64,000 bases of DNA from Spirochaetota bacterium. Its GTDB lineage: Bacteria; Spirochaetota; UBA6919; CBDBPB01. The position numbers were made by a program, and so were the translations under genes. Positions 1 to 64,000 of the stretch are shown here, one piece after another (within the stretch, counting starts at the first letter, position 1; the number at the start of each line of letters is the position of its first letter). The stretch covers positions 128,001 through 192,000 of the forward strand of contig CBDBPB010000004.1 of NCBI GenBank assembly GCA_965208615.1, read 5' to 3'. Under the pieces are notes generated by a model, which saw only the letters and a list, made by a program, of their open reading frames with translations, did not search any database and was not told the origin of the DNA.

Positions 1-848
1 TGCTTTTCAGTAAGGCCGGTACCTAGCAATCCAACTACATTATCAATACCCATTTGATGAGCCATAATTACATCAAAATATCCCTCTACCAAGATTACCA
101 GTCCATTTTTAAATATGCCGTTTTTAGCAAGGTTTAATCCATAAAAAACCTCTCTTTTTTTAAAATAATAATTTTCAGTGGAATTAAGATATTTTGGATT
201 AGAATCATCTAATACCCTTCCTCCAAAAGCAATAACTCTATTACTCTCATCGTATATAGGAAAGATTATCCTATTTCTAAAATAATCATAAGGCTTATTA
301 TTTTTACCTTTAACAATTAAACCACTCCTATACTGATTTTCTAGTGAATAATGATCATTAGTTAATTTGCTATTAAGAAGAGTCCAGTTATCCACAGCAT
401 AACCAAGACCAAATTTATCTATAGAAGGCTTAGTAATAGAACGCTTTTTAAGATAAGCTAAGGCAGTTCTACCATACGGCTGAAAAAGGTAATAATTATA
501 TGCTTGTAAGGCTTTTTTAAAAATATTAATAAGAAATGAATATTGTTCTTTTTTATTATTTGAATAGCTGTCAATATTAAGTCCAACATACTTAGCAGTT
601 TCTCTTAGAGCGTTAACAAATGGAATGTTTTTATATAACATAAGGAATGTAAATATATTACCACTCTTTCCACAGCCAAAACAATGAAAAAAGTTTTTCT
701 CTTCGCTAACCGTAAAAGATGGAGTCTTTTCGCTATGAAAAGGACATAATCCAACATAATTACGTCCCTGTTTTTTCAGGGTTACATACTGCTGTATAAT
801 TTCTTTTATGTTAGCCCTTTGCTGAACCTCATCAATTATATTACTCAT
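1..848 (-). CDS. dnaG: DNA primase (5' part; runs off the window edge)
   Basis: Not in the ORF track. Manual translation from ATG at 848 gives MSNIIDEVQQRANIKEIIQQYVTLKKQGRNYVGLCPFHSEKTPSFTVSEEKNFFHCFGCGKSG (CHC2 zinc finger), later FGGRVL, KYLNSTE and LVEGYFDVIMAHQ (TOPRIM). Confidence 0.97.
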   Translation of the reverse strand, partial: MSNIIDEVQQRANIKEIIQQYVTLKKQGRNYVGLCPFHSEKTPSFTVSEEKNFFHCFGCGKSGNIFTFLMLYKNIPFVNALRETAKYVGLNIDSYSNNKKEQYSFLINIFKKALQAYNYYLFQPYGRTALAYLKKRSITKPSIDKFGLGYAVDNWTLLNSKLTNDHYSLENQYRSGLIVKGKNNKPYDYFRNRIIFPIYDESNRVIAFGGRVLDDSNPKYLNSTENYYFKKREVFYGLNLAKNGIFKNGLVILVEGYFDVIMAHQMGIDNVVGLLGTGLTEK

Positions 849-981
849 ACAATCTAAATGTATCCCTATACGGTTTATTAATGTTATAAAAAAAATAAGT
901 TAACATTAAAATAATAAAAGTCAACTTTTGCATTTTAATACATTAAAAGTAGTATTTCTATTTTTTTAATACCTTTGTACG

Positions 982-2850
982 TTAAACTGTCTTGTTCAGC
1001 ACACTAACTCTATTAAGAGCCTTTTTAAGTTCAGCTATGTTAAAATCTATTCCACTTAGAATATGTTCATATAAGCTAATGGAGCGTTTAGCAGTTTTAA
1101 GCTCATTATTTTCTTTTTCCTGTTTATTTAATTGGCTATCCTTATCAGAGTCAATATCGTGTATTATACTTTGTATAGTTATACTTATTAAGCCATTTAT
1201 AGTATTATCCTTAGTAATTAATTTATCTATTTCATTTAGCTTACAATTAATTTCCTTTACTCGTTTAGGATAGGGCTTTTTATGTGTTATACTTTTAAGT
1301 ATAACATCATAAAGTTCTTTTGCAAGATTTTTTCCATACTCTACTTTTTTTTTCAGACCAGAAAAAGTTATTATAACCTCATCCAAAGCCTTTAGGAGCT
1401 CAGTTAAATTAATATTATCGCAATTGGTATTATCTATATCTATATTGAAGTTAGAATGTTTAAAATATTTATCTATGACTTTTTCAAAGGACATAGTTAT
1501 ACAGTTTTTTTTAACTGCTCCACCTTCAGTAGCATCTATAACTGTTTGATCGGTTTCAGCAAACTTACTCTCAAGCCACTTTTGGAACATATAAAACTTT
1601 CTATCACTTTTAACATACTGATTATTATATCCTTTTACATTAAAGGTATTAGACTTTTCTAGCAAGTTCCAGTTAAAGTAATTTATATTTTTAAAGCGAG
1701 TTGATAAATAAAAGCAATTTTCTTCAAAGTAAGTTCCCTTTAGGTGAGTTTGATTATCAGAATAGGCTAAGTCCAATCCTATAAAAACGATAGGATTACA
1801 TCCCATTTTTTTAGCAAGGCCATAAGCGGCGGTAACAACAGAGCCGCCAATTTCTATTTCGCCCTTTTCGCCAGTAAAGCCTTCAAGCCACTTGACTAAA
1901 TGAAATGCTGAACCAAGTATCAACTTTTTATTACTATATGCATTAAAAATATTCGGAGAGATAGAGGATTCACAAACCAAAACAGTATTACTATCTTTTA
2001 GATTTTCAAAATACTTTTTATTTACATATTGGGGATCAATGGCTATAGCAAAGTCAGGTTCTATTCCGTAATATTGAAGTACTTGTAGAGCGGTATCAAC
2101 GGCTATTATGATAGCTTTTCCTTTAACCTTTTTTAATAGATTAATATTTTTATTTAAAGACGGTCCAGCGGCCACTATAACACAAGGATGCCTATATTTA
2201 TCAAAGGTAATGTTTACGCCTTTGTATAGGATAAAAGGTATAATATTTTTTAATATATTTCTTGACCATAACCTCTGAAAACGGTTTAATGTGGCAATAT
2301 TAATACCCTTACTATTGTTGAAGTTTCTAATCGCCTCGACCAATTTATCATAAAAATCTGGATACATCTGCTTTGAGGGCTTATGAACTATAAAACCTAT
2401 ATTAGAAGTTTTAAACTCTTTTATATAATCTATTAAAGTTTGTGGTGAGCTATCAAATACAAAGTGTATTCTAGGGTTAGTAAAAATCTTACTAAGGTTA
2501 CGATTTTCAAGGGCAATCTTCAAAACAACCCAATCAAAGTCAAAAATAATAACCTTACAGCTTTTAAAAATAGATAAGGCGGCCTCAACAAGGTAGCCCA
2601 ATGCAAACCCTGCGATTACTAATATTTGTGGTTCTTTTGGAATAGTGGTTTTAATTAAGCTTTCAGCCTCTCTTACTGGGTTATACTTACTATGATATGA
2701 AATATATTTATCATTTTTTTTACTACCAAGGATAACATCCCCTGATTTAGCTTTATCTATCTTATAATCAGAGGATATATCAACCTCATTGATTTTTTCA
2801 ATCCACTTTGGATAATACTTATTGAATATAAAATAGTTCTGTTCTATCAT
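982..2850 (-). CDS. Motility-associated factor (Maf)/DUF115 family protein, putative flagellin glycosyltransferase
   Basis: 622 aa; YHSKYNPVREA N-terminus, IVAAGPSLNKNI, IAVDTAL, GGSVVT, GCNPIVFIGLDLAY and IDATEGGA motifs typical of MAF_flag10/DUF115. Confidence 0.85.
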   Translation of the reverse strand: MIEQNYFIFNKYYPKWIEKINEVDISSDYKIDKAKSGDVILGSKKNDKYISYHSKYNPVREAESLIKTTIPKEPQILVIAGFALGYLVEAALSIFKSCKVIIFDFDWVVLKIALENRNLSKIFTNPRIHFVFDSSPQTLIDYIKEFKTSNIGFIVHKPSKQMYPDFYDKLVEAIRNFNNSKGINIATLNRFQRLWSRNILKNIIPFILYKGVNITFDKYRHPCVIVAAGPSLNKNINLLKKVKGKAIIIAVDTALQVLQYYGIEPDFAIAIDPQYVNKKYFENLKDSNTVLVCESSISPNIFNAYSNKKLILGSAFHLVKWLEGFTGEKGEIEIGGSVVTAAYGLAKKMGCNPIVFIGLDLAYSDNQTHLKGTYFEENCFYLSTRFKNINYFNWNLLEKSNTFNVKGYNNQYVKSDRKFYMFQKWLESKFAETDQTVIDATEGGAVKKNCITMSFEKVIDKYFKHSNFNIDIDNTNCDNINLTELLKALDEVIITFSGLKKKVEYGKNLAKELYDVILKSITHKKPYPKRVKEINCKLNEIDKLITKDNTINGLISITIQSIIHDIDSDKDSQLNKQEKENNELKTAKRSISLYEHILSGIDFNIAELKKALNRVSVLNKTV

Positions 2851-2938
2851 AAAGCAATTATCGACAACACTTTTATAATGGTTTAAAAATAAAGCAGTTT
2901 ATATAAGCTTAAAAAGAAGGAGTTTTAAGTTAGTTATT

Positions 2939-3010
2939 GTTACTAGTTGCTTTAGTAATGTAGAAAGCATTATAACTTAGCTTATATATTTAAAACTTAA
3001 AACATAGATA
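2939..3010 (+). repeat. Degenerate copy of the array core unit just upstream of array A
   Basis: GTTACTAGTTGCTTTAGTAATGTAG...TATATTTAAAACTTAA resembles the array C core GTTACTAATTGTTTTAGTAGTGTAG...TCTATTTAAAGCTTAG. Confidence 0.55.
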
Positions 3011-3027
3011 AAATCTATTTAGGAGTT

Positions 3028-3916
3028 GTTAATAATTGTTCTAGTGGTATAGAGCAAAAGTATTCTAAGTTAGTTTATCTTTTTAAAGCTTCCTGAAGTG
3101 CAGTTAGTAATTGTTCTAGTGGTGTAGAGCAAAAGTATTCTAAGCTAGTTTATCTTTTTAAACTTCCTAAAGTGCAGTTAGTAATTGTTCTAGTGGTGTA
3201 GACCAAAAGTATTCTAAATTAGTTTATCTTTTTAAACTTCCTAAAGTGCAGTTAGTAATTGTTCTAGAGGTATAGACCAAAAGTATTCTAAGTTAGTTTA
3301 TCTTTTTAAACTTCCTGAAGTGCAGTTAGTAATTGTTCTAGTGGTGTAGACCAAAAGTATTCTAAGTTAGTTTATCTTTTTAAACTTCCTAAAGTGCTGT
3401 TAGTAATTGTTCTAGTGGTGTAGAGCAAAAGTATTCTAAGTTAGTTTATCTTTTTAAACTTCCTAAAGTGCTGTTAGTAATTGTTCTAGAGGTATAGAGC
3501 AAAAGTATTCTAAGTTAGTTTATCTTTTTAAACTTCCTAAAGTGCTGTTAGTAATTGTTCTAGTGGTATAGAGCAAAAGTATTCTAAGTTAGTTTATCTT
3601 TTTAAACTTCCTAAAGTGCTGTTAGTAATTGTTCTAGTGGTGTAGAGCAAAAGTATTCTAAGTTAGTTTATCTTTTTAAACTTCCTAAAGTGCTGTTAGT
3701 AATTGTTCTAGAGGTATAGAGCAAAAGTATTCTAAGTTAGTTTATCTTTTTAAACTTCCTAAAGTGCTGTTAGTAATTGTTCTAGTGGTGTAGAGCAAAA
3801 GTATTCTAAGTTAGTTTATCTTTTTAAACTTCCTAAAGTGCAGTTAGTAATTGTTCTAGAGGTGTAGACCAAAAGTATTCTAAGCTAGTTTATCTTTTTA
3901 AACTTCCTAAAGTGCA
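3028..3916 (+). repeat. Tandem array A: 12 x 74-bp units (first unit 75 bp)
   Basis: Unit GTTAGTAATTGTTCTAGWGGTRTAGASCAAAAGTATTCTAAGTTAGTTTATCTTTTTAAACTTCCTAAAGTGCW starts at 3028, 3103, 3177, 3251 ... 3843; no unique spacers. AGATAAAATCTATTTAG occurs on both sides (3006-3022, 3916-3932). Confidence 0.98.
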
Positions 3917-4500
3917 GATAAAATCTATTTAGTAATTGTGTTATAATAATTTTTTATCTAAAAGCTATAGTAATTACTAACTGGGGAGGATGGCGTTTTT
4001 TTTTTGATATTAGGTTATTTAAAGGGATATTATTTAATAATTTAGTTATCATTTTATGATAGAGTTATGACTAGTCATACAAGGTAAAAAGGCAAGACAT
4101 ATAACGTAAAGGGAAGTGAATTCCAGATTTCTTTATGGAACAGGAAAGTTAAGATATTCATGAAAAAGTTATTTTCTTGTGTCAAGCAGGTTATCCCTTT
4201 ATGCTCTTTAAGTGCTGTTTAAATGCCTTAGCAATGAACACAAAATATCACTTTTTATGCAAGTAGTCATCACTACGAGAGCTATTAAGAATCCCTTACT
4301 GAGACTAAGAATTATAGACCTTTATTAAGTGATAACGGATTTGCTGTTCCATAAAAGCTTAGAGGGGATTATTGGAATATTCTATATTGACTTTATATGT
4401 AATTTTCTATGTGAATTAAAAATAATAGAACAGCTTATATCTATAAAAATTGATAAATCTAGAACGCTTTTACTATAACCTACTAGAACATTTGATAATA
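3917..4500 (+). repeat. Dispersed non-coding element, copy A body (MITE-like or structured ncRNA); 304-bp inner module at 4097-4400
   Basis: 4011-4400 is near-identical to 26914-27303 and 54688-55077, and similar to the reverse complement of 43772-44150; nested inverted repeats; no ORF of 60 aa or more. Confidence 0.93.
3939..3947 (+). promoter_or_regulatory. Candidate extended -10 promoter (TGTTATAAT) pointing into the element body
   Basis: TGnTATAAT here and at 54614-54622 in copy D; copy B has TGTTGTAAT. AT-rich background weakens the call. Confidence 0.4.
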
Positions 4501-4560
4501 ACTTTTATATATTAAACCCACTCTTAAATATATTAGTAAATTTTATATGATATAAATATA

Positions 4561-6381
4561 CTAAAAAGTTAAAAACATAAAACAAAATATCATAATTATA
4601 GTCGGAATAATAGCATATTGTAGCAACCTAGCAGGTGATACAGTATTATCAGGAAAAAACTTCTTTAAAATAGACTGTCCAGCAGGATTAGGTGCATTAG
4701 CTATTACCGTTAATCCTCCACCAGCTACCGCTCCAGCAACTACTGCATACTTTAAACTAGGACTAAAATCCTTAACAAGTGTACTAAGTAAAGTAATAGC
4801 CGCGTTATCATTAAATGAAGTCAAAATAGTTGCACCAAATAATAATACCGTTTCGGATAACCTTGTTAAAATAGGCTCTATCCACCATTCCTGTACTCCC
4901 CCATGAATAACTAAACCAGCTAAAAAAAATCCCACTAAAAGAGGCGGCTTTAAGTTAATCCTATTCTGAAAATTAATTGTTACACGACTAAAACCCAAAA
5001 ATAATAAAAATCCCCCAATAAATAATGGTGGATGATGAGCGTTTATAACAGTCCATATCAAAAAACCTAAGTGAACAATCATAACCCAAGCAGGTACCCA
5101 ACCCTCTCTACTATCCCAATAAGGATCAACATATATAGCCCTTTTGCTAATAGGCAAAAGTCCAGGAAGAGTCTTCCTTAACTCATTAAGACGTGCCTTT
5201 TCAAAACTTTGATCAAATGCCTTTTCAACTAATGACTTGTTTATACCCTTTTCTTTAATCTCACTCAATATCCTTCCTTTTAAACCTATCCTTATCTTTT
5301 CAAACTCCCTGGCTAACTTATCAGTAAATCCTAACTCCTCGCCAGCAATAATCTCTGTCCTTTCAAATATTTCCTCTAACTCATCCTCTTTAATATACTT
5401 AGCCTTAAGCTCTCTCTGTAACCTAACAATAGCATATTTCTCTTGTAACCGCTCCATCTCTTTTCTAAAAAATAAAAAATATATAAAATTACTAATAATT
5501 ATCCCCATAGCGGCTTTCCAACCAAAATTACTAGCCATAAATACTAAACCCCAATCCCACTTATCAGCTACCATAAGAACAGGAGGTGCCGCAAAATGAG
5601 TAAGAGTACCACCAACAGATACATTAACAAATAATAAAGCTAATGTGGCATACTTAAAACTATTACTAGGCTCAAGATTATAAAACTTCTCCCCCAATAA
5701 AATAGCGGCTATAGTCATAGCCGCAGGCTCAGTAATAAATGAACCCAAAAGAGGTCCAAAAGTAAGAATAGTAAACCACCAAGAAATTAACATTCCCTTA
5801 GCTAAATTAGCAATCCGCCACATCAACATCTCTGAAAACTTTAAAACAGGCCTGCTAGAGGCTAAAGTCATAATAACCATAACAAAAAGTGGCTCGGTAT
5901 ACTTAACCTCATAGTTAAAATAATGAATAGCCGACTCCCATCCATAAATACCGCATATAGCCATGCCTAATACTACGCTCCATAAACCAAATACTACCTC
6001 TATCTCACCTAAAAAATGAAATACCTCTACCCCAAAATGATGAGAATGCTTATGAACCCTCCCCTCCTTTTTTAAAAGATCATGCTCATGAGCCCACTTA
6101 TGAGAAATACGAGTAAACATACTACTCAAAAATGTATGTATAATAGCAAATAAAAATATTATAGTCCCAATCAAATAAAAAGGATGCTTTATTATCCTAT
6201 TATATAAAATATCAACTAAACTATCATCCTTACTATAACTATCCAACTTTGGTGGAAAATCTAACTTACTGCTTGCATTATCCATAGGTGAACTATCATC
6301 ACTAACAGCAGAGTAAACTATAACAGCAATCCCAAAAGTAAATAATAATAAGACTATAAGCTTTTTTACAGAGCCTTTCAT
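4561..6381 (-). CDS. Putative Na+/H+ antiporter (DUF1504 family)
   Basis: 606 aa multi-TM protein; HFLGEIEVVFGLW, GSFITEPAAMT, NVSVGGTLTHFAAPPVLMVA and GGGLTVIANAPNPAG motifs. Confidence 0.85.
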   Translation of the reverse strand: MKGSVKKLIVLLLFTFGIAVIVYSAVSDDSSPMDNASSKLDFPPKLDSYSKDDSLVDILYNRIIKHPFYLIGTIIFLFAIIHTFLSSMFTRISHKWAHEHDLLKKEGRVHKHSHHFGVEVFHFLGEIEVVFGLWSVVLGMAICGIYGWESAIHYFNYEVKYTEPLFVMVIMTLASSRPVLKFSEMLMWRIANLAKGMLISWWFTILTFGPLLGSFITEPAAMTIAAILLGEKFYNLEPSNSFKYATLALLFVNVSVGGTLTHFAAPPVLMVADKWDWGLVFMASNFGWKAAMGIIISNFIYFLFFRKEMERLQEKYAIVRLQRELKAKYIKEDELEEIFERTEIIAGEELGFTDKLAREFEKIRIGLKGRILSEIKEKGINKSLVEKAFDQSFEKARLNELRKTLPGLLPISKRAIYVDPYWDSREGWVPAWVMIVHLGFLIWTVINAHHPPLFIGGFLLFLGFSRVTINFQNRINLKPPLLVGFFLAGLVIHGGVQEWWIEPILTRLSETVLLFGATILTSFNDNAAITLLSTLVKDFSPSLKYAVVAGAVAGGGLTVIANAPNPAGQSILKKFFPDNTVSPARLLQYAIIPTIIMIFCFMFLTF

Positions 6382-7019
6382 TCTATTAACCCCTTTTTTC
6401 TCATTGTATAAATAACTAGATCAGAAGCGTCTTCCAAAGATATTCTCGACATGTTAATAATTAAATCATAATAATGAGGATCAGAAACATCAGTAAAAAA
6501 ATAATCCCGAATAAAGGCATCTCTATCCTTCTGCATCTTAGTAATAAATTCTTTGCTTTCTATAATAGAAATACTCTTCTGTTTTGCCATCTGATCAATC
6601 CGCCAGTCCATAGTAGCTATAACTCGTACATGAAAACCATTTAATAACTCATGGGTAATAAAACATCCTCCTCTACCAACAATAATACTATTACCAGCAA
6701 TGGAAAGAGACTTAATCACCTTTGCCATCTTACTAAAAATTACAAAACGTTCAGGCTTATTAGTAATAAGTTTATTAAAAAACTCTGTAATAGTACTATC
6801 AGCAGGCTTGTCTAAAGACTCAACCAACTCCTTAGATAACTTTTCATCCTTTTCAATTTTAGCTAAAATCTCTTTATTATAGCTCTTCCACGGCGGATCA
6901 GACTTCTTAGTATTAAGTTTATCCTCAATCTTCTTAGCCAATACCCATCCTTCTGAGCCAAACTCCCTGGATAACGTAATAAAGGGCTTTTTATCATACA
7001 TATTATAACTACCTTTCAT
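6378..7019 (-). CDS. Cytidylate kinase-like family protein
   Basis: ITLSREFGSEG P-loop-like start, IIVGRGG, DPHYYDLIIN C-terminus; overlaps the antiporter start (ATGA). Confidence 0.85.
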   Translation of the reverse strand: MKGSYNMYDKKPFITLSREFGSEGWVLAKKIEDKLNTKKSDPPWKSYNKEILAKIEKDEKLSKELVESLDKPADSTITEFFNKLITNKPERFVIFSKMAKVIKSLSIAGNSIIVGRGGCFITHELLNGFHVRVIATMDWRIDQMAKQKSISIIESKEFITKMQKDRDAFIRDYFFTDVSDPHYYDLIINMSRISLEDASDLVIYTMRKKGLIE

Positions 7020-7081
7020 AACTTTATAGTATACATAATGTAAAAAAATATTAGTCTATAAAATAACAACAAGTATTTCTT

Positions 7082-8020
7082 TTAGTTTTCTTGAACTGTA
7101 ACAATTTTCATCCAATCAAGAAAACTAAGAGTTTCACCCTTTTCTTTAACTGCTATTACTGGTACATTAAGATTATGTATTAATTTCTCCGTTATACTAC
7201 CAAGTAATACCGATGTCATAAAATTTCGCCCCCTTGCTCCAACAACAACAAGGTGGATGCCTAACCTATCAATTTCTTTTTGGATCGCCTTAACAGGCTT
7301 TTCATCAAGAACAAAATTAATCTTTACATCTATATTATTAAGATCAACCGTATTAATAAAATGGCGGTATTCATTTTCAGCATTATTTTTCATCGCATTA
7401 GCAAATTCTTCTTCGTTCTTCCCAGTCTTATAATATCCAGACGGCAGACTAAATGTATGTATAGCGTATATTATAGACTGACCCGATGCTAAAGCATACC
7501 TAATAGCTATTTCCATAGCCTCATTAGAATGTTTAGAAAAGTCTACTGGAACAAGTATTCTTTCAATATTAGCCTCTATATTAACTGGGACTATCAATAC
7601 AGAACAAGGAGACTTTCTTGTTAACTTATCTGGAATAGTCCCCCCACTATATAATAATTTTTTTCCAGTTATAACTAGGTCAATCTCCTTTCTGACAGTC
7701 ATACGAAGCAAGCCCAATAACCTTGAACCCTCTCTCACCTCACATCTAACCTTAGTAGTCTTTGGCCCAATAAAGTGTTTTTTTATTGAGTCCTGCATCT
7801 TATCTTTAATAAACTCGTCTATAGGCTCTAAAAATGTATCATGATGCTTTTTAACCTCATCAGGTAAATCAAGAGTTTTGCTAATATGACAAAAATAGAC
7901 CTTATCCGAGCAAGCCAAGTTAGATATAACTGATGCCATTTTAATGACATATTCATCCCTATCGCTAAAATCAAGACAAACTAAAATTCGTTTATATCTA
8001 TACATTAAAAAGTTCCTCAA
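7082..8020 (-). CDS. Universal stress protein with tandem Usp domains
   Basis: RILVCLDFS ... SPCSVLIVP and RILVPVDFSKHS ... VVGARG ... LLGSITEKLI ... PVIAVK. Confidence 0.92.
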   Translation of the reverse strand: MRNFLMYRYKRILVCLDFSDRDEYVIKMASVISNLACSDKVYFCHISKTLDLPDEVKKHHDTFLEPIDEFIKDKMQDSIKKHFIGPKTTKVRCEVREGSRLLGLLRMTVRKEIDLVITGKKLLYSGGTIPDKLTRKSPCSVLIVPVNIEANIERILVPVDFSKHSNEAMEIAIRYALASGQSIIYAIHTFSLPSGYYKTGKNEEEFANAMKNNAENEYRHFINTVDLNNIDVKINFVLDEKPVKAIQKEIDRLGIHLVVVGARGRNFMTSVLLGSITEKLIHNLNVPVIAVKEKGETLSFLDWMKIVTVQEN

Positions 8021-8064
8021 ACATACTATTTATATAATAAGTCACATAATAGCCAAGAATTATA

Positions 8065-8682
8065 CTATTTACCGCCAAAAAGCAAACTAACAAGTTGAGG
8101 CCTTAAGTAAAACTGAAAAAAACAGTTAAAATCGTCATCAGTAAAACTAATATGGTAGTTTCCGTTTTTAGGATAAATTTTAAATCCCGCATTAATCTTA
8201 TCATCAAAATTAACTTCTAATCCAGAATTAAGAATGTCAAGAACCTTATTACTAAAATAGTCTTTTAAGCCTTCTTCATCCTTTTCAGAAAGCAGTATAC
8301 CAATGGATACCGGCTCAGAACTTTGTGTATTCCAATTTGTTATAATAGTCCCAATTATCTTTTTTAAAAAACTATTATCTTTAAAAACTTCTCTAATTGG
8401 CTCTTCCAATACTTTAACCTTTATAAGATTATCTATTCTCTCTCTAACAGCATTAATAGCCTGCCTTATTGACAGGCTCACTTCAGCTTTAGTTGAGCCT
8501 CTTAGCTCATCACCATGTCTTTTTGCATGTAATATAATCTCCTCTGCTTTAATATTAGCGTTCTTGATAATCTTTTCTGCCTTTTTTTTTGCGTTAGATA
8601 TAATTTTGTTTTTTTCAACCTCAGCTTTTTCGATGCTTTCTTTATAAATTTTTTCTGTCAACTCATCAATTTTGCTTTTCAT
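8065..8682 (-). CDS. V/A-type ATP synthase subunit E-like protein
   Basis: MKSKIDELTEKIYKE, helical N-terminus, GFKIYPKNGNYHISFTDDDF...YLRPQLVSLLF C-terminus typical of bacterial V-ATPase E. Confidence 0.85.
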   Translation of the reverse strand: MKSKIDELTEKIYKESIEKAEVEKNKIISNAKKKAEKIIKNANIKAEEIILHAKRHGDELRGSTKAEVSLSIRQAINAVRERIDNLIKVKVLEEPIREVFKDNSFLKKIIGTIITNWNTQSSEPVSIGILLSEKDEEGLKDYFSNKVLDILNSGLEVNFDDKINAGFKIYPKNGNYHISFTDDDFNCFFQFYLRPQLVSLLFGGK

Positions 8683-9088
8683 AGTAAGTTAACACCTTCT
8701 AATAAAAAAATAAAATTAATTCTCTAAATTAAAAAAACAGCTTTTATTACATAGTTAAAACCCCTATTAACACTAAGAAATACATGCTAAAATTAAAATT
8801 ATCCATATTAATTGTTATTAACTTATAGTGATAAAAATTAAACGAGGTATAATCATATTTATAAAGCTATATATTAAAATTTATGGAATTATTCCTACTT
8901 TAGTATGGAAAATTTGGATAGTTTTATAGAAAACTTTTAGATAGTCCCAAAAACTTAATTTTTAAAAAGCCTGTAACTTATAACACAATAAAACGTTAAC
9001 AATAATAGTAATTAAAAAATATTTTTATTCTTATTGGCATGATTATTGATTGTATAAAAATACACACTTCAAATTTAGGAGACTTTCT

Positions 9089-9496
9089 ATGAACAGAGTT
9101 AATTACTCTTTATTAATTACTTTCCTATTAGTAGCACCAGTAATCAGTTATATACTATACAAGAAAACAATTTATACAAAAGAATATGCTAATTATGCAA
9201 AAGCTATTATCAAAAAGTGTCAACCTTTTGTAAATACGCAACCTTCTCCCAAAAAATCTGTAAACTTTTTTTCAACGAAAGAGCTAAAACCTAAAAGAAT
9301 TACAATAAAGTCTCAAACAAAGAGAGTATCCATAAACAATAACCTATGGAAATTAAAAGAGAAGGTTATAATAGAAATTGAAAATCATAAAATACAATAT
9401 AAAGCTATTAAAAAAAGTTTTACCGTTAAAAAAAGTTTTAAGAGAAAAAAACCTTTTAAGTTAATACATTTTCCATTAAAATTATATAAATTTTAA
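9089..9496 (+). CDS. Hypothetical basic membrane-anchored protein
   Basis: ORF 9050-9496; ATG 9089 follows AGGAG; one N-terminal hydrophobic segment. Confidence 0.55.
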   Translation: MNRVNYSLLITFLLVAPVISYILYKKTIYTKEYANYAKAIIKKCQPFVNTQPSPKKSVNFFSTKELKPKRITIKSQTKRVSINNNLWKLKEKVIIEIENHKIQYKAIKKSFTVKKSFKRKKPFKLIHFPLKLYKF

Positions 9497-9569
9497 ACTA
9501 TAACCTATAATATAAAATCAAGCATACTTATTTTAAGCTTCAGAATACTTATTAAGGTAGCTATAAAAA

Positions 9570-9597
9570 CATGTGTACCCCATAATGGGTACACATG
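9570..9597 (-). terminator. Intrinsic terminator downstream of lexA, between convergent genes
   Basis: Perfect 11-bp stem CATGTGTACCC/GGGTACACATG with 6-nt loop; A5 on the left gives a U-tract on the minus strand. Confidence 0.75.
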
Positions 9598-9702
9598 AAA
9601 CAACTATTAACTTGCTTTGCAAAAGAAAAGAACGGAAATTAATTTGATAGGCAATAAGCAAACCAAAAAATGAATAGTTTGTAGTGAAGGATTAATAAAA
9701 TT

Positions 9703-10299
9703 TTAAAACTTTCTTAATACTCCAACAACCTTTCCACAAACTTTCAAGTCTGACTTAGCAGTTATAGTTATAGATTCATACAAGTCATTTTCTGGTTGTA
9801 AAGTAATTTTATTAGAATCAAAAAGTATTCTTTTAACAGTGGCTTCGTTATCGATTATGGCAACACATATTTCTCCATTTTCTATGCTTTCCTGATATTT
9901 TACAATGGCATAGTCACCATCTAAAATACCAGCATTCCGCATAGAATCACCTTTAATTCTAATAACGTAGCATCCTTCTGCATCAAAAAGCTCTTCTAGC
10001 CTTAGGTTACCCTCATTAAACTCATCTGACATAATAGGATTCCCTGCGGCCACTCTAGCCAAAATAGGAAAGTAATCTTTTCTTAAAATAACTATTCCCC
10101 TACTTCTTTTAAGCCTTTTAATATATCCCTTTCTCTCAAGAGCTTTTAGATGGTCAACTACACCTTGGTTAGAAGCAAAGCCAAAATGCTTTTTAATATC
10201 CACAAGTGTAGGAGGGCGGTTCTCCCTATTAGTATACTTATAAAGAAAATCGAATACTTCTTTTTGTCTAATAGTAATTTTTTTCATTTTATATTCCAA
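9703..10299 (-). CDS. lexA: SOS repressor LexA
   Basis: PPTLVDI...HLKALERKGYIKR wHTH, VAAG cleavage site, GDSM catalytic Ser, TVKR catalytic Lys; start may be 10287. Confidence 0.96.
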   Translation of the reverse strand: MEYKMKKITIRQKEVFDFLYKYTNRENRPPTLVDIKKHFGFASNQGVVDHLKALERKGYIKRLKRSRGIVILRKDYFPILARVAAGNPIMSDEFNEGNLRLEELFDAEGCYVIRIKGDSMRNAGILDGDYAIVKYQESIENGEICVAIIDNEATVKRILFDSNKITLQPENDLYESITITAKSDLKVCGKVVGVLRKF

Positions 10300-10510
10300 T
10301 TTTTCTATCTTTATTTTAATAAAACAAATAAATAATCGATTTACTTAGGTAAACGAAGAAAATATTGTTATTAAATATTCTAGTATTTTAAATAAAGAAC
10401 ATTATAATATAACATAACTATTTAAAATGTATTAAAATACACCTAAAAGGCATCTAGTTTTAGGGAGATAAAAAAAGTTTTTTTAATAGATAAGATAAAC
10501 AATATACAAA

Positions 10511-10593
10511 AGAAAATAACTTTTCCATCAATATTTTACTTTTCTGTTCCACAAAGGAGTCTAAAATACATTTATCTTGACGTTATATGTTTT
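10511..10593 (-). repeat. Decayed relic of the dispersed element (5' part of the inner module)
   Basis: Reverse complement reads ACATATAACGTCAAG...CTTTGTGGAACAGAAAAGTAAAATATTGATGGAAAAGTTATTTTCT, matching element ACATATAACGTAAAG...CTTTRTGGAACAGGAAAGTTAAGATATTTATGAAAAAGTTATTTTCT. Confidence 0.85.
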
Positions 10594-10946
10594 ATCTTAA
10601 AGCGATAAATACTAAATTAACAAACCTTCCTAACTATATCTGGTGAACACTTTATAACACATAAACTAAAATAAAAAAATATGACAACTAATAAATATTA
10701 GTGTACTTCTTAACCTAAATTTATTAACTTTTCTTTAAAAATTCCTTGCTTAACTATTTAAAATATAGAACTTTTAACATTTTCTGTATACTATCTATGT
10801 TATTATTATATTTTATTAATAATTGATCGATTTCTAATATTAAATTCCGTTAACGAACCAAAGGTAATATATATTGCTAAACCTTAAACTAATTTTTTTA
10901 CCTTACTTAAAAATGAACACTACTTCAATCTACCTAACTTAATTAA

Positions 10947-13382
10947 ATGAGGGTGGTTATGCGCTATTCACTAAAAATTATAATAATAATTTTTCTTATT
11001 TCTATAGTAACTCTAGCACTTTCCTTAATTTTATTAAAAGAAAATCTAGCCTTTAGACAAGCTCTAATAGCCTCGAGTATAGCTTCTACAATAATCTTTC
11101 TCATTGGCTTGTGGATAACTACAAAACAACAAAAAACATACAGAAAATATCCCCTAAAAAATAGAATAGAAGAAATCCTAAATAATACATGGAACTTTTT
11201 TCCAATTACAAGTAAAGTAAAAAATGAACAACTATCCGATGAACTAATAAGCTATAATAAATTATTTAATAAATTGGCTAAAAATGCCTCCATAACGCAA
11301 TCAGTTGCCAATAGACTAAATGACCTAGGAGGTTTTTTATCTTCCTCTTTAAATACTACTACACAAAATATGGATAGTATGATAAGATCTATTGAAAGAG
11401 TGAATCAAACAGTCATTGAGCAAACAAATATTGTTAACAAGACCGACTCTACTATTGGTGATATAATCTACTCCTTAGAAGAAATGATAACGCAAATTGA
11501 GTCCCAAATTAAAGAAGTAGAAAAAAACTCAAAAGCCGTAGAACACCTTACAAAATCAATAACCTCTCTAAACCTTATGACTGGTAAAGTAAATAGCGTT
11601 GCCACTAATCTCTCAGAAGTCGCCAGTGAAGGAGCTAACTCTATACACAGTGCTATAGAGGCTATTAAAGAGATTGAGTCTGCTAGCCATAGAGTGAGTG
11701 AAGGTGTTAACGTAATAACCAATATAGCAGAACAAACTAACTTATTGGCTATGAATGCCTCTATTGAAGCTGCACATGCAGGTAAATATGGTAAAGGTTT
11801 TGCAATTGTAGCCCATGAGATCAGAAAATTAGCTAATAACAGCACTCAGTCTGCCAAAGAGATTAGCGGTCTCAATAAAGATATGTTAACGAGAATCGAA
11901 CATGGTGTTAAGTTGGCTGATCACGCAGAAACATCTCTCACTGCTATTATAACCGATATTAGTGAAACAACTACCCTAATTAATAAAACAACTTCTACTA
12001 TATCAGAACAAGCTAAACAAACTAAATCTCTTGTAGAGTCAATGGAATCCTTAATGACCATATCTAGAGGGATTATGAAGGCTATTAATACCCAGCGTAC
12101 TGAAATAGAGGATGTTAAACAAGTTCTTAAAAGCCTTCTTCTAATCACAAATAGGGTGGTATTAACAACTTTTGACCAGAGTAAAGATGGAGAGCTAATT
12201 AGCCATAAAATAAATCTGATTAGTGGTAGCATTAATAATGGTAAATCACTATTAGATAATTTGAGTACTATTACCAATGCTTTTATAATTCCCAAAAAAC
12301 AAAAAGTCTTAAAAATCGGCTTTATAGCTGATCAGAGTGCTAGTGGAGTTGCTGAATTCGGTATTTCTGGAGTACATGGGTTTGAACTGGCTATTAATAA
12401 CATTAACTCAAATGGAGGCTTACTCGGTCATACAGTAGTTGGAATTAGTGATGACGATAAAGCATCACCAGATTTAGCCAGAGATAAGGTAACTAACCTC
12501 ATTGAAAAAGAAAATGTTATAGGTATAGTTGGTGGTGGTACCAGTGGTAGTACATTAAATTGGATAGATATACCACAAGAAAAAAATATTCCCTTAATAG
12601 TGCCTATAGCTACGGCAAGTGAAATAACGACTAGGTATAGCGATGAAGAGCAAAATTACATTTTTAGAGTTTCTAATACTGATTTAGACCAAGTAAAACT
12701 TCTAATTGCTCAAGCACTTAGGAGGTCTAAAACTGGTAAGATTGCTGTAATGGCTGACTCTACCTCATACGGAGAAGGTGCTCTTATAGACATTAAGCAT
12801 ATTTTGATGCAAAGCAAAAGAAGCCCTGTTGCTGTAGAAAGGTTTAAGCCTGGTGATGAGGATATGACTCTACAACTTAAAAAAATACAAAATAGCGGTG
12901 CAGATATTATACTTGTATACGGACTAACTACCGAAAATGCCAGAATATTAATAAACCTACAGGTTATGCAAAACTTTAAACCTGTACTACTTGGAAGCTG
13001 GGTAAATATGATTTCTATGGTATCAAAAGTCATAAATATTAGTAAATCTGAATTACTATTTACTGCCTCATCTATATCTGGGACCAATGAGGTATCCAAA
13101 AAACTGCAAGAACAAATTGAACAAAACTATCGTTTTACTCCTGTATTTTCGGTAGCGGCTCAGGCCTATGATGCTACCTTACTGCTTTCTCAGGCTATTA
13201 GTGACGCTAACTCTACTAACGGAGCTAAAATAGTTAAGGCATTAGAGAGTCTTGGACAGGTAAAGGGAGCTATTAAATTATATCATAAGCCCTATTCCGA
13301 AGATAATCATGAGGCACTAAGCAAAGATGACCTATTTTTAGCTCATTGGGACTCAGGACAAATAAAACCATATAGGCTATAA
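10947..13382 (+). CDS. Methyl-accepting chemotaxis protein with C-terminal LivJ/LivK-type (Peripla_BP_6) solute-binding domain
   Basis: 2 N-terminal TMs; IAEQTNLLAMNASIEAAHAGKYGKGFAIVAHEIRKLA hairpin; from ~aa 453 LKIGFI...AINNINSNGGLLG...DDKASP...YIFRVS...AAQAYDATLLL. Confidence 0.9.
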   Translation: MRVVMRYSLKIIIIIFLISIVTLALSLILLKENLAFRQALIASSIASTIIFLIGLWITTKQQKTYRKYPLKNRIEEILNNTWNFFPITSKVKNEQLSDELISYNKLFNKLAKNASITQSVANRLNDLGGFLSSSLNTTTQNMDSMIRSIERVNQTVIEQTNIVNKTDSTIGDIIYSLEEMITQIESQIKEVEKNSKAVEHLTKSITSLNLMTGKVNSVATNLSEVASEGANSIHSAIEAIKEIESASHRVSEGVNVITNIAEQTNLLAMNASIEAAHAGKYGKGFAIVAHEIRKLANNSTQSAKEISGLNKDMLTRIEHGVKLADHAETSLTAIITDISETTTLINKTTSTISEQAKQTKSLVESMESLMTISRGIMKAINTQRTEIEDVKQVLKSLLLITNRVVLTTFDQSKDGELISHKINLISGSINNGKSLLDNLSTITNAFIIPKKQKVLKIGFIADQSASGVAEFGISGVHGFELAINNINSNGGLLGHTVVGISDDDKASPDLARDKVTNLIEKENVIGIVGGGTSGSTLNWIDIPQEKNIPLIVPIATASEITTRYSDEEQNYIFRVSNTDLDQVKLLIAQALRRSKTGKIAVMADSTSYGEGALIDIKHILMQSKRSPVAVERFKPGDEDMTLQLKKIQNSGADIILVYGLTTENARILINLQVMQNFKPVLLGSWVNMISMVSKVINISKSELLFTASSISGTNEVSKKLQEQIEQNYRFTPVFSVAAQAYDATLLLSQAISDANSTNGAKIVKALESLGQVKGAIKLYHKPYSEDNHEALSKDDLFLAHWDSGQIKPYRL

Positions 13383-13396
13383 TCACCCCTAAATTT

Positions 13397-14119
13397 ATGG
13401 TACTAAAAAATAAAACTGCTCTCATTACAGGCGGAGGAACTGGTATTGGTAAGGCTATAGCCAAAGAGTATGCCAAAGCTGGTGCCTCTGTTATTATTAT
13501 ATCACGAAAAGAGTTAAACTTAAAAAAAACCAAAATAGAAATACTAAATGAAATCAATAGTAAAAATATAGACTATTTCGTATGCGATATAGCTAACAAA
13601 GAGCAAGTAGACAATCTAGCAAACAAAATAAAAAAACAATTTGGTCATCTTAATATTTTGGTAAACAATGCTGGAGTACTAGGACAAAGAAAAACTATAG
13701 CTAACTACCCAAAAGACGTCTGGGAAAAGGTAATAAACATTAACCTTAACGGAACTTTTTATATAACAAAAGCTCTTATACCTCTAATGACAAAAAGTTA
13801 TTCCTCTATCATAAATCTATCATCAGGAGTAGGCATAGAACCAAAAAAGGAATGGGGAGCCTATTCAATATCTAAGTTTGCCATAGAAGCCTTTACTAAA
13901 ATACTATCCCAAGAGCTATTAGCCTATAATATTAGGGTTAATGCGGTTAACCCCGGAGCAGTTAGAACCGATATGCGTGCTAAAGCCTATCCTAATGAGG
14001 ATCCAAATACAATAGCTAAGCCTGATGATATAACTAAGGTTTTTCTATATTTGGCTGAGGACAGTTCAAAACATATTACAGGAAAGTCTATAAATGCCAA
14101 AGAATATATAAATAAGTAA
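13397..14119 (+). CDS. SDR family oxidoreductase (YciK-like)
   Basis: TGGGTGIG, NNAG, YSISK, NPGAVRTDMRAKAYPNEDP. Confidence 0.9.
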   Translation: MVLKNKTALITGGGTGIGKAIAKEYAKAGASVIIISRKELNLKKTKIEILNEINSKNIDYFVCDIANKEQVDNLANKIKKQFGHLNILVNNAGVLGQRKTIANYPKDVWEKVININLNGTFYITKALIPLMTKSYSSIINLSSGVGIEPKKEWGAYSISKFAIEAFTKILSQELLAYNIRVNAVNPGAVRTDMRAKAYPNEDPNTIAKPDDITKVFLYLAEDSSKHITGKSINAKEYINK

Positions 14120-14175
14120 TATAGCAAATTGTTTTATGTTACAGGATAAGAACTGTATAAATAATCAAGGATATT

Positions 14176-15015
14176 ATGAAAACTAAAACTATGGAACTAG
14201 CTGATGGATGGTATCCCAAAAATAAAAAGTTGTGCTATAAAGAAATTAACTCTTTTTTAAACCAATATCCTAACATATCACTAAAAAACAGCCCTGTTGG
14301 GGGAATAGTACCTCATGCAGGATGGTACTTCTCTGGTAAACTATCCTGCAAAGTAATTAGCCTGTTAGCTGAAAGCAATGTAGATGTAATAGCAGTATTT
14401 GGCGGACACCTAAAAATAAATGACCTAATCACATATTATGACTACGACCTCTTTGAAACACCATTTGGTAATATTGAACTCCATAAACCCCTTTTTGACA
14501 AAGTTATAAACGAAATTAAAAATAACTCCGAACCAAACTATCTAACCGATAATACTGTAGAAATACAACTACCCTTTATAAAATACTTTTTTCCCAATAC
14601 AAAAATAGTTGCCTTTCGCTCTCCACCGTCTAATCTATCCGCTAACTTAGGGCAACTCATTGCCAATAAGGCAAAAGAACTAAACCTAAAACTAATTACC
14701 ATTGGCTCAACCGATCTAACCCATTACGGTCCCAATTATAGCTTTATGCCAGCAGGACTAGGTGAAAAGTCTATAGAATGGGTAAAAAATATAAACGATA
14801 ATACCCTAATCAACTACCTAAGCAAAATGGATGAAGATTTATCAATTGAACATGCCACTCAAAACTCAAGTGCATGTAGTGTTGGAGCCGCTATATCATG
14901 TATATCCGCCAGCAAAGCCTTAGGAAGAACTAAAGGAAATATCATTGATTATTATACAAGCTACGACGTTATGAAAAATGACAGCTTTGTCGGATATGTG
15001 GGTATGGTCTTCTAA
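14176..15015 (+). CDS. AmmeMemoRadiSam system protein B (MEMO1 family)
   Basis: GWYP, PHAGWYFSG, DNTVEIQLPF, STDLTHYG, SFVGYVG. Confidence 0.9.
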   Translation: MKTKTMELADGWYPKNKKLCYKEINSFLNQYPNISLKNSPVGGIVPHAGWYFSGKLSCKVISLLAESNVDVIAVFGGHLKINDLITYYDYDLFETPFGNIELHKPLFDKVINEIKNNSEPNYLTDNTVEIQLPFIKYFFPNTKIVAFRSPPSNLSANLGQLIANKAKELNLKLITIGSTDLTHYGPNYSFMPAGLGEKSIEWVKNINDNTLINYLSKMDEDLSIEHATQNSSACSVGAAISCISASKALGRTKGNIIDYYTSYDVMKNDSFVGYVGMVF

Positions 15016-16193
15016 TGCCCCTTTTAACTAGCTATGTGGATAATAGCTCCTTAGAAACCGCCATAAGCTTAGGCTTTGATAAACTATTAATAGAAGATCA
15101 ACAGTTCTCAATCCTCGCAAACAATAAGAGTGAAAATATCACCCATAAAATAAAAAACCTATACAATAAAGCTAAAAAACTTAATCCGCAAATAAAACTG
15201 GTCTTCAATATAGATATTATAACCCACCAAAATAACGTTAATATCATATCTAACCTAATAAACAGCCTATACACCATAGGTTACGACGGAATAAGAGTAC
15301 AGGATATCGGACTGGCTTGGCTCATCTATAATAAATATCCAAAAATTAACTTGGAAATAAATACTCAAACTGCTAATCGTAACTATAAAGCTATAAACTT
15401 CATGGAGAATAATTTTAAACCCTCTCTCAAAACTATTGTACTCTCCAATGAAATACCAAAAGATCAGCTTAAAACTATTATAGATAAGTCTTCTACACAA
15501 ACAGAAATATTAATACATGGTCCAATCTTGATGTTCCAAAGTAAACGACGGCTAATTGAACAGAGTAACTTTATAAATAAAGCTATCAAAAACCAAAATA
15601 ACTATGAAATATACCTAAAAGAACAAAAAAGAGAAAACGACTGGTTCCTGTTTAAAGATAATCCCCACGGTAGCTTTATGTTTTTCAGCCGTGAACTATG
15701 CCTCATAAACCAAATAGATGAAATACTAAAATTAAAAATACCATCCCTACTCTTTGACTTTAGAAATAAATCATCCGAAGTTATGATAAACGTTACCAGA
15801 GCTTATAAAGATAAAATAAATAATCCAACTATACCTAATAACCAAAACCTATTAAATAAAATAAATAAATACTATCCCCAAGGACTAACAGAAGGCTTTT
15901 TTAATAATAATCCGACTGATAATATCAATATTAATATGAATCAACCAAACCCAATAGCAAAGGTAATAGGTCTAGTAAAATATAAACTAATAGCCGTTGA
16001 GGTATACTCCAAGTTTAACAACGAAAATACTCTAAAAATTAATACCCCAGAAGGAAAAACCTTTGTACTAAATAACTATACTATCAAAAATATAGAAGGT
16101 GATCAAATCACACAAACAACAATAGGAGATGTAGTCCTACTAAATTGGCATAAAGGAATTACACCAGAAAGCCTTTTATATATAAATAAATAA
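15015..16193 (+). CDS. U32 peptidase family protein (TrhP1/YrrN-like, divergent)
   Basis: VQDIG, VLSNEI, EILIHGPILMFQSKRRLI, HGSFMFFSRELCLI, TEGFF plus a C-terminal beta-barrel-like region. Confidence 0.75.
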   Translation: MPLLTSYVDNSSLETAISLGFDKLLIEDQQFSILANNKSENITHKIKNLYNKAKKLNPQIKLVFNIDIITHQNNVNIISNLINSLYTIGYDGIRVQDIGLAWLIYNKYPKINLEINTQTANRNYKAINFMENNFKPSLKTIVLSNEIPKDQLKTIIDKSSTQTEILIHGPILMFQSKRRLIEQSNFINKAIKNQNNYEIYLKEQKRENDWFLFKDNPHGSFMFFSRELCLINQIDEILKLKIPSLLFDFRNKSSEVMINVTRAYKDKINNPTIPNNQNLLNKINKYYPQGLTEGFFNNNPTDNININMNQPNPIAKVIGLVKYKLIAVEVYSKFNNENTLKINTPEGKTFVLNNYTIKNIEGDQITQTTIGDVVLLNWHKGITPESLLYINK

Positions 16194-16194
16194 A

Positions 16195-19100
16195 CTATAC
16201 CTTTTTAATCCTAATTATAGATTGCTCTCCATTTAAGTCCCACTCTTTGCCTTCGCCGTCAATGGACTTATTAAAAATAATATCCACAGCCAAAGTCTCA
16301 TTCTTTATATAATCACTAAGCCAAGTTATAGAGTCCCTCACAGTATTAGACGAAGAATAATCCACCCTAATCCTGTCAAGAACATCAAAGTTATACTCCT
16401 TCCTCATATTCTGTACCTTGTTAACAAACTCCCTTGCAAAACCCTCTTTTCTTAATTCAGTAGTAATCTCAGAGTTTAATGCCACTGTAACATCATCTGA
16501 TACCTCAATAACAAGACCAGGCCTCTCCTTTCTCTGTATTAAAACATCATCCAGCGTAATATTAATAACTTTATCATCATAACCTAACTCAATACCATTA
16601 CCACCCTCAAGCTTTATTATGTCATCCCCAGTGAGAGCAGAAATAATAGGAATAACCTTCTTTAACTCCTTACCCAACATAGGACCAAGCTTCTTTAAAT
16701 TAGGCTTTACCGTTAGAATAACTAAATCCTTATCACTCTTAGCCAAAACAACTGATTTAACATTAAGCTCCTCACAAACTAAATCACTCATGGCTGATAT
16801 AACCCTCTCATCATCACGATTGTGACATACAACTATAAGCTCACTCAAGGGTTGACGTACCTTTATACCATACTTATTCCTCAAAGAACGACCCAGAGAT
16901 ACAACCGTACGTATAAGGTTCATCTCATGTTCTAAGGTTAAACTTCTATCTCCGTCATCAGCAACAGGATAATCGCATAAGTGTATGCTCTCTTTAGCGT
17001 CCAAATTAACCGACCTAACAACCTGTTGGTATATTTCCTCAGTAATAAAAGGTAAAAAAGGTGCCAATACCTTTAACAAATCAACAAATACACTATACAG
17101 CGTATCATAAGCCTCTTTTTTATCATTATCACTCTCCGACTTCCAAAAACGCCTTCTACTCCTTCGTATATACCAATTAGAAAGCTTATCAATATACTCA
17201 AATATATGTTGACATGACCCAGAAGAGTCATAACTATCCAATGCCTTTGTTACCCCAGTAATTAGACCTTTAGTCTCTGATAATATCCATAAGTCCAATG
17301 GATTAGATGAATTATGTATATCGTCAGGCTTGTAGTTATCAATCCTCGCATAAGTTACAAAAAAACTGTATATATTCCATATTGGTAAAATAATCTGCTT
17401 AAGATTATCCTTTAGTGCATCCTCAGAAAAGCGTATTGAATTACCAGGACTGGTATTCAAAAATAACCATCGCATAGCATCAGCACCATATTTATTAACC
17501 ATATCCGCAGGATCAACTACATTACCCTTAGATTTGCTCATCTTATGGCCGTCTTTATCCAAAACCAACTCTGTACATATAACATTCTTATAACTAGACC
17601 TGTCAGTCAACATAGTAGATATGGCTAATAAAGCATAAAACCAACCCCTTGTTTGATCCTGACCCTCACATATAAAATCAGCTGGATATTGACTGTTTAA
17701 TAACTCTGTAGAACCATCCTTAGAAGGATAGGCAAACTGACCCCAAGGCATTATCCCAGAATTATACCAACAATCTAGTACATCAGGCTCCCTTGTCATA
17801 TCCGACTTACACTTTGGACAAGTGCATATAACCTTGTCTATCTCTGGGATATGTAAATCAAAATCATCATCAATCTTAACTTTAGAATAGTCATTTAGCT
17901 CTTTAATAGACTCAACACAAATCTGATGCTTACAATCACCATTAGTACATGTCCAAATAGGCAAAGGTGAACCCCAATAACGCTCACGGGATATACACCA
18001 ATCCACATTGTTCTCAAGCCAATTACCAAACCTACCATCCCGTATATGACCAGGATACCAGTTAATATCCTTATTAGCCAATAACATACGATCCTTATAA
18101 GCAGTAGTTTTTATAAACCAGCTCGACTTTGCATAATACATAAGCCTCGCACCAGTACGATAGCAAAAGGGATAGGAATGCTCCAACCTCTCCTTAGCAA
18201 ATACTAAACCCCGTGATGACAAATCCTTAAGTATATTAACATCCATACCATCTTCAGTAAAGTATTTACCAGCATAGTCCCCACACTCATTAGTAAAATA
18301 ACCAGATAAATTAATATGCTGTACATAAGGCAAATCATACTTTTTAATTATACGATAGTCATCCTCGCCGTATAAAGCTAAATGAACAATACCAGTACCA
18401 TCCTCAGTGGTAACATAATCATCGTTTATAGTAAAATGCTTTCGCTTATCAAAACCACTATGAAACCCCCATAAAGGCTCATAGTCTATATTAACTAAAT
18501 CAGAACCCTTATAACGTTCAATTATATCATAATCGGCAAGAAAACCCTTATCCTCTAAAGGCTTAAGCCGTGCCTCAGCCAGAATATACTTCTCATTGTT
18601 AACCCTAATCTTAACATAATCAATATCCTTAGCAAGGGCTAGAGCTACATTACCTAATAAAGTCCATGGGGTAGTAGTCCATGCTAAGAAAAAGGTATTA
18701 TCCTCATCCCTAATAGCAAACTTAGCAAAAATAGATATATCTACTACATCCCTATACCCTTGGGCAACCTCATGATTTGATAATGACGTTCCAAGCCTTG
18801 GACAATGTGCTATAACCTTATGACCCTGATATAAAAGACCCTTCTCCCATGCACGCTTTAATACCCACCAATCACTTTGAATAAAATCATTAGTAAGAGT
18901 GGCATATTCATCCTCAAAGTCTAAAAACCGCCCAATACGCCTAATAGCATTAACCCACTCACCCTTATACCTAAACACCGTTTTACGACAATAATCTATA
19001 AACTTACTAACTCCATAATCTTCAACATCCGCCTTAGAGTTTAAACCAAGCTCCTTCTCAGCAGTAAGCTCAATAGGTAAACCATGAGTATCCCAGCCAG

Positions 19101-19350
19101 CCTTTCGTATAACACGATAACCCTGCATAGCCTTATACCTAGGCCATAAATCCTTTAATACACTTTGTAACATATGCCCTATATGAGGATGGCCGTTAGT
19201 ACCCGGTGGTCCATCATAAAATACATAGTCTTTATTTTTATTCTCAAGACTTTTGTAAAATATCTTGTTGTCTTCCCAAAACTTAAGTATTTGTTCTTCC
19301 AGCTTAGGAAAGGATACACTGGATAATGGCTCTCTATACATAAAAATCAC
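16195..19350 (-). CDS. ileS: Isoleucine--tRNA ligase, type 2
   Basis: GPPGTNGHPHIGH, GWDTHGLP, WTTTPWTL, KMSKS, WYIRRSRRRFW; type-2 C-terminus (EGFAREFVNKVQNMRK) with no C-terminal zinc finger. Confidence 0.97.
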   Translation of the reverse strand: MIFMYREPLSSVSFPKLEEQILKFWEDNKIFYKSLENKNKDYVFYDGPPGTNGHPHIGHMLQSVLKDLWPRYKAMQGYRVIRKAGWDTHGLPIELTAEKELGLNSKADVEDYGVSKFIDYCRKTVFRYKGEWVNAIRRIGRFLDFEDEYATLTNDFIQSDWWVLKRAWEKGLLYQGHKVIAHCPRLGTSLSNHEVAQGYRDVVDISIFAKFAIRDEDNTFFLAWTTTPWTLLGNVALALAKDIDYVKIRVNNEKYILAEARLKPLEDKGFLADYDIIERYKGSDLVNIDYEPLWGFHSGFDKRKHFTINDDYVTTEDGTGIVHLALYGEDDYRIIKKYDLPYVQHINLSGYFTNECGDYAGKYFTEDGMDVNILKDLSSRGLVFAKERLEHSYPFCYRTGARLMYYAKSSWFIKTTAYKDRMLLANKDINWYPGHIRDGRFGNWLENNVDWCISRERYWGSPLPIWTCTNGDCKHQICVESIKELNDYSKVKIDDDFDLHIPEIDKVICTCPKCKSDMTREPDVLDCWYNSGIMPWGQFAYPSKDGSTELLNSQYPADFICEGQDQTRGWFYALLAISTMLTDRSSYKNVICTELVLDKDGHKMSKSKGNVVDPADMVNKYGADAMRWLFLNTSPGNSIRFSEDALKDNLKQIILPIWNIYSFFVTYARIDNYKPDDIHNSSNPLDLWILSETKGLITGVTKALDSYDSSGSCQHIFEYIDKLSNWYIRRSRRRFWKSESDNDKKEAYDTLYSVFVDLLKVLAPFLPFITEEIYQQVVRSVNLDAKESIHLCDYPVADDGDRSLTLEHEMNLIRTVVSLGRSLRNKYGIKVRQPLSELIVVCHNRDDERVISAMSDLVCEELNVKSVVLAKSDKDLVILTVKPNLKKLGPMLGKELKKVIPIISALTGDDIIKLEGGNGIELGYDDKVINITLDDVLIQRKERPGLVIEVSDDVTVALNSEITTELRKEGFAREFVNKVQNMRKEYNFDVLDRIRVDYSSSNTVRDSITWLSDYIKNETLAVDIIFNKSIDGEGKEWDLNGEQSIIRIKKV

Positions 19351-19640
19351 CTGCTTATAATATTCAACGGATAAAGCAATAAAAATTCATATATCAAGAA
19401 AATATAGTATTTCTTAGAAAATTAAAAATAATCAAAACCCTAACTTTGTCAAGGGAATACTAAGTCTTTAAGCTTATCCGCTAACTTAGAACAACTCGAT
19501 AGCTTAAAACCTTTTTACAATAGTATACCAAGATATTCACAACTGTATACCAATAAAATATAATTTTTACCACTTAAATAATAATTCTTAAACTCTATAT
19601 ACCGAATAACTTCAATATAGAACATAATAAGGAATAAAAT

Positions 19641-20621
19641 ATGAAAACTAAACTCTTACTAATAATAACTATCCTATTATTTGCAACTAATAGCTATACA
19701 TATAACTGGGAAAAAGGAACTAAAATATTTAAACTCAATATGAGCATCCTAAATATAGAAAAAATATTAGTTAAACATAATCCATCACTCAAAGTCGCCC
19801 AAAACTACTATAGTAAAAACTTTTACTTTTTTACCGATAACAATATAATAAATAGCAGGTTCTATCATGATGACCCAAATATTAGTATTGGTTATAATAG
19901 CAATGAAATAAATAAATCCCTATCTGCAAAAATAACACTAAAAAGAGTGTTTGGCTATAAACTGGGTAAACTTAATTGGCTAACTAATAGTAAAGTACTC
20001 TCATCAGCTAATAAAACTCAACAATATAAATTAACCATCAATACTAAAAATGATAAACTGCATAAAAAAATTACTAATATACTTAAGAATAACTTATCAA
20101 AAAACAATATGACAAAAGAAGGCAACACCTTTATCATTGCTAGTATTAGTACAGCTAAGGCAAAAACAATAAAAAATAAAATCGAAAGCTTAAACAAAAA
20201 TATAACTATAAATATAGAACTAGACTTTAATCCTGAAATAGTTTATAGCTACCGTAGTTTTCCAATTGAAAAGTTTAACCCTTTAATTAACTCTATAGAG
20301 CTTGGTTTCATCGATAAAAGCCTGTTTAGGATTATGTATGAAATAAAACTATCACCACAACAATATAAGATCCTAAAGGAAAACCTTAATACTAATTATG
20401 CCAAATATAAAAAAACTATTAATAAAAATACAATCCACTATCAAAACGATAAGCAAAGTATTAAACTATTATCCAAACAGAATAATAATATCTATAACGT
20501 CCAACTTACCTATATACAAAAAGATAAACATAAACAACTAAAAGACTATAAACTTAAATCTAAAATAATGCTATCAAAGCTCATTAGGCATAGTAAATAC
20601 AAATACCTTAGCAAGTTCTAA
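19641..20621 (+). CDS. Hypothetical exported protein
   Basis: 326 aa ORF with signal-peptide-like N-terminus and upstream AAGGA; K/N/I rich. Confidence 0.6.
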   Translation: MKTKLLLIITILLFATNSYTYNWEKGTKIFKLNMSILNIEKILVKHNPSLKVAQNYYSKNFYFFTDNNIINSRFYHDDPNISIGYNSNEINKSLSAKITLKRVFGYKLGKLNWLTNSKVLSSANKTQQYKLTINTKNDKLHKKITNILKNNLSKNNMTKEGNTFIIASISTAKAKTIKNKIESLNKNITINIELDFNPEIVYSYRSFPIEKFNPLINSIELGFIDKSLFRIMYEIKLSPQQYKILKENLNTNYAKYKKTINKNTIHYQNDKQSIKLLSKQNNNIYNVQLTYIQKDKHKQLKDYKLKSKIMLSKLIRHSKYKYLSKF

Positions 20622-23272
20622 CCCAATAGACTAAGATTATCCCTTAGCTTATCCAAATTAATACTAAACTCCTTTAGCTTATCCTTTTCCTTTTGGATAA
20701 CTATATCCTTAGCTTTGTTTATAAAATCATTATTCTGGAGTTTTTTATTAGTTCTAGTGAGTTCTTTTTCGAGCTTATTTATTTCTTTTACAGTTCTATC
20801 CTTTTCTTTATCTATATCTATTACGCCTTTTAGAGGGATGTATAACTCATAACCACTACCAATACTATATGCACAACCAGAATCCATACTAAACTCGTCT
20901 CTAATGCTCATCGACTCTAACTTAGCAAGACTATTAATATATTCACTATGATTATTTAATAAAGTTATTACGTTGTTATCAGTGGCCTTTACAACAATAT
21001 TAACCCTTTTATCAGGAGGTATGTTCATCTCACCCCTTATATTACGAATGCTATAAACAATCTCCTTAATTATAGCCATGTTCTTTTCTGCAGTGTTATA
21101 TGAATATTCACTGTTCACCTTGGGATAACTGCTAACCATAATACTATCCCCATCATGGGATAGCTTTTGCCACACTTCCTCTGTGATAAAAGGCATAATA
21201 GGGTGTAAAAGCTTTAAACTCTCTGATAACACATATACCAAAATGGATAAACTATTCTCTTTCTCTTTAACAGACTCACCATACAGCTTAATTTTGGATA
21301 ATTCAATATACCAATCACAAAAATCATGCCAGATAAAGTCATAGAGAGCCATAGCAAAATCATTGAACCTATAAGAACTCAAATAATTATCAGACTTAAG
21401 AATTACATTATTTAAGCTGGTTAATATCCACTTATCAGCCAAGCTTAAACAGTCTTTATCAATAGGGTTTATACTATAATTCTTTATATTCATAAGTATA
21501 TACCTTGATGCATTCCATATCTTATTGGCAAACCTTGTACCCACTAAAAAGTCATTTTCTTTATCAGAAAAGGATAACTTAATATCAAGTCCCATAGGAG
21601 ATAAACTGGTAATAGTAAACCTAAGAGCATCTGCACCATGCTTATTTATTACTTTTAGTGGATCTATACCGTTACCCAATGACTTACTCATTTTTCTACC
21701 CAGCTTATCCCTCACCGTTGAATGAAGGTATACCTCAGAATATGGTATATCATCCATAAAGTACAGCCCAGCCATAATCATTCTGGCAACCCAAAAGAAT
21801 AATATCTCCGGAGCAGTGGATAAAACATTAGTAGGATAAAAATAACTAAGCTCCTTAGTCTTGTCAGGCCAACCCATAGTAGAAAAAGGCCACAACATAG
21901 ACGAAAACCATGTATCCAATACATCATTATCCTGTTCCAAAGGGCAATTACACTTGGGACAGCTATTAGGATCCTCTCTGGTAACTATAATCTCATTACA
22001 ATTAGTACAAGTCCAAACTGGTATTCTATGTCCCCACCATATCTGCCTACTAATACACCAATCCTCTATGTTGTCCATCCAGTGTATATATACCTTTTTA
22101 TGCTTAGACGGATAAAAACGTATTTCATTATTCTCAACAACCTCCTTAGCCTTTTTAGCAAGGGGTTTCATCTTTACAAACCACTGATCAGATAAATAAG
22201 GCTCCACCATTGTGGAACATCTATAACAATGTCCAACATTATGTATGTGATCAATCTTTTTAATAAATAGTCCCTGGTTAATAAGATCATTAACAACCTT
22301 CTTTCTGCACTCAAAGCGGTCTAAGCCCTTATAGTTATTCCCTGCATCCTCACTCATAGTGCCATTGGGGTTCATTATATTAATCTGTTTTAGATTATGC
22401 CTCTTAGCAATTAAAAAATCATTGGGATCATGAGCTGGAGTAACCTTAACAGCACCAGTACCAAAATCCATCTTACTATGCCTATCAGCTATTATAGGTA
22501 TCTCTCTGTTTACCAGTGGGAGTATTAAGGTTTTACCTATAAGATGTTTATACCTATTATCATTGGGATTAACAGCTACAGCGGTATCCCCAAGCATAGT
22601 CTCTGGACGAGTAGTAGCAATCTCAATATATTTATCGCTATTTTTGATCATATATTTTATGTGATAAAAAAAGCCGCTTATAGACTCATAATCAACCTCT
22701 TCGTTGCTAAGAGCTGTCCCACACCTCGGACACCAATTTACTATATACTTACCCTTATATATTAATCCATCCTCATATAAGCGTACAAACACCTCTCTTA
22801 CAGCTTTAGACAGTCCAGGATCCATTGTAAACCGTTCTCTATCCCAATCGCAGGAACATCCCATAGCTTTTAGCTGATTTATAATTATACTACCATATTG
22901 TTCTTTCCACTTCCAGACTTCTTTTATGAAGTCCTCTCTTGTGTAGTCGTGTCTGGACTTATTCTTAGCGGATAATTCTTTCTCTACCACGTTTTGAGTG
23001 GCTATACCCGCATGATCAGTACCAGGCATCCAAAGAGTATTATAACCCTGCATTCTTTTCCAGCGGATTAGTATATCCTGTATGGTATTATTTAGACCAT
23101 GTCCCATGTGTAAATGAGAGGTTATATTAGGTGGAGGTATAACAATGGTAAACGGCTCTATCTTATTATTAGGACTGGCATTAAAATAACCTTTCTTTTC
23201 CCAAAAGCTAAACCATTTTTGTTCAAAGTCTTTTGGATTATAAATCTTAGGCAGTTCAGACACTATAAACAC
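20618..23272 (-). CDS. valS: Valine--tRNA ligase
   Basis: PPPNITSHLHMGH, PGTDHAGIATQ, TTRPET, KMSKS, C-terminal coiled coil. Confidence 0.98.
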   Translation of the reverse strand: MFIVSELPKIYNPKDFEQKWFSFWEKKGYFNASPNNKIEPFTIVIPPPNITSHLHMGHGLNNTIQDILIRWKRMQGYNTLWMPGTDHAGIATQNVVEKELSAKNKSRHDYTREDFIKEVWKWKEQYGSIIINQLKAMGCSCDWDRERFTMDPGLSKAVREVFVRLYEDGLIYKGKYIVNWCPRCGTALSNEEVDYESISGFFYHIKYMIKNSDKYIEIATTRPETMLGDTAVAVNPNDNRYKHLIGKTLILPLVNREIPIIADRHSKMDFGTGAVKVTPAHDPNDFLIAKRHNLKQINIMNPNGTMSEDAGNNYKGLDRFECRKKVVNDLINQGLFIKKIDHIHNVGHCYRCSTMVEPYLSDQWFVKMKPLAKKAKEVVENNEIRFYPSKHKKVYIHWMDNIEDWCISRQIWWGHRIPVWTCTNCNEIIVTREDPNSCPKCNCPLEQDNDVLDTWFSSMLWPFSTMGWPDKTKELSYFYPTNVLSTAPEILFFWVARMIMAGLYFMDDIPYSEVYLHSTVRDKLGRKMSKSLGNGIDPLKVINKHGADALRFTITSLSPMGLDIKLSFSDKENDFLVGTRFANKIWNASRYILMNIKNYSINPIDKDCLSLADKWILTSLNNVILKSDNYLSSYRFNDFAMALYDFIWHDFCDWYIELSKIKLYGESVKEKENSLSILVYVLSESLKLLHPIMPFITEEVWQKLSHDGDSIMVSSYPKVNSEYSYNTAEKNMAIIKEIVYSIRNIRGEMNIPPDKRVNIVVKATDNNVITLLNNHSEYINSLAKLESMSIRDEFSMDSGCAYSIGSGYELYIPLKGVIDIDKEKDRTVKEINKLEKELTRTNKKLQNNDFINKAKDIVIQKEKDKLKEFSINLDKLRDNLSLLG

Positions 23273-23505
23273 CTCATTATTTTATAGGGATTTAGTTGTT
23301 TTGGGGTTATATTTACGGCTAACTATTATCTATCTTTCAAAATAACAGTTAAATATACTGGTTTATAATTTAGTAAAAAAAACATTAAGGGTGGACTATT
23401 TTTTTTTATATTTTAGCTTTCTTATCCAAAATATAGATGTTAATGATAGTTCTAATGCCTGCAAGCCAAACATAACTATGATAAAAATAATAAGTTAATA
23501 TAAAA

Positions 23506-23576
23506 AAAGCTAAGAAGTTAACTTCTTAGCTTTAACTGTCATAAACAGCCCTAGCTCTAACTAGGGAACTGTTTAT
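23506..23576 (-). terminator. Double hairpin / terminator after the Cys-rich lipoprotein gene
   Basis: Perfect 28-bp palindrome AAAGCTAAGAAGTTAACTTCTTAGCTTT (23506-23533) next to an A-tract, plus a bulged hairpin ATAAACAG-CCCTAG...CTAGGG-AA-CTGTTTAT (23541-23576). Confidence 0.7.
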
Positions 23577-23579
23577 TTA

Positions 23580-25082
23580 TTAATTTGTGTCATCATCTTT
23601 TTTACACTCTTCAGCCTCTTCAGACGTATTAATCCAACTAATAGCTTCATAACCTCCTGTTTCACATTCTTTAGCACTCTTTCCACATCTTATAAGCTTA
23701 TGGGTTCTCCTGTCGGTAATTTTACATAGTTTATCACCAGGAGTACATTGGCTAGGACCCCAATGACTACTAGTATAGTTAGGTTTTTTTCCTTCTTCAT
23801 CACAATCCTCTTCAGTCTTAAAATCACATGTCCTGCTCACATAAGAGGGCTTACCTCCTAATTTAATATCTTTATCCAACTGACACAATTTCGTTTCAGC
23901 TGTTTCAGACTCTTCACATTTAGTATCCACAACCCACTCAGCTTTACTAGCACTAGTTTTTTTAATAGATCCATCATCATTACGATCTATAATTTCACTA
24001 AATTTATTAGTGTTACAATCTGAGTTTGCTTCGACTGTACTATCACATGTAATTTTAGATTTCTTAGCAATCACTTTAGCCTCAGGCTTATTACTATCGA
24101 TAATAGTTTCAGTCAGTTTTGTAACCTTACATATATGTTTTATTGGAATACACGTATTTGAACCCGTCAACCATTTAATTGTTCGTGGATTACCTTGCTT
24201 CTTATTATCATTAACCTTTTTCTCAAAAACTGATCTTGGTATTTTTAGACATTCTACATTTTTAGTGGCACCCGTTTCAACACTAACTACATTCTCACCA
24301 TCTCTACAAACTACCCCTCCCCACTTAACTTCAACGCCAGTTCCAGGACCATCCGTATTCTTAGCATTACAAGCGGCTTGAGTTATATAATTGTCAATAC
24401 CCCTTTTCCCACATGCCGTAGTAACATCAGTAATTTTACCACTAGCATCCTTAGTCGCAGTAATAGTCCTACATAATCCAATCTCCACAGTCTCTACTTT
24501 ACAAGCAGCTCTATCAACCCATTTATTACTACTAGTACAGGCTGATTTTGTTACGTCAGTATTACATTTAGTGGTAACTTTTCTCTTTAGGGGCGAATTG
24601 CCAATATCATTAGTAGTAGAACTCTCACATGCTCTCTCAGCAGTCACTGGGCTAGGACATGTAGCAGACTTAACAACCCATTCCTTATCTTCACCAGTAC
24701 ATGTTGATTTTAGTGTGCTCTCACATTCAGTATTGATTGTTGTCTGACCCACTTTAGTATTATCTTCAGTTCTAATCAGACATTCTTTAGGACCTTTTAT
24801 ACACTTACTTGCTTCAACCAACTTAGCTTCAGCATTAGGAGCCTTACCCTTAGCAGTACAAGCGGCTTCATCAGCTACCTCTTCACATGTTGTTGTAACA
24901 TCAGTAATTTCACCATTAGCATTCTTAGTCGCAGTATCAATCTCACATAGTTGTGTTGCAGGGGCAGGTTTCTTATTTCCAGAACCAAGGACTTCGTTCA
25001 CCTGATCCTCCCCACAGCCTTTAGCCCCTATTGAAATAAAAAAAACCATAGCTGATAACAGTACAATTAATAGTTTTCCCAT
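23580..25082 (-). CDS. Cys-rich repeat lipoprotein of unknown function
   Basis: Hydrophobic signal ending AKGC-GED; repeated 4-Cys/Trp modules; AGGAG upstream. Confidence 0.8.
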   Translation of the reverse strand: MGKLLIVLLSAMVFFISIGAKGCGEDQVNEVLGSGNKKPAPATQLCEIDTATKNANGEITDVTTTCEEVADEAACTAKGKAPNAEAKLVEASKCIKGPKECLIRTEDNTKVGQTTINTECESTLKSTCTGEDKEWVVKSATCPSPVTAERACESSTTNDIGNSPLKRKVTTKCNTDVTKSACTSSNKWVDRAACKVETVEIGLCRTITATKDASGKITDVTTACGKRGIDNYITQAACNAKNTDGPGTGVEVKWGGVVCRDGENVVSVETGATKNVECLKIPRSVFEKKVNDNKKQGNPRTIKWLTGSNTCIPIKHICKVTKLTETIIDSNKPEAKVIAKKSKITCDSTVEANSDCNTNKFSEIIDRNDDGSIKKTSASKAEWVVDTKCEESETAETKLCQLDKDIKLGGKPSYVSRTCDFKTEEDCDEEGKKPNYTSSHWGPSQCTPGDKLCKITDRRTHKLIRCGKSAKECETGGYEAISWINTSEEAEECKKDDDTN

Positions 25083-25447
25083 ATTTACTCTCCTTAATTT
25101 AATATAAAATTTAAAATTTAGTGCAAAACACTATACTTTATTATAACTATTAATTTATAAATAACCAAATAAAAAGTCAATTTTTACTTAAAACTTTTTA
25201 AGCTATATAAAATATACAAAACAAAACCTTATAGGGTAGACTTATTACCTGAACTATATTTAGAGTATTAGAGTAACAAAAAACAGAAGGTTATTAATGG
25301 TTTTAACAGATATTGTTATAAATTATTCAGCGGGTTATTATAAAAACGTTCTAAGGCGGTTTAGAACTTCTAAGTTTTTAGTATCAGGATATAAAGTTTA
25401 CTCTAATTTATACATACTTGTACAGTGCATATAGTAAAATAACGTTT

Positions 25448-25560
25448 GCTGAGGCTAAAATTATATACTTATTAAGTCTTAAAGCATTTGCCTTTCCATA
25501 AAGACATATAGCAGATTAATAGAATATTATATGTTGGTGTTATCCATAAAACTTTTGAAG
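25448..25560 (+). repeat. Decayed relic of the dispersed element (3' part of the inner module)
   Basis: GCTGAGGCTAAAATTATATACTTATTAAGTCTTAAAGCATTTGCCTTTCCATAAAGACATATAGCAGATT aligns with element ACTGAGACTAAGAATTATAGACCTTTATTAAGTGATAACGGATTTGCCGTTCCATAAAGCTATAGAGCAGATT. Confidence 0.8.
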
Positions 25561-25623
25561 GCTGTCTGTAATACTTTATAACATAATATGTAACTTAAGC
25601 AATATAAAAAATAACCCAATATT

Positions 25624-26807
25624 GTTAGTAATTGTTCTAATGGTATAGACCAAAAGTATTTTAAGTTAGAGTTAATAGCAAGCTGGTTTTAGCTAATACG
25701 ATGATTTTAAAGAAAAACATTGCTGATAGTATTAAAGAGGGGCTATTTATAATGCTTATAACTCAAGGATAACGGCTTCTCATAAAGTTGAGGTTGTTGA
25801 CTATGGGAATACATATAAACATGTACGTTTAGACTTTGAATTAGGGTTTATAATTGTTCTAGAGGTGTATACCAAAAGTATTTTAAGTTAGAGTTAATAG
25901 CAAGCTGGTTTTAGCTAATACGATGATTTTAAAGAAAAACATTGCTGATAGTATTAAAGAGGGGCTATTTATAATGCTTATAACTCAAGGATAACGGCTT
26001 CTCATAAAGTTGAGGTTGTTGACTATGGAAATACATATAAACATGTACGTTTAGACTTTGAATTAGGGTTTATAATTGTTCTAGAGGTGTAGACCAAAAG
26101 TATTTTAAGATAGAGTTAATAGCAAGCTGGTTTTAGCTAATACGATGATTTTCAAGAAAAACATTGCTGATAGTATTAAAGAGGGGCTATTTATAATGCT
26201 TATAACTCAAGGATAACGGCTTCTCATAAAGTTGAGGTTGTTGACTATGGAAATACGTATAAACATGTACGTTTAGACTTTGAATTAGGGTTTATAATTG
26301 TTCTAGAGGTGTAGACCAAAAGTATTTTAAGATAGAGTTAATAGCAAGCTGGTTTTAGCTAATACGATGATTTTCAAGAAAAACATTGCTGATAGTATTA
26401 AAGAGGGGCTATTTATAATGCTTATAACTCAAGGATAACGGCTTCTCATAAAGTTGAGGTTGTTGACTATGGGAATACATATAAACATGTACGTTTAGAC
26501 TTTGAATTAGGGTTTATAATTGTTCTAGAGGTGTAGACCAAAAGTATTTTAAGTTAGAGTTAATAGCAAGCTGGTTTTAGCTAATACGATGATTTTCAAG
26601 AAAAACATTGCTGATAGTATTAAAGAGGGGCTATTTATAATGCTTATAACTCAAGGATAACGGCTTCTCATAAAGTTGAGGTTGTTGACTATGGAAATAC
26701 GTATAAACATGTACGTTTAGACTTTGAATTAGGGTTTATAATTGTTCTAGAGGTGTAGACCAAAAGTATTTTAAGTTAGTTTATCTTTTTAAACTTCCTA
26801 AAGTGCA
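25624..26807 (+). repeat. Tandem array B: 5 x 222-bp units followed by one 74-bp unit
   Basis: TAATTGTTCT recurs at 25629, 25851, 26073, 26295, 26517 and 26739 (period 222); the first ~46 bp match the array A core; the last unit (26734-26807) is the array A 74-mer. Confidence 0.98.
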
Positions 26808-27456
26808 GATAAAATCTATTTAGTAATTGTGTTGTAATAATTTTTTATCTAAAAGATATAATAATTAGTAGCACATAGGCAAACATAATAAGAAGGTATT
26901 TTTTGTGATAATTTAGGTTATTTAAAGGGATATTATTTAATAATTCAGTTATCATTTTATGATAGAATTATGACTAGTCATACAAGGTAAAAAGGCAAGA
27001 CATATAACGTAAAGGGAAGTGAATTCCAGATTTCTTTATGGAACAGGAAAGTTAAGATATTTATGAAAAAGTTATTTTCTTGTGTCAAGCAGGTTATCCC
27101 TTTATGCTCTTTAAGTGCTGTTTAAATGCCTTAGCAATGAACACAAAATATCACTTTTTATGCAAGTAGTCATCACTACGAGAGCTATTAAGAATCCCTT
27201 ACTGAGACTAAGAATTATAGACCTTTATTAAGTGATAACGGATTTGCCGTTCCATAAAGCTATAGAGCAGATTATTTAAATATCACATATTGACTTTATA
27301 TGTAATACTTCAAAAAGTATACCTAATCCTCTATGGGTAAATAACAAACAAAAAATAATCTACATAAAACCTCTTTACAATAAAAAACTAAAACCTTCAC
27401 TAACAAAATGCCTGATAGAACGTTTTTTGTTATATTTGCTAAAACGTTTGTTAACA
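26808..27456 (+). repeat. Dispersed non-coding element, copy B body; 304-bp inner module at 27000-27303
   Basis: Near-identical to copies A and D; downstream part shared with copy C up to GCTAAAACGTTTGTTAAC. Confidence 0.93.
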
Positions 27457-27462
27457 ACAATG

Positions 27463-27490
27463 TTGAAAAATTAACTTGTTTTGTTATAAT
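27463..27490 (+). promoter_or_regulatory. Sigma70-type promoter for the DUF1385 gene
   Basis: TTGAAA-16 nt-TATAAT with extended TG. Confidence 0.55.
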
Positions 27491-27494
27491 ATAC

Positions 27495-27542
27495 ATTAAA
27501 TACTTTATTCAATCTAAAATTAAATACTTTATTCAATCTAAA
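27495..27542 (+). repeat. Perfect 24-bp tandem duplication in the 5' UTR
   Basis: ATTAAATACTTTATTCAATCTAAA twice, immediately before the AGGGG RBS. Confidence 0.9.
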
Positions 27543-27555
27543 AGGGGATAGTAAT

Positions 27556-28545
27556 TTGAAAAAAAATGAAATAAATGTTGGCGGACAGGCTCTAATAGAA
27601 GGCGTCATGATGAGAGGTAAAGATGACTACTTTCTTGCACTATTAAAAGAATCCGGAGAAATAAAGGTCATTCATAAAAAAATTAAGTCTATTACAAAAA
27701 AATATAAATTTCTAAAGCTACCATTCTTTAGAGGTATAATAGCCCTATTCCAAAACCTAACCATAGGTATGAAAAGCTTAACCTTATCCGCAAATGAAGC
27801 TCTACCAGAAAAAGATAAAATAAAATCTAAAAAAACAGAAGGTATAACCATCTTCTTTATGGTATTTTTATCCATCGTATTTGGAATGGGTATATTCGTT
27901 GCCATACCAAATATAGTAATAGAGGTAATGGGTGTAAAAGAGACAGCTGAACCTATGCTATTCCACCTTATATCTGGTTTATTAAGGCTTATTATGTTTG
28001 TATTATATGTTTATGGCATATCCCTAATGAAAGACATAAAAAGAGTATTTCAGTTCCACGGTGCAGAACATAAAGCCGTTAACGCATACGAGGCAAATAA
28101 AGAACTAAACCTAAATAATGCTAAAGAATGTAGCACTTATCACCCTAGATGCGGTACCTCATTTTTATTTTTCGTTTTTTTTATTTCAATATTCATATTT
28201 TCACTCGTACCAATAGCTTTACTATGGCTATTCCCATGGTTTGAACCACTACATATTATATTCCAAAAAATCATCTTAATAGGAAGTCATATAGTTCTTT
28301 TGCCTGTGGTAGCGTCAATCTCTTATGAGCTAATAAAACTAGCCTTTAAAAAACAAGATAATCCAATACTAAAAGCCATGAACCTACCAGGCTACTACAT
28401 ACAAAAATTAACCACTAAAGAACCAGATGATAAACAAATAGAAGTTGCTCTTACTGCCTTAAAAGAAGTTGTAAAACTAATTAGTCCTGAGTCTAATAAA
28501 GAACTAAATAATATAGTAGACCCTAAACCTGCTATGGTAAACTAA
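27556..28545 (+). CDS. DUF1385 domain membrane protein
   Basis: VGGQALIEGVMMR, RVFQFHGAEHK, HPRCGTSF, TTKEPDDKQIEVA; TTG start. Confidence 0.92.
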   Translation: MKKNEINVGGQALIEGVMMRGKDDYFLALLKESGEIKVIHKKIKSITKKYKFLKLPFFRGIIALFQNLTIGMKSLTLSANEALPEKDKIKSKKTEGITIFFMVFLSIVFGMGIFVAIPNIVIEVMGVKETAEPMLFHLISGLLRLIMFVLYVYGISLMKDIKRVFQFHGAEHKAVNAYEANKELNLNNAKECSTYHPRCGTSFLFFVFFISIFIFSLVPIALLWLFPWFEPLHIIFQKIILIGSHIVLLPVVASISYELIKLAFKKQDNPILKAMNLPGYYIQKLTTKEPDDKQIEVALTALKEVVKLISPESNKELNNIVDPKPAMVN

Positions 28546-28552
28546 TACAACT

Positions 28553-29338
28553 TTATGCCAAATGTTTATGAGCCATATCTACTATTAGTTTAAAGTCTAT
28601 GTTAACAGGGGGTTTTTGATCAGTTAAATAAATAAGAAACTCTATATTACCTTTAGGACCCTTTATAGGAGAGTGTATAGCCGAATAAGTATACAATCCC
28701 AATGAGTTAGCGTATATGTTAACCTTTTCTAAAGCATTAATATGATAAATAGACTGCTTAACTATACCCTTAAAGTTGCTTATGTCTTGTCCTACCTCAA
28801 ACTGAGGCTTAACTAAGGCAATAATTCTTTTATCGTAAATAGAGTTAAAAATAGGCTCTAACACCTTAGTCAGGGATATAAATGAAACATCAACCACTGC
28901 TAATTGTATTGGATGATTAAACATATCCCCAGTAAGGTTTTTAGCGTTAACCTTTTCTAAAACAATAACCCTAGGATGAACCCTAAACTTATAATCTATT
29001 TGATTGAATCCAACATCTATTGAGTAGACTAATCTTGCCCCATTCTGAATTAGACAATCGGTAAATCCACCAGTAGATGAACCTATATCAACGGTAACAA
29101 GATTTTTAACGTCTAAAGAAAAATAGCTTAATGCTTGCTCTAGTTTATATCCCCCTCTACTAACATACTTTTTAACACTTCTAAAGCGGATATTAACACT
29201 ATCATCGACTTTAATACCAGGTTTTGTTATAACTCTATTATTTACAATAACATCACCAGCAAGTATATGGCCTTTAGCTTTTTCGCGGGAGTTAACTATA
29301 TTACGTAGTACTAAAAGACTATCCAGTCTAAACTTCAT
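28553..29338 (-). CDS. tlyA: TlyA family rRNA 2'-O-methyltransferase
   Basis: S4 domain RLDSLL, YVSRGGYKL, DIGSSTGGFTD, DVSFISL, VKPQFE, SPIKGPKGNIEFL. Confidence 0.95.
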   Translation of the reverse strand: MKFRLDSLLVLRNIVNSREKAKGHILAGDVIVNNRVITKPGIKVDDSVNIRFRSVKKYVSRGGYKLEQALSYFSLDVKNLVTVDIGSSTGGFTDCLIQNGARLVYSIDVGFNQIDYKFRVHPRVIVLEKVNAKNLTGDMFNHPIQLAVVDVSFISLTKVLEPIFNSIYDKRIIALVKPQFEVGQDISNFKGIVKQSIYHINALEKVNIYANSLGLYTYSAIHSPIKGPKGNIEFLIYLTDQKPPVNIDFKLIVDMAHKHLA

Positions 29339-29458
29339 TAATCATTATGTTAATATATCTATAGTTCATGTTTTATTGTTTCTCTTGGCATGGAAGTTAA
29401 TATATTGGATTATTTAACATAGATAGATTAGTTATTATATAGCATAATTAGTTAAAAC

Positions 29459-29671
29459 TTATCCTAAAATTGTAACATCTTGAGCCTGAGGCCCTTTTTT
29501 ACCTTCTGATACCGAGAACTCTACACGTTGCCCTTCTTCTAATGTACGAAAGCCATCACCTCTTATTCCACTATAGTGAACAAAAATATCCTTGCCTTCA
29601 TCTCTAACTATAAAGCCATAGCCCTTTGTTGCGTTAAACCACTTGACAGTCCCTGCTTCACGTTCTGTCAT
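29459..29671 (-). CDS. Cold-shock protein (CspA family)
   Basis: [29 protein letters not shown]; GGAGG RBS. Confidence 0.97.
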
Positions 29672-29758
29672 TTGTATACCTCCAAAAAAAGAAAAAAATT
29701 ACCTTTGGCAAAAGTCTTAGAAAAGCGTTTATGTTAAGATGAGTGCCAAATTGATCAA

Positions 29759-29787
29759 AGTATAGTATAAACTTCTTAACTTGTCAA
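29759..29787 (-). promoter_or_regulatory. Sigma70-type promoter of the csp gene
   Basis: Minus strand TTGACA-17 nt-TATACT, ~90 bp upstream of the start codon. Confidence 0.7.
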
Positions 29788-29851
29788 GCTAAATTTATTT
29801 ATACTATAACATTTTATACGCCTCTATATTATAAAACTAGACTATATAGTA

Positions 29852-31453
29852 TTATAGCGAGTTTAAATGCTCTATAGCTCTTTTAGCAATAACTACTATA
29901 TTTTTATCCTTAGAACTCTTTATATAGCTTCTTAATATAGGAATACTATCTTTAATTCTCTTTCTCTTAAACAAGTTTATAATATATAGTATTAAGTTTT
30001 TATCCTTTTCAGCCAATAGAGCCTTAAGTATAGCCTTTTTATCAAAACTTATATTATTGCTTATAAGTCCATAATAAATATACTTCCTTACACGAGGATT
30101 CTTATGAGTAATATATTTATTCAAAGTAGGAATACCCTTTTCACCGCGAATACTATAAACCTTATATAAATAATACGTCTGAAAATTGAATAAACTATTC
30201 CCTCTTTTAGAAGCCATAATAAGCTTATCTATAAAGCTATCCACTTTTTTATCGTTAAGGTTAATAAGCTTTTCGATCATAAGCTTTTTTAATTCGACAT
30301 TCTCTTCTTTATGAAAAACATTTTTTATAACAGAAAATGCTATATCCTTGTTCATATTGCTAAGGGATTTAATAATAGCAAACTTAAGCTTAGTATTATT
30401 AGCCTTTAACTCCTTAAGCCATAACCTTATAACCCTTTTACCACCAATAATACTTAATACAAAAATAGCCTTTCTTCTTACTTTAATATCTTTATCATTA
30501 TATGCCATATAGCTAAGTATATCAAATGCCTTTGCAGACTTTAAATGCTCTATCCCCAAAAGACCAGAGTATCGTATAGCTTCATTATCATGCCTAAGAG
30601 CAGAAAAAATATAAGGATATGCTTTATTACTTTTAGTCTTGCCAAAAGCCTCAATTACAGCTTTTAATACAACAATGTCTTTTTCATCAGTATAGAGTTT
30701 TAGAATATTAACAGCCTTTTCTTTTCCCAGCTTAGCTATAGACGAAGCCGCAAATACCCTTACATACCTCCCAACCGCCTTACTAGATAAAACATCACTT
30801 AAAAACGCTATGGAAGACGGTTTATTAATCTCTCCTATAGCATTTACAATCCCTATTTTTGTATCATCATCAGTATTACGTTTATAAAATATTTCGTGCA
30901 TCAGCTTAAGGCTTTTTTTTGACTTAATCTGTCCCAAATACCATATAGAAGCTCTAATTATCCATAAGTTTTCACTTTCTTTAAGAGTATCCATTATAAT
31001 ACTCTCTTTTGTCTTATCCTTAAAGTGACCCAATGCTCTAATAGAGGCGGCTTTTATATCATCTTTACTAGAGTATAGCCTTTTACTAATCAAGGATATA
31101 AACTCTTTAATATTCAGATTTATTGTAGCATATATACCCTCAATCACAACACTGTTATTATCCTCATTTTCCAGTACCCGCTTTATAAGGGGATAGTACT
31201 TCTTATCCTTCTTAACAACAATTTTTTTAATGGTATCAATTCTATCTTTAGATATACCATAGTATAATATATCCCTAAAATGATTATACTCAGACTTATT
31301 GTGTTTATTAATGTTATCCTTTTTAGCAAATAAAGAAGGTGTAATGCTAAAAAATACTATTAAAAATACAGATATTATCCTCATAACTACCCCATAAGTA
31401 AAAGATAAACCCTTATACCTATTATTAAAAAAATACATAAATAGAGTCGACAT
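29852..31453 (-). CDS. HEAT-repeat protein, probably exported
   Basis: Repeated AASIRALG, ASIWYLG, AVIEAFG and KAIFVLS helices; signal peptide if the start is the Met of MRIISVFL. Confidence 0.75.
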   Translation of the reverse strand: MSTLFMYFFNNRYKGLSFTYGVVMRIISVFLIVFFSITPSLFAKKDNINKHNKSEYNHFRDILYYGISKDRIDTIKKIVVKKDKKYYPLIKRVLENEDNNSVVIEGIYATINLNIKEFISLISKRLYSSKDDIKAASIRALGHFKDKTKESIIMDTLKESENLWIIRASIWYLGQIKSKKSLKLMHEIFYKRNTDDDTKIGIVNAIGEINKPSSIAFLSDVLSSKAVGRYVRVFAASSIAKLGKEKAVNILKLYTDEKDIVVLKAVIEAFGKTKSNKAYPYIFSALRHDNEAIRYSGLLGIEHLKSAKAFDILSYMAYNDKDIKVRRKAIFVLSIIGGKRVIRLWLKELKANNTKLKFAIIKSLSNMNKDIAFSVIKNVFHKEENVELKKLMIEKLINLNDKKVDSFIDKLIMASKRGNSLFNFQTYYLYKVYSIRGEKGIPTLNKYITHKNPRVRKYIYYGLISNNISFDKKAILKALLAEKDKNLILYIINLFKRKRIKDSIPILRSYIKSSKDKNIVVIAKRAIEHLNSL

Positions 31454-31590
31454 GCTAATAAATATCTTTAGGGGATCAAATAATGAAAATCTAATATTTA
31501 GCGGTAAGATAAATTATACTTAATAAGCCTAAGCCTAACTATTAATTAAGCTTAAGCTAAACCAAAAAAAATCTTAAGTTTAAAAAACTT

Positions 31591-32241
31591 TTATTTTGCC
31601 TTGCGTGACTTAACAGAAGTTAACCTCATACTCTTAATCTTTGGCCATCTTGGCTCAACCCAACGATTAGCTTTATAAATCCAAACCGGACCTCTATCAC
31701 CAACTACCTTTATAAGTTTAATACGACAATATTTATTTATCCATTTATTTATGTTAACCTTATAGCCCTTTGACTTTGCAAAAAGAACTACTTTATGCAT
31801 ACCCTTTTTATCCCGTCCAAGTCTTACATAATAAAGATCAGCCTTATTAATCATAAACCTATCATAGACTTCCCAATAAAAGTTTGGTTTATAGTAGTAT
31901 TTATTAGTATCAACTCCGGCTAACAGTACATCAGCAGTAATTTTACTATTTACGATAATTGTAACCTTATCCGCTTGATTATAGTATTGTATATATGCCC
32001 TACCCCTTTTAGGAAATAGACCAGAACGATTGCCATAAAAAAACTCTCTTTCTTCTTCTCCAGCAGTAATAGATGATTTATCACCAGCCTTTCCGCCGCC
32101 TCTTATTGTCTCTTTATCTTCATATAGCTTAGTAGATAGGCCTTTAGCAAATATTGTTGAGTTAGTTTGAGTTATAGCAAAGACTAAAGTAATAATTACA
32201 ATATATTTTTTCATATAATGTCTCCTTAATTTATTAGCCAA
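31591..32241 (-). CDS. Hypothetical exported protein
   Basis: AGGAG precedes the MKKYIVIITLVFA signal peptide (likely start 32214). Confidence 0.65.
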   Translation of the reverse strand: MANKLRRHYMKKYIVIITLVFAITQTNSTIFAKGLSTKLYEDKETIRGGGKAGDKSSITAGEEEREFFYGNRSGLFPKRGRAYIQYYNQADKVTIIVNSKITADVLLAGVDTNKYYYKPNFYWEVYDRFMINKADLYYVRLGRDKKGMHKVVLFAKSKGYKVNINKWINKYCRIKLIKVVGDRGPVWIYKANRWVEPRWPKIKSMRLTSVKSRKAK

Positions 32242-32407
32242 AAACTAGTATTGTTTACTCTTTAAAGTTAACACAGTTAAATGAATATAATCATAGTATA
32301 TAAGAAGTGTCAATTAAAAAAATATTTTATTTATGTTAAAAAAAATAAAATAATTAGGCTAGCTTATTATCTTTAAATAAGGTTGATAGTTAACCAATAT
32401 AAGTGAG

Positions 32408-33412
32408 GTGTTAATTATGGATAGAAGAGAATTTATAAAAAACTCTTTTGTACTTGGTTCTGGAACAGTAATCCTCTCAAGCTGTAGCCTTATAAATAAA
32501 GATAAACAAAAAAAATATATAAGAACAATTAATCCATCTAATTATGTGTCTTACGTAACAACAAATAATATTAACAATGCGGCATCCGATAACATAATAG
32601 GCAAAATGACCCAAGAGGCTGTTAACATTATTGCTCAGTTAAGCCATAACAAAAAAAAGGGGATGGAGGCTTTTGTCAAACGAGCCGATAAGGTAATAAT
32701 AAAACCAAATATTGGATGGGCAAGAATACCTGAGCTGGCCGCTACTACTAATCCCATTGTAATAAAAAAGATTATTGAAATGTGTTATGATGCAGGTGCA
32801 TCAAAAGTTATTGTTAGTGATCTACCTGCTAACTCGGTCAATATAGCCTTTGATAGAACCGGTATTAGTAAAGCGGTTAAGTCTGTGGATGGTATTATAA
32901 GTTATCCCAAATCCCATAGAATAAAAGAAATGAAACTTGAAAAACCCATTTATCTACCCCTTGATAAAAAAGAAATAAAAAAATGGCCTATATTCATAGA
33001 CTTTATAGAAGCAGATGTAATAATAAACATCCCCATAGCAAAACATCATAATCTATCCAAGCTCAGTATTGGTATGAAAAATTGGTATGGTGCAGTGTCA
33101 GGAAGAAGGAATCAACTTCATCAGGCCATTAACGAGAGTATAGCTTCTTTAGCATACCACTTTAAACCGGATTTAACTATTGTTGACTGCATAAGAATAC
33201 TATTAAGAAATGGTCCAACAGGCGGATCAGTAAAAGATACCAAAATAACAAATACCATAATAGCGAGTCAGAGCCAAGTCGCCGCCGATAGTATAGCTAG
33301 TACACTTTTCAATATAAAACCAAGTGATATACCATACATTAAAATAGCGAGTCAAATGGGAATGGGTGATTATAACTCTATCAACATAATAAAAAAGACC
33401 TTAAATAGCTAA
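32408..33412 (+). CDS. DUF362 domain protein with Tat/lipoprotein signal
   Basis: MDRREFIK twin-arginine, LSSC lipobox, VIIKPNIGW, TTNP, INIPIAKHH, GMKNWYG, NGPTGG. Confidence 0.88.
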   Translation: MLIMDRREFIKNSFVLGSGTVILSSCSLINKDKQKKYIRTINPSNYVSYVTTNNINNAASDNIIGKMTQEAVNIIAQLSHNKKKGMEAFVKRADKVIIKPNIGWARIPELAATTNPIVIKKIIEMCYDAGASKVIVSDLPANSVNIAFDRTGISKAVKSVDGIISYPKSHRIKEMKLEKPIYLPLDKKEIKKWPIFIDFIEADVIINIPIAKHHNLSKLSIGMKNWYGAVSGRRNQLHQAINESIASLAYHFKPDLTIVDCIRILLRNGPTGGSVKDTKITNTIIASQSQVAADSIASTLFNIKPSDIPYIKIASQMGMGDYNSINIIKKTLNS

Positions 33413-33472
33413 AATATAGCCTCTTTAAAACTGATCCATTATCATCCATGGAATACTTTTTACTTAGCATCT

Positions 33473-33501
33473 TTGACAAAGATAGACTATAGTATTATAT
33501 T
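33473..33501 (+). promoter_or_regulatory. Sigma70-type promoter for the hypothetical-birA-coaX run
   Basis: TTGACA-17 nt-TATATT; GGAG at 33518 suggests a start at ATG 33528. Confidence 0.55.
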
Positions 33502-33515
33502 TTTTTATTGTTTAT

Positions 33516-34895
33516 ATGGAGAAGCCTATGTTAATAAAAATTGGCAAACATTTATCCCTATTGTTATTCTTACTAACAATAACTATAACATCATTTGCTA
33601 GAGACAGTATAAAATTCTATAACAATATATATGTAAACCATAAGGGTAAGCTGATTGCAGAAAAACCTTATAACCTATATTTGGCTTCATACCTATTTAA
33701 CGTCAAAAATAGGGCTGTTATTAAAGCTAAATTAAGAGATGGATATATAATAGAGTACAACTCAAATAAAACTGCATATTACGTAGTATATAACGATAAC
33801 TCTAAGGTTAGAGAACTAGGAGAGAAAACAGGATCAGAACATGATATTGCCCATGTATATAAGTATAATAAAAATGGATATGTTAAAGAGATTAGTCATT
33901 ATCATGTGATAGAGGGTAGAACTACATTTAAGTATTATTTGTTATATACAACAAAATTTATATATGATAAGCAACTCATCAAAAAAGTTGACTATAACAA
34001 GTCAAAAAAGAAAATAGCACATACCATTTATAAATACGACAAAAAAGGCAAAAAACTATATACCAAAACATACTCCAATAACAGTCTCAAGTCTATTATA
34101 GCTTATGATTACAAAAATAACAAATTAAGGGCCATAAACCTATATGATCCTAATAAAACACTAATAAAAAAAGTTAACTACTATTATAAAAATAATAGTA
34201 TAAGCTATATTAAACCAATAATATATAATATAAAATACTATAAAAACCCTTCTAAAAAGGATATTATAAAACTACCATATCAAAAAGGTATAGAGGTTAA
34301 TGGTTTTAGGTTTAATAACAATGAAATTGTTAGCATTAAGGGTACCATAGCAAATATACAAAGTTATATTGTTTACAACTTTAAGTTTAAACCAGTAAAT
34401 AAAGAGTGGAAGGCTGAAATAATCGGAACCTTTAAAAGCTATAACATAAAAAATAATCAATTTATGAACATGGTTAAAGTTTATAATACTCAAACTGGTA
34501 ATGAGATTAAAACTGAGTGGTATAATCATCAAGGAAAAGAACTATTTCATAAAATACCAAAAGACATTAAACTTACTAACATTTTTAAAATTGAAAATAT
34601 ATTGAATACCAAACATCTAATATATGGCAAAATCATGACTGAAAATAAACATAAAATCAAAAGAGAAATTATTATAGAAATATATAACAAATCAGGAGAT
34701 AGAAGCTGGTGTTATGTATCCCATGGATACTATTTTTATTTAATAAGCTATCATGATAAAAAACAACCCGTTAATAAGATCCACATTCTAAAAGCCGGAT
34801 ATAATTATAAAATAATTAATTTTAATTTAATAAGAAATAAGTCTCTGTTGGCTCTCCCGCCAACCTTTTTAAAATCTGTAATAAAGAAAAACTAG
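33516..34895 (+). CDS. Hypothetical exported Tyr/Lys-rich protein with YD/MORN-like beta repeats
   Basis: Signal peptide; YKYNKNG, YKYDKKG and YDYKNNK-type repeats. Confidence 0.6.
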   Translation: MEKPMLIKIGKHLSLLLFLLTITITSFARDSIKFYNNIYVNHKGKLIAEKPYNLYLASYLFNVKNRAVIKAKLRDGYIIEYNSNKTAYYVVYNDNSKVRELGEKTGSEHDIAHVYKYNKNGYVKEISHYHVIEGRTTFKYYLLYTTKFIYDKQLIKKVDYNKSKKKIAHTIYKYDKKGKKLYTKTYSNNSLKSIIAYDYKNNKLRAINLYDPNKTLIKKVNYYYKNNSISYIKPIIYNIKYYKNPSKKDIIKLPYQKGIEVNGFRFNNNEIVSIKGTIANIQSYIVYNFKFKPVNKEWKAEIIGTFKSYNIKNNQFMNMVKVYNTQTGNEIKTEWYNHQGKELFHKIPKDIKLTNIFKIENILNTKHLIYGKIMTENKHKIKREIIIEIYNKSGDRSWCYVSHGYYFYLISYHDKKQPVNKIHILKAGYNYKIINFNLIRNKSLLALPPTFLKSVIKKN

Positions 34896-34911
34896 TTGTT
34901 TAGGCGATAAT

Positions 34912-35667
34912 ATGTATTCCTTTTCCACAAAGTATATTGGTAAAAAGCTAATATTACTAAAAACTGTAACATCAACAAATAGCTATCTTCTTAACTATAA
35001 CGGCACTCTAGAAGAAGGTACTACAGTTGTTGCCGAAGAACAAACTAAAGCTAGAGGCAGGCTTAATCGAAAATGGTTTTCTACTGCTAATTCCCTAACT
35101 TTTTCTGTATTGCTTAAGCCTAAAATTAATCCTATAAAGCTTCCTCAGCTAACACAGATTTCATCCCTTGCTATTGCTAAGGCCATAGAAAATATGTGTT
35201 TTTTAAATACCATGATAAAGTGGCCCAATGATATTTATATTAACGATAAAAAGTGCTGTGGTATATTAACTGAGACAAGGTTTAATAGTATTCCTATTGT
35301 TGTTTTGGGTGTTGGTATAAACGTTAACGCAAATAAGAATGATATTCCTTATGAGATAAAGAAAAAAGCTAGTTCCTTATATATAGAGACAAATAAAACA
35401 TGGAACTTAGAAAAATTACTATCTGCCTTGCTTAGTGAGATAGAACACCATTATGAACTCTGGCTAAATAATTCTTTTAGCACATTCGTTAGTGAGATTG
35501 AACATAGGTTTTATCTTAGGAATAAAAAGGTTATGGTTAACTTGACTAATGACTATGTTTTAAGAGGCAAAGTACTAGGCATTAATTCAAATGGATATTT
35601 AATTATAGCTGACCAAAATGACAAAGTTCATCAACTTTCATCGGGGGAAGTTATATTGTGCTCTTAG
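34912..35667 (+). CDS. birA: Biotin--[acetyl-CoA-carboxylase] ligase, no N-terminal HTH
   Basis: STN, AEEQTKARGRLNRKW, KWPND, KCCGIL, GVGINV. Confidence 0.95.
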   Translation: MYSFSTKYIGKKLILLKTVTSTNSYLLNYNGTLEEGTTVVAEEQTKARGRLNRKWFSTANSLTFSVLLKPKINPIKLPQLTQISSLAIAKAIENMCFLNTMIKWPNDIYINDKKCCGILTETRFNSIPIVVLGVGINVNANKNDIPYEIKKKASSLYIETNKTWNLEKLLSALLSEIEHHYELWLNNSFSTFVSEIEHRFYLRNKKVMVNLTNDYVLRGKVLGINSNGYLIIADQNDKVHQLSSGEVILCS

Positions 35668-36434
35668 CAATGGATATAGGGAATACTAATATAAATATAG
35701 GTCTATTCTCCTTACAGACAAAAGGAAAGCTAATTAACAGTTTTAGCCTGACTACAAAAACAAATATAACTGCCGATGAAATGGCTATTTTTATTATATC
35801 CATTTTAAAGAATAGTTCTATAGAGCCTTCTAACATCCATTATATAGTTTGTTCTAGTGTAGTCCCCCGTTTAAATGGATGTATAAAGAGTATGTCCAGT
35901 AAATATTTTAGTGGTAATATTATATTTATCTCAAGCAAAATGAATACTGGATTAGTTTTTAACTATCCCAATCCCGATGAGATAGGCGCTGATAGAATTG
36001 TAAATGCCGTAGCAGTAAGTAATATATACGGTGGTCCTGCGATAATAGTCGATTTTGGTACTGCTATAACTTTTTGTGCATTATCAAAAAACAAAGAATA
36101 TTTAGGGGGACTCATATCCACAGGGATAACTACAAGTTTAGAGGCATTAATTCTCAAAACCTCTAAACTCCCATATATTAGTCTTAAAAAGCCAAGTTCT
36201 ATTTTGGCTAATACCACTAAGGATGGAATGACCTCTGGCATATACTTTGGGACTATTTATATGTTAGAGGGTATTATATCCCACATTCGCAGAAATCCTA
36301 AGCTTAAGAGTGCAAAAGTCATTGCCACTGGTGGAGACCTTCATCTTATAGCTGATACAAATATTATCGATATTATTGACTATAATCTTACTCTAAAGGG
36401 TTTAGAACTATTATTTTATAAAAACCATAACTAA
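35658..36434 (+). CDS. coaX: Type III pantothenate kinase
   Basis: DIGNTN, SSVVP, IGADR, VDFGTAIT, ATGG, LTLKGL. Confidence 0.96.
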   Translation: MLLAMDIGNTNINIGLFSLQTKGKLINSFSLTTKTNITADEMAIFIISILKNSSIEPSNIHYIVCSSVVPRLNGCIKSMSSKYFSGNIIFISSKMNTGLVFNYPNPDEIGADRIVNAVAVSNIYGGPAIIVDFGTAITFCALSKNKEYLGGLISTGITTSLEALILKTSKLPYISLKKPSSILANTTKDGMTSGIYFGTIYMLEGIISHIRRNPKLKSAKVIATGGDLHLIADTNIIDIIDYNLTLKGLELLFYKNHN

Positions 36435-36476
36435 AAAATCATCCAACATCTTGATACGTCTATAATAATACTTAAA

Positions 36477-37679
36477 CTAAATATACTGACCTATATGTAT
36501 AACCGGCTTATTATTATATATTATTGTGTTATACGGATCCCTTGAACTATTTGTATATACGGCAATTAGATAATGATTATAACCTTTTTTTATTATACCT
36601 AATCCGTTATTCAGCTTGAGTGCCCTTGCTCCATTTATTGTAGCAAGGTTAATAACCTGTTCTGGAGTTAATTGACAAAAGTTTTCTTTCACTTGTCTTA
36701 ATTCCTCAAAGAAGTTTAGAGAATAGTTACTGGCAAGAGAATCAGTACCTAAAGCTATATTTATACCGTTTTTTATTAGCTTATCCATTTTAAACTCAGG
36801 ATGACTAAAAAAACTATGGCTACGAGAACAATGAATAATAGACAGATTTAACCTTTTTATTATACTTATCTCTCTATCATCTAATATATTTAGGTGTATT
36901 ATAATACTGGATTTTGTTAAATATTTTTTTATGTCCAGGTAAGAAAGTGGATAAGTATTATTAATATCCTTTTCAACAGGATTATAACTATTTATAAAGC
37001 TGAAAAGCTCTCCACTACGACTATTAAAAAAACTTTCTTCTTCACTACTCTCCCCTAGGTGTATGGCTGAGTGATAACTCTTTTGTCTTATATATGATGT
37101 AACCTCCCTAAATGCCTTACTACAAAGAGTATATGGTGAATGAGGAGATATTCCATGACTAATATTATCTGCATAGCTATAATGGCTTATCTGTTCATCT
37201 ATTTTATTGAGCTTTTCTTTTACCTCATTTGGTTTTAGGGCTATATACTCCCAATATACCCGTCCAATTAGATTAGAGCTAATAAGCTCCTGAAAAGCTA
37301 AACCATTAGAACATATATCTGCTACTGCCACTACTCCGCTCTCCCACAGCTGGCTTATACCATCTCTAATAGCTAAAACTATATCATTTTTAGACAGCTT
37401 AGCTTTTAAAGTAATTACTTTCCTGATCCAGTCGGCGAATGAACCATTATATTTAACCTTATCTTTTAGGGCGGAAAGCTCAAGATGGCTATGACAGTTA
37501 ACAAATCCGGGTAATATAATATATTCACTAAGATCAACCTTCTCAACAGAAGGATATTTCTTTATTATGTTAGAATAGAGGCCAATATCCAAAATCCTAT
37601 GTTTGTTAATAAGCAGTGCACCATCAACAATTGGCTTCTGGATAATAGGTAAAATACATTTTGATATAAGTATTTTCAA
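36477..37679 (-). CDS. Metal-dependent amidohydrolase/deaminase (MtaD/MqnF-like)
   Basis: PGFVNCHSHLE, SPHSPYT, HLGES, LGTDSLASN, ATINGARAL. Confidence 0.85.
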   Translation of the reverse strand: MKILISKCILPIIQKPIVDGALLINKHRILDIGLYSNIIKKYPSVEKVDLSEYIILPGFVNCHSHLELSALKDKVKYNGSFADWIRKVITLKAKLSKNDIVLAIRDGISQLWESGVVAVADICSNGLAFQELISSNLIGRVYWEYIALKPNEVKEKLNKIDEQISHYSYADNISHGISPHSPYTLCSKAFREVTSYIRQKSYHSAIHLGESSEEESFFNSRSGELFSFINSYNPVEKDINNTYPLSYLDIKKYLTKSSIIIHLNILDDREISIIKRLNLSIIHCSRSHSFFSHPEFKMDKLIKNGINIALGTDSLASNYSLNFFEELRQVKENFCQLTPEQVINLATINGARALKLNNGLGIIKKGYNHYLIAVYTNSSRDPYNTIIYNNKPVIHIGQYI

Positions 37680-38356
37680 GATAGTATTTTATCAGTAGTT
37701 TTGAAGTGTATTTTAGCAACCTCGTTAAGGATGTCTTTTCCATACAGCTTAACCATACTCTTACCAAAATCAATGACTTTTTTTGAAGCACCTTTTACTA
37801 CACTAACTCCATATTGCTTAGAAAGACGATCAATATACTGTAAAAAGGCATTCCTTGCTAAAATGGATGAAGCCGCTACAGCAATATTATTTTCAGCATG
37901 AGTTTTTTGCCTAAGACATATTTGTTTACCCTTATCCATTAAGGCATTAACAATAAGGCTCTCATGGCCAAACTTGTCAGATAAAGCATAATTACAGTCA
38001 ACCATATCTAATATGTTCTCAAGTACCCTTGCATGACCCCATGCTAATAGTTTATTTAGATTGGCAATTTTATTATAAAGTTCATTATACCTCTTAGGGC
38101 CAATCACTACCACAGAATGAGGACAACTAATAATATCCTTAGCAATACTTATAACCTTTCCATCGGATAGCTTTTTACTATCCCGCACTCCAATATCATA
38201 TAGCCTATCTTTATTATGGTTATCTACAAATACACCGGCAATCACCAAAGGGCCAAAGTAATCCCCTTTACCAGACTCATCAATACCAATAATGGGATAA
38301 TTATCCTTTTCATTTTCGCTATTATAAAGATTTAATGATTTTTGCTTATTAATTAT
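37676..38356 (-). CDS. rnhC: Ribonuclease HIII (start uncertain; track ORF begins at 38248)
   Basis: The frame stays open upstream of 38248 and encodes IGIDESGKGDYFGPLVIAG; also GVRDSKKLSD, VAASSILAR and AKIHFKT. Confidence 0.85.
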   Translation of the reverse strand: MINKQKSLNLYNSENEKDNYPIIGIDESGKGDYFGPLVIAGVFVDNHNKDRLYDIGVRDSKKLSDGKVISIAKDIISCPHSVVVIGPKRYNELYNKIANLNKLLAWGHARVLENILDMVDCNYALSDKFGHESLIVNALMDKGKQICLRQKTHAENNIAVAASSILARNAFLQYIDRLSKQYGVSVVKGASKKVIDFGKSMVKLYGKDILNEVAKIHFKTTDKILS

Positions 38357-38390
38357 TTTACTACACCTTTATTTTATTTATTTTTAGTAG

Positions 38391-40418
38391 CTATATTCCT
38401 TTATATTTAACAATAGATGTTTGTTCTGAGGGAATATCACTAGATTTAAATACCTTTACTAACATCTTAAGGTTTTTACCAATAGCTTCATTCTTATTGG
38501 CAGTACCCTCAAGCTCTACTACTGAATTACTAATTTTTTGAGCATCAACGGTTTGACTCTCAATAGCTTTATGTATTTCCAAAGCAATTTCTGATAGCTC
38601 ATTAAATGCCTCTATAACTCGCTTATTGTCTTTTTGAAAGCCAGTTAATGATTCTTTAACAACCCGTGCATTATCTACAAGAGAGACAATAGAGGTTATT
38701 AATTCATTAATTCCCTTAGACTGGCTTAAAGTAGTCTCTGCTATTTTTGAGTTAACATCTCTTGCCTTATTAACGTCAGATAATATTTTACCTAAGCCTT
38801 TATCAGCTTCACCTGCAAGGGTATCAGCGTTATATATTTTCGAGATTATTTGTTTAAGCAAATTGGATATATTCCTAGCATTATTTCCACTATTCTCAGC
38901 CAGCTTTCTAATTTCATCCGCCACAACAGCAAAACCTTTACCAAAGTCTCCAGCGTGAGCCGCCTCAATAGCGGCATTCATGGCTAAAAGGTTTGTTTGC
39001 TCAGATATACCGTTAATAACCGTTGCTATATCCCCTACTTCTTTGGATGACTCCTCAATATCCTTAATAGCCCCTATAACATTTTGTACAGACTCAGCAC
39101 CCTGCTTAGCCACTAGTGATAGATCTTGAGTTATAGTATCAGCTTTTTTTGCAGTATCAACAATCTCCTGAAAGGTATTTTCCATCATCTCAAGGGAAGT
39201 AGAACTTTTATCCATAGACTTGGATTGCTCATTAGATATACTCAAAATATTATTTATCTTTTCGGATAGCTCATCAATACGATTAGATGTTACAGTTTTA
39301 ATACGCTGTTGAGATTCAACAAGCTTTTTTACCCTACTAGAATTACTAGCAACAGTCTTAAGGGAGTGGGATACGTTTTGTATAGACTCAAAAACCTCTG
39401 CACCTGACTCATTAACCTTTACAATGGTCTCTTCTAATTGATCCACGCCATCACTCAGCCTTTTCATCAACTTGTTGAACCAGTGAGTTAACTGACCCAC
39501 TTCATCCAAAGAGGCTACATCAATACGCTGTATCACATTACCAGTGCCCTCAGCAATATCCTTAAGACTACGAGTTAAGATTTGTGTTCTTTTAATAATA
39601 TCCCCAGAAAACAGCAGGTAGATAATAACAGATATAACCATTAATGAAAATACGAAAATACTATCATTTAGTTGTATATTATCCAAAGCCATATAAACTA
39701 AATAGCGTCTCATTATTTCAATAATAAGCATATTAGTTCCTAAAGAACCTAAAAAGAACTTCCACTTAAATGAAAAGCCTATCTTTCTCTCTGAGACATC
39801 TAAAAACTCCAAACTTTTTTCTACATTAAAGGTTAATACATAAATCGATGGAATAAACCCTACAAGCATAGACAATAACATTGGCTCACCACCAAATAAG
39901 TTTAAAATATAGGTAATACCATACGATGTTAAAAAGTCTACTTTAGTAAAAGTTGCATAACCATAAAACCACCACCAACCAAGAGGTAATAATGGCGCTA
40001 TAATAACAAATAAAAAAACATAGCCTAAAAGCCAAAATGGAAAACGATAAATATGATATTTAGACCTATCACGTTCTTCATAAGTACTCCCTTCTCTAGT
40101 ACCAATATCAATTATAGCAAGCCACTTTTTCATTCTAAGCATCACAAATAGAGAATAAATAAAGGTACCTAAAATAGTAAATAAATTAAATGAGGTACTT
40201 AATATAAGGTCTAAACTTTTCCATTCTTTTTCTTTAATAGTTAACTTACCATCGTTTAACCTTTTCCATTCTTTTTCTTCAAGAGTTAAAAGACTCTCTA
40301 ATTTTTTATCCCCTAAAACACGGTCTAAAGCACTAAGAGGATAATGCAGCGGCTTAATAAACGGAGTTAGCCCAAAAATTACAAATAATAATAAATATAT
40401 TAACCAATTCTTTCTCAT
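38391..40418 (-). CDS. Methyl-accepting chemotaxis protein with multi-TM N-terminus and HAMP
   Basis: Several TMs; DEVGQLTHWFNKLM HAMP; ISEQTNLLAMNAAIEAAHAGDFGKGFAVVADEIRKLAE. Confidence 0.93.
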   Translation of the reverse strand: MRKNWLIYLLLFVIFGLTPFIKPLHYPLSALDRVLGDKKLESLLTLEEKEWKRLNDGKLTIKEKEWKSLDLILSTSFNLFTILGTFIYSLFVMLRMKKWLAIIDIGTREGSTYEERDRSKYHIYRFPFWLLGYVFLFVIIAPLLPLGWWWFYGYATFTKVDFLTSYGITYILNLFGGEPMLLSMLVGFIPSIYVLTFNVEKSLEFLDVSERKIGFSFKWKFFLGSLGTNMLIIEIMRRYLVYMALDNIQLNDSIFVFSLMVISVIIYLLFSGDIIKRTQILTRSLKDIAEGTGNVIQRIDVASLDEVGQLTHWFNKLMKRLSDGVDQLEETIVKVNESGAEVFESIQNVSHSLKTVASNSSRVKKLVESQQRIKTVTSNRIDELSEKINNILSISNEQSKSMDKSSTSLEMMENTFQEIVDTAKKADTITQDLSLVAKQGAESVQNVIGAIKDIEESSKEVGDIATVINGISEQTNLLAMNAAIEAAHAGDFGKGFAVVADEIRKLAENSGNNARNISNLLKQIISKIYNADTLAGEADKGLGKILSDVNKARDVNSKIAETTLSQSKGINELITSIVSLVDNARVVKESLTGFQKDNKRVIEAFNELSEIALEIHKAIESQTVDAQKISNSVVELEGTANKNEAIGKNLKMLVKVFKSSDIPSEQTSIVKYKGI

Positions 40419-40597
40419 CTTTCCCCCTTAATATTTGGCAATGTTTATTATTGATAGCATTATTTAATATTAGCCAGCTTAAATCATATACCCTTTGTTA
40501 ATCTAACAAATAAGCCTACAGATAGTTAATAACACTACTTTTTTAATAAAAACACTAAATTTGATTATACTAAAACTATAAAACATTATAAATCTAT

Positions 40598-42040
40598 CTA
40601 CTCAAATAAGTTCTGCCACATACTATCAACTTTTTTCTTTACGGAATCACTCATTTTAATAGTCTCGGGATAGTTTCTCATAATACCTTCATTCTCCCAG
40701 CGAGTAGTAGCATCAAAACCCATCTTAACCCCTCCCATAGGATAAGGAGAAGAGTGATCCAGCTGATCTAATGGTCCTTCTGTAAGTAATACATCCCGTT
40801 TTGGATCAACATTATTCCCCAGCTTCCACATAACCTCATTAACACTTTGAACATTAACATCTTCATCAACTATTACAATAAATTTAGTTAACATCATTTG
40901 TCCAAGCCCCCAAAGGGCATTCATTACCTTCTTACCATGATAGGGATAGTCCTTTTTTATAGATACAAAAACAAAGTTATGGAATACGCCAAACTCAGGA
41001 AAGTGCATATCAACAATCTCAGGCACTATCATCTTTATCATAGGTAAAAATAACCTTTCAGTAGCCTTACCCATATATGTATCCTCCATAGGAGGCTTTC
41101 CAACAATAATAGAAGGATATATAGGTTTATTCCGTCTTGTAATGGCAGTAATATGGAATACGGGGAACATTCCTGCTTCAGAATAGTAACCCGTATGATC
41201 ACCAAAAGGTCCCTCTATCTTAAGATCTTCATTGGGATCAACATAACCTTCTAATATGATCTCTGCATTGGCAGGTACTTTAAGATCAATAGTCTTGCAT
41301 TGAACCATGTCAATACTGCCTTTCATTAAAAAACATGCAAAAGTTATCTCATCAACAAAAGGTGGACAAGGTGCAGTAGCAGAAAAAATAAGACTAGGCG
41401 GTCCACCTAATACTACAGCAACCTCCATTTTTTTTCCAAGACGCTTATGCTTTCTATAGTTAACAGCACCATCATGATGTTCGTGCCAATGCATTCCAGT
41501 AGTATTTTTATCAAATACCTGAAGTCTATACATTCCAGCGTTAAGCCTATCATTCTCTGGATCTTTGGTAATAACTATTGGCAGTGTAATATAGCGTCCA
41601 GCATCATGAGGCCAGCACTTTAATATGGGTATACTAAATAAATCAATATTACTTTCTATAACTTCCTGACATACAGCTTTTTTAACCGTTTTACTGTGAT
41701 AAGAAAACAGCTTTCCATATTTAGGAAAAAGTTTAATTCCTTCCATCAGGCTCTTAGGAGGAGAAATACTAATAATATCCTTGATTTCATAAGCCAGCTC
41801 TTCAATATCACTAACACCTAATGCCATAGCCATACGCTTATCAGAACCAAATAAATTCATTACTACAGGAATATCACTATCCAAAGGATTCTCAAAAAGA
41901 ACTGCCTTTCCACGATCCTTACAAATACGATCAACTATCTCTGACATCTCTAATATAGGATCAACGGTTTTCTTTATGCGTATAATTTCATTTTTACTTT
42001 CTAATAAATCAATAAAATCCGATATACTACTAAGCTTCAA
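40598..42040 (-). CDS. UbiD family decarboxylase (futalosine-pathway MqnL-like)
   Basis: NLFGS, WPHDAGRYITLP, GMYRLQ, EGPFGDHTGYY, VGKPPMED, KKVMNALWGLGQMMLTK; TTG start. Confidence 0.93.
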   Translation of the reverse strand: MKLSSISDFIDLLESKNEIIRIKKTVDPILEMSEIVDRICKDRGKAVLFENPLDSDIPVVMNLFGSDKRMAMALGVSDIEELAYEIKDIISISPPKSLMEGIKLFPKYGKLFSYHSKTVKKAVCQEVIESNIDLFSIPILKCWPHDAGRYITLPIVITKDPENDRLNAGMYRLQVFDKNTTGMHWHEHHDGAVNYRKHKRLGKKMEVAVVLGGPPSLIFSATAPCPPFVDEITFACFLMKGSIDMVQCKTIDLKVPANAEIILEGYVDPNEDLKIEGPFGDHTGYYSEAGMFPVFHITAITRRNKPIYPSIIVGKPPMEDTYMGKATERLFLPMIKMIVPEIVDMHFPEFGVFHNFVFVSIKKDYPYHGKKVMNALWGLGQMMLTKFIVIVDEDVNVQSVNEVMWKLGNNVDPKRDVLLTEGPLDQLDHSSPYPMGGVKMGFDATTRWENEGIMRNYPETIKMSDSVKKKVDSMWQNLFE

Positions 42041-42282
42041 AATTATATCTCCAACTTATTGTTAGCTAAGATTAGTTTTTCATAAAAAATATTATAAAAT
42101 AGTAAGATTTTATATAACATAAATAAAGAAAATTAACCATAATATAGCTTTGTAATATAACAAGTCCCTAAAGTATAATTAATGGTCTTTTTTCAGTTAT
42201 ATTTCATCAAAATATATTTTAAGTTTTAAATATATTTAGAAAATATGCTTTTTACAAGTATAAATATTATAATTTATTACTC

Positions 42283-42579
42283 TTATCGTTTATAAGGTTC
42301 AGGAATATTAATAGTCAAATCTTTAACGGAATAAAGTTGGCAAGCTAGTCTCCAGTTTTGCTTAATTTTAACTTCACCTAAACGGAATTTCTCAACATCA
42401 TTAGGAGGCAGTAGAAAGTTATTATTTTTTAATATCTGTACTTTACAAGTACCGCAATTACCCCGTCCTCCGCACATAGACTCAATATTTACATCAAGTA
42501 TTTTAAAGTTGTTAAGCAAGCTAATTGCGGGATTATACTCAACTGTTAGGTTACGATTTTCAATAGTTACTTTGGACAT
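42283..42579 (-). CDS. 2Fe-2S ferredoxin-like protein
   Basis: CGGRGNCGTC ... RLACQ. Confidence 0.9.
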   Translation of the reverse strand: MSKVTIENRNLTVEYNPAISLLNNFKILDVNIESMCGGRGNCGTCKVQILKNNNFLLPPNDVEKFRLGEVKIKQNWRLACQLYSVKDLTINIPEPYKR

Positions 42580-42655
42580 ATTATAACCACTATTAATTTA
42601 TTCCAGATGGCTATAAGTTTGATTTAGACAAAAAAATAAGACCTTTTTATAAACC

Positions 42656-43492
42656 TTAGTTTTTTTGTCCGTTTCTAATGGCACGTTTTCGTTGTTGCTC
42701 TTTTATCTCTTCTTCTTTATTTAACATTTGATTCCAGCTTTCAATGGTTTTCTTACTTGTTCCCACTTCTTCCTGACTACCCAAAAGAGAGTTAATTTTT
42801 CTAAGAGCTTCTTGGAAATTAATAGCCTGTTTAATATCCACAACTTCTTTAGTCCCCAACATATACTTTTCTCTAAATTTATGACTTATAGCTTGAAGGT
42901 CAATTTTAATCATATTAAGGAGTTCAACATTTTCTGCAAAATAAGCATCCGTAGGACTATTTATTGATAAACGTTTATAATCCAGCAAGTTTTTAAATAT
43001 AGTTACGTAGCGTCCGTACATATCAACAAAACTCCACTTATATTTGCTATTTTCTCCATAGCCGTCTTCAATCATTTTTAATATGATTTGAAGTTTTTTA
43101 ATTATATTCAATACACGCTTTGGATTTAGCTTATCCAAGGACTTAAGGATTTCTTGTTTTTCATGCAAGGGTTCATCCACAAAGTTTCCGAGAAACTTTT
43201 CAAACTCTATTAGAGCTTTAAAGTATGTTTTTCTGGCATCATTTAAAAAATCGTCATTTTTCTTTTTCATATATACTTCGGATGTTTTACTCATCTCACA
43301 TGATAACCTGCATATTTCAAGATGTTCATTACTTATGGCTATATGATAGTAGTTTTCAAAGCTATACGAATCTTCATTTATATCCTTTTCAAGCTTAGTT
43401 AGTCTTGCCATTCTATTAACTATTAGCCCTTTGATACGTTTTATTTCCTCTTGATATTTTAATTTGTCTTCTACGGATATCTTTTTAGCCAT
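42656..43492 (-). CDS. Hypothetical helical protein
   Basis: 278 aa ORF with AAGG RBS; resembles, from memory only, an uncharacterised spirochaete family (SKYKWSFVDMYGR). Confidence 0.75.
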   Translation of the reverse strand: MAKKISVEDKLKYQEEIKRIKGLIVNRMARLTKLEKDINEDSYSFENYYHIAISNEHLEICRLSCEMSKTSEVYMKKKNDDFLNDARKTYFKALIEFEKFLGNFVDEPLHEKQEILKSLDKLNPKRVLNIIKKLQIILKMIEDGYGENSKYKWSFVDMYGRYVTIFKNLLDYKRLSINSPTDAYFAENVELLNMIKIDLQAISHKFREKYMLGTKEVVDIKQAINFQEALRKINSLLGSQEEVGTSKKTIESWNQMLNKEEEIKEQQRKRAIRNGQKN

Positions 43493-43642
43493 AAATATTT
43501 ACCTTAAGGTTATTTTATAGTTATTGTATTTTTAATAATTTGATTAAGCCATTATACCTCTAATTAATTTTGTGTTAATTAAGCTTTATCTTAATATTTA
43601 TCGATCATTTAATAATAAAAATAAATAAAATAAGAATTATAT

Positions 43643-44192
43643 ATTAACAAGCGTTTTAGCAAATATAACAAAAAAGGTTTTATCGGGCGATTTTGTTAGT
43701 GAAGGTTTTAGGAAGTTATTTTTTTATTTGTTATTTACTCATAGAGGATTAGCTATACTTTTTGAGGCTTTACATATAAAGTCAATATGTGATATTTAAA
43801 TAATCTGCTCTAAGGCTTTATGGAACGGCAAATCCGTTATCACTTAATAAAGGTGTATAATTCTTAGTCTCAGTAAGGGATTCTTAATAGCTCTCGTAGT
43901 GATGACTACTTGCATAAAAAGTGATATTTTGTGTTCATTGCTGAAGTATTTAAGCAGTACTTAAAGAGCATAAAGGGATAACCTGCTTGAGACAAGAAAA
44001 TAGCTTTTCCGTAAATATCTTAACTTTCCTGTTCCATAAAGAAATCTAAAATCTATCTGCCTTTACGTTATATGTCTTCTTTTTGCCTTGTAGACTTTGT
44101 CATAAATCTATCATAAAATGATAACTGAATTATTAAATAATATCCCCTTAACCTTAATAAAAAAATAAATATACTTACTCGTCTGACTCAAA
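43643..44192 (-). repeat. Dispersed non-coding element, copy C body (inverted); 304-bp inner module at 43772-44075
   Basis: Reverse complement aligns with copies A, B and D; most diverged of the four copies. Confidence 0.92.
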
Positions 44193-45200
44193 ACCTAAGC
44201 CTACATGTTTATATTTATCCCCATTGTCAATAACCTATTTCACTGCCTTTTTACTTTCATCAGAACACTTTCTATAACTTCATAATCTCTATTTTACTAA
44301 GCTTTAAATAGATAAACTAACTAGAGTACTTTTGAGCTACACTACTAAAACAATTAGTAACACCTAAACCTACATGTTTATATCTATCCCCATTGTCAAA
44401 AACCTATTTCATAACCTTTTTACCTTCATCAGAACACTTTCTATAACTTCATAATCTCTATTTTACTAAGCTTTAAATAGATAAACTAACTAGAGTACTT
44501 TTGAGCTACACTACTAAAACAATTAGTAACACCTAAACCTACATGCTTATATCTATCCCCATTGTCAAAAACCTATTTCATAACCTTTTTACCTTCATCA
44601 GAACACTTTCTATAACTTCATAATCTCTATTTTTTAAGCTTTAAATAGATAAACTAACTAGAGTACTTTTGAGCTACACTACTAAAACAATTAGTAACAC
44701 CTAAACCTACATGCTTATATCTATCCCCATTGTCAATAACCTATTTCACTGCCTTTTTACCTTCATCAGAACACTTTCTATAACTTCATAATCTCTATTT
44801 TACTAAGCTTTAAATAGATAAACTAACTAGAGTACTTTTGAGCTACACTACTAAAACAATTAGTAACACCTAAACCTACATGCTTATATCTATCCCCATT
44901 GTCAAAAACCTATTTCATAACCTTTTTACCTTCATCAGAACACTTTCTATAACTTCATAATCTCTATTTTACTAAGCTTTAAATAGATAAACTAACTAGA
45001 GTACTTTTGAGCTACACTACTAAAACAATTAGTAACACCTAAACCTACATGCTTATATCTATCCCCATTGTCAATAACCTATTTCATAACCTTTTTACCT
45101 TCATCAGAACACTTTCTATAACTTCATAATCTCTATTTTACTAAGCTTTAAATAGATAAATTAGCTAGAATACTTTAGTAACACTATCCTAAAACATCGT
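44193..45200 (-). repeat. Tandem array C: ~6 x 169-bp units (one is 168 bp; outermost core degenerate)
   Basis: ACCTAARCCTACATG recurs at 44193, 44362, 44531, 44699, 44868 and 45037; the minus-strand unit begins GTTACTAATTGTTTTAGTAGTGTAGCTCAAAAGTACTCTAGTTAGTTTATCTATTTAAAGCTT, homologous to the array A core. Confidence 0.97.
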
Positions 45201-45275
45201 AGTCGTTAATTATATTAAGTTTGAGTCGATTATATCGATAATATACCCTAATTCTATAAACTGGTGGTATAATTT

Positions 45276-46784
45276 ATGAGACTAGGTATAGCTGTAATAT
45301 CTACGCTGAATACAAAATGGGCAAAAACTAATATAGTTGATAATATGTCCTCTGTTGACTACGTTAAAAACCTTGTTGATAATATATATGCAGAAAGGGT
45401 ATGGCATTTTATAAATGAAGATGAACTTGATAAGCCATTTTATGAGTCTATATTTAATAGCTATTCTATGGTAAAAAAGGATGTATATTCATTTTTAACA
45501 AAGTGTATAGAGGTGTTTAACAAACAGGATACAATACTAATTATATATACAGATTCCCCCTTAAACAGTATAGACCTTATAAAACACCTATTAGACCTAC
45601 ACCAAAAAGAAATGACCGAATATACTTTTACAGAAAACTATCCCAATGGAATTGGTGCTGAGGTTATATCCTATGCTACTTTGGAAAAACTTAAAAATAT
45701 ATCATCGGGGAATAATAGTACATTTACTAAAAACTCCATATCAAAGCTAATAAACCTTGATATTAACCACTACGATGTTGATGTATTAATATCCCAAAAG
45801 GATGTTAGAAAAGAACGTCTTAGTCTAACTTGTGATAGTTACTTAAATTATATGGTTGTTAAGGGTTTTATTGACAAGCTCTACGAATTAGGTTATGATA
45901 TATCTACTGATAATATATACTCTATAATTGATGACTATCCACAGCTTATGAGGACTATACCTGCATACGTTGAGATTGAGATTACTAATGACTGTAACTC
46001 CAGCTGTGATATTTGTCCAAGAACTAATATAATGGATAGGCCTATACGCAATATGACTTTGGATGAGTATAAGCAAATAGTTAATGGTCTTAAGGATATG
46101 TGTGATGAGCTTACTATTGCATTAACCCTTATGGGTGAGCCTACTCTACACCCTAACATAGTGGATATTATAGACTTTAGCTTATCTATAAAGGGTATAA
46201 CTCTTATATTAGAGACTAACGGCTTATTATTAGATAATGTTATGGTAGATAATATTATGAAGCTTAAAACTGATAATCTTATAATTATAGTTGCTTTGGA
46301 TAGCCCTAATGCAGAGTTATACAAAGAAATTAGGGGTATTGACGGCTTTAAGACAGTAGAGGATAATATATCATATATTTTAAATAAGTTTGCTAAAAAC
46401 ACTTATCTTCAAATAATAAGGCTAAGGGATAATAATGACCTTTTAGACCTCTACTACAAAAGGTGGAACCAATATAAAGATCATATTATTATGCAAAAGT
46501 ATAACTCCTATAGAAATGATCTATCAGACCTAAAGGCTGTAGACTTATCCCCCCTTAGACGATTCTCATGCTGGCACCTAAAACGGGATATGCTAATATT
46601 AAGTAATGGTACTGTGCCTTTTTGTAAGCAGGATATTAATGGTATTAAGGCTGTGGGTAACGCTTTTGAAGAAGGTGTTAAGGTTTTATGGCAAAACTTA
46701 GAAAAGGCTTTTATAGACGATCACAACGACAATATAAATGACTTTTGCAAAAACTGTGATGAGTGGTTTACATATAATTTTTAG
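45276..46784 (+). CDS. Spiro-SPASM radical SAM protein
   Basis: Cytidylyltransferase-like N-terminus (YPNGIGAEV), CNSSCDIC motif, MGEPTLHP, DLSPLRRFSCWHLKRDM, C-terminal CKNCDEWFTYNF. Confidence 0.9.
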   Translation: MRLGIAVISTLNTKWAKTNIVDNMSSVDYVKNLVDNIYAERVWHFINEDELDKPFYESIFNSYSMVKKDVYSFLTKCIEVFNKQDTILIIYTDSPLNSIDLIKHLLDLHQKEMTEYTFTENYPNGIGAEVISYATLEKLKNISSGNNSTFTKNSISKLINLDINHYDVDVLISQKDVRKERLSLTCDSYLNYMVVKGFIDKLYELGYDISTDNIYSIIDDYPQLMRTIPAYVEIEITNDCNSSCDICPRTNIMDRPIRNMTLDEYKQIVNGLKDMCDELTIALTLMGEPTLHPNIVDIIDFSLSIKGITLILETNGLLLDNVMVDNIMKLKTDNLIIIVALDSPNAELYKEIRGIDGFKTVEDNISYILNKFAKNTYLQIIRLRDNNDLLDLYYKRWNQYKDHIIMQKYNSYRNDLSDLKAVDLSPLRRFSCWHLKRDMLILSNGTVPFCKQDINGIKAVGNAFEEGVKVLWQNLEKAFIDDHNDNINDFCKNCDEWFTYNF

Positions 46785-46884
46785 TTTAACCTAAAACTAA
46801 TATATATTTTGACTTTACTATTATTATTTGTTAGTTTTACTTAAAATTATTAATACTTTTATAAATTAAGATAAGGGGAATATA

Positions 46885-47388
46885 TTGATATCAAGTAAAT
46901 TAGCTAAAGAGTTAAACATACAACTAAAAAATGAATATTACTCAGCATACTTTTATATGGGTATAGCTTCATATTTTGCCTCTATAAACCTAGACGGATT
47001 TGAAAAGTTTATGCTTACTCAAACAGAAGAAGAACAATTTCACTGTATGAAGTTCTATAACTATCTTAAGATGAGGGGTATAAAAATTGAGCTTTATAGT
47101 TTGGATCAGCCAAAGTTTGAATTTGACTCCCCAAAGGATGCCTTTAAAGCTGCCTTAGATCATGAAAAGGCGGTATCTGGGTCTATATATAAGCTTATGG
47201 ACATTGCAACTACAGAAAAAGAATATGCTACTGTTAGCTTTTTAAAATGGTTTATGGATGAACAAGTCGAAGAAGAAAGTGTTTTTGAGTCATGGCTATC
47301 TAAACTAAATCAGGTTGGTAATGATGGTGCGGGTTTATTAATGCTAAGCAAAGAGGCTGGAGAGCGTACTTTCACTCCTGATCAATAA
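46885..47388 (+). CDS. ftnA: Non-heme ferritin
   Basis: NEYYSAYFY, QTEEEQFH, HEKAVS, FLKWFMDEQVEEE ferroxidase residues; TTG start. Confidence 0.93.
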   Translation: MISSKLAKELNIQLKNEYYSAYFYMGIASYFASINLDGFEKFMLTQTEEEQFHCMKFYNYLKMRGIKIELYSLDQPKFEFDSPKDAFKAALDHEKAVSGSIYKLMDIATTEKEYATVSFLKWFMDEQVEEESVFESWLSKLNQVGNDGAGLLMLSKEAGERTFTPDQ

Positions 47389-47441
47389 ACACTTATTACT
47401 ACTACTTTGTATTTTAATATAAAAATTATAATGGAGGGCTT

Positions 47442-48245
47442 GTGAAAAAATTATTGCTACTATTTAGTATATTTTTAATAATTGCTTGTACTAGTCAAAA
47501 TGTTATACCAAACTCTAGTGAGGTTCTAAATAAAGGGGGTAAAATTGATATAGTATCGTTTTATAAGGATAATCCAAAGTATATTGTTTATTATGATCTA
47601 AAAATGAGAGCTTTTTATGTAAACCTTATAAAGGCTGATAAAAAAAACTCTGATAAAAAAGGGAGTATAAATAAGCCTAAAAACTCTCAAAGCCTATCCC
47701 AACTTGGGGGTAGACCTATAAGTATAAAAAAAGGTTCTAGTAAGGTTGAGTATAAGGATGAGTATACTATAAAGGCTAGGAGTATGCTTGAGAGGTTTAA
47801 TATTAACAATTATTTAATGAAGCATTTTATACTTAAGTTTAAGCAGAGGGAGTCTAATATTACTCTAGGTTTTAATTTGGATGCCTCTAAGAGAGTTGCT
47901 CCTTTTGTGAAACATAGTTCTATCAGCTCCGACAGGGATTTTGCTAATATTAAGGATTCTTTAAATTCCAACTTGGTATTAGAACTTCGTATCCTAAAAC
48001 TTCTTATAGAGGAGGATGAGCAAAGGTTTTTATCTACGTGGAATATTACAATGGTTGCAAAGGGCATTCTTTATAACTTAGATACTAATACAAGGCTTTG
48101 GGAGTCTAGTCCTATAGAGTATCAACTTGAAACGCCTACTTTTTCAAGCTTTAAGGAGTCGAGGAAAAAAAGCTTGCAGGAAAACTTTGAAGATTTATCA
48201 GAAAAGATTGCAGATAAGTTAGTTGATGCCTTTTTTGATAAATAG
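47442..48245 (+). CDS. Hypothetical lipoprotein
   Basis: MKKLLLLFSIFLIIAC lipobox; GGAGG RBS; GTG start. Confidence 0.75.
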   Translation: MKKLLLLFSIFLIIACTSQNVIPNSSEVLNKGGKIDIVSFYKDNPKYIVYYDLKMRAFYVNLIKADKKNSDKKGSINKPKNSQSLSQLGGRPISIKKGSSKVEYKDEYTIKARSMLERFNINNYLMKHFILKFKQRESNITLGFNLDASKRVAPFVKHSSISSDRDFANIKDSLNSNLVLELRILKLLIEEDEQRFLSTWNITMVAKGILYNLDTNTRLWESSPIEYQLETPTFSSFKESRKKSLQENFEDLSEKIADKLVDAFFDK

Positions 48246-48250
48246 TTATT

Positions 48251-49144
48251 TTATTTGGATAACTCTTCTTTTAAGCTATTAATGGTTTTATTCTGTTTAA
48301 TTTTAAGTATTATCATATAGATATTTAATATAGTGGCTTCAAATATAAGAAATAGGTCTATTCGGTTAAATGCTGCAAATATCATAATATATGTAACATG
48401 ATTTGTAGACCCTATAAAAGACCACAGTCTTAGTAGACCACTATTTTTTGCTTTATATAGCTGGCTAAAGTTTTCTGATATTTCATACTTATCACTTAGA
48501 TTATTTTTTTTATTGAGTTTTTGTTGAACAGCTGTATAGGCCAAATATATCCTCAATAAAAGCTGATTAAACCACTTATTATTTTCAATAGAGTTAAGTT
48601 CATTTTTAATTAATTCTATTGTAGTACTCTCACTTTCATAGCTTTTCGTTGTATACTTTATATATTCATTACGATAGTAGTCAAAGAATACTGTTTGAAA
48701 GTAGTGTCCAAGTGATGCCGCTATTGCTATTATCAATATTATTAAGCCGTAGTTTTCTAGTCCTTCTATCATTAGTATAGGTTCACTATAGAATTTTAGT
48801 ACAGAGGCAAGATAAATACTAGTAAAAACTAAATAGTCAGAAAGTCCATCTAGTATTCTACCTGCCATTGACCCTCCTGATGGTCTGGTTCTGGCAAGCT
48901 GTCCATCACTACAGTCAAATATATTGGATAGCATTAATAAAAATATACCAGTTATTATATAAGCGTATTCTGAAAAGTATAAAAACCCACCGGATGCTAT
49001 ACCTAATAACAAGGATATAATGGTTAGATGATTTGGCGTTATTGATGTATTAACAACTCCTTTTACTATAAGCCATGCCGCTGGTCTATAAAAGAAGTAA
49101 TCTAGGTGTTCTTCTGTATCATAGGGTTTAAAACTGTGCTTCAT
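48251..49144 (-). CDS. CDP-alcohol phosphatidyltransferase family protein
   Basis: ITPNHLT and DCSDGQLAR...GRILDGLSD signature. Confidence 0.92.
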   Translation of the reverse strand: MKHSFKPYDTEEHLDYFFYRPAAWLIVKGVVNTSITPNHLTIISLLLGIASGGFLYFSEYAYIITGIFLLMLSNIFDCSDGQLARTRPSGGSMAGRILDGLSDYLVFTSIYLASVLKFYSEPILMIEGLENYGLIILIIAIAASLGHYFQTVFFDYYRNEYIKYTTKSYESESTTIELIKNELNSIENNKWFNQLLLRIYLAYTAVQQKLNKKNNLSDKYEISENFSQLYKAKNSGLLRLWSFIGSTNHVTYIMIFAAFNRIDLFLIFEATILNIYMIILKIKQNKTINSLKEELSK

Positions 49145-49149
49145 TTATT

Positions 49150-50217
49150 TTAGTAAGTAGGCATTTTTTTAAGGGTTAATTTATTCACAATACTCAGAAC
49201 AGTCTGATTATGTATTTCTGTTCCCAGCGATATTCTTGCATAGCCAATAAAAGACGGTTCAGTAAAGAATTTAATTATTATACCTTCTTTTTTTAGTTCA
49301 CTGTCCAAAGGCTTTTGTATTTTATTTGGTATTTTAACCAGTATAAAGTTTGAGCTAGACTTATATGCAGTTATACCATCTATTTTATTTAGTTCATGGA
49401 ATAGCATTTCTCTATCTTTAATAATAGACTTAACCACTTGACCATAATATCCGTTAGAGTTAAGGGCAGCTACTGCAAGACGTTCAGATATTCTATTAAA
49501 GCCTAAAATCTTATTATAAAACTTCATTCTATCCCTTACTTCAGCCTTAGAAAAAGCGTATCCAATACGCACTCCAGCAAGGGCATAGTATTTTGAGAAA
49601 GAACGTACTACAATTAAGTTACTATATTTTTCTAATAGTTCTATAATTTTATTAGTTGTATCCTCATTAGTGAATCCCCAATAAGTCTCATCAAGACAAA
49701 CTATTCCATCTTTATGTACTTTTAAGAGTTCCTCTAGTTCATTTAGGTCTACGTAATTACCAGTTGGATTATTGGGAGCACAAACTAATATTAATTTTGA
49801 ATTATATTTTTTTTTATATTCCAGTATAGTTTTAATATTGGTTATAAACTCTGTTCCTTTTTGATCAAGGGGATAGTTAATTGGATTAGCATTTCTTTGT
49901 TCCACAAGGGTATTATAGTACCACCATGACTTAGCAGGTAGAAGTACATTATCTCCCTGGGATATATATAGAGTGAAAAGTGTTTTTATAATATCTTCAG
50001 CTCCATAGCCTAAGATTATATCCTCAACGGATATATTAAATCTTTTAGCTATTTCTTGTTCTATAACCCCGATACTACTGCGAGAGTAATAAATAAAGTC
50101 ATCAATTGATATATTTTTTACTACATCATAACAATCTGGTGCTGGACCGTATAGATTTTCATTTTTATTTAGTTGTATCATATTTTGACCAGTTTTTTTC
50201 ATTAAGTTAGTCTCCAT
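49150..50217 (-). CDS. PLP-dependent class I/II enzyme (HisC/CobD-like)
   Basis: LNKNEN, PNNPTG, DETY, RSFSKYYALAGVRIGY. Confidence 0.88.
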   Translation of the reverse strand: METNLMKKTGQNMIQLNKNENLYGPAPDCYDVVKNISIDDFIYYSRSSIGVIEQEIAKRFNISVEDIILGYGAEDIIKTLFTLYISQGDNVLLPAKSWWYYNTLVEQRNANPINYPLDQKGTEFITNIKTILEYKKKYNSKLILVCAPNNPTGNYVDLNELEELLKVHKDGIVCLDETYWGFTNEDTTNKIIELLEKYSNLIVVRSFSKYYALAGVRIGYAFSKAEVRDRMKFYNKILGFNRISERLAVAALNSNGYYGQVVKSIIKDREMLFHELNKIDGITAYKSSSNFILVKIPNKIQKPLDSELKKEGIIIKFFTEPSFIGYARISLGTEIHNQTVLSIVNKLTLKKMPTY

Positions 50218-50435
50218 ATTATAAATCTATATTTATTTTCTAAAATACAAAATAGTTATCATGCTAGCTTAAAAGAAGGCTAAAGTTTATAATAAGTATT
50301 TATATAAATAATACAAAACTTTTAAAAGTCAATTTACTATTTTTTGCTTATTTTTTTATACTATAAAGCTTCGTTTAAAAAACAATAATAACAATACTCT
50401 AGTTTATAGTTATTGTATAATTCCTGTTAAACCCT

Positions 50436-51545
50436 ATGACTAATACTAAAGAAGAAAACCCAGACTACTTATCAAAGCAGATTATTACTTATATAGGCAG
50501 TAAAAGGGCATTACTACCCTTCATTGGAAAGGGGATTAATATTATATTAAAAAGGCTTAACAAAAAAAAGCTAAAAATGTTTGATTGTTTTTCTGGCTCT
50601 GGCATTGTAGCAAGATATTGTAAGCAGTTTTCTGAGAAAATTATAGTTAATGACATTGAAAAATACTCTGAGATAATTAATAAGTGTTACCTAACTAACA
50701 ACTCATCCTTGGATATAAAAAGCCTTAGAGACTTATATAATACAATTAGGCATAAACTTAAAGAGTTCCCTCTTGAAAAGGGTATAATATCTGAGTTTTA
50801 TGCTCCAAAAGACGATAAACATATTGAATATGGAGAAAGAGTATTTTATACCACAAGGAATGCTGGATATATTGACTCAGTAATAAAATATATTAATGAC
50901 GTCCCAAAGGATATAAGGCATTTATTTATAGCCCCTTTGCTATCAGAGGCCTCTATACATGTAAATACTGCTGGTACATTTAAAGGGTTTTATAAAAACT
51001 CTTATGGCATTGGACAGTTTGGTGGGAGCAATGGTGATGCATTATTCAGGATTAAAGGCAATATAGACTTACCATTTCCTATTTTTAGTAATTTTGATTG
51101 TGAGTTTAAAATATATAACGGACCTGCTAATGACATAGTAAAAATAGCTGAAGAGACAGATGTAGCATATATTGATCCTCCTTACAACCAGCATCCTTAT
51201 GGTTCTAACTATTTTATGTTAAATATATTATGCGATTATAAAAACCCTAATAAAATTAGCAGGGTATCCGGAATACCCTCAAATTGGAATAGATCACCAT
51301 ATAACAAAAAACCTGATTATTATAAGGCTTTTTCTAATTTGTTATTTGACATAAAGGCAAAATATTTATTAATATCTTTTAGCTCAGAAGGCTTTATTGA
51401 AGCTGAATCTATGTTAAGTCTTCTAAAAAAGATAGGCAGGGTTAAGGTTTTAGAGAAAAAGTATAATACTTTTAGAGCTAGTAGAAATCTTAAGAATAGA
51501 CCCACACACATAAAAGAGTACCTTTATATACTGGAAAAGGCTTAA
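50436..51545 (+). CDS. DNA adenine methyltransferase (D12 class), no adjacent endonuclease
   Basis: YIGSKR, DCFSGSGIV (motif I), AYIDPPYNQHPY (motif IV). Confidence 0.9.
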   Translation: MTNTKEENPDYLSKQIITYIGSKRALLPFIGKGINIILKRLNKKKLKMFDCFSGSGIVARYCKQFSEKIIVNDIEKYSEIINKCYLTNNSSLDIKSLRDLYNTIRHKLKEFPLEKGIISEFYAPKDDKHIEYGERVFYTTRNAGYIDSVIKYINDVPKDIRHLFIAPLLSEASIHVNTAGTFKGFYKNSYGIGQFGGSNGDALFRIKGNIDLPFPIFSNFDCEFKIYNGPANDIVKIAEETDVAYIDPPYNQHPYGSNYFMLNILCDYKNPNKISRVSGIPSNWNRSPYNKKPDYYKAFSNLLFDIKAKYLLISFSSEGFIEAESMLSLLKKIGRVKVLEKKYNTFRASRNLKNRPTHIKEYLYILEKA

Positions 51546-51548
51546 ATC

Positions 51549-52865
51549 TTATCTATGCTTTTTAGTATAAATTAATATTGGCACTCCACTAAAACTAAAT
51601 TCCTGTCTTATTTGGTTAATTAAATAATCTTTATAGTTTTTAGTAAACAAGTCTTTTCTATTTATAAACAGCAGAAACTTAGGAGGTGAACTAGTTATTT
51701 GAGTACCATAATATATTTTTAACCTACCACGTTTAGTTGAGGGTATATATTTATGTTGAGCTTTTTCCAATAAGCTATTCAGTTCACTAGTACTTATACG
51801 ACGGCTAGCCTCATTATATATATTAATAGTTTTATCTAGGAGTTTATTAATATTAGCACCAGTTTTTGCGGATATATTAATTACCGGTATGAACTTAGAT
51901 ATAGCAAAGCGGAATCTTAAATAATCTACATATTTGGGAAAGCTGGCATTTTTATCTAAAACATCCCATTTATTTACTGCAATAATAAGGGTCTTACCTC
52001 TATTTACTGCTACTGCTATTATTTTTTTATCTTGTTCAGTTATGTTATCACAGGAGTCTATAAGATGAATGGCAATATCACTTTTTTCAATACTCTTAAT
52101 AGCCCTATTCACGCTGTAGTATTCTATACTATCTATAACCTTAGTTTTTTTTCTTATACCTGCAGTATCAATAAAGTTAATGTTATAGTTTTTATACTTT
52201 ACGACAACAGATATAGAATCCCTTGTAGTACCTGGTATATCAGATACAAGACTTCTTTCCCAGCCAATAATTTTATTAATAAGAGTGGACTTTCCTACAT
52301 TAGGCTTACCTACAATAGCTATATTAACTAATTGTTTATTTTCATTTATATTATTTACCATTGGTATTTTTAGGATTATATTATCCATTAGCGCATCAAA
52401 GTTAGTACCATGGCTTGCAGATATAGGTATAGGCTTACCTATATTAAGTTTATAAGCCTCCACACTGTTATATTCAAGGTTTATGTTATCGCATTTATTA
52501 ACTAGTAATATTAATTTTTCAACATATTTTCTAAGTATATCGCCAATTATATAGTCATCCTTAGTTAGTTGAGATTCCACAACTAAAAGGATTAGGTCAG
52601 CTTCTTCAATGGCAATCTCAGTTTGTATTCTCACGATATTGGAAAAGTCATCCTCATTAATATCCTCAGTTATACCCCCTGTATCAATTATAGTAAAGTT
52701 ATAATTATTATAGTTAACATTATGGTAATGACGATTTCTGGTAACTCCAGGAGTTGGGTTTATAATAGATTCTCGTTTTCCAATTATTCTATTATAAATA
52801 GAGGATTTTCCTACATTTGGTCTTCCTACAATTGCGATTTTTGGTATACTGTTTAGTTTTTTCAA
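51549..52865 (-). CDS. der: Ribosome biogenesis GTPase Der
   Basis: Two G domains (GRPNVGKS/DTGG/NKCD and GKPNVGKS/DTAG/NKWD) and a KH-like C-terminus. Confidence 0.97.
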   Translation of the reverse strand: MKKLNSIPKIAIVGRPNVGKSSIYNRIIGKRESIINPTPGVTRNRHYHNVNYNNYNFTIIDTGGITEDINEDDFSNIVRIQTEIAIEEADLILLVVESQLTKDDYIIGDILRKYVEKLILLVNKCDNINLEYNSVEAYKLNIGKPIPISASHGTNFDALMDNIILKIPMVNNINENKQLVNIAIVGKPNVGKSTLINKIIGWERSLVSDIPGTTRDSISVVVKYKNYNINFIDTAGIRKKTKVIDSIEYYSVNRAIKSIEKSDIAIHLIDSCDNITEQDKKIIAVAVNRGKTLIIAVNKWDVLDKNASFPKYVDYLRFRFAISKFIPVINISAKTGANINKLLDKTINIYNEASRRISTSELNSLLEKAQHKYIPSTKRGRLKIYYGTQITSSPPKFLLFINRKDLFTKNYKDYLINQIRQEFSFSGVPILIYTKKHR

Positions 52866-53036
52866 TATTTTTCCTAAAAAAAGTTATAAAATTATAATAT
52901 AACAAAATTATAGGCAATATATAAAATAGATTTATATAGATATTATATTAGCAAGGGTTTTATAGGGTATAATGTTAATAAGAAATCCCCTAATAATGTG
53001 GATTAAACATTATTAATAAGATAGAAATATTTAAAA

Positions 53037-53065
53037 AAAGTTAGACCTTAAAAAAGGTCAACTTT
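53037..53065 (-). terminator. Intrinsic terminator after the metalloprotease lipoprotein gene
   Basis: AAAGTT(A)GACCTT-loop-AAGGTCAACTTT hairpin with an adjacent A-tract (U-tract on minus). Confidence 0.6.
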
Positions 53066-53083
53066 AGTAGGTTTTTTAATAGA

Positions 53084-54337
53084 CTAGTTATCTATAACGT
53101 GTACCTTTCTTTCTTTATCCTTAAGGCTATCATCTATTATATAACTATCTTCGGGTTGAACAGACCTTCTTGTTCGACTTGGTTTTCCATATACATAAAT
53201 CTGCGGCTTTGTTTTTATACGCCAGGGATGATAATGAGTCCTATAAAAATATTGATAATAAAAATCTTTGATAAATACATTTATATTATTAATAGGTTTA
53301 TTAATATTAATAGTTTTATAACCCGGGTATTGTGTATAACCATTACCACCATAAACTCCTTTTATTGCTTGAAGTTCGTAGTCATGGGGTTCATCAGGGC
53401 TAGCTGGACTTAAATGGCTATACATAATAAGCCTTCTAAGGTCTATTAGGCCAGATAGTGACTCTAAACTAGGGATAGGGGTAGGGCTACGGGGAAGCTC
53501 TGGCCTGTTTGGGTGTCGTAAACCAAGAAGATGTCCTATTTCATGAGTCATTACTATTTGATTTTTATTTCTATTTTTATTTTTATTTTCAAACTCTTCA
53601 AACTTTGCCTTATTTATTATAACAGTTGCACTGTCTATTATGTTGCCGTAAGTGGTTATTATTGTTATCCCCAGTGTCTTAGGAGTAAAGTTACAGTATT
53701 TTTTTTCTAGCTCTGATATTCCATAACCATTACAATTATAATCTGCTAAAGTAACCCAAAAGCTTGGCCTTAAATACATATTATTACCTTTTTTTATAAG
53801 TACCCTTTTTGTAGTATATTTAGCGTTAGGTATATTTGATTTCCATTTGCTAACAGCATTATTTGTATAGTTGTATAGTTTTGTTTGTTGAACTTTATTT
53901 TCGCCAAGATTTACCTTGCAATCTTTTGGGTCCCACTCACCATTACACTTAGCCTTAGTAGTCTTATCACAAGTAACAACGCCGATATAAGTAGTTGTAC
54001 CTTTTTCTATCTTACAAACTTTAAGGAACTTATCTTCTAAGTATTTTAATCTTTTTTCTGCTTCTTTTAATCTTTTTTCTGCTTCTTTTAATCTTTTTTC
54101 TGCTTCTTTTAATCTTTCTTTTGCTTCTGCTGTTTTTGATTCATCAGAATTTGCGTTTTCAACCTCTTTCTCTGCATCTTCAACCTCTTTCTCTGCATCT
54201 TTAACCTCTTTATCTGCTTTGTCTAACAGACTTTCAACATTTTTATCACAATTACCCAGAGCCTCACAGGATATATCATCCTCTCCGCATCCTATTAGTA
54301 AAAGTAAAGTTAGTAAAATAAAGAATATCTTTTTCAT
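53084..54337 (-). CDS. Lipoprotein with coiled-coil heptad repeats, a 4-Cys module and a metzincin-type Zn metalloprotease domain
   Basis: LLIGC lipobox; KEVEDAE and KEAEKRL repeats; HEIGHLLGLRH (HExxHxxGxxH) with IMY Met-turn. Confidence 0.85.
   Translation of the reverse strand: MKKIFFILLTLLLLIGCGEDDISCEALGNCDKNVESLLDKADKEVKDAEKEVEDAEKEVENANSDESKTAEAKERLKEAEKRLKEAEKRLKEAEKRLKYLEDKFLKVCKIEKGTTTYIGVVTCDKTTKAKCNGEWDPKDCKVNLGENKVQQTKLYNYTNNAVSKWKSNIPNAKYTTKRVLIKKGNNMYLRPSFWVTLADYNCNGYGISELEKKYCNFTPKTLGITIITTYGNIIDSATVIINKAKFEEFENKNKNRNKNQIVMTHEIGHLLGLRHPNRPELPRSPTPIPSLESLSGLIDLRRLIMYSHLSPASPDEPHDYELQAIKGVYGGNGYTQYPGYKTININKPINNINVFIKDFYYQYFYRTHYHPWRIKTKPQIYVYGKPSRTRRSVQPEDSYIIDDSLKDKERKVHVIDN
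54044..54220 (-). repeat. Two blocks of in-frame 21-bp coding tandem repeats
   Basis: TTTTAATCTTTTTTCTGCTTC x3 plus one variant (54044-54127); TTCAACCTCTTTCTCTGCATC x2 plus one variant (54158-54220). Confidence 0.9.
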
Positions 54338-54517
54338 GATTTCAATCTATTATATTTGTTAGTTAGATTTGAACTTTTATTATTAAGCTCATTAAAAGTA
54401 TATAGTAACAGTTTATTTATAATATTCAAGGAAAAAAGCTTAAATTTATTTCAAAAGGTATAACTATATTTTAATAATAGGTTTTAATATTCTCAATTTG
54501 GCATATCTAAACATAAT

Positions 54518-55196
54518 GTTAATAATTGTTCTAGTGGTATAGAGCAAAAGTATTCTAAGTTAGTTTATCTTTTTAAACTTCCTAAAATGCGGATAAAATC
54601 TATTTAGCAATTGTGTTATAATAATTTTTTATCTAAAAGCTATAGTAATTAGTAACTGGGGAGGATGGCGTTTTTTTTTTTTGATATTAGGTTATTTAAG
54701 GGGATATTATTTAATAATTTAGTTATCATTTTATGATAGAGTTATGGTTAGTCATACAGGGTAAAAAGGCAAGACATATAACGTAAAGGGAAGTGAATTC
54801 CAGATTTCTTTGTGGAACAGGAAAGTTAAGATATTTATGAAAAAGTTATTTTCTTGTGTCAAGCAGGTTATCCCTTTATGCTCTTTAAGTGCTGTTTAAA
54901 TGCCTTAGCAATGAACACAAAATATCACTTTTTATGCAAGTAGTCATCACTACGAGAGCTATTAAGAATCCCTTACTGAGACTAAGGATTATAGACCTTT
55001 ATTAAGTGATAACGGATTTGCCGTTCCATAAAAGCTTAGAGCAGATTATTGGAATATTCTATATTGACTTTATGTGTAAAACTTCAGAAAGTATACCAAT
55101 CCTCTATGTGTTAAATACCTTAAGCTGACTCCTATAAAAAGTAACTTGCGTCTTGAACAACATAATAAAACCTCTCGTAATATCACTAAAATATTC
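54518..55196 (+). repeat. Dispersed non-coding element, copy D, with a single 74-bp left unit (54518-54591); inner module at 54774-55077
   Basis: Near-identical to copy A from the 74-mer through the inner module; right boundary approximate. Confidence 0.92.
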
Positions 55197-55436
55197 CATA
55201 ATAACTAATAATATATAGCAAAACTACTTATATATAAATATTGACAAATTAAAAAAATTATTTATATTTTTAATTTTTATGTTATTATAACTATTAGGTT
55301 ATTAAAAAAAAATACTAACCCTTATAATGACTAATATATATTAACTCCTTAGCCTGTTTTATAATAACTTGTTAAAAATATCTAATAGAAATATCACTTG
55401 ACAATATATACATAAATACCTTAGCTAACTAATAAA

Positions 55437-56468
55437 ATGAAAAATAAACCATCAAAAAGTATACATAAATTAAAAATAAAAAACCTTGTTAAAAATAATA
55501 AAAAACTCTTAAAATTAATGATCATTAGTTCCTTATTAATACTACCTATAAGCTTATATTACTACCTTAATACTCATTCGCAAATTAATAGACTAATAAA
55601 AAATAAAAACTATACGAAAGCAATCAAACTAATAAATAACCTTCTTAAAAAAAATGCAAATGATCCATTTGCACTAAAAGCAAAAGGACAAGTCTACTTT
55701 ATCACAACTCTATATAATTTAAATCCCAATGATAATGAAAAATTACTTGATCAATCCATAAAGTTTTTATTACTATTACAAAAAAACAATAAAGAATATA
55801 TAAAAAGTGATACCTACTTTTTTATAGGATGCCTACACTTCATTAAAGCACAGTTATACCAAAATGAATACTATTATACAGATGCCCTTAAGTATCTTAA
55901 AAAAAGCTATAAGCTAAATCAAAAAGATAAAGAAACTAAAAAATATATAAAAGAAAACGGATTTAAACTCCCTCTTAATGAAAAATTATACTCCATATCA
56001 TTATTAGGGTTAATAGGATATATATCCTATAATACCGGGGATTATAATAAAGCAGTCTTATACTTCGAAAAAGCCGTTAAAGAAAAAAGCTCCCCTTATA
56101 TATATTATCTCTATTTAGCTCTGGCATACAAAGAAATGGATAATTATAATAAAGCAATTGAAAATATGCTAATTGTTATTAATAATGAAAAAAAGACTGA
56201 TATTTTAGAACAAAGTTATTATATTCTAAGTAAAATATTTATACTAAAAAAAGAGTATTCAAAAGCTGAAAAATATATTAAAAAAATACAACAACTCTTT
56301 TTAACAGCTGAAAGCTATTATCAGCTCGGCCTTATATATGAAGCTAAAAATAATCTTGATAAGGCTATTGGCTTTTGGAAAAGTGCAATCAAAAAAGATC
56401 CTAACCATAGTGGATCAATACAAAAATTGTTGCAGTTTGTTAAAAAAAAGCAAATAATTTTAAGGTAA
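55437..56468 (+). CDS. Membrane-anchored TPR protein
   Basis: One TM, then TPR motifs (LIGYISYNTGDYNKAVLYFEKA, YYQLGLIYEAKNNLDKAIGFWKSAIKKDP). Confidence 0.85.
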   Translation: MKNKPSKSIHKLKIKNLVKNNKKLLKLMIISSLLILPISLYYYLNTHSQINRLIKNKNYTKAIKLINNLLKKNANDPFALKAKGQVYFITTLYNLNPNDNEKLLDQSIKFLLLLQKNNKEYIKSDTYFFIGCLHFIKAQLYQNEYYYTDALKYLKKSYKLNQKDKETKKYIKENGFKLPLNEKLYSISLLGLIGYISYNTGDYNKAVLYFEKAVKEKSSPYIYYLYLALAYKEMDNYNKAIENMLIVINNEKKTDILEQSYYILSKIFILKKEYSKAEKYIKKIQQLFLTAESYYQLGLIYEAKNNLDKAIGFWKSAIKKDPNHSGSIQKLLQFVKKKQIILR

Positions 56469-56480
56469 TAAGTAGGTAAT

Positions 56481-57515
56481 ATGTTATTCGATAATCTATT
56501 AGGTGTATTCTCCAACGATATGGGTATTGACTTAGGTACTGCTAATACCCTTATCCATGTAAAAAGTCATGGTGTGGTTCTATCTGAACCCAGTGTAGTA
56601 GCCGTTCACGTGGGAAGTAGAAAAGCTTTGGCTGTTGGACGAGAAGCTAAATATATGCTCGGCAGAACTCCAAAAGATATTGTTGCAATAAGACCTATGA
56701 GAGATGGTGTTATTGCTGACTTCGACATTGTAGAAGAAATGATTCGTCACTTTATCAAAAAAGTACACAATAGACGTATATTTATTCGTCCCAGAGTAGT
56801 AATTGGTATTCCATCTGGTATTACAGAAGTAGAAAAACGTGCTGTAAAAGAATCCGCAGAACAAGCCGGAGCAAGAGAAGTCTATCTTATTGAAGAATCA
56901 TTCGCCGCCGCTATTGGAGCTAATGTACCAATTCAAGAACCTGCAGGAAATATGGTAATGGATATTGGAGGCGGTACTACAGAAGTTAGTGTAATATCAC
57001 TTGGTGGAATGGTTATATCAAAATCCATTAGACTAGGGGGTAATGAATTTGACGAAACCTTAATAAGTTACGTTAAAAAAGAACACGGACTTGTAATAGG
57101 TGAACGAACTGCTGAAGAAGTAAAAATTAGATTGGGTGTTGCATATTTAGAAAGAAATAAAAAACATGATGTAATAGAAATTCGAGGTAGAGATTCTGCC
57201 AGCGGACTACCAAGAGTTTTAGAAATGGATAGTCTTGAAATACGAAATTGTTTTGATGATCCACTTAATCAAATTTTAGATGTCCTTAGAAGTACTCTGG
57301 ATGAGACTCCTGCAGAGTTAGCCGCAGATATAGTCGAACGTGGTATTACTATGACAGGCGGAGGATCCTTACTTAGAGGTTTTCCAAAATTAATTTCTAA
57401 AGAAACTGGTGTCCCTGTTATTCTGGCAGAAAATCCTTTGCACTGTGTTGTTTTAGGAACAGGAAAGTTCTTAGAAGAAATGAATAAGTTTAATTATTCA
57501 AACTTTCAGCAATAG
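56481..57515 (+). CDS. mreB: Rod shape-determining protein MreB
   Basis: [36 protein letters not shown]. Confidence 0.98.
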
Positions 57516-57639
57516 TAATATCAAATAGCAAAAAAGACTAATTTTACCTTATTCTTTACTACTTAATAATAAAACATTTTTACATACCTAATATTCGTTT
57601 TATATATATTTAATGTTCCACTATCAAAAAGGCTGACTT

Positions 57640-58560
57640 ATGTTTACTTTTTTTTTACAGAAGAATAAAAATATCTTAGTTTTTATTCTTTTAATTTCTA
57701 TATCCATGTCATTTATTTCATATAAAACAAATATAGTACATACTAATATCTCTGGTATTCTGTTAACTATTACTGCTCCTATATATAATGTACTCCACTA
57801 TGTTTATGCCCCAATTAAATCTATAGTAAATGGTATAATTAACTTTACTGATAAAATAGAAGATATGAAAAAAGCACAGATAGAAATCGAAAAAAAACAA
57901 AGACTTTTTGCTGATTATGAACTGCTGTTAGAAGAAAACCAAAGACTTAAAAAAATATTGGACTATAAAAAAGACTATAACGCAAAAGGCGGATTATTTG
58001 ATAAAAATTATTCCATCAAAATGGCAGAAATCATAATGAAAGATCCCCAGTCTCATTATAAAACTTTAATTATAAATAAAGGCTCATCCCATGGTATTTA
58101 CGTTAATATGCCTGTAGTGGCTATTCAGAAAGTAAAACAAATAGACAATAAAGAAAACTATGAAAGTGTTGTTGTTGGAAAGGTTATTCAAACTAGCCTT
58201 TTTGCATCTAAAATAATTCCCATAATCGATAAGAGATGTATTATATATGCCACACTTAAAAAGTCTAAATACCCTGGAATTATACAAGGAAAAAATGAAC
58301 TAAAAAAAGAGTTGGCTATGACACATATTGATAAATCTGCTACTATTGTTAAAAATGATGAGGTTATAACATCAGGGGGAAAAAGTATATTCCCAAAGGG
58401 GCTTAAAATAGGTTATGTTAAAAAGGATAGTTCTACGACTTCTAGCTTTATGAAAGAGATTATTGTTATCCCATATCTTAACTTGTCAAAATTAAAAACT
58501 GTGGTATTAATTAATAAACCTATACCAAAAGACTTACAGGAACTTATTAAAGAAAAATGA
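57640..58560 (+). CDS. mreC: Rod shape-determining protein MreC
   Basis: TM, coiled coil ENQRLKKIL, INKGSSHG, TSGGKSIFPKGLKIG; operon position. Confidence 0.94.
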   Translation: MFTFFLQKNKNILVFILLISISMSFISYKTNIVHTNISGILLTITAPIYNVLHYVYAPIKSIVNGIINFTDKIEDMKKAQIEIEKKQRLFADYELLLEENQRLKKILDYKKDYNAKGGLFDKNYSIKMAEIIMKDPQSHYKTLIINKGSSHGIYVNMPVVAIQKVKQIDNKENYESVVVGKVIQTSLFASKIIPIIDKRCIIYATLKKSKYPGIIQGKNELKKELAMTHIDKSATIVKNDEVITSGGKSIFPKGLKIGYVKKDSSTTSSFMKEIIVIPYLNLSKLKTVVLINKPIPKDLQELIKEK

Positions 58561-59063
58561 TAGGCTATTTATTTAGATTTTTTATAATACTTATAGCTGT
58601 ATTAATACAAACAACCATTCTAGAAGATATTAAAATTATTAATGCAAAGCTTGATCTAGTTTTAATATTAACCACTTATTTCGCTTTTATAGGTGGTATT
58701 ATGCTTGGACAAACTTCAGGGTTTACTGGGGGTTTATTAGAAGATATTTTTGGCAACCCTGATCTTACTGGTATTTCGACTCTTATTAAGACTATTATTG
58801 GTTTTGGAGTTGGAAACTTATATAAGCGTGTATATACGGCAAATTTTATTTCAATCTTCACTATTATTTTGATTGTAACAACAGTTAAGGCAATTTTATT
58901 TATTTTAATAAATCATTTTTTTAGTAGTCCTTGGACTTGGATAGATATATACGGATATTTTAAAGATACCTTATTGATAGAGCTTTTATTGAATTCTATT
59001 GTAGCACCGTTTATTTTTTCTGGTTTAAATAAATTAAACCTAAACATAAAAAAAGAGGATTAG
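58557..59063 (+). CDS. mreD: Rod shape-determining protein MreD
   Basis: Small hydrophobic protein with GFTGGLLED, between mreC and mrdA. Confidence 0.9.
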   Translation: MIGYLFRFFIILIAVLIQTTILEDIKIINAKLDLVLILTTYFAFIGGIMLGQTSGFTGGLLEDIFGNPDLTGISTLIKTIIGFGVGNLYKRVYTANFISIFTIILIVTTVKAILFILINHFFSSPWTWIDIYGYFKDTLLIELLLNSIVAPFIFSGLNKLNLNIKKED

Positions 59064-59072
59064 GAATACATT

Positions 59073-61238
59073 TTGAAAGATATATATAAGCCTAATATTA
59101 AAAAAAACTTTACAAGGCGTATTTACGCTTTAGTAGGAGTTTTCTTATTAATTCTTATTTTATTAGTTTTAAAGATAGGCTATATTCAGGTGGTTAAAGA
59201 GGACTATTACCAAAAGTTTGCTCAAGGACAAGTAGAACAGAGGGTGCCTATTAGAGCTACCAGAGGGCTAATTTATGATAGAAATGGTGAACTAATCGTT
59301 GATAATAGACGCGGCTATTCTGTATTTATTATACCAGCATACTTTCCTAAAAACAAAATAAAAAGAGAAAAGTTAATTAAATATTTAGCTTCTACACTAA
59401 ATATAACCATTAATGACATTAAAAACAAGATTGAAATTAAGGATAGATATTTACAAAATAAATATACTCCCGTTCTTCTTAAGCGTGACATAAATAGCAA
59501 TATTGCTTTTATTCTAAAAGAAAATGAAGACTACTTTGAGGGAGTAGAAGTTAATGTTATCCCCATGAGGCGATATTTAATGGGTAATAATCTTGCACAT
59601 ATCCTTGGTTATACTGGTATTATTGACTCAAAAACATGGTCAGCCTATAAAAAGATATATAGTGATGAAAATCCTTATGAGGATAAAAACATTGCTATTG
59701 GTAAGCGTGGTCTTGAAAAGGGTATGGATTTACAATTAAGAGGAAAAGATGGTGTTGCTGTTAGGTTAGTTGACTCCAGAGGAAAGCCTATAGACGCTAA
59801 TGTTGACTCTAGAGAAAAACTAATAATAGAGTCTAAAAGTGTTATAAAAAAGCCTTTTGGTGGTAAACAAATATATTTGACTATTGATAAAAAACTCCAA
59901 AGTGTAGCAAAAGATTCTTTAAACGGAAAAAGAGGCGTAGTTATTATATCTAAGCCTTCTAATGGTGAAATATTAGCTTTAGTTAGCAATCCTTCATTTG
60001 ATCCTAAAATATTTATTAAAAGACAAGCTAGGTTAATTAAAGAGTTGGATGAACGACCTGATACACCATGGTTTAATAGAGCCATTAATGGAGCTTATGC
60101 CCCCAGTTCTGTTTTTAAGTTAGTTGTTGCATTAGCGGCTCTAGATGGTAAAGGTATTAATCCTAATAAAAAGTTTAATTGTACTGGTATGGTAGCGGCT
60201 GGAAATCGTTATTTTAGGTGTCATGCAATACACGGTAGACTTAATATGATACAGGCTATTAGAGATTCTTGTAATTCTTATTTCTATCAGCTGGGGGATG
60301 AAATAGGATGGAATATTATTTATAAATATGCCACTATGTTTAACCTCACTAAACCTTATGAACTATTTAAAGGAATGAGGATTACAGGTTTTGTCCCCAA
60401 TGCTAAACTAAAGAAAAAAAACTATAATGAACCTTGGTATAAAGGAGACACTTTTAATCACTCTATAGGACAAGGTTATACTTTATTACCTCCTTTAAAG
60501 GTTCATAATATTATATCTGCAATAGCAGGTGATGGAGTTTTATATAAGCTTAAATTAATAAAAAAGATAGTTGGCCCAAATAACAAAGAAGGAACTATTG
60601 AACCAAAGCCTATTCTTTTGCAAAAAAAGTTTATCTCTGACTCAACACTAAAAACTTTAAAACAAGCTGTACTAAGCGTAGTAACCCACGGAACTGCTAG
60701 CTACTATGGAAAGTTTTCAAAAACTTATTTGATTGCTGGTAAAACAGGAACTGCCCAAAATGCTAATAATCACCCCCATGCATGGTTTAGTGCTTATGCT
60801 CCATATAATTCAAAATCTCCAGATGACAGAATTGTAGTTACCGTCTTAGTTGAAAACACTCCAAAAGGTGGAGGTGGAACAATAGCAGCTCCTATTGCTA
60901 CTGCCATTATTAAGTATTATTTTGAAGGTACCTCTTTAGCTCAAACTCAAAAAGAAATGGGCAGAATCGACCTTTTTAATATTAAAGTTAATAACAACGA
61001 AAATCAAAATGATAATAAGAAAAAAGATTTATTAAATAATTCCTTAAATAAAAAATACCTCAAAAATACTACTAATAAACCAAAACCTAAATATATTAAA
61101 CCTAAAAGGATAAAAAAATATAGACTAAAAAATATTAAAAAGAAGACTAAACATAAAAAAAATAAAACCTTAGCTACTAAACAAAATCAAAAAACCAATA
61201 CAAAAAATGAAAAAAATAAGATAGCTAAAGATTCTTAA
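59073..61238 (+). CDS. mrdA: Penicillin-binding protein 2
   Basis: RGLIYDRNG, SVFK (SxxK), SCN (SxN), KTGT; basic C-terminal tail; TTG start. Confidence 0.95.
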   Translation: MKDIYKPNIKKNFTRRIYALVGVFLLILILLVLKIGYIQVVKEDYYQKFAQGQVEQRVPIRATRGLIYDRNGELIVDNRRGYSVFIIPAYFPKNKIKREKLIKYLASTLNITINDIKNKIEIKDRYLQNKYTPVLLKRDINSNIAFILKENEDYFEGVEVNVIPMRRYLMGNNLAHILGYTGIIDSKTWSAYKKIYSDENPYEDKNIAIGKRGLEKGMDLQLRGKDGVAVRLVDSRGKPIDANVDSREKLIIESKSVIKKPFGGKQIYLTIDKKLQSVAKDSLNGKRGVVIISKPSNGEILALVSNPSFDPKIFIKRQARLIKELDERPDTPWFNRAINGAYAPSSVFKLVVALAALDGKGINPNKKFNCTGMVAAGNRYFRCHAIHGRLNMIQAIRDSCNSYFYQLGDEIGWNIIYKYATMFNLTKPYELFKGMRITGFVPNAKLKKKNYNEPWYKGDTFNHSIGQGYTLLPPLKVHNIISAIAGDGVLYKLKLIKKIVGPNNKEGTIEPKPILLQKKFISDSTLKTLKQAVLSVVTHGTASYYGKFSKTYLIAGKTGTAQNANNHPHAWFSAYAPYNSKSPDDRIVVTVLVENTPKGGGGTIAAPIATAIIKYYFEGTSLAQTQKEMGRIDLFNIKVNNNENQNDNKKKDLLNNSLNKKYLKNTTNKPKPKYIKPKRIKKYRLKNIKKKTKHKKNKTLATKQNQKTNTKNEKNKIAKDS

Positions 61239-61324
61239 TTTTTTATTTATCCAAAAATAGATATAAATTAGACTGGAATAGCTATTAATTAATTTACTAC
61301 TTTTATCATTAATACGGCGGAAAA

Positions 61325-62803
61325 ATGACTTTTAACAAAAGTAAAACCTTTAACTTTAGTATAGATGTCATACTCATAGGAGTTATGGCTATTCTTATTG
61401 TAATAGGTATTGCTTTTATATATAGTGCAGAGAGTTATCATGATCAAAATAGTTCTATTTTATCGCAGTCATATATAAAACAGTTGATATTTTTAATACC
61501 AGGCATTCTATTATTTATTTTTTTCGTATTTATTAACTATCAAAAAATTACAAGGGTTGCATTACTTAGTTATCTAGTTATAATTACGTTGCTTATTTTA
61601 GTACTTCTCATAGGTAAGAGAGTTCATGGAGCAAAAAGCTGGTTTAACTTCTTTGGATTATTTGCTTTTCAGCCTTCTGAAATAGCTAAGTTATTTTTAA
61701 TATTTATCCTCGCTAAATATATAGATAAGATTGGTAAGGATATTACCAGACTCCATCATTTTCTTATATGTGTAGCAATATCTTTACCTCCTACTTTTTT
61801 AGTGATTATCCAGCCCGATTTAGGGACTGCTTTAGTATATATCCCCATTACCTTGGCTATGTTATTTATTGGTGGAGCAAAAATACGCCATTTAATAGTA
61901 ACCATTGCTATAGGACTGATTGCTATTTCTATTGGAATATTTAGTAATTACCAGCTTAAACTCAATGAAAAATATATTCCAAAAGATAAAATTGATGCTA
62001 TGGTCAAAAATAGCTATATATATTCCAATATTTTAAGTAGCTCTGACATAAAAGAACTTAAAAAAGTAAAAATTAATAATATATCTAATATAAAAGCCCT
62101 TAGAAAAGCCGTTAAAAAAAAGATAAAGGTACTAAAGAAAATTGTTATTTATAAGACCGTAAAACTTAGTATTATATTTTTACTTGCTGGTATAGTTGTT
62201 TTCACTTTTGCTAACTTATTAAAGGTTAAGATATTAAATACTATAACCCTGGTATTATTAGTATTTGCTATAGGCTTATTAAGCTCTATTATTTCCCAGT
62301 CAACGTTAAAACCACACCATACAACAAGAATATTAAGTTTTATCGATCAAGACAAGGATCCAAAAGGAGTTGGCTATAATCAAAGACAAAGTATTATTGC
62401 TATTGGTTCAGGAGGTGCTACTGGACATGGTTGGCTTCAAGGACCACAAAATCGTCTTAATTTTATCCCAGAAAAGAAAACTGACTTTATCTTTGCTGTT
62501 ATCCTTGAAGAATTAGGGTTTTTAAAAGGTACTATTCTTATTATTTTTCTCTATTCGGTCTTAATTTATAAGGGATTTATTATTGCCTATAACTCAAAAG
62601 ACCATTTTGGAACCCTTATTGCAACCGGAATAACAACAATGTTTTTCATTCATATATTCATAAATATAGGTATGTGTATAGGTATTCTCCCTGTAATGGG
62701 TATACCTCTTCCTTTTCTTAGTTCAGGAGGGTCATCCCTTATCACAAACATAATAGGTATTGCATTACTAGTCAATATAGACAATAGAAAATATGTTCAT
62801 TAA
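61325..62803 (+). CDS. rodA: Rod shape-determining protein RodA (SEDS family)
   Basis: GAKSW, FQPSEIAK, QPDLGTA, AIGSGG, PEKKTDFIF, GIPLPFLSSGGSS. Confidence 0.95.
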   Translation: MTFNKSKTFNFSIDVILIGVMAILIVIGIAFIYSAESYHDQNSSILSQSYIKQLIFLIPGILLFIFFVFINYQKITRVALLSYLVIITLLILVLLIGKRVHGAKSWFNFFGLFAFQPSEIAKLFLIFILAKYIDKIGKDITRLHHFLICVAISLPPTFLVIIQPDLGTALVYIPITLAMLFIGGAKIRHLIVTIAIGLIAISIGIFSNYQLKLNEKYIPKDKIDAMVKNSYIYSNILSSSDIKELKKVKINNISNIKALRKAVKKKIKVLKKIVIYKTVKLSIIFLLAGIVVFTFANLLKVKILNTITLVLLVFAIGLLSSIISQSTLKPHHTTRILSFIDQDKDPKGVGYNQRQSIIAIGSGGATGHGWLQGPQNRLNFIPEKKTDFIFAVILEELGFLKGTILIIFLYSVLIYKGFIIAYNSKDHFGTLIATGITTMFFIHIFINIGMCIGILPVMGIPLPFLSSGGSSLITNIIGIALLVNIDNRKYVH

Positions 62804-62809
62804 TTAAGT

Positions 62810-63955
62810 TCAGTTAACTAAGAAGTTTTTATGATAGTTAGTTAAGTTTTTATATCCTTTTTCCGTAACTAAAATAATATCCTCTATTCTGATCCCCCCA
62901 TGCTCAGGATCATATAATCCTGGTTCAATGGCAATAACATTACCCGGTTCAAGTTTGATATTCTGATTAAAAAGTTGAGGACTCTCATGAACATCAAGAC
63001 CAAGACCGTGTCCAATAGAATGAATAAAACCATACTTCATCATAGGCTCATAAGGTTTTTGATCCATTAGTGTAGGAAAACCATATTCTCTAAAACACTC
63101 ACAGGCAGTCTTATAAAGATAAGAGCCGTTTATTCCAGGTTTAATCTCGCTAATAACCTTTTGTTGAGTTTTTAATACAGCCTCATACATTTTATGAATA
63201 TGCTTACTAGCCCCTCCTTTTATTAATGTACGAGTCATATCTGAAAAATAACGGTTTTCTTTGTGATATGGATACATGTCAATCAATATAGGCTCATTAG
63301 CCATAATATTGTTTTCACCGATATAGTGGGGGTTAGCGGCATTTTTACCACAGGCTATAATTGTTTCAAGTATATGGCAGTCTTCTTTCAAAAGCGATAG
63401 TTCAATGGCTTTTTTGAGCTTGGATGAAGTTAAAGGTGAATTATCATACATCAAAAATCCATTTTTTATTTTAGAGCTTTTAATCATATTTTCAACTATA
63501 CTCATTGTATTTTCTAATGATTTTTGTGTTTTTCTAATGAATAAGATTTCCTCATCTGTTTTAATACTTCTTTCTTTGACAAAGAGTTTACAGTCTATTA
63601 TTATTTTAATTCCAAGTTTTGATAATCCGCTTGCATAAAAGACCGGAAAGTTTTTTGGTATAGTTATTGTTTTGACTTTAAAGTAGTCCATTATTTCTTT
63701 TAGCATCATTACAAAAGCCCAATCTTTGTGTTTAAGTAGTTTTACTTTTTTGGGATAACCAAAATCCTGATAAGAATATATATTTTTTATCTTTGATTTC
63801 TTTATACACATAGCCGTTGCAACAGGGGATATAATATTACCTATACCATTGCAATACAAATATACAAATGGTACAGAACTTAAAAATCTTGTTTTATAAA
63901 AGAGATTGGTATTTTGATAGCTATCGTCAAAAATAAGAATTGATCTATTTTCCAT
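62810..63955 (-). CDS. Xaa-Pro peptidase (M24 family)
   Basis: RSIKTDEEI, PH, YFSDMTRT, HSIGHGLGLDVHESP, IEPGLY, GIRIEDI. Confidence 0.93.
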   Translation of the reverse strand: MENRSILIFDDSYQNTNLFYKTRFLSSVPFVYLYCNGIGNIISPVATAMCIKKSKIKNIYSYQDFGYPKKVKLLKHKDWAFVMMLKEIMDYFKVKTITIPKNFPVFYASGLSKLGIKIIIDCKLFVKERSIKTDEEILFIRKTQKSLENTMSIVENMIKSSKIKNGFLMYDNSPLTSSKLKKAIELSLLKEDCHILETIIACGKNAANPHYIGENNIMANEPILIDMYPYHKENRYFSDMTRTLIKGGASKHIHKMYEAVLKTQQKVISEIKPGINGSYLYKTACECFREYGFPTLMDQKPYEPMMKYGFIHSIGHGLGLDVHESPQLFNQNIKLEPGNVIAIEPGLYDPEHGGIRIEDIILVTEKGYKNLTNYHKNFLVN

Positions 63956-64000
63956 AAAGTTGCACCTTAATGTTTAACTATCGGATAGCTTATAAACTAA

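Follow-up and report, generated by a model that had tools for sequence, protein, structure and literature searches.

The dispersed non-coding repeats described here, four of which lie in the 64-kb stretch of Spirochaetota DNA that was analysed (the window), are probably a natural "mini-Mu"-type family of non-autonomous MITEs that carry the ends of a Mu/B3-like transposable phage. This reading is built on the architecture and copy number of the element, its absent coding signal, the homology of its ends to those of a resident prophage and the transposition footprint of that prophage, all of which were observed directly; the partner transposase likely resides on another contig, at G000:C7:424830-460176. 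The initial annotation had proposed, as one option, a mobile element that is non-autonomous and has one end copied repeatedly, and this is supported: each array unit opens with a bipartite version of the prophage terminal repeat. The mini-Mu reading accounts for the "re-copied end" as amplified putative transposase-binding sites.

Alignment and ORF counts bear out that the four copies (A to D) have a common non-coding body. Together with two degenerate core fragments, their features in the window are as follows:

2938..3027, plus strand: copy A, outermost degenerate left-end unit; starts TG + GTTAC..., similar to longer left-end units elsewhere in the family
3028..3917, plus strand: copy A, array of 12 tandem 74-bp units with 12 end motifs at 74-bp steps
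3918..4019, plus strand: copy A, remaining left arm from array to conserved core; discrete variant types among copies
4020..4402, plus strand: copy A, conserved non-coding core with the fixed 304-bp module at 4097-4400; no ORF, no Rfam match
4403..4502, plus strand: copy A, right tail of type beta with two inverted end sites at its end
10506..10593, minus strand: isolated degenerate core fragment (81% identity over 89 nt)
25446..25554, plus strand: degenerate older-core fragment (3' part) upstream of copy B (76% identity over 112 nt, E 8e-18)
25623..26815, plus strand: copy B, left-end array of 5.2 x 222 bp, then one 74-bp-type unit; motifs at 222-bp steps
26923..27305, plus strand: copy B, conserved core; module 27000-27303
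27306..27456, plus strand: copy B, right tail of type alpha; inner end site, ends ...TAAC-A
43642..43769, minus strand: copy C, right tail of type alpha; inner and outer inverted end sites
43770..44152, minus strand: copy C, conserved core; module 43772-44075
44193..45183, minus strand: copy C, left-end array of 5.8 x 169 bp; outermost truncated unit starts TGTTAC at 45183
54517..54591, plus strand: copy D, single left-end unit; TG + bipartite end
54697..55079, plus strand: copy D, conserved core; module 54774-55077
55080..55205, plus strand: copy D, divergent right tail; degenerate inverted end site, weak and missed by the motif scan

The boundaries given earlier need small corrections. Copy A starts further left, with the degenerate unit at about 2938-3027 (which closes with the same short stretch as that 3' of the array), and ends at 4502 rather than 4500; copy D ends at about 55205, not 55196, and copy C spans 43642-45183 instead of 43643-45200. 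The arrays of 74-, 222- and 169-bp units were recovered by Tandem Repeats Finder in copy A (3028-3917, period 74, 12.0 copies, 96% matches), copy B (25629-26779, period 222, 5.2 copies, 98% matches) and copy C (44193-45176, period 169, 5.8 copies, 97% matches), and copy D has one 74-bp-type unit only; these copy numbers are as assembled, and the short contigs of one public run break at the repeats. A start of about 46 bp common to the array units had also been claimed, and the instances of the end motif agree: each 74-bp unit of copy A combines 46 bp of bipartite, phage-end-like sequence with a further 28 bp, and in copy B the bipartite end opens every array unit. The inner modules of all four copies are indeed 304 bp long, aligning free of gaps at 90.8–97.7% identity. 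The intergenic regions of copies A, B, C and D hold 0, 1, 0 and 0 ORFs of at least 50 aa, respectively, the sole one being a 57-aa ORF beside copy B (27323-27496, minus strand), consistent with the earlier statement that no ORF in the copies reaches 60 aa.

Two known classes of repeat were considered and rejected. The inter-repeat stretches are identical within each array (96–98% unit identity), which is unlike a CRISPR array and upholds the earlier remark that unique spacers are lacking. REP/BIME sequences are palindromic units of 20–40 bp accompanied by a Y1 (RAYT) transposase in the genome; the present units are 74–318 bp long, the core is about 380 bp, and a genome-wide search returned no Y1_Tnp match.

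The initial annotation had called for blastn searches of the whole genome, and blastn returned 41 near-full copies in 2.46 Mb (matches of at least 300 bp, 84–100% identity), besides fragments; repeats of all kinds make up about 6% of the genome. The basic unit is about 690–700 bp long, as in the 687-bp example at C4:110415, and runs from a left end through a left arm and the conserved core to a right tail. All 41 copies are intergenic and beside unrelated housekeeping genes, several also adjoining surface-lipoprotein genes, and no orientation bias is seen. Divergent gene pairs flank 14 of them, tandem pairs 23 (9 in the same direction as the genes, 14 in the opposite one) and convergent pairs 3, and the remaining copy is at a contig end. 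No conserved ORF was found in the element, each short consensus ORF being intact in at most 28 of the 41 copies, nor any 3-base periodicity of its substitutions. Arrays are present in at least 8 of the 41 copies with periods of 74, 110, 169, 201, 222, 263 and 318 bp, and the left end is amplified up to 15-fold in the family. The public sequence collections scanned gave 0 matches to a similar element. It is hardly credible that copies or arrays are artefacts of assembly. The genome is apparently metagenomic, at about 4.5x depth in one run, and the array lengths are as assembled; however, flanks, substitutions and array periods differ among the 41 copies, and one copy is cleanly split by the prophage with a target duplication. 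The summed contig depth of one public run containing the region, 82–228 over the element versus about 4.5 on single-copy flanks, speaks against an artefact at 18–50 times the single-copy depth, but it lends no independent support because the run may be the source sample.

Within the family, the module is 304 bp long in 34 copies, 303 bp in 5, 313 bp in 1 and 316 bp in 1, and its mean pairwise identity is 0.88 compared with 0.78–0.81 for the neighbouring segments. That the length is exact in so many copies may point to a function, which an element that is purely selfish could do without. The core as a whole is a long stretch of about 380 nt, which is non-coding and conserved and contains few indels, as would be expected if it were a multicopy structured non-coding RNA gene with incidental repeats around it, and one of its hairpins shows a compensatory A-U to G-C change, which counts as one event because it is found in only 3 related copies. 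Such a gene is nevertheless very improbable. No covariance model of Rfam 15 matched the window at gathering score, or copy A (2850-4560) at E up to 10, in line with the earlier view that the element falls outside the known large ncRNA classes; folding z-scores of the core are -0.95 (plus strand) and -0.50 (minus strand), the RNAalifold consensus is weak (-25.6 kcal/mol; compensatory changes in 4 of its 68 pairs), and the covariation score of 0.074 is at the level of shuffles (0.072 +/- 0.002, with 103 of 500 reaching 0.074). Neither a conserved promoter nor a terminator-like site was found in three copies, and an RNA gene also sits poorly with the lack of orientation bias relative to neighbours. 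The structured-RNA alternative of the initial annotation is thus unsupported by Rfam, folding energy or covariation.

The ends of the element are more informative. The 46-bp sequence that opens every array unit is a bipartite end sequence, and the right end of the element carries it again in inverted orientation: the left end consists of 5'-TG followed by two direct copies of a site of about 11 nt, 26 nt apart, and in the right tail the end sites are inverted and the terminus is CA-3'. The motif GTTANNAANNGTTYTAG has 111 instances of 75 distinct sequences and is found forward at the left in 32 copies, one per array unit, inverted at the right in 25, and on both sides in 21. Directly before the left motif, 31 of 32 copies have T; directly after the right motif, 18 of 25 have A. 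The element therefore has TG...CA termini, described as usual for Mu and B3-like phages (PMC8705779). The terminal inverted repeats are imperfect. Multiple sites arranged as in phage ends between TG...CA termini are the layout of a mini-Mu, and the sites are, from their sequence, putatively bound by a transposase.

An autonomous element with matching ends is present in the genome. A 35.3-kb insertion at G000:C7:424830-460176 cuts one element copy in two and is a complete-looking Mu/B3-like transposable prophage with a DDE transposase and an AAA+ partner. Its terminal inverted repeats are about 54 bp long, and 8 target bases are directly duplicated around them (6 when the ends are taken to be TG...CA). 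The transposase gene matches phrog_310 (E 3e-35), with weak rve and IS481/IS21-type matches, and the ATPase gene matches phrog_296 (DNA transposition ATPase) and AAA_22; further genes match GemA, a CI-like repressor, terminase, portal and major head protein, as well as tail sheath, tape measure and baseplate. DDE transposase, ATPase activator, inverted termini, short duplication and late genes, as in Mu/B3-like prophages, are hence all found in one insertion. A second intact transposase and AAA+ gene pair on another contig (C3) is an orphan without phage ends or late genes, and decayed prophage relatives and solo ends are seen at C7:139130 and C4:364394-364419. The prophage transposase is very divergent, having no tblastn match in 50,697 phage records and weak matches (26–31% identity) in 3 of 300 other sampled genomes of the phylum. 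In the window itself, whole-genome family searches found no rve, DDE_Tnp_1, TnpB, Y1, reverse transcriptase, resolvase or tyrosine recombinase, bearing out the earlier claim that it lacks a transposase, although these searches are of limited sensitivity and missed the divergent prophage transposase; the Pfam scan covered the 10 largest of the window's 63 ORFs of at least 80 aa. The prophage sits inside an element copy, which is the reverse of Mu-type target immunity and could indicate that the element ends are not bound.

The homology between the ends of element and prophage extends over both sites. The alignment of the element's right end with the prophage terminus covers about 58 nt and keeps both sites in register; the outer ~55 bp of the copy B right tail are homologous to the prophage terminal repeat. 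The right-end alignment scores are 66 for copy B (shuffles 17.5 +/- 3.2, maximum 36 of 2000) and 51 for copy C (17.1 +/- 3.1), matching the quality of the end of a second, decayed prophage, and the reverse complement of the copy A right tail scores 34 (18.6 +/- 3.3). At the left, the units of copies A and D align with the prophage end over 50 nt each, scores that a fraction of about 0.0045 and 0.001 of 2000 shuffles reach, respectively. When one whole element was compared with the 35-kb prophage by blastn, the two best matches were the two termini (E 3.9e-5 each), and the element core was absent from the prophage. Phage-derived ends are consistent with all of these observations, namely the motif on both sides, the TG...CA termini, the prophage homology and the blastn best matches at the termini. 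At the left end, each site differs from its prophage counterpart at 2–3 positions, and recognition by this particular prophage transposase is therefore putative. That the core is not phage-derived is an observation against the mini-Mu reading.

Given the decayed relatives and solo ends at C7:139130 and C4:364394-364419, each copy could be imagined as a separate prophage insertion that lost its interior; this is very doubtful, as the common ~380-bp core occurs in 41 of 41 copies and is absent from the prophage, indicating one origin followed by amplification of a miniature form, and the copies form locally clustered sub-families. Inverted repeats around about 650 bp in promoter-bearing intergenic regions, several adjoining surface-lipoprotein genes, might also be taken to flank an invertible, phase-variable promoter segment flipped by a site-specific recombinase. 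Little probability attaches to this: no serine recombinase was found and the genome has only two Xer-sized tyrosine recombinases, the neighbours are mostly housekeeping genes, the repeats match the termini of a transposable phage, and the contigs of one run contain no interpretable strand-switch joints.

As a mobile element, the family resembles MITEs in being small and non-coding, in its terminal inverted repeats, in its many dispersed intergenic copies and in having an autonomous element with matching ends and a transposase, the C7:424830-460176 prophage; the flanking target duplication of a MITE is missing from it, whereas the prophage itself has a clean duplication. Transposition by a phage transposase and its ATPase leaves a duplication of 5–6 bp, but none is seen for the element: in the 21 two-ended copies the flanking 6-mers differ at a mean of 4.05 positions versus 4.09 in mismatched pairs, and only one copy has a flank match of 5/6 (or 7/8). 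Duplications should still be visible because the copies are about 88% pairwise identical. Flank exchange between copies, expected from replicative intramolecular transposition, gave no perfect 8-mer match. In one paralogous case within this genome that allows empty and occupied sites to be compared, a tandem lipoprotein gene array has four spacers without the element and a fifth with a 973-bp insertion starting exactly at TGTTAC. For 15 of the 41 copies the most similar copy lies at most 120 kb away on the same contig (mean 3.8, maximum 11 in 2000 location permutations), so that the sub-families are locally clustered. The highest identity between any two copies is at most 98.5%, thus recent activity is not indicated.

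It is proposed that the prophage transposase and AAA+ activator would bind the element ends and have moved the element in trans. The arrays may have grown when end-site motifs repeated in the left arm recombined unequally or slipped; such events, separate at several loci, would have multiplied the putative transposase-binding end as much as 15-fold. A much less likely explanation, which overlaps with the mini-Mu reading, is that selection keeps the elements as platforms for protein binding: transposase or repressor could be drawn to them as sinks or decoys, or they could organise the chromosome. The 304-bp module would then be a functional cis element. There are 111 element-borne end sites against two prophage termini, seven different array periods in at least 8 of 41 copies, an exact module length in 34 of 41 and an orphan transposase/ATPase cassette that persists on C3; however, neither binding nor selection has a direct signal, the module identity of 0.88 is only modestly above the 0.78–0.81 of its neighbours, neutral unequal crossing-over between repeated motifs can produce arrays, and no protection is evident, given that the prophage inserted into an element copy. 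On a bolder and similarly unlikely version, the arrays of phage-end mimics and the length-constrained module would be a selected cis-acting system interacting with the transposable phage, which could serve as a sink assembling dead-end transposase complexes and dampening phage replication, or could provide dispersed pseudo-ends for phage-driven replication or packaging of adjacent host DNA. If true, this would be a new phage-host or phage-satellite relationship resting on transposase-binding DNA alone.

Under the mini-Mu reading, the family appears to be a high-copy miniature element descended from, and dependent on, a transposable bacteriophage. MITEs are normally traced to insertion sequences, and the papers searched for a natural phage-end miniature element gave laboratory mini-Mu constructs only. 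If the reading is confirmed, phage transposition machinery can fill a small genome with dozens of non-coding passengers, here in a deep-branching Spirochaetota-like lineage that hosts both element and prophage. The pair would be a natural system in which to study how a very divergent Mu/B3-like phage recognises its ends and chooses its targets, and whether decoys have an effect; its practical value is modest, in that a lineage without genetic tools could gain one from the ends and the transposase.

Like IS-derived bacterial MITEs, the element is small, non-coding, intergenic and multicopy, with terminal repeats matching a resident autonomous element. Unlike them, it is paired with a transposable phage of 35 kb instead of an IS, its ends are long and bipartite (about 46–55 bp), its terminal module is tandemly amplified, and it is without the target duplication that defines most MITEs. 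A bacterial MITE census describes MITE-rich Spirochaetes genomes of low coding density (PMC11602168). Engineered mini-Mu and mini-D3112 are phage ends without phage genes that receive transposase in trans (PMC8705779; PMC5847225). The element is similar to them in its two inverted phage ends with several putative transposase-binding sites, its TG...CA termini, the absence of phage genes in between and its presumed reliance on a phage transposase and ATPase partner. It differs in being natural, in its 41 copies and conserved non-phage core, in a left end amplified up to 15-fold and in its lack of target duplications, and its mobilisation is inferred. The transposable phages Mu and B3 and the Leptospira transposable prophages have lengths near 36–39 kb, and B3 a 6-bp duplication (PMC8705779). 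Compared with them, the prophage has a similar length of 35.3 kb, DDE transposase, ATPase activator, TG...CA ends and full tailed-phage late genes, and a B3-like 6-bp duplication if its ends are read as TG...CA; it is unlike them in its very divergent transposase and in an early operon that reads towards the near end. Pneumococcal BOX elements are modular intergenic repeats with an internal module in variable number, and they are not known to have a partner element with matching ends. The element shares with BOX its modularity and the varying number of one module per locus; unlike in BOX, the amplified module is the putative transposase-binding end itself.

The element is a dispersed non-coding repeat family made up of a left end or array, a left arm, a core of ~380 bp containing a 304-bp module, and a right tail. 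Within the window (G000:C4:128001-192000, from a 2.46-Mb genome of 9 contigs with ~31% G+C, the contigs being written C1, C2 and so on), the four-copy non-coding body with tandem left arrays described in the initial annotation is confirmed by Tandem Repeats Finder periods of 74, 222 and 169 bp and by 304-bp modules that align gap-free across copies A-D at 90.8-97.7% identity. Array units in copies A-C are 96-98% identical according to the same program, the boundaries of copies A, C and D have been corrected, and degenerate core fragments are also present in the window:

~2938-4502, plus strand: copy A, its start moved from 3028 with the inclusion of a degenerate extra unit and its end from 4500
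3028-3917: tandem array of copy A, 12.0 x 74 bp
10506-10593, minus strand: degenerate core fragment
25446-25554: degenerate core fragment
25624-27456, plus strand: copy B
25629-26779: tandem array of copy B, 5.2 x 222 bp
43642-45183 (corrected), minus strand: copy C
44193-45176: tandem array of copy C, 5.8 x 169 bp
54518 to near 55205 (corrected end), plus strand: copy D, with one left-end unit and no array

A perfect direct repeat (24 bp x 2, 27495-27543) lies beyond the right end of copy B, ahead of the ORF at 27556-28545. Divergent from copy D is a lipoprotein-like gene (ORF 53084-54337, minus strand), which contains 21-bp tandem repeats in 4.0 and 2.9 copies at 54044-54217 and has a paralogue of 86% identity beside a decayed prophage at C7:173669-174616.

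When copy A is used as a blastn query, 78 matching pieces are found genome-wide, 41 of which are at least 300 bp long at 84-100% identity; the family dominates the 152,010 bases of repeats in the genome. Pairwise identity of the core averages 0.854 and reaches 0.985 at most, and with no two copies more than 98.5% identical, current activity is unsupported. In the single public run containing the region, possibly the source sample, the element has a summed contig depth of 82-228 and its flanks one of ~4.5; the contigs of this run break at repeats and their joints derive from other copies, making it uninformative on inversion, excision and array length. The nearest relative lies within 120 kb for 15 of the 41 copies, whereas 2000 location permutations give 3.8 copies on average and never more than 11; this clustering is compatible with local transposition and with gene conversion between neighbouring copies alike.

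All copies are intergenic and without exception placed ORF to ORF, as judged with a crude ORF caller of our own (ORFs of at least 100 aa). Their neighbours are unrelated housekeeping genes, encoding fumarate reductase-like, Hsp70-like and malate dehydrogenase-like proteins, a flagellar rod protein, lysyl-tRNA synthetase and a hydrogenase small subunit. Divergent genes flank 14 copies, tandem genes 23 (co-oriented with the element in 9, opposed in 14) and convergent genes 3, with one further copy at a contig end; convergent gaps are avoided and an orientation preference is absent, a pattern unlike that expected of a leader or promoter module. A reading as a 5' leader, or as an upstream region common to a gene family, is rejected on the unrelated housekeeping genes downstream and the lack of orientation bias; a loose lipoprotein family adjoins several left ends but does not account for most copies. 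In the three copies scanned, no terminator-like site is found, promoter-like sites exceed shuffled counts in copy D only, and none is conserved across element types. Head-to-tail paralogous arrays also occur in this genome, namely four membrane proteins of ~567 aa (C2:48789-55919), four lipoproteins of ~310 aa (C1:264765-268894) and five small proteins of 106-132 aa (C7:162981-165193).

The absence of any ORF of 60 aa or more in the four window copies, reported initially, holds, the longest in the four intergenic regions being 57 aa, beside copy B. Hidden coding is rejected more generally on the preservation of small ORFs (no short consensus ORF is intact in more than 28 of the 41 copies), on the lack of a 3-base period in variability, and on tblastn, in which all ORFs of at least 100 aa from the genome gave no convincing match to one element. 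A multicopy structured RNA, also offered at the outset, is not supported. RNAalifold does return a consensus of -25.6 kcal/mol for 30 of the 41 copies, all of them spanning the core, but two-sided changes occur in only 4 of 68 pairs, and the covariation score of 0.074 is reached by 103 of 500 shuffles (0.072 ± 0.002). Nor does the core fold better than shuffled sequence, with z-scores of -0.95 (plus strand) and -0.50 (minus strand), and Rfam gives no match at gathering score over the window and none at E up to 10 over 2850-4560.

The ends of the element are more informative. Right tails fall into two types, alpha (copies B and C) and beta (copy A), both terminating in a motif of ~17 nt that is present once or twice; in inverted form, this motif opens the left end and every array unit. 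Written as GTTANNAANNGTTYTAG with one mismatch allowed, it has 111 instances in 75 distinct sequences; 32 copies carry it in forward orientation on the left and 25 in inverted orientation on the right, with 21 copies having both. Each left unit carries two related sites 26 nt apart, which jointly make up the 46-bp core of the initial annotation, that is, the shared start of all array units. Immediately outside the motif stands T on the left side (31 of 32 copies) and A on the right side (18 of 25), so the element terminates in TG...CA.

A potential partner was found outside the window, where one copy is split into halves 35.3 kb apart, C7:460177-460477 (query 1-301) and C7:424638-424829 (query 294-485). 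The DNA between them, C7:424830-460176, has inverted repeats of ~54 bp at both ends and is flanked by an 8-base direct target repeat, or one of 6 bases if the termini are read TG...CA. Its predicted genes are as follows:

Transposase, 532 aa, C7:427508-429106: phrog_310 (E 3.4e-35), with weak IS481/IS21-type matches and an rve match of 23 bits, below Pfam's cut-off
ATPase, 282 aa: phrog_296 "DNA transposition protein" and AAA_22
Early and regulatory genes: GemA, DUF3102, a sigma factor, anti-repressor paralogues and a CI-like repressor
Late genes: terminase, a portal/minor-head fusion, major head protein, tail sheath, tape measure and baseplate

The interval is a complete-looking, myovirus-type transposable prophage of the Mu/B3 type. 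PMC8705779 gives target duplications of 5 bp for Mu and 6 bp for B3, with usual termini TG-CA and a usual length of 36-39 kb. A decayed relative extends from C7:139130 to ~172000 and retains one recognisable terminus, its transposase and far end having been lost, while solo end-like stretches are seen at C4:364394-364419 and C7:310010. The early region of the prophage is also duplicated at C3:10639-15823 (5.2 kb, 98.5% identical) with both transposition genes intact; this orphan cassette lacks late genes, shows no end motif in its vicinity, and is a possible stand-alone source of transposase.

The prophage terminus and the element ends have a two-site layout in common. The reverse-complemented right ends of copies B/C align with the terminus over ~58 nt with scores of 66/51, where 2000 shuffles score 17 ± 3 and at most 36; aligned to the same terminus, the second prophage's own end does no better. 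For the beta-type right end of copy A the score is 34, a value reached by ~0.001 of shuffles. Left units of copies D and A align with the prophage end along 50 nt, the two sites of each being in register, with shuffles scoring as high at frequencies of ~0.001 and 0.0045, respectively; the left unit of copy C is weaker (0.17 of shuffles). A blastn comparison of one whole element with the 35-kb prophage, made with no prior, returned the two termini as its two best matches (E 3.9e-5 each).

These likenesses support the suggestion of a mobile element with a re-copied end and make it specific: the family is best read as a phage-derived, mini-Mu-like MITE family with amplified, putative transposase-binding ends. 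Each element would derive from a transposable phage as a miniature, non-autonomous form in which two phage-type ends enclose a short non-coding cargo, and would have been moved in trans by the transposase and ATPase of the prophage. The arrays are multiplied left ends. At least 8 of the 41 copies have them, with periods of 74, 110, 169, 201, 222, 263 and 318 bp, and as every unit opens with end sequence despite the different periods, amplification appears to have occurred several times independently. In copy A the end-opening motif recurs ~90 bp further inward, and unequal crossing-over or slippage, given a foothold by direct repeats, may have multiplied the left ends. In the copies at C4:382085, C4:602262 and C2:114158, it is the right tail, not the left end, that is followed by tandem units of ~100 bp, indicating that amplification is not limited to the left end.

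Insertion is supported by one paralogous comparison in the tandem lipoprotein array on C1, in which four spacers are empty and the fifth holds 973 bp opening exactly at TGTTAC. Target duplications were sought around the element copies by longest common substring and then by 8-mers and 6-mers with mismatched-pair controls, including flanks between copies, and none was found: same-copy 6-mers differ on average at 4.05 positions (n = 21) and mismatched pairs at 4.09, the sole copy with near-matching flanks being C7:2642 (5/6 or 7/8). Replicative intramolecular transposition or later recombination among the 41 copies could scramble flanks; no exchanged flanks between copies were found. The core is a further difficulty, as a phage origin for it is ruled out by blastn at word size 7, which matched both prophages at their termini only; the best blastn match of the core in the prophage is an unconvincing 33 nt at E 0.002. 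The module within this core measures exactly 304 bp in 34 of the 41 copies, a constancy that does not fit the main reading; its identity (0.88) is only modestly higher than in neighbouring segments (0.78-0.81). The landing of the prophage inside an element copy, when copies cover ~1% of the genome, is unlikely under uniform insertion, though it is a single event.

Other sources of transposition functions are few. Family searches of the genome gave no match to Resolvase, DDE_Tnp_1, TnpB zinc ribbon, Y1_Tnp or RVT_1 and, with rve and Phage_integrase included, returned only Xer-sized tyrosine recombinases (C4:85925-86446 and C8:117172-117678); these negatives are weak because the rve search missed the divergent prophage transposase. 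Self-megablast of the genome revealed no multi-copy transposase gene, and the genome is, by searches of limited sensitivity, very poor in predicted classical mobile-element enzymes. In tblastn against 50,697 phage records the prophage transposase finds no counterpart, and of 300 other genomes sampled within the phylum 3 give matches, all of them weak (26-31% identity). The element itself gave no match as exact or degenerate 31-mers in genome_contigs, metagenome_contigs and viral_contigs, none by blastn in phage and plasmid collections, and none among 40 relatives, one 48-nt match at E 3.7e-4 being treated as noise. No named record exceeds 58% identity to the valyl-tRNA synthetase of the window, and the top two are labelled Spirochaetia and Spirochaetes, which fits Spirochaetota and points to a deep-branching lineage.

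MITE-rich genomes are reported among Spirochaetes, as are MITEs common to hosts and viruses, in an excerpt of PMC11602168 in which neither "Mu-like" nor "transposable phage" occurs, and a full-text literature search found no description of a natural MITE from a transposable phage. Structurally, the element is closest to bacterial MITEs, which it resembles in size, non-coding nature, inverted ends and copy number, and in having a partner whose ends match its own; target duplication is absent, however, and the element is thus a MITE-like variant rather than a textbook MITE. Functionally, the closest analogues would appear to be the laboratory mini-Mu and mini-D3112 constructs.
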